A DNA stretch of 64,000 nt, from assembly GCA_038496445.1 (NCBI GenBank), contig JALMLS010000478.1:89506-153505 (forward strand). The letters run 5' to 3'. Each line of letters begins with the position of its first letter. Position 1 is the stretch's first letter. Both the position numbers and the translations under genes were made by a program. The notes beneath the pieces were generated by a model that saw nothing but the letters and a program-made list of their open reading frames with translations, had not been told where the DNA came from and did not search any database. This document shows positions 1-64,000 of the stretch, one piece after another. Source of the stretch: Trichosphaerium sp. ATCC 40318. Taxonomy: Eukaryota; Protista; Tubulinea.

Positions 1-900
1 CGAAAGTAGAAGCTATGAGTCCAGTAGCATAAAGCATTCGTCGTAGTGGTGGGTCGTAAACAAGATCTTGTTGTTCATCACGGTAAACACGTGTTGCAGC
101 TCTGAGCGCATAAGTTAGTGAGTTACAAAAAAAAATGAAAAAGAAGAAATATGCCAACAACACCCAACATACCCAAAAACCATTGTTATGAGAGGCAAGC
201 AAGTGAGTCTAAGCGCTGGAATAGGTCTCCACCAACCAGCATGCTATGATTTAAAGTTAAAATGACATGAGAACATGTTTTTTGCATTAAAAAACAACGT
301 ACGCGTCTTTGCACTGCAATTCCAAATCCTACGGCTGCTAGAGGTAGTGTAGCGAGTAGGTATGTGTCGGATGTCGCAATGAGTAGGTTCTTTGTAAAGG
401 AGGCAAACTCAAAGACGCCTTGGAACTGAAAGAAGAGTGTTATTGTTATACTTGTTGAAAAAAGCATTCAGGTGGCCTAATCGTACTGTACTAGTGCGTA
501 CAGTGCAATGAGTTGATGCAAAAGTTGCGTACGTTTGATTTTGTAACAGATAATGTATTTTGTTCTATTTGTTGCTTGAGAGCCTAGTTGAGCGTGTTTA
601 GATGTTTTAGTAGACTACAGCGATTTGTACGCGTCAAAAGAATGTATAGAGCCATTTACCTCGTTTTCTCTCTGAAGCGCAGCTATTTGCGCCTTTTCAG
701 TGGGCGGTTTGTACGTTGGCTCTCGGACACCAGCACGTTCTAGCAGAGATTGTCCAGGGTTGTCCAATGGATTTGGAGGCTCCAATTCTTTACTGGCATC
801 AATAAAAATTTTTCTTGGCTGTTTGGTATTTTCCACGCGGATTTGATCACGAATGATTGAATTTATCATCTTGAGGCAATTATAAGTTCGTTTCGTCTAT
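1..900 (-). CDS. Partial multi-exon gene(s) of unknown function running off the left edge
   Basis: Coding-like exons at 615-890 and 300-425 with GT/AG-flanked AT-rich gaps and a hydrophobic stretch (LLATLPLAAVGFGIAV). No recognisable motif; exon linkage unresolved. Confidence 0.3.
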
Positions 901-1098
901 TTGTGCAAGAAACAGGCTAAACCATGCGATAATATTATCGCTTTGTACAATGAAGGCAACTGTGGAATAACAAACCAAGTAAACTCAAAAAAAAGCGCTA
1001 AGTTTTATAGTTTTGATTAAGGCACAAATTTGCCCGTTACACTCAAAAATACAACTCCAACCAAACAACACAGGTGTTATTAAATACCACAAAACAAA

Positions 1099-3030
1099 AT
1101 GAACAATCCCGGAGATATGGAATTGATACCAGGCACGTACAACTAAAAATGACCGTATAACCTATGCATCGCATTGCGTGACATGATTATTACAAAACAA
1201 CGTTACATATTTGCTGACGGCTGTCAGGCGAACTATACTTTCACGTATCGCACTCAGTACCAAGAACACGTCAACAGAGACGCTTCATCTCACTTCTAGG
1301 TCGTTATCGTTACGAACCCTTCCACAACGGTACATAGCCATCAAACATTGTCTGTACTGCCCTTACTCACTCGTTAACAGACTTTGGTCCGCCAAACCTC
1401 GCTCAAGTTTATAGAACATGCGAATTGATACACAAAAAGGTTCAGGTACGTTGTGCGCTTGTGCCCTGATCCTTCCCGCCAAAAAACCCACACGGCCACG
1501 CTTTTGGGACGGAAAAGGAAATGATGTCTTGTATTTTTTCGGTTGACGCTTATTTGTTCGTTTTAGGTACGCAGACAATATCCTGTGTGCGTATACATGA
1601 GCAATCAAGACCCACAGCACTTGGCAAACGCTACATTCTTGGTTTGCGCCTACCTTGTTCTCGTCCGCGGATTCACACCTAAACAAGCTTATGCACCTAT
1701 AGCCAAGGCGAATTGTACGTCTAATCAAAGTTTTAAACTTTCCTAAACAAAAACAAACACTTGTCTACACGTTGTTGCCACAAGTATACTATTTATTCAA
1801 TATATCTACGCGCGTAGGCATATCTGTTGGTATATCCAACGTTTTTCTGACTTTTTTCAGAAGAAATCTTTGTACCACTTCTGTACTCTTGAAATTAATC
1901 CTTTTTTAGTAAATTTAACTCCATTCCGTGACGCTGGATGGGGTGATTCTGTATTTGATTCGACAGTCTATCACTGTTTATGTGGGGTGTACAAAGCTAA
2001 AAAACTTGGATGGATAAATTTGGATGCTTTTGATCCTGATTACTACGAGGTACCATGACCACGTGTCATTTTTTGTTTTGTCTTCTATATCGTGACTTAC
2101 TACGAGCTATTGTCGTATTGTATTTTATCGATTATTTTTGAAGACTGTGTTGTAGCCGAGACTGTTTCTTTATTTTCTTCTTTTTTTCTTATTAAAAAAC
2201 TTATTAGCATTGGGAACAAGTCGCCAATGGTGATTTGAATTGGATCGTTCCTGGACGTATTTTAGCAATGTGTAGTCCTATAGATGACGCATTTGCTAGA
2301 GCAAATAGTTTATCAGATGTATATCACACACCTGGTGCGTTCTAGACGCATTTCATTTAAATCGTTGCACATTGTTGCACTTGCACTTTTTTTTTGTTCC
2401 TACAGTTTCGCGATTTCACGTTACCTCTTAGTTTATCAAGAGTTGCTTAAATTGGCATTTCTTGAGCTTACTTCTATTTTTTTTTGTAGAGTTTTATAGT
2501 GAGTATTTTAAGGCGAATAATGTTTCCACTATTATTCGGCTGAATAAAAAAGAATATGATCGTTCTGCATTTTTGAAGAATGGGATTCGTCACGTGGACT
2601 CATATTTTGTTGATAACACAACACCACCTAGTAATATAAGAGATAATTTTTTACGCCTTGCAGATAACTGTGTTGGTGCACTAGCAGTACGTCATGACAT
2701 GAAACCAAATATTGCAAATGGCTTTAGTTTTTTAACTTGTTTTATCAGGTACATTGTAAGTCTGGTGTTGGTCGTACTGGTACTCTTATTGCTTGTTATC
2801 TTATGAGAAAATACAGATTCACCGCTGCAGAGAGTATAGGTTATATTCGTGTTATGCGACCTGGAAGGTAAAAGATCCTTTTTTTTTTTTTTTTGATTGT
2901 TTTTTCTCATCTTTTTCTTAGCATTGTTGGGCCTCAACAAAATTATTTGGTTCGGCAAGAACCACTCATGTGGGCTATTCATGACCGTGAAAAGTCAAGA
3001 AAGTCTCCTAAGCAACGTAGAGCTCTTTGA
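1099..3030 (+). CDS. CDC14: CDC14-family dual-specificity protein phosphatase (multi-exon)
   Basis: Spliced translation gives ELIPGELYF...[18 protein letters not shown]...PFRDAG...[14 protein letters not shown]...[10 protein letters not shown]...[12 protein letters not shown]...[16 protein letters not shown], i.e. the CDC14 A-domain motifs plus the HCx5R catalytic loop. First intron 1133-1227 is GC-AG. Confidence 0.93.
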
Positions 3031-3337
3031 AAACCCAAAATTTTCAAATCTTTTCCAATGCTATTTCACGTGTTTTTTAACACGTTTGTTGGAAAATGTT
3101 TTTTTTTTTCTTCCTTTTTTCTGTTTGGTTGGAAACGAAAAAAACTGAAAGGAGATGTTCCAACTTTGCTTTTGTACAAAGTCCTTATGTAAAAAAACTA
3201 TTTGCATAAATAATACTGTAGACAAAAAATAAAAGTATACCCAAGTACCTTCTGTTGTGTAGCTCTATTTTTTTGTCCACTGACTTTGTTATTGATGAAT
3301 ATCGTTTTGCTAACTAAAATGTTGTTGTGGTTTCAGT

Positions 3338-3637
3338 CTTGGTTGTCTTTATTGTTGAGTAACTCAGCTTCTTTCAGAATGAGCCTTGCAGGTCCTTGTG
3401 ATCCTGGTGTTATATGTTGTACACTTCAAAACGGCCAACAAGGATGTTGTCCTTTCGCTAACGGCACGTGTTGCCAAGACCATTTACATTGTTGTCCTCT
3501 TGGATACAAATGTACAATTGGCCCTAACAGGTGCATACCTGACATTGGAGTATTACGTCACGCTGCTGGTACGATTATTCTTTCTGTTGTTGCTTTTTAT
3601 TCCTAACCTTGTACTAGAGTTAACAGCATACCCATAA
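3338..3637 (+). CDS. Single granulin-domain protein (5' end unresolved)
   Basis: CDPGVICCTLQNGQQGCCPFANGTCCQDHLHCCPLGYKC..RC matches granulin paired-Cys spacing. Intron with GTACGA donor before the last short exon; start exon not found. Confidence 0.65.
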
Positions 3638-4425
3638 GTAAATTCGAAATAACGAACAGAGAATAAAGTTTGTGTTTACGAAGACGTCTTGTTAATTGCG
3701 TTGGATGAGGATCTGCAATTTTTGTGATTTAATTTACATGCAGATTTGAACTTTTTCTTTTTTATCTAGATTGCCGTACATCGATTCTCCCTCTATTTTC
3801 AAGCTGAAAAAGTTCTTTGTGCAGTCAATCCACAAGACTCAATGCTGTTGCTCAAATCTAATGCTCAAAGCTGGATGAGAGAAGCGGTTGTAGAAAGAGG
3901 TCGGCACAAACTCTTTTACTACTTTCTGTGCACTATCACTGCAAACACTTCATAACGTTGATCCTTTATCCTTTGATCACTTACAAAGAGATTATATTGT
4001 GTAGAAACATTCCCGCAGTACTGATATTATAGATATAATCCTAAAAACTAGTCGCTGCGCTGTTAGTATCCCACTTCTCAGGACACCATGTGATAGTAAA
4101 TTTATTTATGAGCAAGAAGAATAAGTGACGGCCGGTGCTGATATTCTCTATGAGCATGGTACTTTTAACTCTTAGTCTTCTGAAAATGAGGAATGTGCAA
4201 ATACTACAAAAAGAATAAACACCGGTGGCAAATCAATTTTGCCGGTTACAAACATGATCTATCCTTCTTCTATACATCGTACCAAAGCGAATTAAGAGTA
4301 TGTCGCGGAAAGAGGTACATAGTTAAATGAGTACACAAATGTAGTTATTTCACAAGACAAATGTAATTAAGTACACAATCCTCAACAAACTGAAAAAAAA
4401 ACATAAACAAATCAAACTCATCCCA

Positions 4426-4823
4426 ATGAACGCAACACTACTCTTCCTTATTGTCTTTACTCTCTTTGTAACTTCTAATGCATGGCCTGTTCGCTATGTT
4501 GTACGCAATATTCAATTTACTTGTTTATTTCATCACGTGCTTGCGGTTTTATCCAAAACAACAAATGTTGATTTCAAGGTTTTGAACTTGTTCTAACTTT
4601 TTTATCCAAGGAATGTCGTGATTTCTGTCAGAGCCTATACGAGAATTGTATTTCTGGTGGAACCTTACAGGAAACTTGTCGTCATAATCAAGGAGGATGT
4701 GAGGAAGATTGCTGTAAGAGACTGTACATAAATCCATACGAATGCTCACTATGTTGTGCAAATGGAAATGTTGTAAATGCACATACTTGTCGTCACATGT
4801 GTTACTTCAGGCCTAGACACTAG
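4426..4823 (+). CDS. Small secreted cysteine-rich protein, 95 aa, 2 exons (not in ORF track)
   Basis: Exon 1 4426-4500 is a signal peptide (MNATLLFLIVFTLFVTSNA). Intron 4501-4610 GTACGC..AAG. Exon 2 4611-4823 is open with 12 Cys. AATAAA follows about 30 nt after the stop. Confidence 0.7.
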
Positions 4824-5898
4824 TGCTACACGACCGCGTTAAACGCCCCCACAATAAATAGTTCTGTTTCATATTGTTTGGTTCACGTTGAAGCTGGAAG
4901 TACAATTAAGTACCTAACCAAGGAGACATGACATCTCTCAAGGTATTGGACGTCCATGTCAACTAATAGGTGCTTACCATAGAACTTTGTATTGCGTTTG
5001 TTGATGACCTCCTACAATGTTGTCTACAAAAGAAGTAAATTACAGTTATAGTGGTAAGTCAAAATACAGGAAAAAAAAAACTAAAAAGTAAAGTTTTAGC
5101 GTTCAAATTCTCTGCCTGTATTGGTTATCACGTGCTCTTTTGTAGTTAATTCACGTATATTTGTAAGCGTGTGCCTCTCAAACCTAAAACTAGGTTCTGT
5201 AACATATTAGGCTCCTCATTTCATGAACTTCGAAATTTTACACCGTCACACATTGTTTGTGCGCAGCGGCCTTGTTTTGCTGGGTTAGAGCTCCGTTTGT
5301 AAAAAAAATTTGGGACTTTACCTGATTTGGGACACTTTTCATGTTTGAGTAAATGGCGTTTTTTGTTCAGTCGTGAGCTACGATTATTGGCAATATAAAT
5401 GATCCTCATTGTAATTCAGCTGAAAATTCCAATGACGTCATAAGGAAAAATGTTGGGTTTTTTTGACATCCAACGAAATAACAATAAACTGTTCTTTTTT
5501 TTTGCATTGGTTCAGACCTCTATTCTCGGAGTTTTATCAACACTGATATTTAGATAATAAAACGTGAACCCACATCTCTCTACAAGTTTTGTGTTGGATA
5601 TATACTTGCTGCTGCTCAATTAGACCGTTTTTAGAAGGTACATAGCACACAAGTACTGCAAAACTTTGCTTCGCTTTTAAATGGATTTACGAGGACCTTT
5701 GGATCTAACATTGATTTCTACTATGTAGCGCTCTCATTAGTGTGTCGCCATTAGTGTTGAAACAAACAGTGAGAACAGATCACACTTTTTGAAATACTTT
5801 TGAAAAAACTGTTTCCCAAACCATCACGTGCGTTGAATTCAAAAACTATGAATATCATTTTCGTTCTTGTTATGAGGAGTATCTTATTGTTTTAGAAA

Positions 5899-7892
5899 AT
5901 GGATTTGGTCTATTTCTGCGCTGTATTCTTAATTGTCACGTTTGTCGCTATGAATAATGGTAATACAGGTACGAGTAGTACAAGCCTTTAAGAATAACAA
6001 TAATTTTGTTTTAGTCATAACTTCAAGTGAACACGTTTGTGGCAATAATCTTAGTTGTTATCTGCGAGAAGAACCTACAGAGCTTATTCTCAATTCAACA
6101 AACTTGTTTTTTGATAACTCTACAATACCTTACGTTAGACAAAGCGTTGACATTTATGGTAAGTTGGTGGTTCTCAGTCAGTTGTAACTAAGTGCGCTTA
6201 GGATTGTATAATGTAAATGTCTCTTGCTACGAAATAGAGCAGTTACGCTCACTTTCTGTAATCAGTATCTCGATGTCGGGATTTACAATTCGAGACTGCT
6301 TTTTCTCACTAAGCGATTATGCGAATGTTACCATGACGTACTTGGAGCAAGGCAACCCTAAAAGCAATGTTAATACTCACTTTAGAAACATGACATTTAC
6401 TGGGCATCAAGCAGGCTTATATGTTGTTCCTAGTGTGCTCAATACGGCTGTGACTCTAAAAAATGTGGCATTTAGAGATATTTTTTTCGAATCATTCCCT
6501 GTTCCGGTATTTACTGTTGCTCACATAGAAAGAGCTTATTTGCAAGATTGTGTTTTTTCACAGATATCTCACGCCAACAACGAAACACTCACACAGGGTA
6601 CCAAAGACCAATCATGTTTGTCCATAACGCCACATAGGTGCTATTGTTTTTCAGAGCATTACAAGCGTACACAAGCAATTTATTTTGAATCTCATTTAAC
6701 TGATTTAATTAGGTTGTAATCAATTCTTGTTTCTTTGAGGACAATAATATTATTGATGCTCCACTTTTAAACATATTTTCAGATGAAGCAGAAATATCAA
6801 ACTCTAGTTTTGTGAGAAATAAAGCGAGCACATCACCTGACGGCACATGTAGGGGTAATGTTACATGTAGTTATGAGTATTAACCACAATTTGGAATAGA
6901 GTATGTGGATGTACAGTATACTAGGTTGCTTGTAGATTCTTGTGTGTTTGAGAATAATACTTGCATGTACGTTCTCTTGTTTGTTCTATTGTGAAGTATC
7001 TTGCCATTTACAATACTCGTTTAGAAGAACAAATTCTTCAGCAATTCTAACTTCTCCTTCTTTTGATGGGTTTGAAAGCAACATTACAATAAGGTCAAGA
7101 ATATTCTATTTACTGGTGTGGTGAAGTGCTTATCTTTGTGTAGAAATACAATCTTTGTTAATGCAACTGTGCCACCAATAATCACACCTACAGTTGAGCC
7201 AACTGCGCCACCGGCAACCACAACTACACTACCAAATGAAATTGTGTTATCTAGTACTTTGATAATAGATGGAGACTTGATCCACTCAGGAACAGCTACA
7301 ATTACTCCAGGAGGCTTTCTTGAAGTTGAAGGTAACACGTGATTCAGTTTTTGATATTTTATGTTATTGAGTCATCCTTGATCTCATTAAGTGTAGGATC
7401 TATTGTGATACCACCAAACACGATGTTCATCATTGATTTCACTGGTTACAATGATACAATTGTTGATGACACAAGAATAGAAGTAATGAGAAGTAACAAT
7501 GGCACAATAACCGGTAATGTTACGTTTGTTCCACCTCCACAAGAGACGTGTTTAAGTGCATCACTTGATAGAACTCTTTCATCGTATGTCTATGTCTACT
7601 TTTGAGTCATCTAAATGACCCTGATTTTGATTTTAGGATATTTGTAATTGTATCAAGACCTGACACTTGTGGCAACAAACCAGAAACAGTGAACGTTGGT
7701 ATGGTGCTTGGTATTACTTTTGGTGTTCTTGCATTGGTATGTTGTTATCTTGATTTTAGCATGTTCCTTTTGACTTGGTGATAGGTGGTCATTGGTCTTA
7801 TTGCCATCTTCTTTATTACAAAGTTGAGACATGCAATTGTACCATACTCATTACGTAAAATCTCACTAAAAGTTACTTCTACTGAAAGTTAA
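5899..7892 (+). CDS. Cell-surface type I membrane protein, family copy A (signal peptide, beta-helix-like repeats, Pro/Thr stalk, TM, short tail)
   Basis: Spliced ORF MDLVYFCAVFLIV...; periodic strands VTLKNVAFRD, VINSCFFEDN, ISNSSFVRN, LVDSCVFENN; PTVEPTAPP stalk; TM then KLRHAIVPYSLRK...STES*. Collinear with copies B-D. Confidence 0.8.
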
Positions 7893-8455
7893 TTGTAATA
7901 AACAATCGATTTAAGGCTCTTTGTTCAATGTAAAGTTCCATTTTATAGTTCAGTTGTAAAGTAAATAAATACAGCATTTGTTCGCAAACCATCTCGATAA
8001 TCAGGGCCAGCATTAACACAAACTAGTGTTATTTCAGGTCAACTCCTTTAATGAGAACATCTTGTGGCTACAAAATTACTGCCTGTTCCTCCGGGTACTA
8101 TCTAGCATGGCAAATATTAGCTGTTTAACATTGCACAGCTTTTGTGGTTTGTCTACGAGGCAAAAAAAATTCGGTGTTTGATAAGCTGCAAGCATAATCG
8201 TTTCAATAATAACGGAGTTACTTCAATAAGCCTGTTATATTCGGCTTTGAGTTTGAAATCATGCGCTACTTTCGTAGCCTTATCCTTGCTATTGGTCATA
8301 TTAAAGATAACCATTGTGCTCATCATCAGAGTTAGATTAAGACTGACACTGCAAGCAAGGACATTCAGAGAAAGGATTGTAACCGAAAAGCAAAACCGTT
8401 TATCCAAAACAGACTCAAATCAAAGGAATTTACGACTGTTACTAATTGGCACGTT

Positions 8456-8559
8456 ATGTCACTTGAGCACGACACTTTGATATAAGTTATATTGAACCAA
8501 AATACTTTAAAATCGCTTCGATTGTCAATAAACATACGAATACAGTGGCACAAGCAATC
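8456..8559 (+). pseudogene. Truncated, degraded copy of the 5' end of the F-box gene at 25775
   Basis: ATGTCACTTGAGCACGACAC...AATACAGTGGCACAAGCAAT aligns to 25775-25885 with indels and stops at the duplication junction. A shorter remnant lies near 18570-18620. Confidence 0.75.
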
Positions 8560-9589
8560 GAAGCTGGAAGTACAATGTAAGTACCTAACCAAGGAGACCT
8601 AACATCTCTCAAGGTATTGGAAGTCCTTGGCAACACTCAAATTATAATAGAAGCTTACCATAGAACTTTGTATCGCGTTTATCTACAATGTTGTCGACAA
8701 AAGAAGTAAATTATAGTATTTATACCGGTGAGTCCATTGTTCAGTCGTGTTACAATTATTGGAAATATAAATGGTACTCATTGTTGTCATTCAGCTGAAA
8801 ATTCCAATGACGTCACATGGAAAAATGTTGGGTTTTTTTGACATCCAACGAAATAAAAATCAACACGATTGTCCCTTTTATTTTGCACAGTATCTAAAGA
8901 ATTTTATTGGAGTTTTATCAACACTGATATTTGATAATAAAACGTGAACTCTTATTTTTCTCCACAAATTTTGTGGAGATATACTTGTGCTACTGCTCAA
9001 TTAGATAGTTTTTAGAAGAATACATAGCACACAAGTACTGCAAAACTTCACTTCGCTTTTTAAAGGATTTACGAGGACCGTTGGATCTAATGTTTATATA
9101 TTATGCACCACGCCATTGTGCTTGTATACCCTGTTTTAACTTTGTTTGCTTTTGACAATATCGAGAACAAACAAAACGCTCAAAGTTACAATCATGCCCC
9201 CCATCAGTGGTGTTGTCGTCATTGTTGAAACAAACAATGAGAACAGATCACACTTGATTATTTTTTAGAAACTGTTTTCCTCAAACCATCACGTGCGTTG
9301 ATTTCAAAAACTATGAATATCTTATCGTTCTAGTTACGAGGAGTAGCTATTTACTTTAGAAAATGGATTTGGTCTATTTCTGCGCTGTATTCGTAATTGT
9401 CACGTTTGTCGCTATGGATCATGGTAAAACAGGTACGAGTAGTACAAGCCCTTTATGATTAACAATAATTTTTGTTTTAGTGATAACTTCAAGTGAACAT
9501 GTTTGTGGCAATGATCTTAGTTGTTATCTGCGAGAAGAACCTACAGAGCTTATTCTCAATTCAACAAACTTGGTTTTGTTGAGTAACTA

Positions 9590-9834
9590 GAGATGGTATG
9601 GGAAACTGAAACAGTGAAAATTACGAAATTTTATAACTTCTATGTTTCAAACACAACTTACATAATATCAGGTATTTGAATTTTTTATGTTGCTCTACAA
9701 GGAGCGTAGAGTACGAAAATTGGCTTAGAATTTTGCTAAAAACTGTTGTAAATTGGAAATGTAAATTCTGAAATATTTCACTTTTGGCTCTTTTTTCAAA
9801 AAGTGTTAACAATTTCAGTTTTCCATACCATCTC
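9590..9834. mobile_element. 245-bp MITE with 22-bp TIRs and TA target-site duplication
   Basis: Left GAGATGGTATGGGAAACTGAAA; right end reverse-complements to GAGATGGTATGGAAAACTGAAA (1 mismatch). TA at 9588-9589 and 9835-9836. Absent from paralogues; keeping one TA restores the host frame. Confidence 0.9.
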
Positions 9835-10281
9835 TACTATACTGGGCTTGGAGTTACAAAAAGCGTTGACATTTATGGTAAGTTGGTTCTCAGTCAGTTG
9901 TAACTAAGTGCGTTTAGGATTGTATAATGTGAATGTCTCTTGCTACGAAGTCCAGTGGTTAATCTCATCTTTGTATGATAAAATCAGTATTTCGATGTCG
10001 GGATTTACAATTCGAGATTGCTCTATCGCACTACGCGAATATGAGAATGTTACCATTACGTACTTGGAGCAAGGCAACCCTAAAATCAATGGTAATACTC
10101 ACTTTAGAAACATGACATTTACTGGACGTGATACGGGCTTATATGTTATTAATAATGCGATCAATACTGCTGTGACTCTAAAAAATGTGGCATTTAGAGA
10201 TATTTTTCTCGAATCATTTCTTGATGCGGTATTTTTTGTTTCTTCTGCAAAAACAGCTTTTTTGCAAGATTGTGTTTTGTC

Positions 10282-10374
10282 TGTAACAGGTAAAGATGTC
10301 ACTCCGAACACAATATTTATTATCTAGGCCTTTTACATAGGTTGACTTTTACGTGGAGTAATTTCCCTCTTACA
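10282..10374 (-). repeat. 3' LTR (93 bp)
   Basis: Identical to 16298-16390. The sense strand carries TATA-like CTATGTAAAAGG followed by AATAAA. Confidence 0.95.
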
Positions 10375-10377
10375 TAG

Positions 10378-10390
10378 CTCCCCTATATCT
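10378..10390 (-). other. Polypurine tract of the retrotransposon
   Basis: Minus strand AGATATAGGGGAG lies just upstream of the 3' LTR. Confidence 0.65.
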
Positions 10391-10472
10391 GAAGTGTGCG
10401 TCCTCGTACACGCGACTGGAGCATAGGAAACCTTTGAAACCTGGTAACCGTAAAACGGAGGATGATTCATGC

Positions 10473-13400
10473 TCAGTCCTTCAGCTGCCTTTCTCTTTCA
10501 AACACTTCTTCTTCATTCTCTATTATCGCCTCTATCCAGGCTTTTAACTCTCTTACATCTTTACATCTCTTCACTTGAGCGACCAACCTGGATTGTGTGC
10601 TATTACTGCGCATATATGGACTACCCTTTCCCACTATGCTCAATAATGCTTTCACGCTATCTTTCATTGGTATAATCAGAATTTTATCTTTGATCGTTCC
10701 CAAGACTTTTAATAAAATTTCTATTCTGTGCTCATACCCCTTCGTTGTTTTATCTTTAACCATATCAGCCTTTTTAGTATTCTCTCTTATCTCTCTAATT
10801 CTTTTCGCTATTACTTTGGTTGTCGTCATCGCATCACCAGCTGTGGTTAACTCAGCCTCTGCTTTGATGTTAGGCAGGTATGTTTTACTTCTGTCTGGGT
10901 CATGGAACTCTTCTTCACGCCCTTCGAACTTCCTCATCTGTTCATCTTGCGTCAGTGCCCCTTCCGGCCGCAAGAACGAATCAATAAAAGGTTTCAATCG
11001 GCGGAAGTTAATTACTCTACTCATTCGGCTTTGAGGAGGTAAGTTGATAAGTGCTGTATTTGGAGACATCAGCTCTAATATCTCATACGGTCCCCTCCAT
11101 CTCTTAGCCAACTTTTTCTTTTCACCCGTCTTCACTTGAGGTACGAAGATGTACACTAGCTGACCTGCTTGAAAGTTCACAAATCTTGTTCTTTCATTGT
11201 AGTACTTCGCTTGCGTCTTCTTGGCCTTTAGTATATTTTCTCTCGCTATCTGGTATGCGAACCGTATTCTATGAGCAAGGGAATCCACCCAATTACCCAT
11301 ATTGTACGTGTCTGGTACTTCAACCGTCTCTTCTTTAGTGAGGTCAATTGGTAGTCTTGGTTCTCTACCAAACATCAACGCGTAGGGAGCGTATCCTGTG
11401 ACATGATGTACTGCTGTTCTGTAAGCATACAATGCGTAAGGTATCCAATAATCCCAGTTGTTCTGATCTTCGTTCACGAATGCTCTGATAATTTCTATCA
11501 ACGTGTGATTAAATCTCTCCACTTGACCATCTGTCTGTGGGTGAAATGCCGCTGTTCTGCTACCTTCAATGCGTAATATTTTGTACACTTCTTTCATCAA
11601 CGCGCCTGTGAAGTCACCACCTTGATCTGTTAAGACACGGTTGGGTATACCGTATCTAAAACAAAACTCTTTAACAAAAACAGGAGCTATATCAACCGCC
11701 TTATGCCGTGGCAGAGCATACGCATCAACCCATTTAGTAAAGTGGTCAGTGATCACTAGAAGGTACTTATTACCATTTCTCGTATCTGGCAGCGGTCCTA
11801 CAATATCCATTGCCACCAGTTGCATCGGTTGTAATACTGGGAATTCAACCATGAATCCTGGTTTTGGTAACCTCGGTGACTTAGCTCTTTGACACATCCT
11901 ACACGATTTGCACCATTCTCTAGTATCTGAGTACATGCCAGCCCAATAGAAGCGTTCACTGACCTTACCATAGGTCTTAATAAACCCTAGATGTCCTGCA
12001 AAAGGCAGGTCGTGGCATTGGCGAAGCACAAATGGTTGTAACGTTTTTGGTACTACAATCTGCATCTTGTTGCTCTCTCCAAATGAACGATTGGTACGAT
12101 TCACGTGATATAAGATACCTGACGTCTCATCGTACTTCAACCGTCTTGCAAATGTTATAAACACGCTTCTTCTAAAGCCTCTTTGCCTCGTCACATATGA
12201 CGGAACTTTTCCTTGTGTCAAAAACTGTATATAGGCCTTAAGTTCAGGGTCTTTCTCCTGACACTCTGCCCAGTTAATGGCTCCGTATTCTGGTGTGTTT
12301 TCTAAGACATTCACTTCCTCACGTCTCTCGGTGTTACCAAATTTTGTAAACGTATCATCACCTGTCCATAAAGACGTTTCAACTGCGTTAATATTGCATA
12401 ATGCCTCATTATTATAAGTATCATTTGCTAACGCATTGAGTTTATCTGACGCCCATGGTGGTCTTGTCAATGCATCAGCATCCGTATGTGTTGCTCCTTT
12501 CTTATACACTAACACAAAGTCCATTTGTTGAACCTCCAACAACCATCTAGCTAACATTGGTTTTGGGTCTGCCAGATTCTGTAAATATTGTAATGGCTTA
12601 TGATCCGTATATACAACCAATTTGAACTTTGCAAATGAGAGATATCCTTTAAACTCTCGTAACGCGAGCACGATTCCTAGCATCTCTCGTTCTATTGTTG
12701 AATATTTTCGTTGGGGAGCTGTGAACGTCTTACTGAAGTATGCTACCACGTGTTGTTTCTTCTTGTGTCTCTGCACTAACGTTCCTCCTGCAGCCACTTG
12801 GGATGCATCTACGTGTATTTCGAAAGGTTTGGTAAAGTCGGGATGCCTGAGAATAGGAGGTGAAGACAGCATGTCCTTTATCTTTTCAAACGCCAGCTGT
12901 TGTTCTTTACCCCATCTCCATCTAACACCCGTTCGCCTCAAACTGTTGAGCGGTTCTACTACGTGAGCATATTTGGGCACAAACTTTCTATAGTAACCTG
13001 TTAATCCTAAACATCGTTCTATCTCTTCGACCGTCCTCGGTGGATCAGCTTTCTGAATAGCATCTGTGATACGTGGATTTGTTGCAACTCCTTCTGCACT
13101 CACAACATGACCCAAAAACTCAACCTTATCTTTAAATAGAACTGATTTCTTCGCTTTCAGTTTCATGTTATGCTCTCGTAGCCTCTCAAACAATAACTTT
13201 AGGTGCACCAGATGATCTTCAAAGGTACTGCTAAACACTATTATGTCATCGACATAACACAAGCACGTCTGCCATAGCAAGCCGGATAACATTAGGTTCA
13301 TGTGCCTTTGGAATGTAGCTTGCGCGTTCTTCAAACCAAAGGGCATACCAACACATTCGAAGAGACCCCATTCAGTCGCAAAGGCTGTCTTTTCGGCGTC

Positions 13401-15185
13401 ATCTTCGTGCATTCTAATTTGCCAGTACCCGGAGATAGCATCAAATGTACTGAAGTATTTTGCTTTTGCTAACGCTTGCATCATGTCATTGACACGCGGC
13501 AATGGGTGTACGTCTTTCTTGGTCACCTTATTTAGGCGCCTGAAATCAATACAAAACCTCCACTCCCCACTGCGTTTCTTTACCAGTACCACTGGTGATG
13601 ACCATTCTGACTTTGAGTATTTAATCATGTTATTCTTTAACATTTTCTCGATTTCAGCCTTCGCAATTTCTCTCTGTTTTGGTCTCATTGGTCTGTAAGG
13701 AGTACTAATCGGTCTCGTACCCTGAGGTACAGGTATACGGTGTTTAATGCCTTTCACAGCACCTGGCTCTCGCAATGAATCTACAAAGATATCATCGTTC
13801 TGAGCCATGAACTTATACGCTTTCAACTTCTGTTCTTCTGTGAGGCGACATCCATTAAGTTTAAATCTCTTTTGTGCAGCGTATACATCCTCCATGGTTA
13901 CCTTCGCGCACAAGTCTACTATATCTTGTTTATGCTTTCGGTAATCAAAGTTAAGAGAACACACTTCGTCTCCTTCTTCAAGTGCTCGGAAGCTAGCTAT
14001 GTTATAGTTCGCTGGTATCCTTCTCATCACATTGTGAGGGTTCATGACTCGTACTCTTACTAAAGACCTACGTGCCTTACACACCGATCTACTCAATTGT
14101 ATACCCACGTCGTTCAACAGGTTAGCATGACCGCCCTGGTTCTCCAACTGCAGAGGTTCTATCAACCCTTCTTTGTTGTTCACCGGTGTTGACAGTTTTG
14201 CTAGGAACGAACATTCTGTGTATGGCGGTAATTTGATTGCGTTCGTAGTAATCACATTTGCGTACTGCGTCTTTCTATCATTTTCTTGGGTACATGTAAT
14301 GGGTACTTCTTCTCCTTTATGGTTTATCATCATCAACCTTCCGTAATCAATACACATGTTCCACTTTTTCAACATTGTAGTTCCAAGTAATAACTTATAT
14401 TTGAACTCTTTAATCACGTGACACCACACCGGTATCTGCGTCTTACCGATTGTGATTTGCATTTTAATCAAACCCAAAGCTTTAATTTGCTTGTTATCCG
14501 CTGTGTATATTGGCCTTGTAGCATCAGGTATGATATTCTTTTGCAACTTCAACCGTTCTACCAGACGCGAATCAACAATGCACATTGAAGCTCCAGAATC
14601 TAACAACGCATTGACTTTTAGGTCGTTAACACGCACGCGCGCCTTGGTGACAGTATAATGGAACGCCTCACTTTTCTCACCCTCATTATCACACACATTC
14701 AACAATCTTGCCGTAGCAGACAAATGACACGAGTTATCAAACAACACATTGTAACTCCAAAAACTTTTATTGTCACGATCTCTACGGTACGAATCTTCAT
14801 CGCGATCTCTTCTTCGCAGCTCTCTCTCTCTTCTGTAACCGTCTCTGTCACGGTCGTCTTCACGTTCACGTCGGTATCGATCTTCGCTTGGGTAATCGTC
14901 ATCCATCGCGTTAACTCTTCTTGCTGAGGGACAATCATAACTCATATGGCCATACCCATTGCAGTTAAAGCACTTCGGTCCATCATCCAAGCGTTTCCTT
15001 GGTGGCGAAGAGCGTCTCTGAGCGGTGATGGTCATATATCTGTTGCCTTCCAGAGTATCCTTGACGTTGTCCATATCCACTGGATCCATAATTGCGGCGG
15101 TTGTTCGTCGATCTGTATCTCTGCTGTTGACGTCCTTGATACCCTCGTTGCGATCTCCACTTAGCTTGGCGTACTCCTCTGTCAT
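10473..15185 (-). CDS. pol: Pol polyprotein (CCHC knuckle, aspartic protease, RT, RNase H, integrase, C-terminal extension)
   Basis: CFNCNGYGHMSYDC; LLDSGAS; FCIDFRRLN, MPFGLKNA, YVDDII; VDASQ..YTDHKPL; H..GH..C..C, MDIVGPLP, TDQGGDF, QVERFN; GPY module. Confidence 0.97.
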   Translation of the reverse strand: MTEEYAKLSGDRNEGIKDVNSRDTDRRTTAAIMDPVDMDNVKDTLEGNRYMTITAQRRSSPPRKRLDDGPKCFNCNGYGHMSYDCPSARRVNAMDDDYPSEDRYRREREDDRDRDGYRRERELRRRDRDEDSYRRDRDNKSFWSYNVLFDNSCHLSATARLLNVCDNEGEKSEAFHYTVTKARVRVNDLKVNALLDSGASMCIVDSRLVERLKLQKNIIPDATRPIYTADNKQIKALGLIKMQITIGKTQIPVWCHVIKEFKYKLLLGTTMLKKWNMCIDYGRLMMINHKGEEVPITCTQENDRKTQYANVITTNAIKLPPYTECSFLAKLSTPVNNKEGLIEPLQLENQGGHANLLNDVGIQLSRSVCKARRSLVRVRVMNPHNVMRRIPANYNIASFRALEEGDEVCSLNFDYRKHKQDIVDLCAKVTMEDVYAAQKRFKLNGCRLTEEQKLKAYKFMAQNDDIFVDSLREPGAVKGIKHRIPVPQGTRPISTPYRPMRPKQREIAKAEIEKMLKNNMIKYSKSEWSSPVVLVKKRSGEWRFCIDFRRLNKVTKKDVHPLPRVNDMMQALAKAKYFSTFDAISGYWQIRMHEDDAEKTAFATEWGLFECVGMPFGLKNAQATFQRHMNLMLSGLLWQTCLCYVDDIIVFSSTFEDHLVHLKLLFERLREHNMKLKAKKSVLFKDKVEFLGHVVSAEGVATNPRITDAIQKADPPRTVEEIERCLGLTGYYRKFVPKYAHVVEPLNSLRRTGVRWRWGKEQQLAFEKIKDMLSSPPILRHPDFTKPFEIHVDASQVAAGGTLVQRHKKKQHVVAYFSKTFTAPQRKYSTIEREMLGIVLALREFKGYLSFAKFKLVVYTDHKPLQYLQNLADPKPMLARWLLEVQQMDFVLVYKKGATHTDADALTRPPWASDKLNALANDTYNNEALCNINAVETSLWTGDDTFTKFGNTERREEVNVLENTPEYGAINWAECQEKDPELKAYIQFLTQGKVPSYVTRQRGFRRSVFITFARRLKYDETSGILYHVNRTNRSFGESNKMQIVVPKTLQPFVLRQCHDLPFAGHLGFIKTYGKVSERFYWAGMYSDTREWCKSCRMCQRAKSPRLPKPGFMVEFPVLQPMQLVAMDIVGPLPDTRNGNKYLLVITDHFTKWVDAYALPRHKAVDIAPVFVKEFCFRYGIPNRVLTDQGGDFTGALMKEVYKILRIEGSRTAAFHPQTDGQVERFNHTLIEIIRAFVNEDQNNWDYWIPYALYAYRTAVHHVTGYAPYALMFGREPRLPIDLTKEETVEVPDTYNMGNWVDSLAHRIRFAYQIARENILKAKKTQAKYYNERTRFVNFQAGQLVYIFVPQVKTGEKKKLAKRWRGPYEILELMSPNTALINLPPQSRMSRVINFRRLKPFIDSFLRPEGALTQDEQMRKFEGREEEFHDPDRSKTYLPNIKAEAELTTAGDAMTTTKVIAKRIREIRENTKKADMVKDKTTKGYEHRIEILLKVLGTIKDKILIIPMKDSVKALLSIVGKGSPYMRSNSTQSRLVAQVKRCKDVRELKAWIEAIIENEEEVFERERQLKD

Positions 15186-16278
15186 ACTCGTCTACACATT
15201 GTCGCTTAGAGTCGTCATCTCTTCGCGAATCTGCTTTTCTTTTCGTCGCCAACGAATTTAGCGCATCTTTGCGTCTAGCTGCCTCTACCGCTTCCTGTAC
15301 ACGTCTGTCTTCCTCTTTTTGCTTCTTAGCGTCCTTATCTGCGACCTCTTGACTAAGCTCCTGCCACGACGCCGTTTTGTAGATCGTTTGTGCTCCTGAC
15401 GTGTTGATCTCTCCTTTTAACGTCTTCATCACAAATTGGCGCGTCTCTGCCTTTAAACCTTTCAAAAACGCTGCCGCACGCGTACGTTCGTCGACCAGAG
15501 CTGTATCCGCCAATCGCATGCAGTATTCATAATATGCCGTCAAACTTTGCGTCTTTTTCTGTTGTACCGACTGTAACAACTCCAACGCTCGTACGGACTG
15601 TACAGCCATCTGAAATCCCTGGATTAACGCTCTAATAGCTTTTGCGTAATCTCTGTTGAACTTTCTCGCCTTCAACAATCTCGCTGCACGTCCTTCACAC
15701 CTTTGTCGTAACACATATACACATGCTTCTTCATTGCACTTGAACACCGAGCAATATTCTTGGATCTTTGACAAGAACACTTCTAACTCTACGGCTTTGC
15801 TTGAAAACATCGGTATGTGGTTGAAACGCTTGCACTCCGTTTGTTTACGCTTGTTACCGCGCCATTTAACCCTCTTCGGTTTGTCCTCATCATCGTACAC
15901 AAGATGTGGCATAAAGGCTAATACCGTCGCTCTCTCTGCTTCTGTGATCTCCGTAAGATGTTCCAAAACGCTTCGACTCCTGACCATTGCTTTTGTGCGT
16001 TCCTTTGATTTATCTTCCGACTCTGAACTTGAACTTGAAGAACTAGCTGTACTTGTGGAACTATCACTGCTAGAACTGACTTCCTTCGAATCACCTTTCG
16101 ATCTCCCTTTTCTTTTTGGCTTTGTGTCTTTTTCTTCCTCATCAGCCTTCTCCTCCTTTCTTTTTCCTCTCGGTATACTCTCCTCCTCCTCTTCTTCAAC
16201 ACTTTCGACGTACTCTTTATCCAAAGTCTTCTTTGGCTTCCGTCTCTTAGTAGTAAGCTTCGTTTGTGTTTTAGACAT
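14983..16278 (-). CDS. gag: Gag-like ORF
   Basis: 431-aa ORF starting 20 nt after the 5' LTR, with a capsid-like segment (VQQKKTQSLTAYY..FLKGLK) and overlapping pol in another frame. Confidence 0.85.
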   Translation of the reverse strand: MSKTQTKLTTKRRKPKKTLDKEYVESVEEEEEESIPRGKRKEEKADEEEKDTKPKRKGRSKGDSKEVSSSSDSSTSTASSSSSSSESEDKSKERTKAMVRSRSVLEHLTEITEAERATVLAFMPHLVYDDEDKPKRVKWRGNKRKQTECKRFNHIPMFSSKAVELEVFLSKIQEYCSVFKCNEEACVYVLRQRCEGRAARLLKARKFNRDYAKAIRALIQGFQMAVQSVRALELLQSVQQKKTQSLTAYYEYCMRLADTALVDERTRAAAFLKGLKAETRQFVMKTLKGEINTSGAQTIYKTASWQELSQEVADKDAKKQKEEDRRVQEAVEAARRKDALNSLATKRKADSRRDDDSKRQCVDEYDRGVRQAKWRSQRGYQGRQQQRYRSTNNRRNYGSSGYGQRQGYSGRQQIYDHHRSETLFATKETLG

Positions 16279-16280
16279 CT

Positions 16281-16295
16281 CTGCTCGAGTCGCCA
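16281..16295 (-). other. Primer-binding site (tRNA 3'-end complement, possibly tRNA-Arg)
   Basis: TGGCGACTCGAGCAG begins 2 nt after the 5' LTR; TGG complements CCA. tRNA identity is inferred from the GTCG-CCA end. Confidence 0.75.
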
Positions 16296-16297
16296 GA

Positions 16298-16390
16298 TGT
16301 AACAGGTAAAGATGTCACTCCGAACACAATATTTATTATCTAGGCCTTTTACATAGGTTGACTTTTACGTGGAGTAATTTCCCTCTTACA
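16298..16390 (-). repeat. 5' LTR (93 bp)
   Basis: Identical to 10282-10374. Confidence 0.95.
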
Positions 16391-18902
16391 TGTCACAAAT
16401 CACCATTGCTCACACCAACAAAACATCGCTGGGTACACCTAACGACCAAATATGTTTGTCCATAACGTCATATAGCTGTTATTGTTTTTAATGGTGTGGA
16501 AACAGTACGCAACCAATTTATTTTGAATCTCATTTAACTGCTTTAATTAGGTTGTAATCAATTCTTGTTTGATTGAGGACAATAATATTATTGATGCTCC
16601 ACTTTTATTCATATTTTCAGGTGAAGCAGAAATATCAAACTCTAGTTTTGTGAGAAACCAAGTGAGCATACCATCTATTGGCAGATGCACGGGTACTATC
16701 TTACTTTCAATTATGAGTACTAATCCTCTTGGAATAGAGTCTGTGGATTTACTGAGTGTTAGTAGGTTGCTTGTAGATTCTTGTGTGTTTGAGAATAATA
16801 CTTGCATGTACGTTATCTTGTTCTGTTGTATCGTGAAGTATCTTGCCATTTACAATACTCGTTTAGAAGAACAAATTCTTCAGCAATTCTAACTTCTCCT
16901 TCATTTGATGGGTTGGAAAGCAACATTACAATAAGGTCAAGAATATTCTATTTACTGGTGAAGTGCTTACTTTGCGTAGAAATACAATATTTGCTAGTGA
17001 TGGTAATTGTGAAACAAATGTATTAGTTACTTGTTTTAATAATCAGAGATAGTAAACACAAATCCAGTATTTTCTTGTCGCTCGATAACAAATAATTTCA
17101 CTTGCAAATGTTACAGTACTACATTCTTTGGAGAGTGTAACACAACTGGTACCAATATTCATACTCAATTTAACACTAACTGATAGTATTTAATAGTTAC
17201 ATGCAACAACGAGCAGTACTGTGGTAAGACTTTTACAAAGAACAATGGAAAAAAAGACGTAACCTCTTTTAATCTTACATTTTAATTGCTTATATTCTAG
17301 TAATCCCAACAGTTGAGCCACCAATTGCACCTACAGCTGTAACTCTACCAAATAAAATTGTGTTATCTGGTCCTTTGATAATAGATGGAGATTTGATCCA
17401 CTCAGGAACAGCTACAATTACTCCAGGAGGCTTTCTTGAAGTTGAAGGTAACACGTGATTCAATTTTTGATATTTTATGTTATTGAGTCATCCTTGATCT
17501 CATCAAGTGTAGGATCTATTGTGATACCACCAAACACGATGTTCATCATTGATTTCACTGGTTACAATGATACACTTGTTGATGACACAAGAATAGAAGT
17601 AATGAGAAGTAACAATGGCACAATAACCGGTAATGTTACGTTTGTTCCACCTTCAGAAAAAACGTGTTTAAGTGCATCACTTGATAGGACTCTTTCATCG
17701 TATGTCTATGTCTACTTTTGAGTCATCTAAATGACCCTGATTTTGATTTTAGGATATTTGTAATTGTATCAAGACCTGACACTTGTAGAACAGAAACAGT
17801 GAACGTTGGTATGGTGTTTGGTATTACTTTCGGTGTTATTGTATTGTTGGTATGTTGTTATCTTGTTTTAACGTCTTCGTAACTTTTGACTTGGTGATAG
17901 GTGGTTATTGGTCTTATTGTCATCTTCTTTGTTACAAAGTTGAGACATGCAATTGTACCATACTCATTACGTAAAATCTCACTAAAAGTTACTTCTACTG
18001 AAAGTTAATTGTAATAAACAATCGATTTAAGGCTCTTTGTTCAATTTAAAGTTCCATTTTATAGTTCAGTTGTAAAGAGCATTTACCTGCACCTATGTTC
18101 ACAAACCATGTCGAAAATCAGGCTTAGTATTAACAAACTAGCGTTATTTGAACGAGAACAAGATTACTTTTTTTCTAATGTTATCTTGCAACAAAATTAC
18201 TAACCGTTTCACCGAGTACTATCTAGCATACCAAATATTAACTGTTTGCCATTGCAAAGTTTTTGTGGTTTGTCTACAAGCCAAAAAAATTCGGTGTTTG
18301 ATAAGCTGCAAGCATAATCGTTTTAATAATAACGGAGTTACTCCAATAAGCCTGTTATATGCGGCTTTGAGTTTGAAATCATGTGCTAGTTTTGTAGTAT
18401 TCTACTGGCTATTGGTCATGATAAGGGTAATCATTGTGCTCATTATCAGAGTTAGATTAAGAGTGACACTTCAAGTAAGGACATTCACAGGATTTTATCC
18501 AAAACACAAAAGCCGTTTATCCAAAACAGACTCAAATCAAAGGAATTTACGACTGTTACTATTATACACGTTATATCTTGAGTTATATTGACCCATAATA
18601 CCTTAAAATGGCTTTGATTGAACTATTTAGATCATGCGTTCTTGTTGATCTACAATACCAGATTGGAGGAGAATACGTCTCACCTAGCTTCGATCCCCTG
18701 GATCACTTAGCCAGAGACCCTTCCATTTATTTTAAATCTTAATCTTCCCTGGTACTGCTGATGTTGTTTTTGACGATGCTACCGTACTTAAACAACTACC
18801 TCTCACTTATCAAACAGCAGTAAAATACTTATTTTTCTCTTATAGTTATGGTAGTCTTGCTCAGAAGTGATAGTTTATTAAACTCATAGTAGTACAAAAT
18901 GT

Positions 18903-21084
18903 TTATACCAAGTCAATGGCAGATCTTGCACGCAATTCAAAGTCCTGTATGACTCCACCTTCTTCGGTGACGTCAACTTGTTGAGAACTACATCTATATC
19001 CTTCCGCACAAGCAGACACTGTCCATGTACCTTCAGGCAACCAAAGGAAATAAGATCCTAAAATATCCTGAATTAGCAGCCACCACAGACAATGAACAGA
19101 CATTGTTTTTACAATAAAAGTACTCTACCTGTTCTTGAATTTGTCGGTCTCTCCTCATCAAAGAACCACGTGATTTCTTCAAGAATATTAGAAAAACATC
19201 AACAACTTTTTTGTCGTACCATCAACGTCAAGGAAAGCTTCAAGAGGCTCACCAGTATCGCTGTCAGTAACATGTCCTGAAAGTGGTATTGGGAGAGTTA
19301 GATAGTATAAAGTGCCTGGCCACACCTAGACAATTTGTTTAGAAAGGCAGACGAAATAGAACTCACCCTGAGGACTTCCTCTCTCATGGCATCTGCTGGT
19401 GGTTGAAAGGTTGTTCCTGTTTCGATAAGCGTAGCAAGAGTACCAGAATCATGGTATGCTGTGTGAATATCACCTCCCATTGCAGTAGAAGCTTGAAAAA
19501 AGTAAGAAAGAGAAGTAACTGATTTCCACTGTAAATCGTACATGCAAGAACATATGACATAAACTCTGCGAGTGTATCACCAATTTCTAAGTTAACCGTT
19601 AGTAAAAACGTCTCTGGAATCTATTGTAACCACGTGCCATCGAACAAGGCCTTTATGCATGTTGGTAGTGGCGTGCCTCCTCCATAGTTAGGTCTTGTAT
19701 CTGTAAGGATTATCATGAGCAATTTGGTTTCCAGCCACAAAACGAACCTCTTGAAAAACTGTGCCAATCTATCAACTTTGCAAATCTGCGATCTCTTTGA
19801 AAAGCGAGCATTGTTTGTGTCTCGGCCTCACTTGCTGGGTTTCTTCCTCTGAAAGTATCGGAGAATGGATTGGTAGAACCACCTATTGTGAAACACTTTA
19901 GCACTTACAAGACGAACAGTTTTATAAGTACCACTTGGGAAATCCCATCCGAATGGGTAGTTACGGTTCAAATCAATACCGAACGCGCCACCACCATTAT
20001 TGCGTCTGTTCTTCCTCCAGAACGCGTTTGTAGTCCACGTGTAATCAAGACCATCTAAAAAATTATTAATTGTCAATTAACATTGTTTTTGTCTGGATTT
20101 TGTTCAAACGCGCCTGGATTCATTGTCCAGATAATATATATCTGGTTCTCTTCCACCAACTCTGTTAGGGTAGTCTCTCCATCCAAATACCCATTAACCA
20201 AGCGCTCAGCGGCATCCAGAGCAAGTTGAGGACTGTTTAACCAGGTTAGCCACGTGGTTTCTAATACATTTTCTGAACTTACGTTATGAGTTCTCTTGAG
20301 TGATGATTAGCTACAAGCAAGATGTTTGGTTGATCTTCGTCCTTAAAAAGAATAAGTTGGTAACAAAACTCAGAAGTTCGTTTAAAAATAAAAACCGTAC
20401 TGCTGTCACGTTTTCTGATATTTTTAGAGCGTAAATAGATTGTCCTTCTACTGTAAATTCAGTATTGTAGATATCAGTTAAATCTTCGAGTTGTGCGATA
20501 TCAGGCGCTGTAAAAAAGAGCTGTTAGCAATAGGATACGTTTAAACTATTGAAAGAATTTGTTTTTTGACGTTATTACTCGTCACGTGCCTAACTCAGCC
20601 AAAGCCGTAAATTTATCAAACAAGTCTTGAGGTGTATCGTATCCGAGTGGTGGGTTTTTTAAGCCTTGCATCCTCCTCTCTTGGATTTTATAAAACGGTT
20701 CACCTTTTAATTGTACGTTAGTTTTTATAACGCCGTACTTGTAGTAATAAGAGTGTGTTGTCAAATAGTGATTAAATTGTGAAATGTCCTGTGTTTTTTT
20801 TTGCTTTTTTTTGAAGTTCAACATTGAACTTTCTAGTACAAGCCGACGCTCGTACCAATTTCCTTGGCAATGATGTTATAGCCCAAAGATTTGAATACAG
20901 CTTCATCATTATTACATCCAATAACAAGAAGTGTAGAGTCATTTTTAGGGTAGACATCGAACCCACGTTCTTCAAGAGCTGATTTTTTCAGCTTCCCTTC
21001 CAAAACATAACTATTTAGCCATAGATCATCAGAAACCGCCAATGCTATAAAGCAAAGGGTAGATAAGAGTATAAAGAGCTTCAT
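18903..21084 (-). CDS. Secreted zinc carboxypeptidase, M14 family (carboxypeptidase T-like) with C-terminal regulatory-like domain
   Basis: Signal peptide; HHSRE (HxxE), MNPDG, WRKNRR, GIDLNRNYP, ASEAET, DWHSFS, LIETG; tail GSYFLWLPEGTWTVSACAEGY. Three introns need GC donors. Confidence 0.92.
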
Positions 21085-21861
21085 ATCGTGTTGGTTGTTT
21101 AAAATTGTCCTTTAAGATCACACAGTTCACCAATCACTGTGGTCAATGAACCCGTTAAAAATATTTTTATTATCCACAAAATAACTAAAAAACTAAAAAG
21201 GGCAATTAGTATTGTGAATGGGGTTGCCGCAAGTGTCGGCCATACACCATTCTATGTAGTTTTAGGTGTTGCTGGAATACCAGACAATGAAAAGGCAGTA
21301 TAGACCAGCACTAGGGTAACAAGGCATTAAATTCGGCAGAATTTGAGGAGCGCTATTCTTGGAAGTTTGTATTTTTGTAAGTTATTTTGGCGACAAAATC
21401 ACGTTTGATAAATTATAATCACGTGGTACACATTTTTTGAATAGCGTGATAATTTACGACTAAAAGAGCTATTCTCTTAAGCACAGCGTAATGTCCGAAA
21501 ACGATTACATAACCTATGCCAATACGCTATGTATGTAGAGATAAAACTACCGGTATTTATTTAGAAGGAATCACAAACTGATACAAAATCTGCTCCAGAG
21601 ACCCACCGTAGAAATTATCTCTGTTGCTTTCCAAACGCCAAATATTTGCACTGGTTGCATGAAAGCAACTGAATGTTATTTTAGCCGGACCATTTCTTGT
21701 CAAAGTGTGCGCAGGTTGTATAAAACTGCAAGTAAAGCTAAAAATAAACTGTTTTTTTTGTTTACAGGCATTTTTATCCATACATAAACGCTGGAAGAGT
21801 TGGCTCTTCTGGTTTAGGATATATATAGCAGCACTTGGTTAAGCATTGCAAGCATCTGCAT

Positions 21862-22194
21862 GGGTCCTGTAATTTTCAAAACAAATCGTTGCTCAATCGA
21901 GCTATGAATGTTCTAAGCGTGGCAAACTACACATTCCGACACTGTCATTTGATTGCTGGCTATTTTTCTTGGTTAAGTGCGCGGTATCTTGCGGTTGTTT
22001 TGTCAAACCTTAGATTTACGTTGTCATTGAATGGCAGCATTTTTGGAAATGGTAAAACAAACGTAAGTGAAAAAAAACCGGCTAGCAATCAAAATGACAG
22101 TGTCGGAATGTGTAGTTCGACACTGTCTAGGAGCGTAACTAGACCATTCATAGCTTAATTAAGCAATGATTTGTTTTGAAAAATACGGGGTCTC
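21862..22194. mobile_element. Degenerate foldback/MITE-like element with ~105-125 bp inverted arms
   Basis: Left arm TTTTCAAAACAAATCGTTGC..AGCTATGAATG..AACTACACATTCCGACACTGTCATTTGATTGCT recurs reverse-complemented at ~22070-22194. No clear TSD. Confidence 0.75.
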
Positions 22195-22945
22195 TGACAT
22201 CATAACCCAATTAAATAAAAATCCTCATTTTCTGGTTATTGTTGTATGCGGTTTCAGAGATGTCATCTATTCCATTAGCATTAATATGTGATGATCATTT
22301 CGCTGTTTAAAAGGATTTATGAGGACCTTTGAATCTAATATTGATACATACAATATACCATTCTAATACGCTTGTATACCAGCGCTAGTTATCACATTGT
22401 TTGAATTCCAAAATAGTTTGAAAAATGAGTTTTTATAAAAAAGTTGTTTTGACTGTCAGTACTATTCCTCTGTGCAGCATAAACATATCGCAAAATGGTT
22501 TTGCGCATATGCAATTATATCATTACAGCTATATGTTCTAAGCATCAATTGAAGTGTAAGATGGTTCTGAGGTGAGTAAAAATGTCTCAAAGATTCTCGA
22601 AATCCACAATTATCAAACATCAAAAATTTGGTAATTCTGTAACTTCCTCAAAAGCGATGCTGCCCCGAAACTTAGATTAAATTCAACAATATCTAATTTT
22701 TCACAAACATACAAATGTCAATAGATATTTAGATATCTAAACATGGATGAGAGCAAAAATATAAGGTAACATTGAGCTTTCGTTAGTTGTCGTCATCGTT
22801 GTAACAAACAATGAGAACAGATCACACTTGATTGGGAAAACATTTTTTAGAAACTGTTTTAGGTCATCAATCACGTGCGTTGAATTCAAAAACTATGAAT
22901 ATCATTACCGTTCTAGTTACGAAGCGTAACTATTTACTTTAGAAA

Positions 22946-25258
22946 ATGGATTTGGTCTATTTCTGCGTTGCGTTGTTCGTATTAGTCGCTATGACTCATG
23001 GTAGAACAGGTACGAGTAGTATTAAAACAAGCCTTTAGTAAAGGCCGTTCAAATAACAGAAATTGTGTTTTAGTCATAACTTCAAGTGAACATGTTTGTG
23101 GCAATGATATTGGTTGTTATCTGCGAGAAGAACCTACAGAGCTTATTCTCAATTCAACAAACTTGACTTTGGGTAACTTTAGTGGCGAAACCGAAGTTTC
23201 AAAAAGCGTTGACATTTATGGTAAGTTGGTGGTTCTCAGTAAAGTTGTAACTAAGCGCGTTTAGGATTGTATAATGTAAATGTCTCTTGCGAAGGAGAGC
23301 GGCTATCCCCACTTTACAACAATATCAGTATCTCGCTGTCAGGATTTACAATTCGAGATTGCCTAGTCAGACTTTACGATTATGCGAATGTTACCATGAC
23401 GTACTTGGAGCAAGGCAACCCTAAAAGCAATGTTAATATTCACTTTAGAAATATGACGTTTACTGGACATGATACAGGCTTAAGGGTTATAGACAGGTAC
23501 AACGCTATTGCTATAGATACAGTTGCTTACAACTGAACTATAGTGACGTGTCGCTTAAAAAAGTGACATTTAGAGATGTTTTTATATCATCATTTGCTGC
23601 TTGGAATGTTCTGAGCATTGATTTCACAGAGAGGGCTTATTTACAAGATTGTGTTTTTTCGCATATTGCTTACAATGAACCATATAGAGCAGGTACCACA
23701 GAAAAATTATATTAACTTTTTAGATAACACCACATAGCACTGATTCGTATTAAAACAGTGACAAGAGTACACAAGCAATTTATTTTGAATCTCATAACGT
23801 ATAATTAGGTTGTAATCAATTCTTGTTTCGTTGAGGACAATACTATTTTTGAGACTACATTTTTAAACATAGTACAAACAGATGAAGCAGAAATATCAAA
23901 CTCTAGTTTTGTGAGAAACAAAGCGAGCATACCATCTGACGGCACATGTAGGGGTACTATCTTACATGTAGTTATGAGTACTAACCATAATTTGGAATAG
24001 AGTATGTGGGTGTACACTCTAGTAGGTTGCTTATAGACTCTTGTGTGTTTGAGAATAATACTTGCATGTACGTTCTCTTGTTTGTTCTATTGTGAAGTAT
24101 CTTGCCATTTACAATACTCGTTTAGAAGAACAAATTCTTCAGCAATTCTAACTTCTCCTTCATTTCTCGGGTTGGAAAGCAATATTACAATAAGGTCAAG
24201 AATATTCTATTTACCGGTGAAGTGCTTATCTTTGTGTAGAAATACGAGATTTACTAATGACAGTGGTAATTATAAAGACAACTAAATAGTTTTAATCCAA
24301 GGTAGAACCAAACATAGTATTTTCCTGTGACTCAAATAATCTCAATTTCACGTGTGAAAAAAACAAATGCTACAGTACTACATTCTTTGGAGAGTGCAAT
24401 ACAACTGGTAACTATACCAATATTATATTCACACTCAACTTAACAGTATCTGACAATATTTAATAGTTACATGCAACAACGAACATTATTGTGGTAATAC
24501 CTTTTACGGTTCAAAAAAGCGTACTATCTAACATAGCAATCTAGTAACTCCCACAGTTGAGCCAACTGTGCCACCGACAACCACACCTACAACTGCAACC
24601 CTACCAAATGGAATCGTGTTATCTGGTCCTTTGATAATAGATGGAGATTTGATCCACTCAGGAACAGCTACAATTACCCCAGGAGGCTTTCTTGAAGTTG
24701 AAGGTAACACGTGATTCAGTTTTTGATATTTATGTTATTGAATCCTTGATCTCATCAAGTGTAGGATCTATTGTGATACCACCAAACGCGACATTCATCA
24801 TTGATTTCAGTGGTTACACTGTTGCAATAATTGATGACACGAGAATTGAAGTAATGAGAAGTAATCACGGTTCAATAAGCGGTAGTGTTGCACTTGTTCA
24901 ACCAGAAAAGCCATGTTTAAGTGCAATGCTTGACAGGAGTCTTTCATCGTATGTCTATGTCTACTTTTGAGTCATCTAAATGACCCTGATTTTGATTTAA
25001 GGATATTTGTAATTGCATCAAGACCTGACACTTGTGGCAACAAAACTGAAACAATGAACCTTACTATGGCGCTAGGTATTACTTTTGGTGTTCTTGTATT
25101 GGTATGTTGCTATCTTATTTTTAGCGTGTTCACAACTTTTGACTTGGTGATAGGTGCTCATTGGTATTATTGTTATTTTCTTTGTTCCAAAGTTGAGACA
25201 TGCAATTTTGCCGTTCTCACTACGTAAAGCACATAAAATTTCTTCTACTGCAAGTTAA
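22946..25258 (+). CDS. Surface-protein family copy C (apparently intact)
   Basis: Collinear exons with copy A, plus Cys-rich mini-exons at ~24300-24495 and an extra intron at ~23496-23544. Confidence 0.8.
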
Positions 25259-25774
25259 TTGTAATAAACAACAAAATGATTTAAGGCTCTTTGTTCATTC
25301 TACATTGCCATTTAATTGCTTGTTTTGTGTCACATCCCTAGTACCATTGGCTCCTACAACAACACCTGATTTGAGGGGACCCTATCTCTTGGCTTGTTTT
25401 AAGGACTGGTTTGTATAGCCATTATCTCTTGGACCTTACAACTAACTGTAACATTGCAAAGATTTTGTGACTTGGCTAAGAGCCAAAAAAATAATACTTG
25501 TTTGCCATGCAATCGTTTCCAAAAATTACCGGTTGCTTCAAAAAGCCTATTACTACATTTGGCTTTAAAGTTTAAAATCTCACGTTCTAGTTTCGTAGCC
25601 TTATCCTTGCTATCGGTCATATTAAGGATAAACATTGTGCTCATTGTCAGAGTTAGATTAAGACTGACACTTCAAGCAAGGACATTCAGAGAAAGGATTT
25701 TAACCAAACAAAAGCCGTTTATCCAAAACAGACTCAAATCAAAGGAATTTACGACTATTACTAATTGGAGCATT

Positions 25775-26469
25775 ATGTCACTTGATCACGACAGTCTGAT
25801 ATTAGTTTTCAGTTATTTGGAACCAAAATACCTTAAAATCGCTTCAATTGTCAATAAACATTGGAATACAGTGGCTACAAGCAATGATATGCGTAAAGTA
25901 TTAAAATTATGGCCTATTATGCTAAACAAGAGGATAAAGAGTTGGTTTCGCGCTTACGTGCACTATGCTTCTATGTTCTGCCATAAAAATAGCTTTGATG
26001 ATATTCACTTCCGAACGACAAGAGACATTGTATTAAAAGATGGAATATCGTCAATTAAACCAACTGAAACTTTCCACATAACTCTTCAACTTGACGGAAC
26101 CTTTGAGTATGAAACATACACGGAAATAAACTGCCGTCGTTCTACAACCACAAGAGGTACGAACAATATCACGTGTTTGTCAATAACATAAATCTGATCA
26201 ACAAAAACACAATAGGAACGTGGAGATTGTCAAAAAAAAAGAAGAAATGGGTTGTACGAACACATGAAAATCAAACAAGACAGGACGAGGTGTGGTTCAA
26301 CGACAGAGTTTCCAGGCAAACCAAGACGAAAAAAGATCCTTTTAGTAAATGTGATAAGCACGTGATATATACAGCTGTAATAGATACCGACGGAACTGTT
26401 AAAGGGTTGATAGTACCTTTAAAAAAGAAAGATAAAAACAAAGTTGTAATGAATGCAAGTCACTTCTGA
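25775..26469 (+). CDS. F-box protein with unknown C-terminal domain (2 exons)
   Basis: MSLDHDSLILVFSYLEPKYLKIASIVNKHWNTVA fits the F-box consensus. Intron ~26157-26215 GTACGA..TAG joins the two ORFs in frame. Confidence 0.75.
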
Positions 26470-27341
26470 CAAGTTTAATAAAACATTCGGCCATTGAAAC
26501 ACCTTGGTTAAGCTAATTGGTTTGAGTAAGGAAATTTTACCAACGTTTCTTGAACCCATCAAACCAACCTCGCATACTAGATTGGGGTCAACAAAACGTA
26601 CTGTACCTCATAGTTCTCCAAGTGATAAAGGCATATGCTCCACCCAAGAGGGTTATTTTGATTTGTGCTTGTACCATTGTTGCTGTTGATGTTCGTTATA
26701 ATTAGATATGTGGCTGTCAGAAAACTCAACATCCTAAAACAGGAGATACCAAAAGCTACACTGCTACAACAATTACGATATCATTGAAACTACTCTCGTT
26801 TACAATGACATCTTGACAGACAACTTTGGTCGGGTCAACGAAATACTGAAACACATACTATGGTCAAGGGATGTACTTCACTGTACGTTACTATCCTTTT
26901 TTGCTGTAGGTTAATCTTCATTGCCGCCAATAGAGAAGAAGTTCATGATATGATAAATGGAAGAAACGCAAAAACAGAAAAACTTCAACTATTTCTTCTT
27001 CTCAATTCCGATTCATACTCCTGAAATGAATCTCGTTCATCCACCTATTCCATGCACTAAAAACTGTTGAATGAAATAAACAAGCAATATATCGTGATCA
27101 TTAACTTGGCTTAGAGGTGTAAGGAACCTGTAAAGATCTCAGGTAGATGTTCACACGTACTCTCCAGTTTGCGTTTACGTGTTACTTCACAATCCATAGA
27201 ATGTCAAACTATCACCTGCTATTCCTTTGATTTTATGGAGCTCTATACTTAGATAACAAGTACCTAGTTGTAGCACCAACCTAGAGGTATTGAAATGGGA
27301 TCCTTATTGTTTATCAACAAGGTGACAAGTGAACTATTTAT

Positions 27342-28400
27342 TTATTGCATTTGTCTGCTCATGAACACTGTCGAATGCCCTTTTGTTTCTTTTTGTTTAA
27401 TAGTACCATTTGAAAGGTAGTTCTTATGCTTCATCGAGTATACCTTTGTTATAATAACATTGCATTATCAGGACACCTTCTTTGTTCCACTCATTGTACT
27501 CTCCGTCAAGTTCACCATTTCTATAGTAGCTCTCAACAGTTTACCATTCTCATGCCATTCCTTATGATTTCCTTCAAGTACTTCTTTAACAAAAAAACAC
27601 CTTTTTAGCAAGGTACCATCTCCATAGTATTCCTTGTATTCTCCTTCGAGATAACCCTTGATTTTAAAACAAGCTTGAATAAGTTCCCATTTTTGTAAAA
27701 CTCTTTGTATACTCCTTGTTGTCTACCATTGACAACGTAGAACTGCCTAACCAATACACCATTTGTGGACCACTCCTTGACCTTACTGTCACGTGTACCT
27801 ATGATCCTTTTACGTTGTAGACGCAAGGTGCCATTATGGTCATATCTCCTGGATGTGCCTTCAACTGCATCATTGACATAGCGATGCTTCAAAAACAAGC
27901 CACCTTCTTCATTCCACTCAGTGCACTTTCCTTCAAGTTTATCATCGACATAGTGACACCGCTTACGTAATGTTCCACGTGCATCCCATGTCTTATACTT
28001 TCCTTCAAGTTTATCGTTGACATAGTGACAATGTTTACGTAATCTGCCATGTATGTCCCACATCTTGTACGCTCCTTCGAGGTTATCGTTGACGTAATGG
28101 CAATGTTTACGTAATCTGCCATGTATGTCCCACATCTTGTACTCTCCATCAAGGTTACCGTTGGTAAAGTAACACTGTCTTGCTAGCTTATAGCTATTTT
28201 TGGTACTGTGCTGGTGTATTTTTAGCCACTTGCCATGCTTCTTCAAGTCTCTATCAAATCTAGAGGTTGTAGCTGTTTGTTTTGATAAGAGTGGCCATTT
28301 AAGGTATATATCAATATCTATTTCGATTATTACGAGCTGTAGCTCTATTGGAAGTTGTAGTAGATGACAATAATCCGACTTTGAAGCTCCCGCCTATGGT
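27342..28400 (-). pseudogene. F-box-like + MORN-variant repeat protein with frameshifts
   Basis: LLQLPIELQLVII N-terminus in frame with 23-aa repeats (LEGxYKxWDxxGxLRKxCHYVND; near-exact 69-bp unit at ~28030-28140). Repeats continue in other frames to ~27340. Confidence 0.65.
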
Positions 28401-28479
28401 TTTTGTTTAGAATGGCGTACATCTTGCTTTTACAACACGATAGTACCTCTTCTGTCATTTTTAGTAAAACGATTACTTA

Positions 28480-29553
28480 CAATGAGGTGTTGGAGTTTGA
28501 GTGGTGTTGGTATCGCTTAAAGTGAGCGTAAAAGCACTTAACCAATATATGCAAGGCAAATTTGAGAGCACTTTTTTTTTTGATTTATCTTACCTTTTTC
28601 TGTGGGTCGTCACCGTTATTCATGGGGATCATGCTATTCGGTAGCAGCGTTCTCATTGGTAGTGTTTTTCCACTTCTTCCTAATGTAGTGACCACTGTAG
28701 GTTGCTACATAGAGCGTGGATGCTTGATCTTGGTTTTATTGTTTGGGTATGCACTTTCAATTTATTCCATTTTTGTTCTTATAACACCAATTCTTCTTTA
28801 CAGGCCATTATTTGCAAAGAAGCTTCGTATAGAGGCTTGTACTCTAACAAAACACCAGAAGACTTCAAAATTTCTGATAAAACAGTTTCTTGGGTTCTAT
28901 CACTTGTTGGTGCTCATACTATTTTATTGATTGTTGCTGTATACAAGTAACTCAATCACTATCTCACTAATTTCATTCCTACTAGTCCGTTGTTGGTCTC
29001 CCAAAGAGAGGAACAGTCGTACTGGATACTATTCGTCAATAACAATTACTATAGCTGCGAGATGAAGCCAGGCTTCAATGTTATTGTATACATCATTTCT
29101 GCTTGTAACGTAAGTCTTAGTTGATTCATGTTGACTCTTAACTCATAGAATTAGGGTGCATTATTATTGGTTACAAGTGTTGTAGCTTTCAGAGTTAGAT
29201 TGATACCTATCAAGCAGTTTAATGAGTCCAAACTCATTTTCTTTTCTGTTTACAATGTAGCCTTTTTCTCCGTGCTTTGTTTTGCTCTTGCTCTTGCACA
29301 GATTGAAAGATTTACTCAGTTCCTTCTATCCTTATTTATCATATCAGGATCTAGTACGTCCATTGATGAAATACAGTTTTACATAGCGCTAACGTTGTTT
29401 TTAGCCATCACAGTCAATTCAATTTTCTTGCACAAGACACGCTTTTCAACATTCTTGTCAAGTGTTAACTCATCCAGGTCATCTTCAAGCACTTCTAAGT
29501 TTAAAACCTGCGTTCTCAAACTGCCATACCTTCATAAAATTAATCGTATCTAG
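28480..29553 (+). pseudogene. Class C (GABA-B/Grl-like) GPCR 7TM region, frameshifted, no ectodomain visible
   Basis: SSPLFMGIMLFG, PLFAKKLRI, AFRVRLIPIKQFNESKLIFFSVYN are class C 7TM hallmarks. Stops and frameshifts near 28830 and 29040. Confidence 0.65.
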
Positions 29554-29878
29554 AAATACCTCTGTCACCGATAGCGAATATAACGTGTAAGCTCATCACA
29601 TGTAAAACAAAACTGTAAAAAAAAAGCTCTATGTCTCGATGCAATTGGTGGTATTGTTAGACAGTGTCAGAAAGATTTAGTCTCATTTATCTAGACACTT
29701 GTGCACGTGGTTTGGTACACTCAAATTTCCCTATTCCTGTTACACCACAACTCCGCGGAGTAGATAGTAGAGCGATAAAGAGTAGTAGACGTTGTCAAAA
29801 CGTTACTGCTGACTTAAATTAGAGAAAGTTAAGTTTTCGGAACTGTTCGCTCAAAAAACTTTTCGGTAAAGCATCAAC

Positions 29879-32600
29879 ATGGCGGAGACTTCAAAAAAGT
29901 GGGGATTTAGCAACGACCCATTACTATGGGCTCGATACGAGGTACAATATTGAAATACATGAGTAACGCTTCGCGAAACGATCACGTCTGACTGATTGAT
30001 ACTAGGTAGCTACAAGAGACGCTCAAGTACGGTCTTAATAACAAAAATCCTGTTGTTTTGCAGACTTTTTCCTTAAAGTCCGTTTAAAATAGGTTCCTGA
30101 GGAAGACGAGATCACCAAGACGTTGAAGCCTATTACTAGGGTAAGAATAATACCATTGATGACGTGTGAATCGAGCGATCGTTTAAATTTGTTTTAGGAG
30201 AACAAAGACTTGGTGTGGAAGGTTATTAATGGCGTAGATCATGTATTAGTAACGGTTTACACTAACTTTTGGGGATACGACGGAAAGGACCACAATGAGG
30301 TTTGTTTTTTTGGTTTTTTTGAGAAAGTTATAGTTTTGCGATTTCCCGTCTCTAATGTGTATTAGAAAATGAGCTTGCCTGTTGTACTATGGTGTACACC
30401 ATATCCTTACCTCCATAGGGACTATATTCTTAAAAAGAGGTACTTTAAAGCTCTGAAAACATCTGTCAACTTTTTTTCTTTTCGATCTCGACCAAAAAAA
30501 AGTACTGGCACGTTTCTGTTTTTCTGTTTATTTTCTGTTTACATAAATCTCCAAAACTTGTTTTCTATCACTCATAGATTAAACCAAGATGAAAAAAAAC
30601 AAAAAAAGAGAGATCTACATCAATCAGTTTTGTTATTCTTGTATTTTTGTTAAAACACACTGCTAGCGATCCACCGAACCCTCAGGCTAAGACTGATGAA
30701 GAAAAAATGCATTTACGTATTATTCAAGGACTAGGACTGGTAAGAAACAATACTGAGCCACGTTTTTCTTTGAACACGTGGTTGCCAAAGTCAATATTTG
30801 AAATTCAAGCGCTATTCTTGCTAAGCGCTGTTCTTTCTTTTAGCCACCTGATAGTTACAACCCTTATTTTGTTGAATTGTGGGTAAACCCTGCTGATATG
30901 TTACGCCCTTCTGTGGATAATGAGATTACTGGTAAGTTATAAATAGAGTCTTTTCGAGAGATACTAATAACGTGGTTATAGATACTTCTGCTGGTGTTGC
31001 TGACATTAACAAAGAATCCGCTGAGGTAAAGTCTCATAGTTCTGGATTTCAAAAATGGTATACCAACATGAAGAGCACCGCATACGATAGACAAGATGTC
31101 GATTGGCCTTGGACCAGATTGGGTACGCGTCCTTCTTATGTTAGAATATAATTAGTCAGAAAAGTTTGATGTTTTGTATTTATTGGGTTTTTTAAAGGCT
31201 ATACTTTCGACTGGCATCGTAAAAACCCAAGTGTTGATGCTGATATCGCTAAATTGTACGTTAATTTTAAAAAGAAGTTGGAGGGTATAGACGAACGAAT
31301 TTATCAACCCTTTTTCTTAGTGTTTTTCTTTTTTTTTTGGCAAATTATTGTTTTCTAGTATTATCACGTGGTAGTCTAATTTTTTAAACAATAGTTTGGG
31401 TAAATCAGGAGTATCTCTGGATGAAAGCGAAAAAGCAGTCCGTGAATGGATCATAGACGTTGTAGGTAGATTAACTAAATTCGAAACAGAAATCGATACT
31501 TTCAAAGGAGATGCTAAAAAAGTTGGTAAGAAATTTATTCACTATTGATTTTTGGAGTAACACGTGATAATATCTTTGAATTAATTCATTCATCTAGAGT
31601 CTATGGTCGAAAATGAGCTTAAAAAGCTATCCACTGGCGAAGATCTCACAAAGCAACTTGCTGATGGTGTCATCTTACTTTGGGCTTTGCGTTTCGCTTT
31701 TCCTTTGAAAGAGCCTGAAGGTTTTGACTCTGGTATCGAGCGTGATATGTCCCTATCAGGCCCAAAAGCTCTTAAAGAGTTCTTTGACTATTGCAAGAGC
31801 AAGGCCATCCCTGAAGCGTACCTTTGTGATCCTAGTAACCTCGAAAAGGATAAACTCATCGCAACTCTTCTTTTTATCATTGACTTGACAGAAATGCAAG
31901 AAATTGGATTAAGCGAGTACATCATTACCGGTGCTGCAAGGAAGACTGAGGAGACCTTATCTCCTATCGTGTACGTTTATAATTGCACTCTCAGATACGA
32001 TCAAGTACAAGCATACGGTGACAGAAGTAAGACTTTTTTTGAAAAATTTTTTTTGCTCTTTCAAGAAAAAATGTGTTTGTTAAGTCTGTGATCCTGACTT
32101 CTTTACTAGTGCGATTCGAGGCCAAATCTTACACTGAGAAACCTGTTATCAAAGCTGGACAAGACTTCTATTTTACATACGACAGGTAACTGTTTCTCTG
32201 AAAGGAGAGCCCTTAAGTTTTGGGTTCATTTGCTAATTTTTTGTAAACAGGGAAAATCGTCTTCCTCAGTTTGAAGAGAAAGGAGAATTCAATACTGCTA
32301 AAATAACGACACACGTGATTTTCCATGTTAATGGAAAGCCAACTGAGCCTTCTCAAGTTGTTATTTTGGATCACAATGAAGCAAACGACCTACCACCAGA
32401 ACTGAGATCAAAACCTATTGCTGTGCCTTCTGGTTGTACACAAATAGAGGCAAGCCGAGTTAACACATTTGTTTTGACTTCTTTTTTTGTGCGGCCCTAT
32501 TAACTGTTCCTCGTAGATGTGGTTTGAAAACAAGCTACCATCAGGTGCTACGCATGTTGATGATAACAAAGGAGCACACTATAAATTCTCGGTTGCTTGA
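29879..32600 (+). CDS. Three-domain protein: bacterial-type uncharacterised domain + calponin-homology-like domain + DUF6209-like domain
   Basis: Spliced ORF of about 14 exons: LRIIQGLGLPPD..FVELWVNPADMLRP..WPWTRLGYTFDW; VREWIIDVVG..LADGVILL..EFFDYCKSKAIPEAYL; AGQDFYFTYD..RLP..IAVPSGCTQIEMWFEN..DDNKGAHYKF. Domain names come from motif recall, not a search. Confidence 0.75.
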
Positions 32601-32975
32601 ACAAACGATTTTGTGGCAGTTAGTTGGTGAGAAGCTAATTTAACTATCATGTGACGAAATAAACTACATGTTTACAAAGAAACGTTTTGTCTTTGTTTTT
32701 TTTTTCTTGGACCTGTAGTCTCGGTACATACAAAGACACCAAGTTTTTGTACCAGCTTCATGGCTTACATGTATGTTGATCTTGAACCGAAAGATGCCTT
32801 CCGAAAGCAATTCTAAGTAGGGACTGGGAAAGTAGTTGATCTAACCATTTCATCTAATAGCCTAATACGAGCTAAAAATAGCAACCAGAGGTGTAAAACG
32901 CAGTGTTAATAACTACCTCTCTAACAACCTAAGTGAGAATAAAGTAGGGTATCTACTGTTTATTGAAAAGTACAA

Positions 32976-35194
32976 TTAACTTTCAGTAGAAGTGACTTTT
33001 AGTGTGTTTTTACGTAATGAGTATGGTACAATTGCATGTCTCAACTTTGTAACAAAGAAGATGGCAATAAGACCAATGACCACCTATCACCAAGTCAAAC
33101 TTGCTACTGCTAAAAACAAATAACATACCAATAAAAGAACACCAAAGGTAATACCAAGCACCATACCAACGTTCACTGTTTCTGGTCTGTTGCCACAAGT
33201 GTCAGGTATTGATACAATTACAAATATCCTAAAATCAAAATCAGGGTCATTTAGATGACTCAAAAGTAGACATACGATGAAAAAGTTCTATCAAGCACTG
33301 CATTTAAACACACCTTTTCTGGAGGTGGAACAAGTGTAACATTACCACTTATTGTGCCATTGTTACTTCTCATTACTTCAATTCTTGTGTCATCAATTAT
33401 TGTATCATTAAAACCAGTGAAATCAATGATGAATGTTGTGTTTGGTGGTATCACAATAGATCCTACACTTGATGAGATCAAGGATGACTCAATAACATAA
33501 AATATCAAAAATTGCGTTACCTTCAACTTCAAGAAAGCCTCCTGGAGTAATTGTAGCTGTTCCTGAGTGGATCAAGTCTCCATCTATTATCAAAGGATTA
33601 GATAGCGTAATTTCATTTGGCAGAGTTCCAGTTGTAGGTGTGGCTGTTGGAGGGACTGTTGGCTCAACTGTTGGAGTTACTAGAAAGTACAATGTTAGAA
33701 AAATAAGCTCCTTGTTCGGTTGCTGCTCTTTGTAAACGTCTTACCACAATACTCCTCGTTGATGCATGTGACTATCAAGTACTGTTAGACAATGCCTTTG
33801 AGTATGAATACTGGTACCAGTTGTATTGCACTCTGCCTTTTCCGCATGCGAAATTTGTTGTAAGCCGGTCACAAGAAAAAGTTGTATTTGGGTCTAATTG
33901 GAGTAAACTATTAGTTGAATTTGTGGTCTCGATTTTACCATTATTATCATTAACAAATCTTGTATTTCTACACAAAGGTAAGCACTTCACAGTTAATAGA
34001 ATATTCTTGACCTTATTGTAATGTTACTTTCAAACCCATCAAAAGAAGGAGAAGTTAGAATTGCTGAAGAATTTGTTCTTCTAAACGAGTATTGTAAATG
34101 GCAAGATACTTCACAATAGAACAAACAAGAGAACGTACATGCAAGTATTATTCTCAAACACACAAGAATCTATGAGCAACCTAGTAGAGTATACACCCAC
34201 ATACTCTATTCCAAATTGTGGTTAGTACTCATAACTACATGTAACATAGTACCCCTACATGTGCCGTCAGATGGTATGCTCACTTTATTTCTCACAAAAC
34301 TAGAGTTTGATATTTCTGCTTCATCTGACTGTACTATGTCTAAAAATGGAGTCTCAAAAATAGTATTGTCCTCAACCAAACAAGAATCAATTACAACCTA
34401 AGCAGAAATGAGATCGTAAAAATAACATGGTCGTGTACTCTTGTGCTAGCAATTAAGTAAATCAAAGAGCTAGAGGTAGCTGAGGGGATTGTTCCGTTAT
34501 AAGAATTCTGTGAAAAAACGCAATCTTGCAAATAAACTGTTTCTGCATTTCGAATATCCAGTACATCAAAAAAAGAAACAAAAACAATATCTGTAAATGT
34601 CACATTTTTAAGAGTCACCACACTACTATACAGTTGTAAGCGACCATATCATATAATAGTGTACCTGTCTATAACCTCTAGGCCCGCATTATATCCAGTA
34701 ACTGTGATATTTCTGAGTTAGATTAGCATTGCTTTTAGGTTTGCTTAAACTCAAGTACGTAATGGTAAAATTTGCAAAATCGTAAAGTATGACTTGACAA
34801 TCTCGAATTGTAAATCCCGACATCGAGATACTGATATTATTGTAATGTGAGAGTAACCACTCCGTTTTGTTGCAAGAGACATTCACATTAAACAATCCTA
34901 AACGCACTTAGTTACAACTGACTGAAAACCAACTTACCATAAATGTCAACGCTTTTTCTAAGTGTCACAAAGTTACCAAAAACCAAGTTTGTTGAATTGA
35001 GAATAAGCTCTGTAGGTTCTTCTCGCAGATAACAATTAATATCATTGCCACAAATGTGTTCACTTGAAGTTATCACTAAATTGTAAAATTATGTAATTAA
35101 ATTATAAAGCGCTTGCACTATTCTTACGTGTGTTACCATGACTCACAGCGAAAAACGTGATAACTAATACAGCGTAGAAACAAAGCGAATCCAT
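32976..35194 (-). CDS. Surface-protein family copy D (inverted; possible frameshift near 34690)
   Basis: Reverse complement is collinear with copy C including the extra intron. ACT GGA TAA TGC is out of frame relative to copy C (ACT GGA CAT GAT ACA). Confidence 0.7.
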
Positions 35195-36500
35195 TTTCTA
35201 AACAAACTAGATACTCCCCGTAACTAGAACTATAATTAAACTATGCAATTTTTGAATTCGACGCACGTGATGGCTTGAGGAAGACAGTTTTAAAAAAATG
35301 TTTTCCGAATCTAGTGTGATCTGTTCTCATTGTTTGTTACAACCAATGACGACAACACCACTATCAATATAGTATATCAATATCAGATCCAAAGGTCCTC
35401 GTAAATCCTTTTAAAAGCGAAGTGAAGTTTTGCAGTATTTACACTAACAAAACTTGTACACTAACGTTAGATTTATTTTATCAGTGGCCTTGTACACGTT
35501 CAGGCCAAAATGAAAGGTGTACTTTGGATTTTTATCGGTCCAGCTGTCAAAAACCGATTCTCCTTAACACCTACATACAACATACCTTTAAGACGCTTAT
35601 ACAGTTTCTCTCAAGCTAAAAGAGCCATAAAACAATGCACTCAAAATGATCAAACAGCGTTGATGATGTATGATTTTTCAGTGGCCTATCTTTGTACAAG
35701 TTTTATATGTGCTTTACAATACATTTAAAGTATTTTAACATTGTATTTTTCATTTGCGTTGCTTTTCTTGAAAAACCGATTCTAAACCGTTAACACCTGA
35801 CATACCAGTATTGTAAATTTTAGTATTCAGTGTTTTCAGGCAAGTGCGGCTGTACTATCTATTTGACTAGTCCTGCTACTGGCTTAAGATATTGTACTAG
35901 CCTCTGTATATGTCAGTGTGCTTTTCACAAGTACCATACCAGCCTAAAAGCAAATTAATGAAGAAAAAAAAAAAACCACAATACCAATGCTTAGCTACTG
36001 GCCTTTTCATGGTTAACGTCAATCTGTATTCTTTAGATTTCAAGCTGGTTCAGACAAGGGTGTTAAGCACTTAGTTGGTGCTTCAAGAGCGTTGCACCAT
36101 CATGGAGCTGCGCCAGATAGCGGCAAGATCGTTCATAGCTTCATCGTTCAGACTAAGTACGATTCCACAGAAAACGAGTAAATAACAAACAAGCAAACAA
36201 AATAACCACCCTGTTTGCTTTACTGCACTTTTCACTACCTGTTACTATGCGAACCATCATGATTTTTCTGTAACACCCAAACGGCACGTGGTGATTACAA
36301 TAATTTCGAAGAACCAGACAATCTATCACCACGACTGAACCACCTTAAATTATTGTATTCAAGGGCAGATAGACTGTAATATCGGTAGACCTCTTTTAGG
36401 CGGTCCTTGTAATTCTTCCCTGTGTAAATAATTACATTAACATTCGTTCCTAAACATCAATTACACGGTACCCAACGAAACAACATACACGGAGTTAACA

Positions 36501-37765
36501 ATGTCAAAACAACGCCTAGTAACCATAAATCAAAGGTACATTCAATAAAATTGTCTATTTTGTTGTTCTAATATCAAAAAAGAAGAGAACCAAGCATTCT
36601 AGAACTCCCTACAGAGATATTAGCTCTAATTTTGAAGCAAACAACAAAAGCAAGATTTGCGGCTTGTCAAACTTGTCATCATTTTGCATCAATCATTCAC
36701 GACATCATCGGATACGAAAGTGTTGTTATTTCGACCATCGCACAAGCAAAAGCACTCTTAAAACATTCCAGCACTCTTAAGCAAACAAAGATCACAATTG
36801 TTAGTTACTCCTCTGATATTGTCAAAGAATTTGCTGGTGTTCATACGATAAACCTTTTTGACTGTGAAGTCACAGATGACAGTATTAGAGTACTATCCGG
36901 TGTTCACAATATCACCCTTTCTGGGCATGATTGTATTACAGACAAGGGTTTAAAGGCACTTTCAGGAGTTCATACAATTGCTCTTAGCTGTTGCTACAGT
37001 ATTACAGATGAAGGAATCAAGGCACTTGCTGGTGTTCATACAATAGACCTGTTTGAATGTAATGTTACAGATGATGGTATTAAAGCACTGGCAGGAGTTC
37101 ATACTATTGATCTTGGATGCTGTAAAGGTATAACAGATGAAGGCATAAAGGCACTTGCTGGTGTTCATACTATCCATCTTCCAGAAAACATCACAGATGA
37201 TGGTATCAAAGTGCTATCAGGTGTTCATACAATAACTCTTTGTGGTTGCTACATTACAGACAAAGGCATCCAATCACTTTCAGATGTTCATACCATCAAC
37301 CTTGACGTTTGTAGCAATATTACAGATGTAGGAATAGCAGCACTTTCCGGTGTTCACACAATCAGCATTGAGACTTGTATCAATATCACAGACAAAGGAA
37401 TATCAGCGCTTTCCAGCATTCATACAATCAAACTCAGTGACTGTAGTAACATTACAGACGTAGGGCTCAAAGCACTTTCTGGAGTTCATACTATTACTCT
37501 TGATGCTTGTTATAGAATTACAGATGAAGGCGTCAAAGCACTTTCAGGTGTTCACAACATTGCTATAGAATGGTGTAGAGGCATTACAGATGAAGGACTC
37601 AAAGCACTTTCAGGTGTCCATACCATAACTCTTTCCCACTGTACTTGTATTACAGATGAAGGTGTCAAAGCGCTTTCAAGTGTACATGCTATTCATGTTA
37701 GGCGGTGTGTAGGTGTTACATATGAAGCTGTTAACAAGTTGGGTACTCATACAACATATGAATGA
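36501..37765 (+). CDS. F-box/leucine-rich-repeat protein, copy 1 (14 repeats of ~22 aa)
   Basis: Short exon 1 (MSKQRLVTINQR), intron GTACAT..AAG, ILELPTEILALIL F-box, repeats LSGVHTIxLxxCxxITDEGIKA. Confidence 0.88.
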
Positions 37766-38248
37766 ATATTAGTTTATCACTAATCAATGTGGCTACATTT
37801 AGACTGTTTTCGTGTTTACACTACTTTTGCAAATCGGTCATTAAACAATCAAGCAAGGGTGGCAACACTGTGAAAAACCCAGGCAACAACCATTGTCTCG
37901 GAAAACTTATTCATGCAAGGGCTGTATAAAGTGGACAAATCCCTTCTGACAAGCTGCTGTTTTTTGATATTGACTGAGATACCTGTAGAGGCTATCGTTC
38001 ACGTTCTACCATCTATGCATTCTCTTGTCCATAAACAGAACCAAATGTTTCTAGATTATTGTTGTACCATAAATCCTTAAAAGTAAACTTTGTTGATTTT
38101 AATGAGAGTTTTGGAATTATCCGTCGTGCACCAAACTGACTTACACAAAAAAAAAAAAAATTACTATGAGTTCTATTTAAAGGGATATTACGTCATATAG
38201 GTTACTTAGTTTATTCAGGGACTTCAAGTGAGCTCTTACAAGTTTAAG

Positions 38249-40028
38249 TTACAATTTTGATTTACTGGTGAGATTCGCTCCTGATAGCCTATGTGATGTA
38301 AACCGATTCTTACTTTCAAGTGACATTGTTCGTGAAGGAACAAAACTAACTGCCTGAACAATTGATAATGCATTGAACAAACAAAACACTAGCACCCAGA
38401 ATACTAGTTTCCCTAGAGGATCATCTGTGACCACTGGCCAGGCTAACCATAGCACTGCGCCTGCTCCAATTAATGTCATAATGATTAACGTTGCTGTAAC
38501 ACGTGTGAACAGTCTTGAGATCATAGAATTTGCTTCTCCTAATGTTGACATAGCTCGAAGTCTTTTGAAGAGTTTATATGAGATAATGAAAAGGTACACC
38601 ATTGTAGCGGTGTTGATTATAGCATAGAATCCAGCGTTAATAATGTTGTAAACAAAATTGTTTGTCTTTCCAAACACTGCAAATTTTACTGCAGCAGAGC
38701 CAGTCACCCAAAAAACTATAAATCCACCAAGAACATAAAATAGTATTGCAAACTTACGAAGGTATGGTGTTGCTTCCAAGCTCAATGAAACCATTGATTC
38801 ATGCCAATAAAGTACAATAAGTAGGTTGGATACTACAGCAAAGCTAGCATGATACACACGGAAGATTTCAGCATACCTACATAACAATCAGTCTTACCAA
38901 CAAAAAACTTAAAAGTGTTACCATCCAGGTACGATGAATAAATAGCCGAAAGGATCAGGAATACACCAAAACAGTCGTAAGATATTGCTAAGTATCTCTA
39001 CACTCAGGGCTACTTTAGGGATTGATACACGGTATCCATCGATGATAATGAAATGAGCAAACCTACCGACAGCACATTAGCGCTTGACTTTAAAAATGTT
39101 GTGCCTCGTGACTACTACAGCCAACGTAGCTAAAGTCGTTACTACTAAAAACACGTGTGCAGCTAAAACGAAGTAAGAGTCACCATTGGGAGTTGGATTC
39201 AATAGTACCAATAGCCCAAGGACTTGAATAAAGATTGTACCACTCATTTTCTCCATACTTAAAAGTCACTGTCGTATTTTCTTTTATCGTGTCAAACCCT
39301 CTTTGTCCAAATATAGGAACTCCTAATCCTTTTAAAGAATCTAACAAACTGTTAACACATGATTCGTAGTATTGGTGAAACAAAGGAAAAGAGCTTGCAC
39401 AGCACAAGTTCTCGGTTTTGTTTCGGTCACTGGAAATACAATTGTTATCGATAACTCTACCTAAGCTATACCGAAAACGAGCGATAAGAGATTTTAATCT
39501 AGCTACCAAAAAGGCCAAAATCACTTTTTTTAGGCTTTCGAGAAATTCCTTTTTTTTTTTTTCGTGATTTTTTCGGAAAATCGGGTTTTAGTACCTACCT
39601 CCATACATTTTTATGTAGTTTGCATTGCCTAGACGAATATCGCTTGTTGTATCATACATTTCTACAATCCCAACAATACCTTGTGATACCCAGCGCCTGT
39701 ATGATCGTCTTCCTTCCGGAAAAACAGCCAAAATAGCTTTTCCTACCAACAGGTTATAAAGTAGTTTTTAGGCAACTGTTTTTACCTGTTAGATTAACGT
39801 TATCACGTGGAATAATAATTGAAGCGTTAAAATCATCAAATGCTATTTTAGATCCATATCCAAAGAAATACGGTACTGCCTTGTATGTTTTTGAAGTGCC
39901 TTTAAGATTATAAGTCCATCATACTCAGATTTGTATTTAGAATGTTCATTACCATTAACAGACAAGATTAACTCAGCGTTAAGTACCACTGAAGTAACAA
40001 CAACAATAAGTAATAACTGTTGAAGCAT
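38249..40028 (-). CDS. Signal peptide + ectodomain + multi-pass (7TM-like) membrane protein
   Basis: Signal peptide MLQQLLLIVVVTSVVLNA, several exons, multiple hydrophobic helices, motifs NILRLFWCIPDPFG and LYWHE. One-base frameshift near 39845. Confidence 0.65.
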
Positions 40029-41892
40029 CTTTGATGCAAACAGACGAGGTTTGAATTGAATACGTTTGAAAATACTCCTTCATTGTTCGCTACGGATACA
40101 ATCAGTTCTGGTGATGCTCAAGCAAGTCATCTGAAGCTACGGGTTCAGACTTTAATGTACTCCGGCGTTGGTCCGGCGGAGTATCAAGTATAAAAAGATC
40201 GGTACTTTTTTATGGCCTAAAACTGTTCATTACTTGACACGTGTTCAGCAAACCAGGTCCCATCTAGATTTTTTATAAACGTTTGCTGGGGATTCTATAG
40301 GATCCAGATTGTTTCCAGCTTGTTGTATGATGTACCGCACCCAGCAACTCGTCCACAGAAAAATGTCCTGTTTTTCATTTCTACCTTTGAAGTATCCACT
40401 GTTGTGTTTAACCAATACGGTTCTGAGACAGGTACCGAGTGGCTTATTAAGTATATTTTCCAGGCAACAAGTTGCATTTTAACTACCAACATAAATGCAA
40501 CAATAACAAGATACAGAACTATACTGGAAACTAATAGCCACGTGCGACATTTTTTGTCTTCAGAAACCTAATACAACAAGTTGTACCATGATAAACCAGT
40601 AAGGAGAACAATGACGCGATGCTTGAATGGCCGACCGACGGTCCACCTGTAACGTGAAACACGTGGTATTGCAATTTTTCCCAAAACTTACTTTCGATTT
40701 TCCAAACAACTACACTACTTCTAACCCCAATATAATGCTTGCACGCTCGCAGTTGTACCAGATAATACATTTCTACCGCGTAATAAGCCATAACGAAAAC
40801 TAATTTTGAAAACGGCCATTTAACCCCAAACCCGTAGTAGCACCCCTCTACGTTATTGCCGAGACCTGAATGCTTGCTTCTACTAGACGAGCGCTACGTA
40901 AACGTGAGAGTCAGGACCATCAAATTAACACTACACCAACTAGTACAGGTATTTAACTGTCAATTCGTATTTGCGCAGACGTTTGTCAAAAAAAAGTCAA
41001 CAATTTCGGCACACTAATTATCCTTTATTATGCCATAGGAACTATTTAGAAAGCGCCCCTGGCTACCTTTTTTTTTTTTGTTCACAATATCTTTTTCTGT
41101 GGTTTCGTATACAGCGAGTATAGCCAGAATACCAAAATATCCATAGCCAGAAAAACGTACCGCACGTGACTTAGTTATAAACCTGAATTGTAGTTAAAGG
41201 TCACTGTCGTTTGGCGTGATATTCGTTTTACAACGTCAAAAACGTTGTCTTCTGAATGCAGTTTTTATTTCCCCTTTTATTTCGGCACAGCACGTCCGTG
41301 TCAATACAGCAAAGAACTAGCGTTGTAAAATCACATATCTTTTTTTGGGCAAACTTGCGATGTGGCTAGCGATTATCTACTAGTTGTCGCATTCCAACTT
41401 TTGAGGGGTCTAATGGTGCTGCTAATATTTGTTTTGATACAGCGTATCAGTATGATGTGAAATATGACACGAGCGTGCACCAAAACATTTCCATTCTAAA
41501 ATACTTCACGTTGGCACGTGCCTGCATGTCCTTTTTGTTTTTATTCGCAAATTTGAATGAATGCTGCTGCGCTAACATAACTAGCGGCATCACATGCGGA
41601 GATACAATACCAAAAAACCATTCTCCTACTACAAAGTAGAGGTACAGCAAACAACCAGCGAAGTTATTTCGTCCAGATGCGCATTATCAGTGGTACTTTC
41701 GACTTTGTAGTATGATTGTGAACTGAGCTCTTTGTACGTACATATCGCTATCTAACGTTCTTGTCTACATGTATAAGGCGCCGTTTCAAAAAAAGGGAAC
41801 GAGTTGGTAGAATTTCCCAGGGTGCCCTGGAAAGGTTCACACTTGATACTAATAAAGTTGGTCATTTACTATTATCTGACCCGGCGATAACC

Positions 41893-44768
41893 ATGCTTCG
41901 CGTTCAGCAGTGCCTACTATGCATTGCGTTCTTAGCATATGCTGTATCAGCTTCTTCCAACCCTAGTCTCTTGCGTATCCATGCTAAAGATTTCATTCTT
42001 GGAACTCATAGCAACAAACGTTCAGTAGAAGAAGGGTACGTATTTCAGTCTTCCTTGGGCGTAGCTCTCCTTTTGTGGTAAACTCTGGCGTACCAATTTC
42101 TAATTTAAATTAGTATTGTCTTCAACGTGTATGGTGTTCGTCACCACGATGAAAATGAGCCAGATATACAGTTTGTTTTGACGAAACATATGTCAAATCC
42201 CCGCGGTATTGTGAATCTTAGTTTTCGCTCAGCTTACTCGTTTCTAGTTTACGTTGACGGAAAAGAAGCCACTGATCTCGGTCCTCCTGCTACGGTGTAT
42301 ACAGGCCACGTTTCGAATGACCAAACAAGTATAGTGGTATGGTTTTTTTTGGATAAAATTTGCCACTTCATTTAACAATTGCTTTTCATGTATTAATGTT
42401 TTTTGCCAGGTGGTCACTGTTGACGCTGGAACCCTTTTTAAGGGCATGGTGCATTGGTCTAACGGAGAACATCACCATGTTCAATTTACAGATACTCTTG
42501 AATTGAGAGAGCTACAAGGAAATGTTCACGATGAAGTCGTTGACCACTCTTGCACTACCGATCATCATTCTGATATCCCTGTACCTGATTTGACTCGTTT
42601 TCATCCTATTGGAAAGCGTGCTGTAGAGAGGAACGGGTTGTCAAGAACCAACGGAAAGAGATATTCCCTGACAGGCGCATTTGAATCTGATAGTAGATTC
42701 AGAAACCAATTTAGAAGCAACAATGAAGCACGTAATTACCTGAGTACCATTATTGGTGTGGTACGTGAGAAACAATTAACAACATGTTGAGTTTTTTCAC
42801 CTCTTATTTTAATATCATAAAACGCGCACGTGTCGGAAGGTTTCTTTTTTAATTTCTATTTTTAGGTATCTGCTATGTATAACCGAGATTTCTTTACAAA
42901 AATTAATGTTGTTCGACTTGGTATAAATTCTTTTGGCGCAGGAAGTGCTTCGGCTATGAAAGGATATATGGAACGTACCTTCCCAAATTTCAGGTTCAAT
43001 TTTGGAGTTGCACTCAGAGGTGGAAGAGCGGGTGGATATGCTCAAAGCGTTGGTAAGCATTCTCTACTTGAAAATGAGACTTCTTATTTGATTAGGTGGC
43101 CTATGTTCTCAATTCAAGTACTGCGAAGCTGGTATTTCTGGTACTTACGGTACAAACGAGTTTGACGCGATTCATGATCCATACATTATCGCACACGAAG
43201 TATGATATTTTTGTATATTGAATATGTAGTTTTTATGCTGTTTATTCTAATACCTGCCAGATTGGTCATTTGTTAGGAGCTCAGCATACTCATAACGCTG
43301 GACAGTTTTCTCCTGTCATAGATAATTGCGGAAACTACGGTCCTGTACCTCAAGATAGAGGTGCGTCTAATCATGTGAGTACATCTAGGTGAACGTTTAT
43401 TTCTAGGTGTTTGTATGAGTTACTGTGTACTTGGCGCAGGACCTCTCAACAGGCCACCTTGTTGGTCCTACTGCCAACTTGCATTAGTTATGGGAGCAGT
43501 AGGAAAACATGGCTTCCGGTATGTTGTTGTTTGTTTAATCGTTGTGTCCTAAATACAACATAGGAGTGAACGTGTAAATCAAGTTATTCGAGCGCATATT
43601 GAAGATTCCGAGTCTTGTACTAACTTGGCGTTTACAGCTGGTGCAGTAAGTTGTCGATACTTCTGTTTAAGTGTTAACACAACACCATTCTAGGAATCTC
43701 CTCCGACTCCGCCTCCAACCGTCGCTCCAACTGAAGCACCTACCGCAAATTCAACAGGAATGCCTCCTACTGATGCACCTACCCCAGTACGAATTGTTTA
43801 GCTAATAGCATGTCAATTGACAGAATCTTTAGGTGCCTCCACATGTTCTTTTTGATCAACGCCAAACTTGCTTGAACAATAGCTTCCCTGCACAATACTT
43901 TGTTGACTTTAATGGTGGTGGCGACGCCGCTGATGATTTTGTAGTTCCAAATGGTACGTCGCCAAATCACGTGACATACAATAACTAACTGAGAGTAGAT
44001 ATTAAATGGAGAATCAAAATTGTTACAATCGAAGGTCGCTTTGAGCCTCAAGACTCAAATGTTGATATTGATAGTGCCTCTGTGCTTATATACAAAGACA
44101 ACGGAGGTACAGAACAGAAAAAACTCCCTTAGCATACCCTAATATTAGCTGACATTTCAACTTTCAGGTAAACCTGGAACAGTAGTTTGTAAAGAAGAGA
44201 ATGCACAAATTCTTTCCCCTGATACTGATGATGTAATGTCTCTTTTCTTGCCTGAAGATGATTGTGTTCTAAACCCAGGCACGTGATACTTCAACAAATG
44301 AAACCCACTGAAAAAAAAACAGTTTTTTCTATTGGTTCTTATACTATTTTTAGGACGCTATTGGGTTCATGTTCTTCCTTTTGTAGCGTATGGAAACGAA
44401 GGTAACCAATTCTTTTGGAGAGAGAGCTCTACTTCAAATGGATTCAACTTCCAATGGCAAGACACTCAAAACATATTTTTGGAAAAGAAAAATACTTGCA
44501 ATTCATGGACAGATGGAGACAACTGCTACGACGCACCTGGAGCTGATTTATGCTTTTCTCTCTTTGGTAAACATATCACCCCGTTCCTTTATTTTTCTTA
44601 TGTTTTGTTTCAGGCGTAACCTCCGAAGATACGGCATTAAGAGGTCAAAATTCTCCTGCAGTGTCTCTTGGTACAAATACTAGTTTTTAGATACTGTAAA
44701 CTTACTTCATCTTTGTAGCTAACCTTGGTCTTGTGTTCTTCTTTGGGTTGCTACTTGCGTTCTTCTAA
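41893..44768 (+). CDS. Secreted/GPI-like metzincin metalloprotease (reprolysin/M12B-like) with Pro/Thr linker and C-terminal beta-rich domain
   Basis: Signal peptide, prodomain ending KR, AHE|IGHLLGAQH zinc motif split by an intron, Met-turn CMSYC, PT linker, AADDFVVP..PGRYWV domain, hydrophobic C-terminus. Phase problem near 43787. Confidence 0.85.
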
Positions 44769-45533
44769 AAAAGAAAGCTTATAATCCAGCAGTCTTTATA
44801 GCCTTATAGTACAAAAAACCCCTTTTGTAGCGTCAGAAATAAACCGTAATTAGCTGTTTTGTTAGTCATTAGTTTATCTACCCTTGTTCGCAATGCAAAC
44901 TTTATTGTTTTTACATGTTGTACACATTTTCCTCGATTGCGAAAAGGGCAGTAAAGTGCCGTGGTACCATTTTGTCATAGGCATGTGTTTACAGCTATTA
45001 AAATAGCGTTACTGTCATAAAACGTCACGGGTCGTTTCATCTGTAGAGTAATCAATTCAATAAAGTTATGCTTCCAGCAAAAGTGGTATACATCAAAGAA
45101 GTGATAACCAAAGAAGATCACCACGACAAGAAAAGATAGAACAGAACAAAACTCTTGAAACAGTAGTATCATTAGCAACAAAACACCTCTTGGCTTATTC
45201 AACAGCATTTGTTTACTTAGTGACAACGTCAATCGACTTCTATGGGAGTCAGATTGAGTACATATTTGTTTGTATCTTTTTTTTTAAAGTGAACTCCATG
45301 TGATTGTTATTTGTTAACTGCCTAAAATTCTAGAAGTGTCTGGTGACACGAATGCTTGGCTTTGCCTCGAACGCTGGTATTTGTACTAACACACGGGTAA
45401 TTGTACTATAACAAGTGGCATATGGGTCGTCCATTATACCAACGTGTAATTACAAAAAAATACGAAAAGAGAAAAGTCAACAAGTTTAGTTTCAGTTTTT
45501 TTTTCAACGGTTTAGCATTGCGCACCTAAAAAG

Positions 45534-48047
45534 ATGCATATTTTGCTCTCGCTGTGTTTACTGGCTTGGCTAGGTACCATTACTGCGGCTCCACCTAACA
45601 TTGTTTTCATGTACGTACTACAAAAATGACACGTGATATGAACTTTCTGAAGTTAATTTGATAGGCTCACTGATGATTTGGGATTTAACGCTCCAGGGTA
45701 CGTTAACGTTTTGCGCTTTTTGTAAACGCTGTAAACTAAAACTATTACAGATATAGAAATCCAGATCTAATAACACCAACGCTCGACAGTTTGGCAGCAG
45801 ATGGTACGTTTCACACGTGATTTGGGTCAACAAAAATTTTGTATTTGAAAAGTAGTTCCACTTTTCCCACGACTTTTGTTTTACCACTTCGTCAACACTA
45901 AATATCATTTGACGTTCTCCAGGTCTTAAATTGGATTTTCATTATACGTACAAGTTCTGTTCACCCACACGTGGATCGTTCTTGACGGGAAGGCTTCCTT
46001 ACCATCTTGCTGGAACACGCACCAATTTTATACCTTGGGACTTACCTGATGGTACGAATACACTATTAATGTCTGCCTTTAACCCTCTAGGTATCAATTT
46101 GGCGTATACGATGTTACCTAAGAAGCTTAAGAAAGCTGGTTACACGTCACATCACGTTGGAAAATGGCATCAAGTACGACTAGTCATTTGGATATTGTTT
46201 GATTAACAATTTTATGTATAGGGCTTTTACACTCCAGATTATACACCAATGGGAAGAGGGTTTGACACATCATTTGGATTTTATGAGGGAGGTGAAGATC
46301 ACTTTACTCAGGTATGCGCACAAGGTGGAGTTAAATTTGATTGGTTTTTTTCAAGGAAACAGTGAGAGTGCATAACGAATGCCAAGCTCTTGATCTATCG
46401 CAAAACGATGCTCCTGCATATGGTAAAAATGGCACCTACAATGGATATGCTTTTACACAGGTACTAAAGAGTAAACTTGATAACACTGTTTCTCACAATC
46501 AACCCCAAAGCACGCAGTGGATTTGATTAAAAATCATGATAAAAATTCAGGTCCAATGTTTTTGTACTTTGCGTTACACAATACACATGCTCCTACAGAG
46601 GTTTGTATTCAAAATATACATTCTTTAGGATGTTGCTAAGTAGTTAACCAAGGCACCAGAGCGATTTACGAACATGTATCATTTTGAGCAAAAGCTGAGG
46701 AATGTGTTTAACGGAATGATTTCTGTTGTTGATGAATCAACTAAGAATGTTACACAAGTTCGTTTGGTTTTTTTTTTTTTTGTTGAAATACTTTTTTGGT
46801 GGTTACAGTGTTTAGGCGTTGAAAGAGAGTGGTATGTGGGAAAATACTTTGTTCATTTGGACAACAGATAATGGATCACCTGTTCCAATCGCTGGATCTA
46901 ACAAACCATTACGAGGTACACACAAAAAGTTGCAAACAAACAGCATGCTAATTGTTTCACAGGCTCAAAAGGAACGAACTTTGAAGGTCCGCTGATTCTT
47001 TCCTAGTATCTTAACCGTTTCTATCACGTTTAATAGGTGGTACTCGTGTCCCTGCATTCGTTAACGGAGGGATTTTACCAGCAAAGATGCGTACCAAACA
47101 TGTTAACGGTAAGCGATACTGGTTTTTTGTCAAGCAAGTTTCTTGAAGAAGTGTCTGTTAACACGTGTTAACACATCTTGTAATAATAAGTTTTTAGGCA
47201 CAATACATATTGCTGACTGGTATGCTACTTTTTGTGAGCTAGCAGATATCGATCCTGCAGATCCAGGTATGATTGAAATACACCAACAAAAAAAAATGGC
47301 AAACTGTTGAAGCTAAAAACAAAAATTAGGTACACCTACACCTGTTGAGAGTATAAGTATGTGGAAATACCTGAGGTGCTTGAAACTACTACAGTGTATT
47401 TAGTCTAATGTTTTTTCCTCCAAGTGGACAATCAGATGAGTCACCTCGAAAGAAATTTGTTTACGACCACCGAATGTATACCTCACCATACACTGGTATC
47501 AATAACTTTATTTTTTGGAAACCCAACTTAAATACAACCATAGGAGCTATCAGGAATGGTGACTATAAGCTTATTGTAGGCTCAGAGCCAGGTGCTTCAT
47601 GGTACGTTAACTTGTAACAAGGTTAAGTTCGTCTTTCTTTTTTTTTTCTTGGTTTTCTCGCCTTTCCTCCTTAAAAACTACTAAGTCAACTGCCATATAG
47701 GTTTGGTCAATTCTCTCCAAACACTACATACCATAAAGATATGTACGAAGTTAAGGCGTGCTCTGTTGATAAGCCTTGCTTATTCAATATTGCAAATGAT
47801 CCAACTGAACACTTTGATATTGCGGACCAAATGCCTGAAAAAGTATCTGAGATGATGAAAGAATTCACTGCTCTTGAAAAAGAATATCACCCACCTAAAT
47901 TGTACGACTTAACAAACACGTGATCTTTTGTATTTGTTGAGTTCTTATTTTTTTCTAAATAGGAATCCACCACGTGATACGAAAGGATACTGTGATGCTG
48001 TAATAACATACCATGATTTTACACAACCATGGCAGAAAGGGAAGTAA
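45534..48047 (+). CDS. Arylsulfatase (ARSB/I/J-like), intron-rich
   Basis: PPNIVFMLTDDLG, TPTLDSLA, CSPTRGSFLTGR (CxPxR), VGKWHQG, RGFD, TDNG, GSNKPLRGSKGTNFEGGTRVP, HIADWYAT, CLFNIANDPTE. Confidence 0.93.
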
Positions 48048-48638
48048 ACATAGGTATTAACGACTTAGTACCAAGAGGTTTCATAGAAGAATAAAATGTT
48101 ATTCACAATAGTTGTACTTTCGTCAATACTCTCTCAGGCTATCTGTTACAAGAATGAAATGGACTGGCGTTGAATGAGTACTTTAAGCGTTGTGCCATTC
48201 AGCAACTTATTTCGAAGTTCTGTCAGCTCAAACTGGTGGATGGAAGCCATCCAAGTGTACAATCCATTTTTCTTCTTCTTAGTGGCTATGTGCTTTAACA
48301 AGTTCACTTGTATGTCCCAAATCTGACCGTAATTTGGTTGAGTTATTTAGTTTGTTTTGGAACAGCATGACGCTCATGTTTGTAATTTAAAACTCAACAA
48401 CACCAAGTACTCACTCTTTTATGTACCTTTATTTCTTTTAAATGTTGAGCTGTTACAAAACGCTGATACTCAGTTAAGTGAATAAACACTTGTGCTTAAT
48501 AATAAAAATGTTTCAAGTACATCTGACGTTTGTATTTTCAGATAACACATATCAAGCAGTTTGGTAACAAACATGAGGCGTTTTATTGAACTTACAAATA
48601 CAACTTAGTCTTTTTTTTTTTGCTGTTCCTTTGTTGTG

Positions 48639-51325
48639 CTAACCATCGTCACGAGTTGGTGTTGTTGTGATGAATCCACTGCCATTAAGCTTTGATGAGC
48701 TTGGTGGTATTGATTTCAATGTTAGCTCTGAACCTCGACTTGCTTTCTTATTATCAATAGAAGTTGTGCCTATCATATCAGATTGTCTAGATGATCCTCT
48801 ACCAATGCTATCAAATATAGCCTTGCCAATAGGCTGTAATAAAAATAATAAGCTTATGTTCATACCAAAACTAGCAATAGATACGTACACGCCATGATTC
48901 AATATGTAGATTGAGTGCAAAGAAAAAAACGATTCGGTTTAAAATTGTTGTTATCCAAACAAATATTGCAACAACAAAAGGAATCGGTTTCTTTAACAAA
49001 ATGTTAATATTGAATGATAATGCTAGGTAATACACGTACTATAAATGATTGACAGTCTTCCATGCCTCTTATCTCACAATCCAACGCTTTAAGTACACCC
49101 TGTCTCTGTGGTTCAACTTGACTTTTTGCTAAACAAAACATTTTAGAAAAAAACGTTTTGGTTTTTTTTTGGATTGGTAGAGCTACGTACTATGCCAAAA
49201 TGATATTAAAAATGGTATTACAGATAGTGCATATGATGCAGATATGATAACTGTTCTATAAAATACAAGACGTTGACGCTTATTCCGGAAAACTTTGGCT
49301 TTTTTAGCTTGCTAACAAAAATAGGTGTTAACAATTTGAACTTTTAAAACAAAAGGACTATGTGTACCATTCCTATCAGGTAAGCTAGTGTGATTAACAC
49401 GAAACATGCTATAACCCATACTACAAAATAAGGATAGAATCCTAAAGTTTCATAGAAAACAAAGTTGGCGTTCTCAAGATCAATTAAAATTGTTGGACTT
49501 AACAAAAAAAACAAGTTAGGATTCAACAGCAGTTGTAGTAGATTTTATACTTACCCTGGCGATAGGAGTGTAAACCCTAGCTTCCCTAGACATGCAGCAA
49601 TTATAGGAAATATAAGTGGTATTCCAAGACTTGTTGCATGGACCAAAATCTTGTGTTTCAAAGTAGACAGAGGTCTCAATTTAACATAAACATAAATAAG
49701 AGCCAACCCCATCCAAACAATGTAAATATCGGACGCCAGAGTGGCCCACAGATGTATAAATGCTATCAAATACGTCAGTAAAGAAATAAGGTACTATAAC
49801 AGTGAGATATACAAATACAAAAGTTATAATACGTGCCTACTATTGGGATGTAGACTGAGTTTTTCTGGCTATTTAGTTGAGTATTGGAGTGACAAGCATA
49901 GTTTCTATAGTCCCCGAAAAAAGTTGAAGCACATACTGGCAACAAGAATATAACTGTCACTAAACGTACAAGTAAATACTGGTAACTACCAGTTAATAAA
50001 TCAAAAAAGGTATGAGCGATAACGTACGTATGAGGTAAACATATTTTAGATTGTACGGAAACATGAATATCTGATCCTTAGAAGTAATGATCCAAGATGC
50101 CAAGGCTATAATAGATAACACCATCATAAGCCATGAAAGAGCAAGGTAAACAATCCATAAACGCTGAACCCATGCCTCTGGGTATTGAAAATCTGGGCAT
50201 TCAAATCTATTTGTAGAATCACGTGTTATTCACGTGTACATACTTATTTATGTTAATTGCTAATATGTATTCGTACTTGCATATTTTTCCGTCGTCTGAT
50301 GGTATGAGAGGACGTGGGCAGTATTCAAGGTTCTCAGCGCTTATTGTAGCAACATTGGTGCAATTGACGAAAAGACCAAGCCCAAAAAAGTTTTCATATC
50401 CAGTCTCTGGGTATGCCTCAAGATTCAACACAGCGTCTCTGAACGAGCAATTAGGTACTATTAAGTCAATCTCTATCTAAAATATCGTTTAATAATCATC
50501 AGATGTGTTTGTAGTCATTTCTTGCACATGAAGCGAAAAATTAAGAAGAATTCTTCATGTCAGAAATATTACACTATTGCTAACGTACCAGTGCAGGTAA
50601 ATCACTAGCACAAACATCCAAGAACTGTAGACAATCACTCTTACATACAGGAGTAGCTATTTCGAATGTGAATATAGAAGAGACCATTATAAACAAAAAA
50701 ACAAGTAAAGTTGTGCATTGGTGGGTTTTTTTTCTGCTAAAAAGATTATCATTCTCGCATCAACCGTACCCACAGGTAATGCAAATGCACCAATAGATCT
50801 ATTGTAACATGGTCTGAAAAAATCTTGACAGTAGAAAGACATTATAGCTCTTTTGCATTCAGGCTGCTTAACGATTGCGGTAGATCTACAATAAGATGAG
50901 GATCAATAAAACATGGTTTCTTGCGCCATAACCAAAAAAGGCGGAGTATTTGTCTCTTGTGTAACAATAATTGTTTCATCAAGTATGGTAGGCGAAAACG
51001 CGTTTTTTCGATGATAAATAGCGTCGTATCACGACGTAAAAAAAGAATGTCGTATATTGTCATCTAAAACGCCTTGCGTACGCTCTTACTGCTCCATTAG
51101 CATTTGTATATAGCTCTTGTGTCGTATTGAGTATGTTAAGGAAACCGTCACCATCCTTGATAAAATCTTCACATATCGATACAGAACCACCGTCATACAC
51201 TGCACACACTTAACATAGTAAAGTCAGACACTTATTTTTTTATACTTTAATGCACACGCACCTTGTGCGCGTATTTGTACTGAAACACAAGCTAAAATAA
51301 TACAGACAGTAAAGGCTGTATACAT
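48639..51325 (-). CDS. Frizzled/smoothened-like GPCR (Cys-rich ectodomain + 7TM)
   Basis: Signal peptide MYTAFTVCIILACVSVQIRA; Cys pattern PVCKSDCLQFLDVC and CPRPL..CKFECP; about seven hydrophobic helices (e.g. HATSLGIPLIFPII); Ser-rich tail. Confidence 0.72.
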
Positions 51326-51786
51326 AAGAGCAAAGCCACCAGTGTGAGTCGTGTGATACAAAATTAGGCGTTAAGTCATCCCTTTTGCGGAAATCTACTT
51401 GTTTTTGAATTCCGCCATTAACAAGATTGTCTATGTGCATACGTAGAAATACCACCTCTAGACGCCAGTGCTATGTAATAAACAATTCGTAAAAAAAGAG
51501 ACACAGTTCCGATTGCGTTATAACTAAGCCCTTAATCAAGGTTTACCCAGTCTATTTATAAATAGAGTTGGTACAACACAAAATAGAGGAATTAGAGGAA
51601 ACAAAAAAATTGCTTTTTTTTTTAACTTCCTTTATTTTTCTTTTTTGAGGGTTACAACAAACGTCTTTTATTACAAAAAGACTATTTTAAAAAACACCTA
51701 AACCAAATAATAATAATTAAAAAAAAACGCGTAGCTGATACTTGTTACTTGGGTATCCCTCTACGCGTTTTTCTTCTTGCACACTT

Positions 51787-53736
51787 TTAGTGCTTAGGTG
51801 CATACACCTTGATTGGTTTAGATCCAGTATGTCTGCCTCTGTACTTTTTCCTCAAACGCTTGTAGATACAACCGAATACAGACAAGAGAGAAATACATCC
51901 TAATAAACAACGGTTGGTTGTATGCTTTAACTACTGTTAACGTACCGATAATAAGAATAATAAATACGACAACTAACAATAACCAAGCTCTGTTTGTTGG
52001 TGCAGTAGGTATTGCTGCTGTAGGAGCTTCTGTAGGCGTCATAGGTGCGACAGGTGGATCTGTCGGTGCGGCCGTAGGAGCAACTGTTGGTGACTCAGTT
52101 GTTGGTGGTTCTGTTGTAGGTGCAGGTGTAGGTCGTTGATCTGACAATAAGGGTAAGCGATAGAAGACATCTAAGGACTCAAAACCGACAAGAGCTATCT
52201 GAACGTACCAATAGTACAATTTACACCAAGAGTACATGCTGTACCCCGCGAGCATCCAGTAGTAGTTGCGTTGTAGCAAAAGGTTTGACTTCCATTGAAT
52301 GCTACACAGAGTTAAACGAGTTACAAAAAAAAGTTCGAAAAAACAAATTTTGTTTATCATCATTCTAGTTACGTACATGCACATATTTGTTCACCAATGT
52401 CACATAGGACGCCATTAAAACACGATTGCGTAGTATTAAGGAAGCAGGTACCATTACCACCAACGCTTGCATCTAATTTGGGTGAGTTGATTACGTAACA
52501 CTAAAAATCTATTTGTTTTTTCAAAAAAAAGTGTACCTATGCAGAGCGCCTCTGTAGGTGCACAAGCTAAAGATCCTCCGTTACAACTATTCAAAGTAGC
52601 ATTATAACAGCCACCAGGAAACTCATCAGTGCCTAATAGAGGTCAGAAAGAAGATAAACGGCTTTAAAAAAGTGTACTTGGGCAAAAATCTTCTCCCACG
52701 TTACAAAACACTCCACTACCAAAACAAGTTTGTACAGATGGTTCGTAGCACTGTCCTAAGGTAGGGGAAGTAGGATCTCTGCAAAACTTCTCTGTGGTAG
52801 TGTTGCAAAGTGATCCAGTATCGCAAGATTGACTCTGGTGATCAAAACAACCACCAGTGAAATTAGCAGGCTCAGCAACATCAGCTAATAGGGCGTTAGG
52901 CAAACAATATGTTATTGTAACATAAACGTACGAGGGCAGTATGACGAGTTGACTCCCTCACAAATGACCGGATCTGCTACAGTTCCTACGAAATTACATG
53001 TCTGGGTGCTTGTTTGGTAACATATAGGATCTGCTCCATTACCATCTAAAAGGTTTTTTATTAATCATGATGCGCTATCGTTATTTTAGATGCACGTACT
53101 CTCACATATTGCAGAATCCAATCCAGCACAAATAGTTCCATCAAGACACAAGTGAGTGTTAGTATCATAGCATCCACCAGGCGCATTTGCAGCTAATAAA
53201 ATATAACAAATAATCCAAAAAAAAACAAAAAAAAAGACGTACATGAAAAAGGGCAAAATTCGCTGGAAAGTCCGTCACATACAACACCATTCAAGCAACG
53301 AGCTTCGGCCGGTCGTAACACAAATTACCTCACCATGCACGCCCGCCTCGCAAAACTCGCTTGTGACACAAATTGAAAAATTGCTGTCACAACGAACAGC
53401 ATCTGGCTCAAACTCGTAACAAAAGAACTCGCCAGCTGGGGCTGGATTGCCTGCAGTGGTTGTGCGAAACTACAAGTGGTTACAACAAAATAAAAGCAAA
53501 CAACACGTACTGCAACATTCTCACAGCGAAGGGTTCGTTGCGTGACACTTAATAGGGCCAGGATCCAAAGGCCTTTACATGCAGTGTCACCAAAAATGTG
53601 CATGATGTTTGTGAGTAATAGCCCTGAAAAGAAAACAACCAAGAAGTAGAAGGATAGACAACACTCTTTAAGAAAGTGAGCAAACTAACCAAAAAAAAAA
53701 AGGGTGTTTACGGAAAAGCAAATGTATGCTTCTCAT
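51787..53736 (-). CDS. Type I membrane protein with tandem Cys-rich repeats and Pro/Thr stalk
   Basis: Repeated CY/F-x5-C-x3-5-C-x5-6-C units, PTPAPTTEPPT stalk, TM WLLLVVVFIILII, basic tail. Start codon and 5' exons uncertain. Confidence 0.65.
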
Positions 53737-54296
53737 GGCAATAAATAGTACAGCAACGATGAACAACAAAAAAAAAGGGTACCTTTGTTCCATTGTAGTA
53801 ATAGTGCCTCAATTGTCTTAGGTGATGTCGTGAGTAAGAGCTTGCGCGATCACTATTTTGTTTTGTCGTAATGGTGGTTTTACTGTAGTAAACTGCGAAG
53901 GATTTTTGTTTAGTTTTAAACACTCCGATCACAATAGAGGAGTCGATTGCAAATACATTGCGGTACATCTTGGATGTACGTGCTGAATTAGGCAACAAGT
54001 GTTTGCGTGCTTTCTACGCTCGAAACAATGCTAGCGCCACTAGTATGATAACAAAGTAGGAATAAAACAGCATTGGCGCAATCTTCAAAAAAAAGGAGTA
54101 AAGCTTTTACAATAATCTATTACCGATGCAGTACAAGTAGTACATGTAAAGTGCTACAAAATTTGTTATAGTTAACACCAACTGTTGTCGAGTTCAAGTG
54201 CAATAGGCAACTACCGAACCAAAAAATGTCACAAAGTACAAGTAAACCGTTATTATTAAACCGCCAAACACAAACACACGAGCCCTTAAAAAGACT

Positions 54297-55404
54297 TTAC
54301 TCTGAAAACTCTTCTTCTTCCTCGAGAGGCATCTCATTGTACTCGTCTACAGCGTCCAAGTCCTCGAAATCTTCATCACCGTCTTCTTCCATAGCATCAC
54401 CAGGTTCCCAATCGTCGTCTACGCGAACCTTTTTTCTGCTCTTACGTGGAGGCTTGAAGAAGCCAGGATCGATCATCTCGATTTCCAAGTTATCTTGGTC
54501 GATATCTTCGTTGTCGATCATATCCCAACCTTTTGAGAGCGCAGCGATTACAGGGAAGTAATCTCTAGGGATGTGGTCGAGTTCTTCTGGAACAAAGTAT
54601 CCGTGCTCGCCACGGGTTTTGTTTAAGAAAATACCATCAGCGCCATCGTTATCTGCAATGTAGAGGCCAGAACCACTATGCGTAGAAGATAAGAAAAGGA
54701 GTGCTAGAAGGACGGAATTTCAAAAAAGAAAACTGAAAAAAAAAAAAATTTATCGCTTTTTTGGTCGTTCGGTTTTTAGTTGTGCCGGTAAGAAAATCTC
54801 TTGGAACTGGACAAAAAAAAAAGTTTTGGGTTTTTTTTACATGTGGTGTGCTAATAATCGCAAAAAAGGTAAAATTGCTCCTCAGTAGGAGTGGTGCACC
54901 TCTACGCATTGTTTTTGGATCGCAGAATTCGCTACGAAAAAACGAAAAAAAAAACTATCTCGCTACGCACCGATACTCGCTAAAGTTAACCAAATCGCCA
55001 TACTTGATTTTTCCAAGGTCGCTGGCGTGTGATGGGAAGGTATCGATTAAATATTTCAAGCGCAGGTGCATTGAAAATGCGTTCATCTCCTCGAGTGCCT
55101 GTGCCATAGCAGAGTTGCAAAATTCGAATACTTTGGCCTTTCCTTCTTCTCTAAGGGGTGGGTTTTCTTCAACTATTGGCTCTGGAGCTGGTGCTGGTTC
55201 TGGTGCCTCGGTTGGTGCTGGTGTGACTGGTGTGATGGCCTCAGTAGCCGTAGTTGTAGGTACTGAAGGAGTTTCAGAAGCAACAGGCGTAACCTCCTTT
55301 GGTTCTTCTTTGGCAATTGGTGCGTCCTCGACCTTTTGCTTTTTAGTTTCTGGTTCGGTTGGGCTTGGTTCGCCTTCCTCTCTTTCACGTTTTTTGTCCG
55401 ACAT
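54297..55404 (-). CDS. Hypothetical protein with Pro/Glu-rich N-terminus, central globular domain and acidic tail (2 exons)
   Basis: Intron GTGCGT..TAG (~54676-54969) joins ..GDLVNFSEYR to GSGLYIADND..GEHGYFVP in frame. Basic NLS-like motifs (KKRER, KKQK, RKSRKK). Confidence 0.75.
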
Positions 55405-57261
55405 GCTCTAATACCACTCGTGTGAGTTCGCAAAACGACTGTTGATTGGTTTTAGGGAAAAAGAAAGTAAATTTTGAAAAAAGTGTGCAGTGCTGGGTTC
55501 ATCGTCGCTTTGCCGTACCTGAAATGTTATAGATCTAAAGATGTAAGGTGCGTATCGCTGTTGGGGGTAGCAAAAGAGCTGATGCTTTTGATTAAAGCGA
55601 TAAGTGCGGAAATTATCCAAAGAGTCTCAAGTACGAAAAAAATAACCGTTAAGTCCAACAAAAACTCTAAAATGTAACGGTAGTATCATGGCTCCTTTCG
55701 ATTTGTTACCGGAATGCTTTAAAACAGTGATTAATGGTCGTCTTAACACTAAACACGTTTATGAGGGCTTCACGTCTAGAGAGGTGTGGAAAGAAGGTAG
55801 GATAAGTGGTAAGAAAGCGATTGAGGAGCGTTTCGTTTTTGGTTATTTCAAATTTGTGCAGTTTTTTTCTATAATCGTCTACAGTAACGTGTTAAGGCCA
55901 TGGGTGAATACTGGAGGAAACGGACCACTTCATCAATTCAAAAAAGGCATAAAACAATTTATGACGCTCAAACTTCAGCAATCATCAAAGCACGTTATTT
56001 TAGAGCCTCGTTTTTAAAAAAAATTCTTTGTTCGTTGGTTTTCTGGACTTTTTTCGCTGTTTGAATTCTCCTATCTACAAATTCTTCTATTGAGCTTTTG
56101 AGACGTTTTTAAACGTTTGTGGTTTGATAAACTTTTTTAACCAAACAGAAGGCTTTTATGTACACTCTGAAAATGATTTATTACTTCTACGCCGGCGTAT
56201 TAATACGTCCAGCTAAAACCTTCTGCTGGCAAGTTTTTGTTTTCACAATTTCTTTTTTTTTTCAAGAGTACGCATAACAAGAATACAACCCGCGCTAAGT
56301 ACGCTCTTTTGGTATCTTTCTACGTCGGCGTTTTTTTTTTAATGCCAATTGCTTCCCAAATCTCCCCGTAGTACTTCTTTTATGGGTTATTTACGCTGAA
56401 ATACGCTTGCTTTGATCCTATGTAGACAACCATGTAGAGTGAGATTTGTCTTGTTCTTCTCCATTGACGTGTGATATAATTGGTGATTTAACGTAGTTTA
56501 CGCGTATTTTGGAGCGTTCGTATGTCTAGCGTCATTTTACAAAGATATCACTACTAGGATGTGTATCTTCCTCCCGGTTCATCTTGTAGAACGCCGGAGG
56601 AATAACAGCGCATTAGAGCACTTTTTCGTGAAGAAGAAAATTGTTGGTGGCACCTCACAACACGTAAATATCTGGCACGTACGAGTTGAATAAAAAGCAA
56701 TTTCTAGATAGTATTGTAGTTTACAGCTCTTGAAGAAACCGTCCAACAAATTGTAGAGGTTTTTTTCTTCAGAGACCTTACACGGTTTCGTATGACACTA
56801 CAGTCAATGGGGGAAAGCTTGGGTCATCTTCTAGGCAATTAATACAATTGTAAAGCATGATCTTGGTTACTTGTAGGACGCGTAGCTGTGTTGCGCATCC
56901 CGTTACCTTATTGAAAAACTATTTCAGAATATCGTCGTATGACGATTGAATGGATTCCTTTGACTGTTGTCTTTAGACATAGCTTACTCTTTTATATTGT
57001 AGACAATGTTGTAGAAGCAAAAGCTTCAACAGTGGTATTAAGGTACCCCTGACGAAGCGGTAGCTACTCTGTTCTGTGGATTGTTGACAGCGAAGCAAAC
57101 GTAAATTTATACGAATACAGCACAATAAGATCCATACCGCAGAACATTATTGAACTTTTGCCAAGTCTCAGACCTTTTGTCATGTGGCCATCTAAAGAAG
57201 AACCCACTTCACTTTATTTCTGAATCAGATGTAGGTAATATTAATTATAATTATAATAATC

Positions 57262-58075
57262 GTAGCATTTAACGAGTTAACAGTGCTATTCTCTCTTCAT
57301 TTAATAATGCCAATTCCTTTGTTGATCGTTTACTAAAAACAATGTATGTGAATATTCACAAGTGGAAAGTTATCGTTTTTTTTCTCTACCTTGATACACA
57401 TGGAGGTATGAAACCTGGATAGAATAAAGGAATATGTCTGCTTATTGGAAATGTAGTATATGGTGTTTGAGTGCCTACAGTTTTGAGTAAAACAGTGAGG
57501 CCAAACAACAACTTGAAGAAAACAGCAAAAAGAGAAGGTTTTGGTACCTGTTGTTTTATCAATTGCTATCGAATCTCGTGTTCCAATGGTATCACTCCTT
57601 ACTGCTAAAATTCTATCACTATCAAGCCCTGTTAGAAAGTAAATCGCGTTAATAGGAGAACCCAAATCAGTGAATGACGAAGGTTCAAGAGCACAGTTGT
57701 CTGAAGGAGGAGAAAGCAATGTTGAGGTTTCAATTGTTTGAAACACAGTATTACTTCTATCGGTAACAGCTATAGTAGTTGTTTCACCATCAACCACCAC
57801 TACGACCAAAACAAGGTTAACACAAACCCAAGAAACCTTTTTTTTTGACGTACATCCAAAAATTTGATCGAAACTGTTAGTTAATGTACATGAGTATATT
57901 ACAGATACACAGTTATTCGTGTTTGTCACATCAAGTTTGTATGTTCTTAATGCCCCAAGAAAAATAGCAATGAACGTTGTATCATCAATAAACTGACCTC
58001 CAATACCAAGAAATATATCTGAGAATTCGCCAGTGCATATTAATGTGTTGTCAATTGATTTAACTATTACTTTTA
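57262..58075 (-). pseudogene. Inverted partial paralogue of the 60420-61579 gene (3' two-thirds)
   Basis: KVIVKSIDNTLICTGEF..TNTNNCVS..VVVDGETTT..SIAIDKTTG shared, with the same intron positions. 5' part is replaced by unrelated sequence; a + strand fragment of exon 1 sits at ~58437-58506. Confidence 0.7.
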
Positions 58076-58828
58076 GTACGTTGTAGCGAAACAACCAGCA
58101 ACAAGTATGCCTGTAAATAAGAATATTAGTGTGACAAAAAAAAAAAAAAAAGTGAAACTTGTACTTACCACAAAATCCGGCTAGAATAGGCGTAGCTGGT
58201 CCTTTATTTAACGGTGACTTCATCATCATTGCTACTGTGATAGGTACTACAGGTATCAAAGTACCACAGGCAATACCAGCTGCGGCTTGATGACCTAAGA
58301 CGCGATTACAAAAACAATCGCAAAACGAAAAAAAAAAAACCGTTGTTATTTTGCTGTACCTTCTGGTAGACTAGCAACAGCATCTGCCACTGTATTCCAC
58401 TAGATTCAAGCATTGCAAAAAGAATCATTGAGCCACCAAATCTCTCCCGGATATGTTTATGGTGGCTTCATCATTATCTGGTCCTGATTTCATACAGACT
58501 TAGAGTGTAGCCACTTGACTTGCTTCACAAGTGGTTGTACTGATGCAATTATTGTAGCAGTTGTACTGAGTGAATTGCACATTGTCAACAAGAGTTTGTC
58601 AGAGCTTAGGTTGCACTTAAACTTCTTATACACAAAGTCTAAGTGTTGTGGAGTGTATCACTACGCTACAGGACTTATATACGCACTCTATTTAGAGTAT
58701 GGTGGAACCTTACACGATATAAGCTGTAGCACCTTTAGCCACAGCTGACAAACAACTTAACGGCCGTAACTTAGTTCTATTCATTGAACTTCACTTTAGT
58801 GTTCTTATGCAAAGTGTTAAGACGTAAC

Positions 58829-59648
58829 ATGTCGATGAATGCACGGGAAGCAGCTGTGTACCAAGCGAGTATTGCTGAACAGGTAAACGTCTTTTTAAAC
58901 AGATTTACGATTATAACTCATTTTAATTTCAGTCAGAGCAGTATGAGGATATGGTAGAAGCGGTGGAAACACTTGTAGCCTTAGTAAAAGAAGATAGAAA
59001 GAAATTATCTGAAAACGAGAGAAATCTCGTTTCCGTTGCGTTTTCCAATGTTATAGCAACATTGAGGGCATCTTACCGCACAATTTTCGTTTAGAGCAGT
59101 TACGCTTTTTGTTAACCAACCCTCAATGTAATGTGGTTCTTAGGCTGGCAGATGAATCGACTGTGTATGTAGTAACAGCATACAGAAAGAAACTTGAATT
59201 TGAAATCATAGAAGCAAGCAAACGTGCCATAAAAGTATATGACACTATTCTTTCAATTAAATATCTGTACAGTCTTTACAGCGAAACTAAGTTTATCTAC
59301 ACATCCATTAAAAACAAATACTATGGATATATCATTGAGGCTTCATATGGTGATGATAGAGAGGAGTATACACAACAATCTATCCAAGTATTACAAGACA
59401 TTTATGATTGTATTTCAGAGTTGTATCCATGTTGTCCTCCTGTTCTTTCTTTTCTTTTGGCACAAAGCAGGAAACAATATGATCTTGGAAATAAGAATGA
59501 AGCTATTGAAATGGCACAGAAGGCTTTTGATGATGGTGTAAGTAACATTGATAGAGTAGATGAAGATACATATAAAGAAGCAACCTTAATTCTTCAATGG
59601 CTACGGGACAACATTGCTGAATGGAAAGCTGCTAATGACTTGACTTAG
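58829..59648 (+). CDS. Divergent 14-3-3-like protein
   Basis: IAEQ|SEQYEDMV, LSENERNLVSVAFSNVI, AQKAFDDG..DEDTYKEATLILQWLRDNIAEW. Two introns; needs one extra T near 59085 to stay in frame. Confidence 0.85.
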
Positions 59649-60419
59649 AAGTTTGGTTATTTGTATATCTATAATAAAAAAGAATGAACCTGACAGATAA
59701 TACCTTTTGTAGCTGAAGTCAACAAACATTTTAGGACAAAGCGCGACATGTCAAGGTTTGTTAAAATTTCTCTTGTTATATTAGTTATGCCACAAACATG
59801 TACTTCTTGGAGAGATTGCGGGTTTCGTAAAGCAATGCCTCAGAGTGACGTGAAATTTCCTGAGATTTTCGTAAAAAATTTGAATTCGGGCTCATTTGAA
59901 GGCGGTTAGTCAGTTACTAATTTTGGTAGCAGGCTAAGCTAGGCTGGACAACTACTATGTACATTATATTCATACTAAGCGGATACTATACATATGTTGT
60001 ATTCTCTTGTATTGAACAAGACAGTAAATAACAACAACTAGCAAAAAACGTGGCAATGATCTAGAACCTTGACTACTGGTACGGAGTTATCTTTTTGTGC
60101 ATCCACACAACGAGGACAACTTCCGGTTCAGTTTACAAGGTGGAGAGTGTACGATTGAGAAGTTCGTGGATAACCGTGATTTTGTAGTAAAATACTAAAA
60201 ACTAAACAAACTTAAGTTTAATAAACTACAACGAGGTTATGACAAGAATAATAGCAAACGAATAATAGGCGGCTATGACGTTTTGCTAGTGATTAATCTG
60301 CTTCCGTGATATCAAGTGCTTTTTTTATCACTTAAGCAAACACAATTGTTTTGAAACCAATCACATTACACCTCTTGTTACATCACAGCGTCTCTTATTA
60401 CATAAATACCTTTGATCAC

Positions 60420-61579
60420 ATGCATTTTACATCTGTACTGGTGTTATTGGCCTTAATTATATGTATTTCTTGTCGCGAAATATCTCCTGGATATATTTAT
60501 GGTGTTGCTTCACCAACAGGTCCTGAAAATGTTGAATTATTTTATACAGACTTAGAGCTTAACAATGGTAAAATTACTCTTACGACCTTGTTTCATACTC
60601 ATATATTACAGCTCCTACTCCTTTGGGCGTGACTGCTACGTTTGATACTCCAGACACACAATTTCCAATCATAAGTAAGCCAATTTTTTGATGTGCTGTT
60701 TTTACAGGCTGATGACACTTTCTAGTACCTTCATTAGATGGCTCAATGATTCTCATGTCGAAGTCAGAAACCGATGGCACACGAAAAGTAATAGTTAAAT
60801 CAATTGACAACACCTTAATATGCACTGGCGAATTCCCAGAATTTGTTGTTGCTGGTCAATTTATCGATGAAACAACAATCATTGCTTTGTCTTCTACATT
60901 TACAACAGTGCAAACATACAAACTTGATATAACAAATACAAACAACTGCGTATCTAGAATATATTCATGTGCATTTAGGAACAGTTTTGGTGTTGATTTT
61001 CTCGGGTGTACGTTTGTTACCAATATTTTCGTTCTTCTTTTTTTCTTAATAGTATTGCTAACTTTTTCGCCCATAGTGGTAGTTGATGGTGAAACTACAA
61101 CATTGGCTACATCTGAACGAGCATTTACTTTAATTCGTACTATTGATACATCAGCTTTTTTTGTTCCAGGACCTTGTACTATTGAGAGTACATCGTTTAA
61201 TTTTGTTACTTCTATTTATGGTACTTATGTACTAACAAAGCTTGATGATACTAGAAATATTGGTATCAAAATAGTATCACAACCACCACGAATGTCAATA
61301 GCAATTGATAAAACAACAGGCACTTATCTTCTCTTCAATCGTTTATTGTTTATTATTTTTGGGCTTACATGATTTGTAGGCACTCAAACACCTTATGGTA
61401 CATTTCCATTGACCCTTGGTTTGCCTACGTTCTATCCTGGTTTCATAGCTACATGTGTATCAAGGTTACAAAGAAAAACTATCCACTTGTGATTCCTCAC
61501 TTACCTTGTTTTTAGCAAACGATCAGTAATGGCATTGGCATCATTAACTAAAGAGAGAATAGCACTGTTAACTCGTTAA
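60420..61579 (+). CDS. Secreted beta-rich protein of unknown function
   Basis: Signal peptide MHFTSVLVLLALIICISC, multiple exons, homology to the inverted copy at 57262-58075. One-base frameshift near 60720. Confidence 0.6.
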
Positions 61580-62107
61580 ATACTACTATTATTTAGTCAA
61601 TTACACGTTCACAATTCGATAAAAGTATTTTGTTCTTAAAGTGCAACCTAAAGTTAAAGAACTTCTAATCCAATCGCTTGGAAAAATCTGGCGCTGGTCA
61701 CAACTCTGGTATAAACGCTGTTAGTCGTATACTGAGAGAGCTGCAGCCCCTAGTTGCAGTAGCGAGACTTAAAGTAGTTTCACTATAGTCTAAACTACAA
61801 GATGGAACTGTAAGAAATAAGAAGCACCGTATGGTAAGATCATATCATTTCAAGGGTTGTAATTGTTTTCGTATTAAGGGAAAAAACGTGCAAGGAGTAT
61901 GGTTACAAGTTAAACGAGGTTGGTTATATTTCATCCGCAAATGTTACGCTTTTTTGAGGTTACCATTACCAGCCCACCCTTTCTGCTCATTGATTGATCA
62001 ATCCGTATCAGGTTTAAGTATGCTTAAGTCATGAGTGGTAAGTTGATTGATTTACTTCAACCTTTTACCGTACAGCACCGCAACACTACTTGTGCATAGT
62101 TATTATA

Positions 62108-63319
62108 ATGTCAAAAAAACGCTTAGTAACCGTAAATCAAAGGTACATACACTAAAATAAAATTATCGTTTCGTTTGTCTATTTTGTTGTTCTAATATCA
62201 AAAAGGAGACAACCAGGCATTCTAGAACTCCCTACAGAGATATTAGCTCTAATTTTGAAGCAAACAACAAAATCAAGATTTGCGGCTTGTCAATCTTGTC
62301 ATCATTTTGCATCAATCATTCACGACATCATCGGATACGAAAGTGTTGTTATTTCGACCATCGCACAAGCAAAAGCACTCTTAAAACATGCCAGCACTCT
62401 TAAGCAAACAAAGATCAATATTGTTAGTTACTCCTCTGATATTGTCAAAGAATTTGCTGGTGTTCATACGATAAACCTTTTTAACTGTGATATCACTGAT
62501 GACAGTATTAAAGCACTATCAGGTGTTCATACTATTACCCTTCAAAGTGATCGCATTACAGATGAGGATATCAAAGCACTTGCAGGAGTACATACAATTG
62601 CTCTTAGTTGTTGTGACAGTGTTACAGATGAAGGAATCAAAGCGCTTGCTGGTGTTCATACAATAAACCTTAGAGAATGCTTTGAAATAACAGACGAAGG
62701 TGTTAAAGCACTGGCCGGTGTTCATACAATTAATCTTGGATGGTGTATGGGTATTACAGACGAGGGCATCAAACCACTTGCTGGTGTTCATACTATATGC
62801 CTTAAAAGCTGTGAACTTATAACAGACGAAAGTCTCAAAGTGCTGTCAGGTGTTCATACCATAGACCTTTCAGGGTGCAAACTTATTACTGATGAGGGTA
62901 TCAAGGCACTTGCTGGAGTACACAGCATTACCATGAAGGAATGTGACCATGTAACCGATGAAGGTCTCAAAGCAATTTCAGGTGTCCACACTCTAGACCT
63001 TATGTGTTGCAATATTACAGATGAGGGTATTAGGGCAATTGCTGGCGATGTTCACACGATTAGTATTTATAGGTGTGAAGGCATCACTGATGAAGGTATT
63101 AAAATGCTTTCAGGTGTCCATTCTATTGACCTTGCATGTTGTGACAGGATTACAGATGAGGGCATCAAGGCACTTTCTGGTGTGCACACCGTTAAGCTTA
63201 AATTTATGGAAGGCATCATTGATGGTAAGGAAGCTCTTTCTGGTGTCCATTCCTTATATATTTTTAATGGCAACATCCTTTCATCTGAGGGTATCAGGGC
63301 ACTTTCTGGGCGTTTTTAG
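62108..63319 (+). CDS. F-box/leucine-rich-repeat protein, copy 2 (13 repeats)
   Basis: Exon 1, intron and F-box region nearly identical to 36501-36860; same repeat scaffold. Confidence 0.88.
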
Positions 63320-64000
63320 ATGTATTAGATACGTAGCAGCACTACAAACAAAGCTGAAGACTAAGTGGTATTGCACTCTCTATCTCCAACCACTCTGACA
63401 CTACAGCTTCTATCTATCCACTATCACATCTGACGTTGACTTCTACAACAAACAGTGCCATCAGTACAATATCAAAACTGTAATGTGCTGTTATTCAATA
63501 AAGTTTACAAACCAATGTTTGGGTGAATTGATCCAAGTGGTTTAGGATTGCAATGTTCTGTACATCTTGCAAGATGTGAAATTTTTATTTGCAATACTAG
63601 GCATATGTAAGTAGGGATCTAGAGCATGTGAATACATTGATGAGTAGTTTATATTTGCTCATTAAGCTCGAAATTGTTGTTTGCATTAAAGCAACAATAT
63701 CCGAAAGACTATTATAACTTGTTCTTTTGTTGGACAAAAGAACGTCCAAAAAATACGTGTGTCAGTGGACACAAGACAAAACAGCGTTTACTGTAAATGA
63801 CGATAGAATTCTAAGGCTTAGTCCCTACAAGAACTCTTTATTCAACAAGTTAAATGCGTGCAGTGCCAGCTTGTTTTGCCATGTACATGTAGACTTTGAT
63901 AATAAATTTATGGCACAATACATAGGGAAAGTAGCTAAAAGACAAAATTCTATCTAACGCTTGAGAACACCTCCCTGTTTTTTGCTCAATCACAAGTTGT

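Follow-up and report, generated by a model that had tools for sequence, protein, structure and literature searches.

Two groups of described surface proteins come closest to the gene family reported here. The first comprises the Pmp-like surface proteins of trichomonads and the chlamydial Pmps, which are expanded families with a repetitive, beta-helix-type outer part, and the trichomonad Pmp-like forms terminate in a single membrane-spanning helix with a short tail and mediate adherence (PMC6701047; bioRxiv 10.1101/454884; PMC11166332; PMC10715098). The second includes TgrB1 and TgrC1 of Dictyostelium, very variable kin-recognition proteins with IPT/TIG-type domains that belong to a multigene family (PMC13648343; PMC12745789). 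The family described here is from the marine amoeba Trichosphaerium sp. ATCC 40318, and it is represented by four paralogues at positions 5899-35194 of the 64,000-nucleotide stretch of DNA that was analysed (the window), with copies A, B and C on the plus strand and copy D on the minus strand (Table 1).

The earlier note on this DNA took the family to consist of four copies, which proved wrong. Two more copies lie directly upstream on the same contig, giving six, the close clade comprises 13 copies (A-M), and the exons for the N-terminal cap and the membrane-proximal module each have approximately 45 matches across the genome, where the family has at least 45 genes. Genome searches also found these two exons in arrays on contigs C273, C210, C322 and C81, which by this measure seem to share a superfamily with the A-D cluster on contig C150. 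Compared to these other arrays the C150 cluster is a separate and more homogeneous clade, distinguished by a likely haplotig pair, permitting allele-like comparisons, and by a copy that two mobile elements have recently disrupted. Copy E is the probable allele of copy H.

A profile search with the most conserved exon against 1.84 billion representatives matched only P0001, a transcript-derived paralogue, and one weak bacterial repeat protein. Sequence relatives were not found in Pfam, NCBIfam or PDB, nor was a prior description of the family in the literature searched. The gene models, the hydrophobic segments and this profile search support the proposal that these are members of a real family of single-pass surface-type proteins, so far found in this amoeba alone and in that sense apparently lineage-restricted. 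On another contig P0001 aligns in 16 exons at ~100% identity, which shows that the family is transcribed, with splicing that follows the gene models.

Table 1. Positions in the window of the four gene copies and of the features discussed in the text.
Feature	Position	Strand	Details
Copy A	5899-7892	+	Intact, 12 exons, 483 aa
Copy A exons (gene model)	5899-5968, 6015-6158, 6202-6337, 6386-6597, 6638-6666, 6713-6854, 6900-6966, 7025-7093, 7144-7331, 7397-7583, 7637-7736, 7785-7892	+	
Variable segment 1, copy A	6107-6142	+	After rung 1; 46% mean nucleotide identity A-D, in-frame indels
Variable segment 2, copy A	6228-6260	+	After rung 2; 53% nucleotide identity
Variable segment 3, copy A	6300-6317	+	After rung 3; 59% nucleotide identity
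Intron z1, copy A	6338-6385	+	48 nt in exon 3 region, in frame, no stops
Variable segment 4, copy A	6495-6533	+	After rung 5; 48% nucleotide identity
Intron i6, copy A	6967-7024	+	58 nt
Transmembrane segment, copy A	7689-7817	+	Split by intron i10 (7737-7784); hydrophobic stretch ~27 aa
Short conserved cytoplasmic tail, copy A	After transmembrane segment, to 7889	+	
Copy B	9363-18008	+	Disrupted by two transposable-element insertions
MITE in copy B exon 2	9590-9834		245 nt, terminal inverted repeats ~22 nt, TA target duplication
Ty3/gypsy LTR retrotransposon in copy B exon 3	10282-16390	-	6.1 kb, splits exon 3
Copy C	22946-25258	+	Intact, 16 exons, 514 aa, complete set of 15 introns
Intron i6, copy C	24068-24125	+	58 nt
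Six-Cys module exons, copy C (gene model)	24240-24265, 24318-24407, 24467-24493	+	
Copy D	32976-35194	-	Aberrant; conditional 508-aa open frame
Intron i6, copy D	34081-34138	-	58 nt

The model of copy A was obtained by a splice-site search steered by the 13-copy alignment. The resulting frame has no interruption between ATG and TAA, all junctions are GT..AG, and neither introns y1 and x1-x3 nor the Cys-rich module is present. The sequence assigned to intron z1 was also considered as conserved coding sequence and rejected as such, given the stops or frameshifts that it has in copies D and I-M; its homologue is spliced out in the paralogue cDNA L064.

The products of these genes are predicted to be type I membrane glycoproteins of ~500 aa. 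From the N-terminus, which is signal-like, the order would be a conserved cap, about ten rungs, in most cases a small six-Cys module, a stalk rich in Thr and Pro, the conserved membrane-proximal module, a single transmembrane helix and a short tail that is also conserved. All copies have a hydrophobic N-terminus and a hydrophobic stretch of ~27 aa ahead of a basic tail, and with 14-17 N-glycosylation sequons per protein the features of a type I single-pass glycoprotein (signal-like N-terminus, one C-terminal membrane helix, short tail and sequons) are all present.

The rungs probably form a right-handed beta-helix, as the earlier note had suggested. The scaffold is indicated by the periodicity of the sequence, in which MAFFT repeatedly aligns one rung onto another, by the named language-model neighbours of the ectodomain, all of which are right-handed beta-helix families (0.92-0.94, at the level of a lead), and by the only Pfam match of full-length P0001, which is to NosD and sub-threshold (E = 0.82, 9.5 bits vs a cut-off of 23.6). 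The family models Beta_helix, NosD, Chlam_PMP and DUF1565 have no significant match on the exons or P0001, and Pfam searches of the exons gave nothing relevant, the sole match being a sub-threshold one to Pentapeptide_3 (E = 0.6). Comparisons between rung-bearing exons by hhalign were likewise not significant (E = 0.18 and 0.075). The AF2 models are too weak to assign a fold, both for P0001 alone (pLDDT 36.7) and for the copy A exon-3 frame with 12 rows (pLDDT 44.6), the latter being all-beta with short strands. The sole confident helix in the P0001 model, residues 489-515, is the homologue of the transmembrane segment of copy A, with block-mean pLDDT values of 68, 83 and 67 over residues 491-520.

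The gene models of copies A-D recover all four of the variable peptide sets that had been listed earlier, those of copy B being readable only with the MITE taken out of exon 2. Among A-D the four variable segments have mean identities of 46-59% at the nucleotide and 21-31% at the amino-acid level, vs 88-100% and 76-100%, respectively, for four framework blocks. The alignment shows ten rungs, 21-37 aa in length, in which a conserved block of 9-13 aa precedes a variable stretch, and the mean entropy is 0.41 bits for the framework blocks vs 1.40 for the stretches between them. The variability is thus limited to short stretches that separate the conserved blocks.

Gene conversion between the copies is clear. 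Shared runs of polymorphic sites are significant in seven pairs (p <= 0.001, Sawyer-type run test), the PHI test for recombination is not significant (p = 0.09), and the segment trees conflict, the partners of copy A being F/G in its 5' part, C/D over exons 5-7 and B in its 3' part. In variable segment 3, copy H is identical to F at 18 of 18 nt and its likely allele E differs at 11, showing that this cassette has been exchanged between paralogues, and the last rung is followed by a three-residue cassette that the two loci of one haplotype have in common and that is different on the other haplotype. Intron i6 lies within a conversion tract covering exons 5-7 and is exactly identical in A, C and D, where 0 such identities are expected by chance; in copy B it differs at four positions and by one indel. 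The description of the introns in the earlier note as near-identical applies to i2, i6, i7, i8 and i9, which are 95-100% identical in A-D, and not to i1, i3, i4, i10, y1 and x1-x3, which differ by 10-50%, with the largest differences in D. Approximately half of the introns are near-identical, and the pooled intron distance among A-D is 0.07-0.23. Recent patchy conversion, which might have explained the intron identity fully, does account for part of it. Conversion thus keeps the framework blocks and several introns near-identical and shifts short variable cassettes among the copies.

Could conversion, combined with relaxed constraint, produce the whole pattern in the absence of positive selection? 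The loops would then tolerate any residue, and conversion, which is demonstrably frequent, would homogenise similar stretches and stall at diverged cassettes, giving the same contrast without any benefit of diversity. Several results point in this direction. The comparison of M2a vs M1a over 251 ectodomain codons gave a likelihood ratio test (LRT) value of 173.5, with codon models of our own implementation, gapped columns (the most radical parts) excluded and conversion present within segments, its tracts being in some cases as short as ~20 nt whereas these tests assume one tree per segment. This signal shrinks sharply when silent-rate variation is allowed, as with three synonymous-rate classes (1 : 3.8 : 12.9), a model that fits far better than M1a, the LRT falls to 23.0 (p = 1e-5), and with a separate tree per segment one of the three ectodomain segments, N2, is no longer significant. 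Columns picked by amino-acid entropy also have a two- to three-fold higher silent divergence, and in the variable class defined on outgroups omega is 1.37 overall, not significantly above 1 (p = 0.07).

Neutral loops, however, should have omega near 1 and not above it, and conversion alone cannot raise the ratio above 1 since silent and replacement differences are imported alike. When the variable class was defined only on outgroup paralogues (cross-validated), pN/pS in four independent recent pairs was 2.18 (binomial p = 0.0007) vs 0.61 in the remainder, with silent divergence not raised in this class. The dual-rate LRT remains significant overall and in the other two ectodomain segments, and the membrane-proximal C-terminal part, used as a control, gave an LRT of 0.0 for positive selection. 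Hence a codon class with omega above 1 by LRT is present in defined segments and absent from the control region. P(omega>1) exceeds 0.5 at 64 of 116 sites between the blocks vs 8 of 112 within them, and values above 0.9 are reached at two sites of variable segment 2 and three of variable segment 3. Replacement therefore exceeds silent change at the variable sites, contrary to the dN/dS at or below 1 that would have spoken against the claim of diversifying selection in the earlier note. On the variation measured here, among paralogues and in one haplotype pair, the variable stretches show support for positive selection and the membrane-proximal part shows none, and we consider relaxed constraint with patchy conversion a rather unlikely explanation.

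We therefore favor, with moderate confidence, the view that this is a family of surface glycoproteins in which conversion and diversifying selection act on the variable stretches to give an inherited repertoire for adhesion or recognition. In each rung the block of 9-13 residues is kept constant and the stretch after it can vary, and the variable stretches, if aligned along one side of a rod, may constitute its binding surface. Selection would maintain the diversity of this inherited repertoire, and the conserved tail could couple the proteins to a common intracellular partner. A role in the recognition of self, prey or pathogens is conjectural, and the ligands may include prey, other cells of the species and viruses.

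A second alternative is that the array is decaying, such that the copies in the window are mostly pseudogenes or silent relics, the working members are elsewhere and the divergence is drift. Lesions are carried by B, D, F and G. Copy B is split by two transposable elements, one a MITE with three further full copies elsewhere in the genome (91-99% identity) and the other a Ty3/gypsy element with no second full copy of this type in the assembly. The two 93-nt LTRs of this element are 100% identical, its target duplication is 4 bp long, and its gag (431 aa) and pol (1570 aa) ORFs, both open, run on the minus strand; Pfam recognizes a protease, RT, RNase H, integrase and a zinc knuckle. The open frame of copy D requires read-through of intron i3, whose donor is lost, and a non-homologous acceptor before the Cys-rich exon, and as three of the six Cys of its Cys-rich module are lost, this copy may be decaying. 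In addition, copy A has no Cys-rich module, copy F has an internal deletion, the Cys-rich module of copy G is frame-broken, and transcripts of the A-D clade were not found in protein collections. Two to three of the four copies in the window are damaged or aberrant. Family members are indeed born and lost, by transposable-element insertions, deletions and intron loss. Decay of the array as a whole is nevertheless very improbable, as all 13 close copies (B with its insertions excised) are open over 12-16 exons and keep their GT..AG introns at conserved positions, purifying selection acts on the framework codons (omega 0.25 for the conserved class and 0.43 for the C-terminal part), and ~150-200 nt upstream of the ATG are conserved in A, B, C and D. 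Moreover, in silico excision of both insertions from copy B restores an open frame of 15 exons and 517 aa and the LTRs are identical, and thus its disruption is very recent.

Cassette-type diversification is known from antigenic variation in trypanosomes, Borrelia and Anaplasma and from chicken antibody genes, and the Trichosphaerium amoeba is multinucleate with a complex life cycle. Least probable of all is that the array, with damaged copies included as donors, is a cassette store feeding an expressed member during vegetative growth. The surface coat would then change within a clone, and this free-living protist would have an antigenic-variation-like or antibody-like system built on a beta-helix scaffold. 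The movement of short cassettes between copies (that of segment 3 in H and F and the three-residue haplotype cassette) and the retention of several defective copies would fit such a store. Against it, there is no sign of somatic change, germline conversion explains equally well the observed events, which are fixed in the assembly, and no dedicated expression site, flanking recombination signals or nuclease gene is seen in the window.

Free-living amoebae need to distinguish prey, kin, mates and viruses, and to our knowledge almost nothing is known of the surface recognition molecules of amoebae outside Dictyostelium. The selection-diversified and conversion-reshuffled repertoire that we propose is a concrete candidate, comprising dozens of genes whose products would combine a constant rod-like frame with stretches that change quickly. 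Should these proteins bind prey, partner cells or giant viruses, a new scaffold would join leucine-rich repeats and immunoglobulin-type domains in serving inherited recognition repertoires. The genome of this amoeba has been reported to contain unusually many giant-virus genes (PMC10521059). The likely haplotig pair is a ready test bed for the rate at which cassettes move.

Like the Pmp proteins, the amoeba family is expanded and has a repetitive, likely beta-helix outer part with a single membrane-spanning helix and a short tail, an FxxN-type motif is present in rungs 7-9 only, and Chlam_PMP is among the language-model neighbors of the ectodomain. In contrast to them it has no PF02415 match (even with E up to 5), no GGA[ILV] repeat and no autotransporter barrel, and its genes are intron-rich, their products having a Cys-rich module, a stalk rich in Thr and Pro and a membrane-proximal module of their own; any kinship with the Pmp proteins is conjectural. 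A further comparison is with autotransporter passenger ends (pertactin, autochaperone AC_1). The membrane-proximal module sits where a beta-helix rod would end, and its nearest named language-model neighbors are the pertactin, rOmpB-passenger and AC_1 clusters (0.77-0.85, again as leads), but it has neither an HMM match nor a beta-barrel translocator. The Tgr proteins differ in their IPT/TIG domains, for which there was no Pfam match on the exons or P0001, the variation in the amoeba family is that between paralogues and one haplotype pair and not between strains, and no partner-pair arrangement is seen. Both are, however, amoebozoan multigene families of single-pass surface proteins with very high variability and signs of diversifying selection, and the Tgr system may be a plausible analogue for self/non-self recognition in an organism with fusing cells.

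Four paralogous genes, copies A to D, were identified in the window by repeat and BLAST comparison (see the table for coordinates), within DNA that is eukaryotic in character, with a G+C content of ~36% and introns of 37-139 nt (median 48). The earlier note described a four-copy family, which holds for the window but not for the family as a whole. In the genome assembly (70.3 Mb, 642 contigs) the window corresponds to C150:89506-153505, and a search of this assembly yields two further close copies (E and F) upstream on the same contig, seven more (G-M) on other contigs, and ~45 locations each for the exon encoding the N-terminal cap and the membrane-proximal exon, the matches to which are paired ~1.8 kb apart in arrays. 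The contigs that carry H and G (C507 and C522, respectively) are colinear with C150:62.7-86.9 kb, where E and F lie, at 91-97% identity (95-97% in long blocks) apart from one 4-kb insertion, which makes E/H and F/G pairs of allele-like copies, whether as haplotigs or through a segmental duplication of very recent date. C507 and C522 are likely to be alternative haplotypes of the C150 sequence immediately preceding the window, in which case the haplotype divergence here is roughly 3-5%. Elsewhere in the window, two gene copies with ~14 tandem 66-nt (22-aa) leucine-rich-type repeats, 96% identical to each other over their first 300 nt, probably belong to an F-box/LRR family of this genome, and a 72-nt repeat is present in four copies, three in tandem and the first 359 nt upstream, within a minus-strand open frame.

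Features of the window and of related loci (positions are those of the whole stretch unless a contig is named)
Feature	Position	Strand	Remarks
Copy A	5899-7892	+
Copy B	9363-18008	+
Copy C	22946-25258	+
Copy D	32976-35194	-
Copy E	C150:65.3 kb		upstream of window, same contig
Copy F	C150:81.5 kb		upstream of window, same contig
MITE in copy B exon 2	9590-9834		245 nt; inverted ends ~22 nt; TA target duplication
Ty3/gypsy element in copy B exon 3	10282-16390		6.1 kb; 4-bp duplication
48-nt stretch (z1), copy A exon 3	6338-6385
Region lacking intron y1, copy A	6386-6597
Corresponding region with y1, copy C	23449-23692
Gene of transcript-derived paralogue P0001	C81:28196-30505	-	cDNA alignment, 16 exons
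Conserved upstream stretch, copy A	5730-5898
Conserved upstream stretch, copy B	9223-9362
Conserved upstream stretch, copy C	22776-22945
Conserved upstream stretch, copy D	35195-35437	-
Leucine-rich-type repeat gene 1	36577-37715
Leucine-rich-type repeat gene 2	62200-63207
72-nt repeats	27566-28140
Open frame containing 72-nt repeats	27605-28246	-

Intron positions were projected through an alignment of the 13 copies and nearby GT..AG pairs were searched for open-frame paths, and an open path of 12-16 exons using the same intron positions exists in all 13. A 48-nt in-frame stretch in exon 3 could pass for conserved coding sequence in copies A-C and E-H, but it has intron ends, and in D and I-M it is interrupted by stops or frameshifts, so that it is an intron (z1); a candidate frameshift in exon 3 of copy D was rejected as the apparent shift falls within this intron. 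The gene models have independent support from the cDNA of P0001, a transcript-derived paralogous protein of 551 aa retrieved by a profile search with exon 9. The transcript (from MMETSP, and also a JGI record) matches the genome at ~100%, and its exons include a 16-codon exon between z1 and intron y1. The P0001 gene has one additional intron, within the counterpart of copy C exon 5, and intron x3 seems to be missing from it. Intron y1 is absent from A, B, F, and G, which have four extra codons at this point, and it seems that part of the former end of y1 turned coding in these copies. In A-D the ~150-200 nt preceding the start codon are conserved and contain a palindromic CACGTG ~60 nt 5' of the ATG, a candidate shared promoter element.

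The copies differ in their state of preservation. Copy C is intact and complete, and copy A is intact after the loss of four introns (y1 and x1-x3) and the six-Cys module, with x1-x3 lost together with this Cys-rich module. Copy D is open only if intron i3 is read through and a non-homologous acceptor is used, and its Cys-rich module is wrecked. Outside the window, copy F has an internal deletion and the Cys-rich module of copy G is frame-broken. Copy B is interrupted by a MITE and a Ty3/gypsy element, but its frame is open once both are removed in silico, and so it was inactivated very recently. Three further full copies of the MITE, on contigs C36, C124, and C16, are 91-99% identical, and hence this family has been mobile recently. 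The Ty3/gypsy element is apparently intact, with open gag and pol frames and unusually short LTRs (93 nt) that are identical to each other. No other full copy of this kind is present in the assembly; relatives elsewhere reach ≤73% identity, and there is one solo-LTR-like match (97%) on contig C30.

In the encoded proteins the N-terminus is hydrophobic and leads into a conserved cap that has two Cys residues. Ten repeat units (rungs) of 21-37 residues each come next, and after them the six-Cys module (where present), a stalk rich in Thr and Pro, a conserved ~110-residue module, a ~27-residue hydrophobic stretch and a conserved basic tail, with 14-17 N-glycosylation sequons per protein. Each rung consists of a nearly fixed block of 9-13 residues (mean entropy 0.41 bits) followed by a variable stretch (1.40 bits) that often has in-frame indels. 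Our best guess, made from sequence and models, is that the fold is a beta-helix, a prediction to which the periodic rungs, a sub-threshold match to NosD, the named language-model neighbors of the ectodomain (all beta-helix families, 0.92-0.94) and a weak, all-beta AF2 model point, with both AF2 runs far below usable confidence. No significant match was obtained by hhalign between the rung-bearing exons or by an NCBIfam search with P0001, an exon-by-exon Pfam search gave nothing relevant (one sub-threshold match to Pentapeptide_3, E = 0.6), and querying PDB sequences with P0001 and with two exon profiles turned up chance-level matches only. For the membrane-proximal module the nearest named language-model neighbors are pertactin and autochaperone clusters, at only 0.77-0.85.

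All four of the variable segments flagged in the earlier note belong to the stretches that follow rung blocks, of which the proteins have at least four others. The note had set hypervariable exon segments against near-identical introns, and this contrast stands, as the nucleotide identity among A-D is 46-59% in the four segments vs. 88-100% in the framework blocks, and the 58-nt intron that it reported as the same in A, C, and D is indeed an exact match in all three. What does not stand is that the introns are uniformly frozen, since only five are 95-100% identical across A-D and the remainder differ by 10-50%. The pooled intron distance among A-D is 0.07-0.23, and the silent distance is 0.12-0.30 in framework codons and 0.26-0.68 in the most variable columns.

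The two processes to be weighed are gene conversion and diversifying selection, and there is clear evidence of the former, for which the earlier note had suggested a check. Applied to polymorphic sites, a Sawyer-type run test is significant (p ≤ 0.001) in seven pairs, including A-C, A-D, and C-D (exons 5-7) and A-F (exon 3), and the per-segment FastTree trees, which are locally well supported, contradict one another, such that copy A groups with F/G in its 5' part, C/D in exons 5-7 and B in its 3' part; the PHI recombination test is not significant (p = 0.09). On this sequence evidence short cassettes move between copies. The cassette of H in the third variable segment is that of F (18/18 nt), and E, the allele-like partner of H, differs at 11 positions. 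Similarly, E and F, on one haplotype, share a three-residue cassette past the last rung, and on the other haplotype G and H carry near-identical versions that agree at two of the three residues.

Selection was assessed on ungapped columns with a home-made codon-model likelihood program (M0, M1a, M2a, and a dual-rate variant with three silent-rate classes). For 251 ectodomain codons in 11 copies, M2a is favored over M1a (LRT 173.5; 16% of sites, omega 5.8). Allowing silent-rate variation greatly improves the fit of the null ahead of the dual-rate test, which remains significant (LRT 23.0, p = 1e-5; 29% of sites, omega 2.7). With segments on their own trees, the dual-rate LRT is 14.9 (N1), 3.1 (N2, not significant), and 12.4 (N3), and 0.0 in the membrane-proximal control, values to be read with one tree per segment, conversion tracts shorter than the segments, and few sequences. 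Sites with P(omega>1) > 0.5 make up 64/116 between blocks vs. 8/112 inside them (Fisher p = 9e-16). When, against circular column choice, the variable class is defined solely on the outgroup copies K, L, and M, ingroup omega is 1.37 (p = 0.07 vs. 1) and 0.25 in the conserved class. For this variable class, four recent pairs that are independent of one another (E-H, F-G, A-B, and C-I) have a pN of 0.246 and a pS of 0.113, giving a pN/pS of 2.18 (binomial p = 0.0007; 0.61 at the remaining sites), with silent divergence no higher than in the rest. This ratio, together with the dual-rate result, supports a dN/dS above 1 at the variable sites, as the earlier note had proposed testing. A converted tract brings its silent differences along with its replacement differences, so that conversion alone cannot lift pN/pS above 1, and hence, with the above limits of the codon analysis in mind, we read the variable stretches as shaped by gene conversion plus diversifying selection.

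The known range of the family is narrow. From 1.84 billion representative proteins, a profile built on the best-conserved exon retrieves only P0001 and a weak bacterial repeat-protein match, word searches with the copy A exon-3 frame and exon 9 gave no match, and that with P0001 returned only P0001 itself. Metagenome contigs scanned for spliced exon 8/9 junctions gave no match, even to a positive-control pattern designed on the P0001 cDNA, so that this negative result carries no weight as to expression. The terms 'gene famil', 'surface', and 'adhesion' are absent from the Trichosphaerium genome paper (PMC10521059), and no amoebal family of this sort came up in a literature search. In design, the family comes nearest to two known groups, trichomonad Pmp-like surface proteins and Dictyostelium Tgr proteins, and it does not qualify as a member of either.
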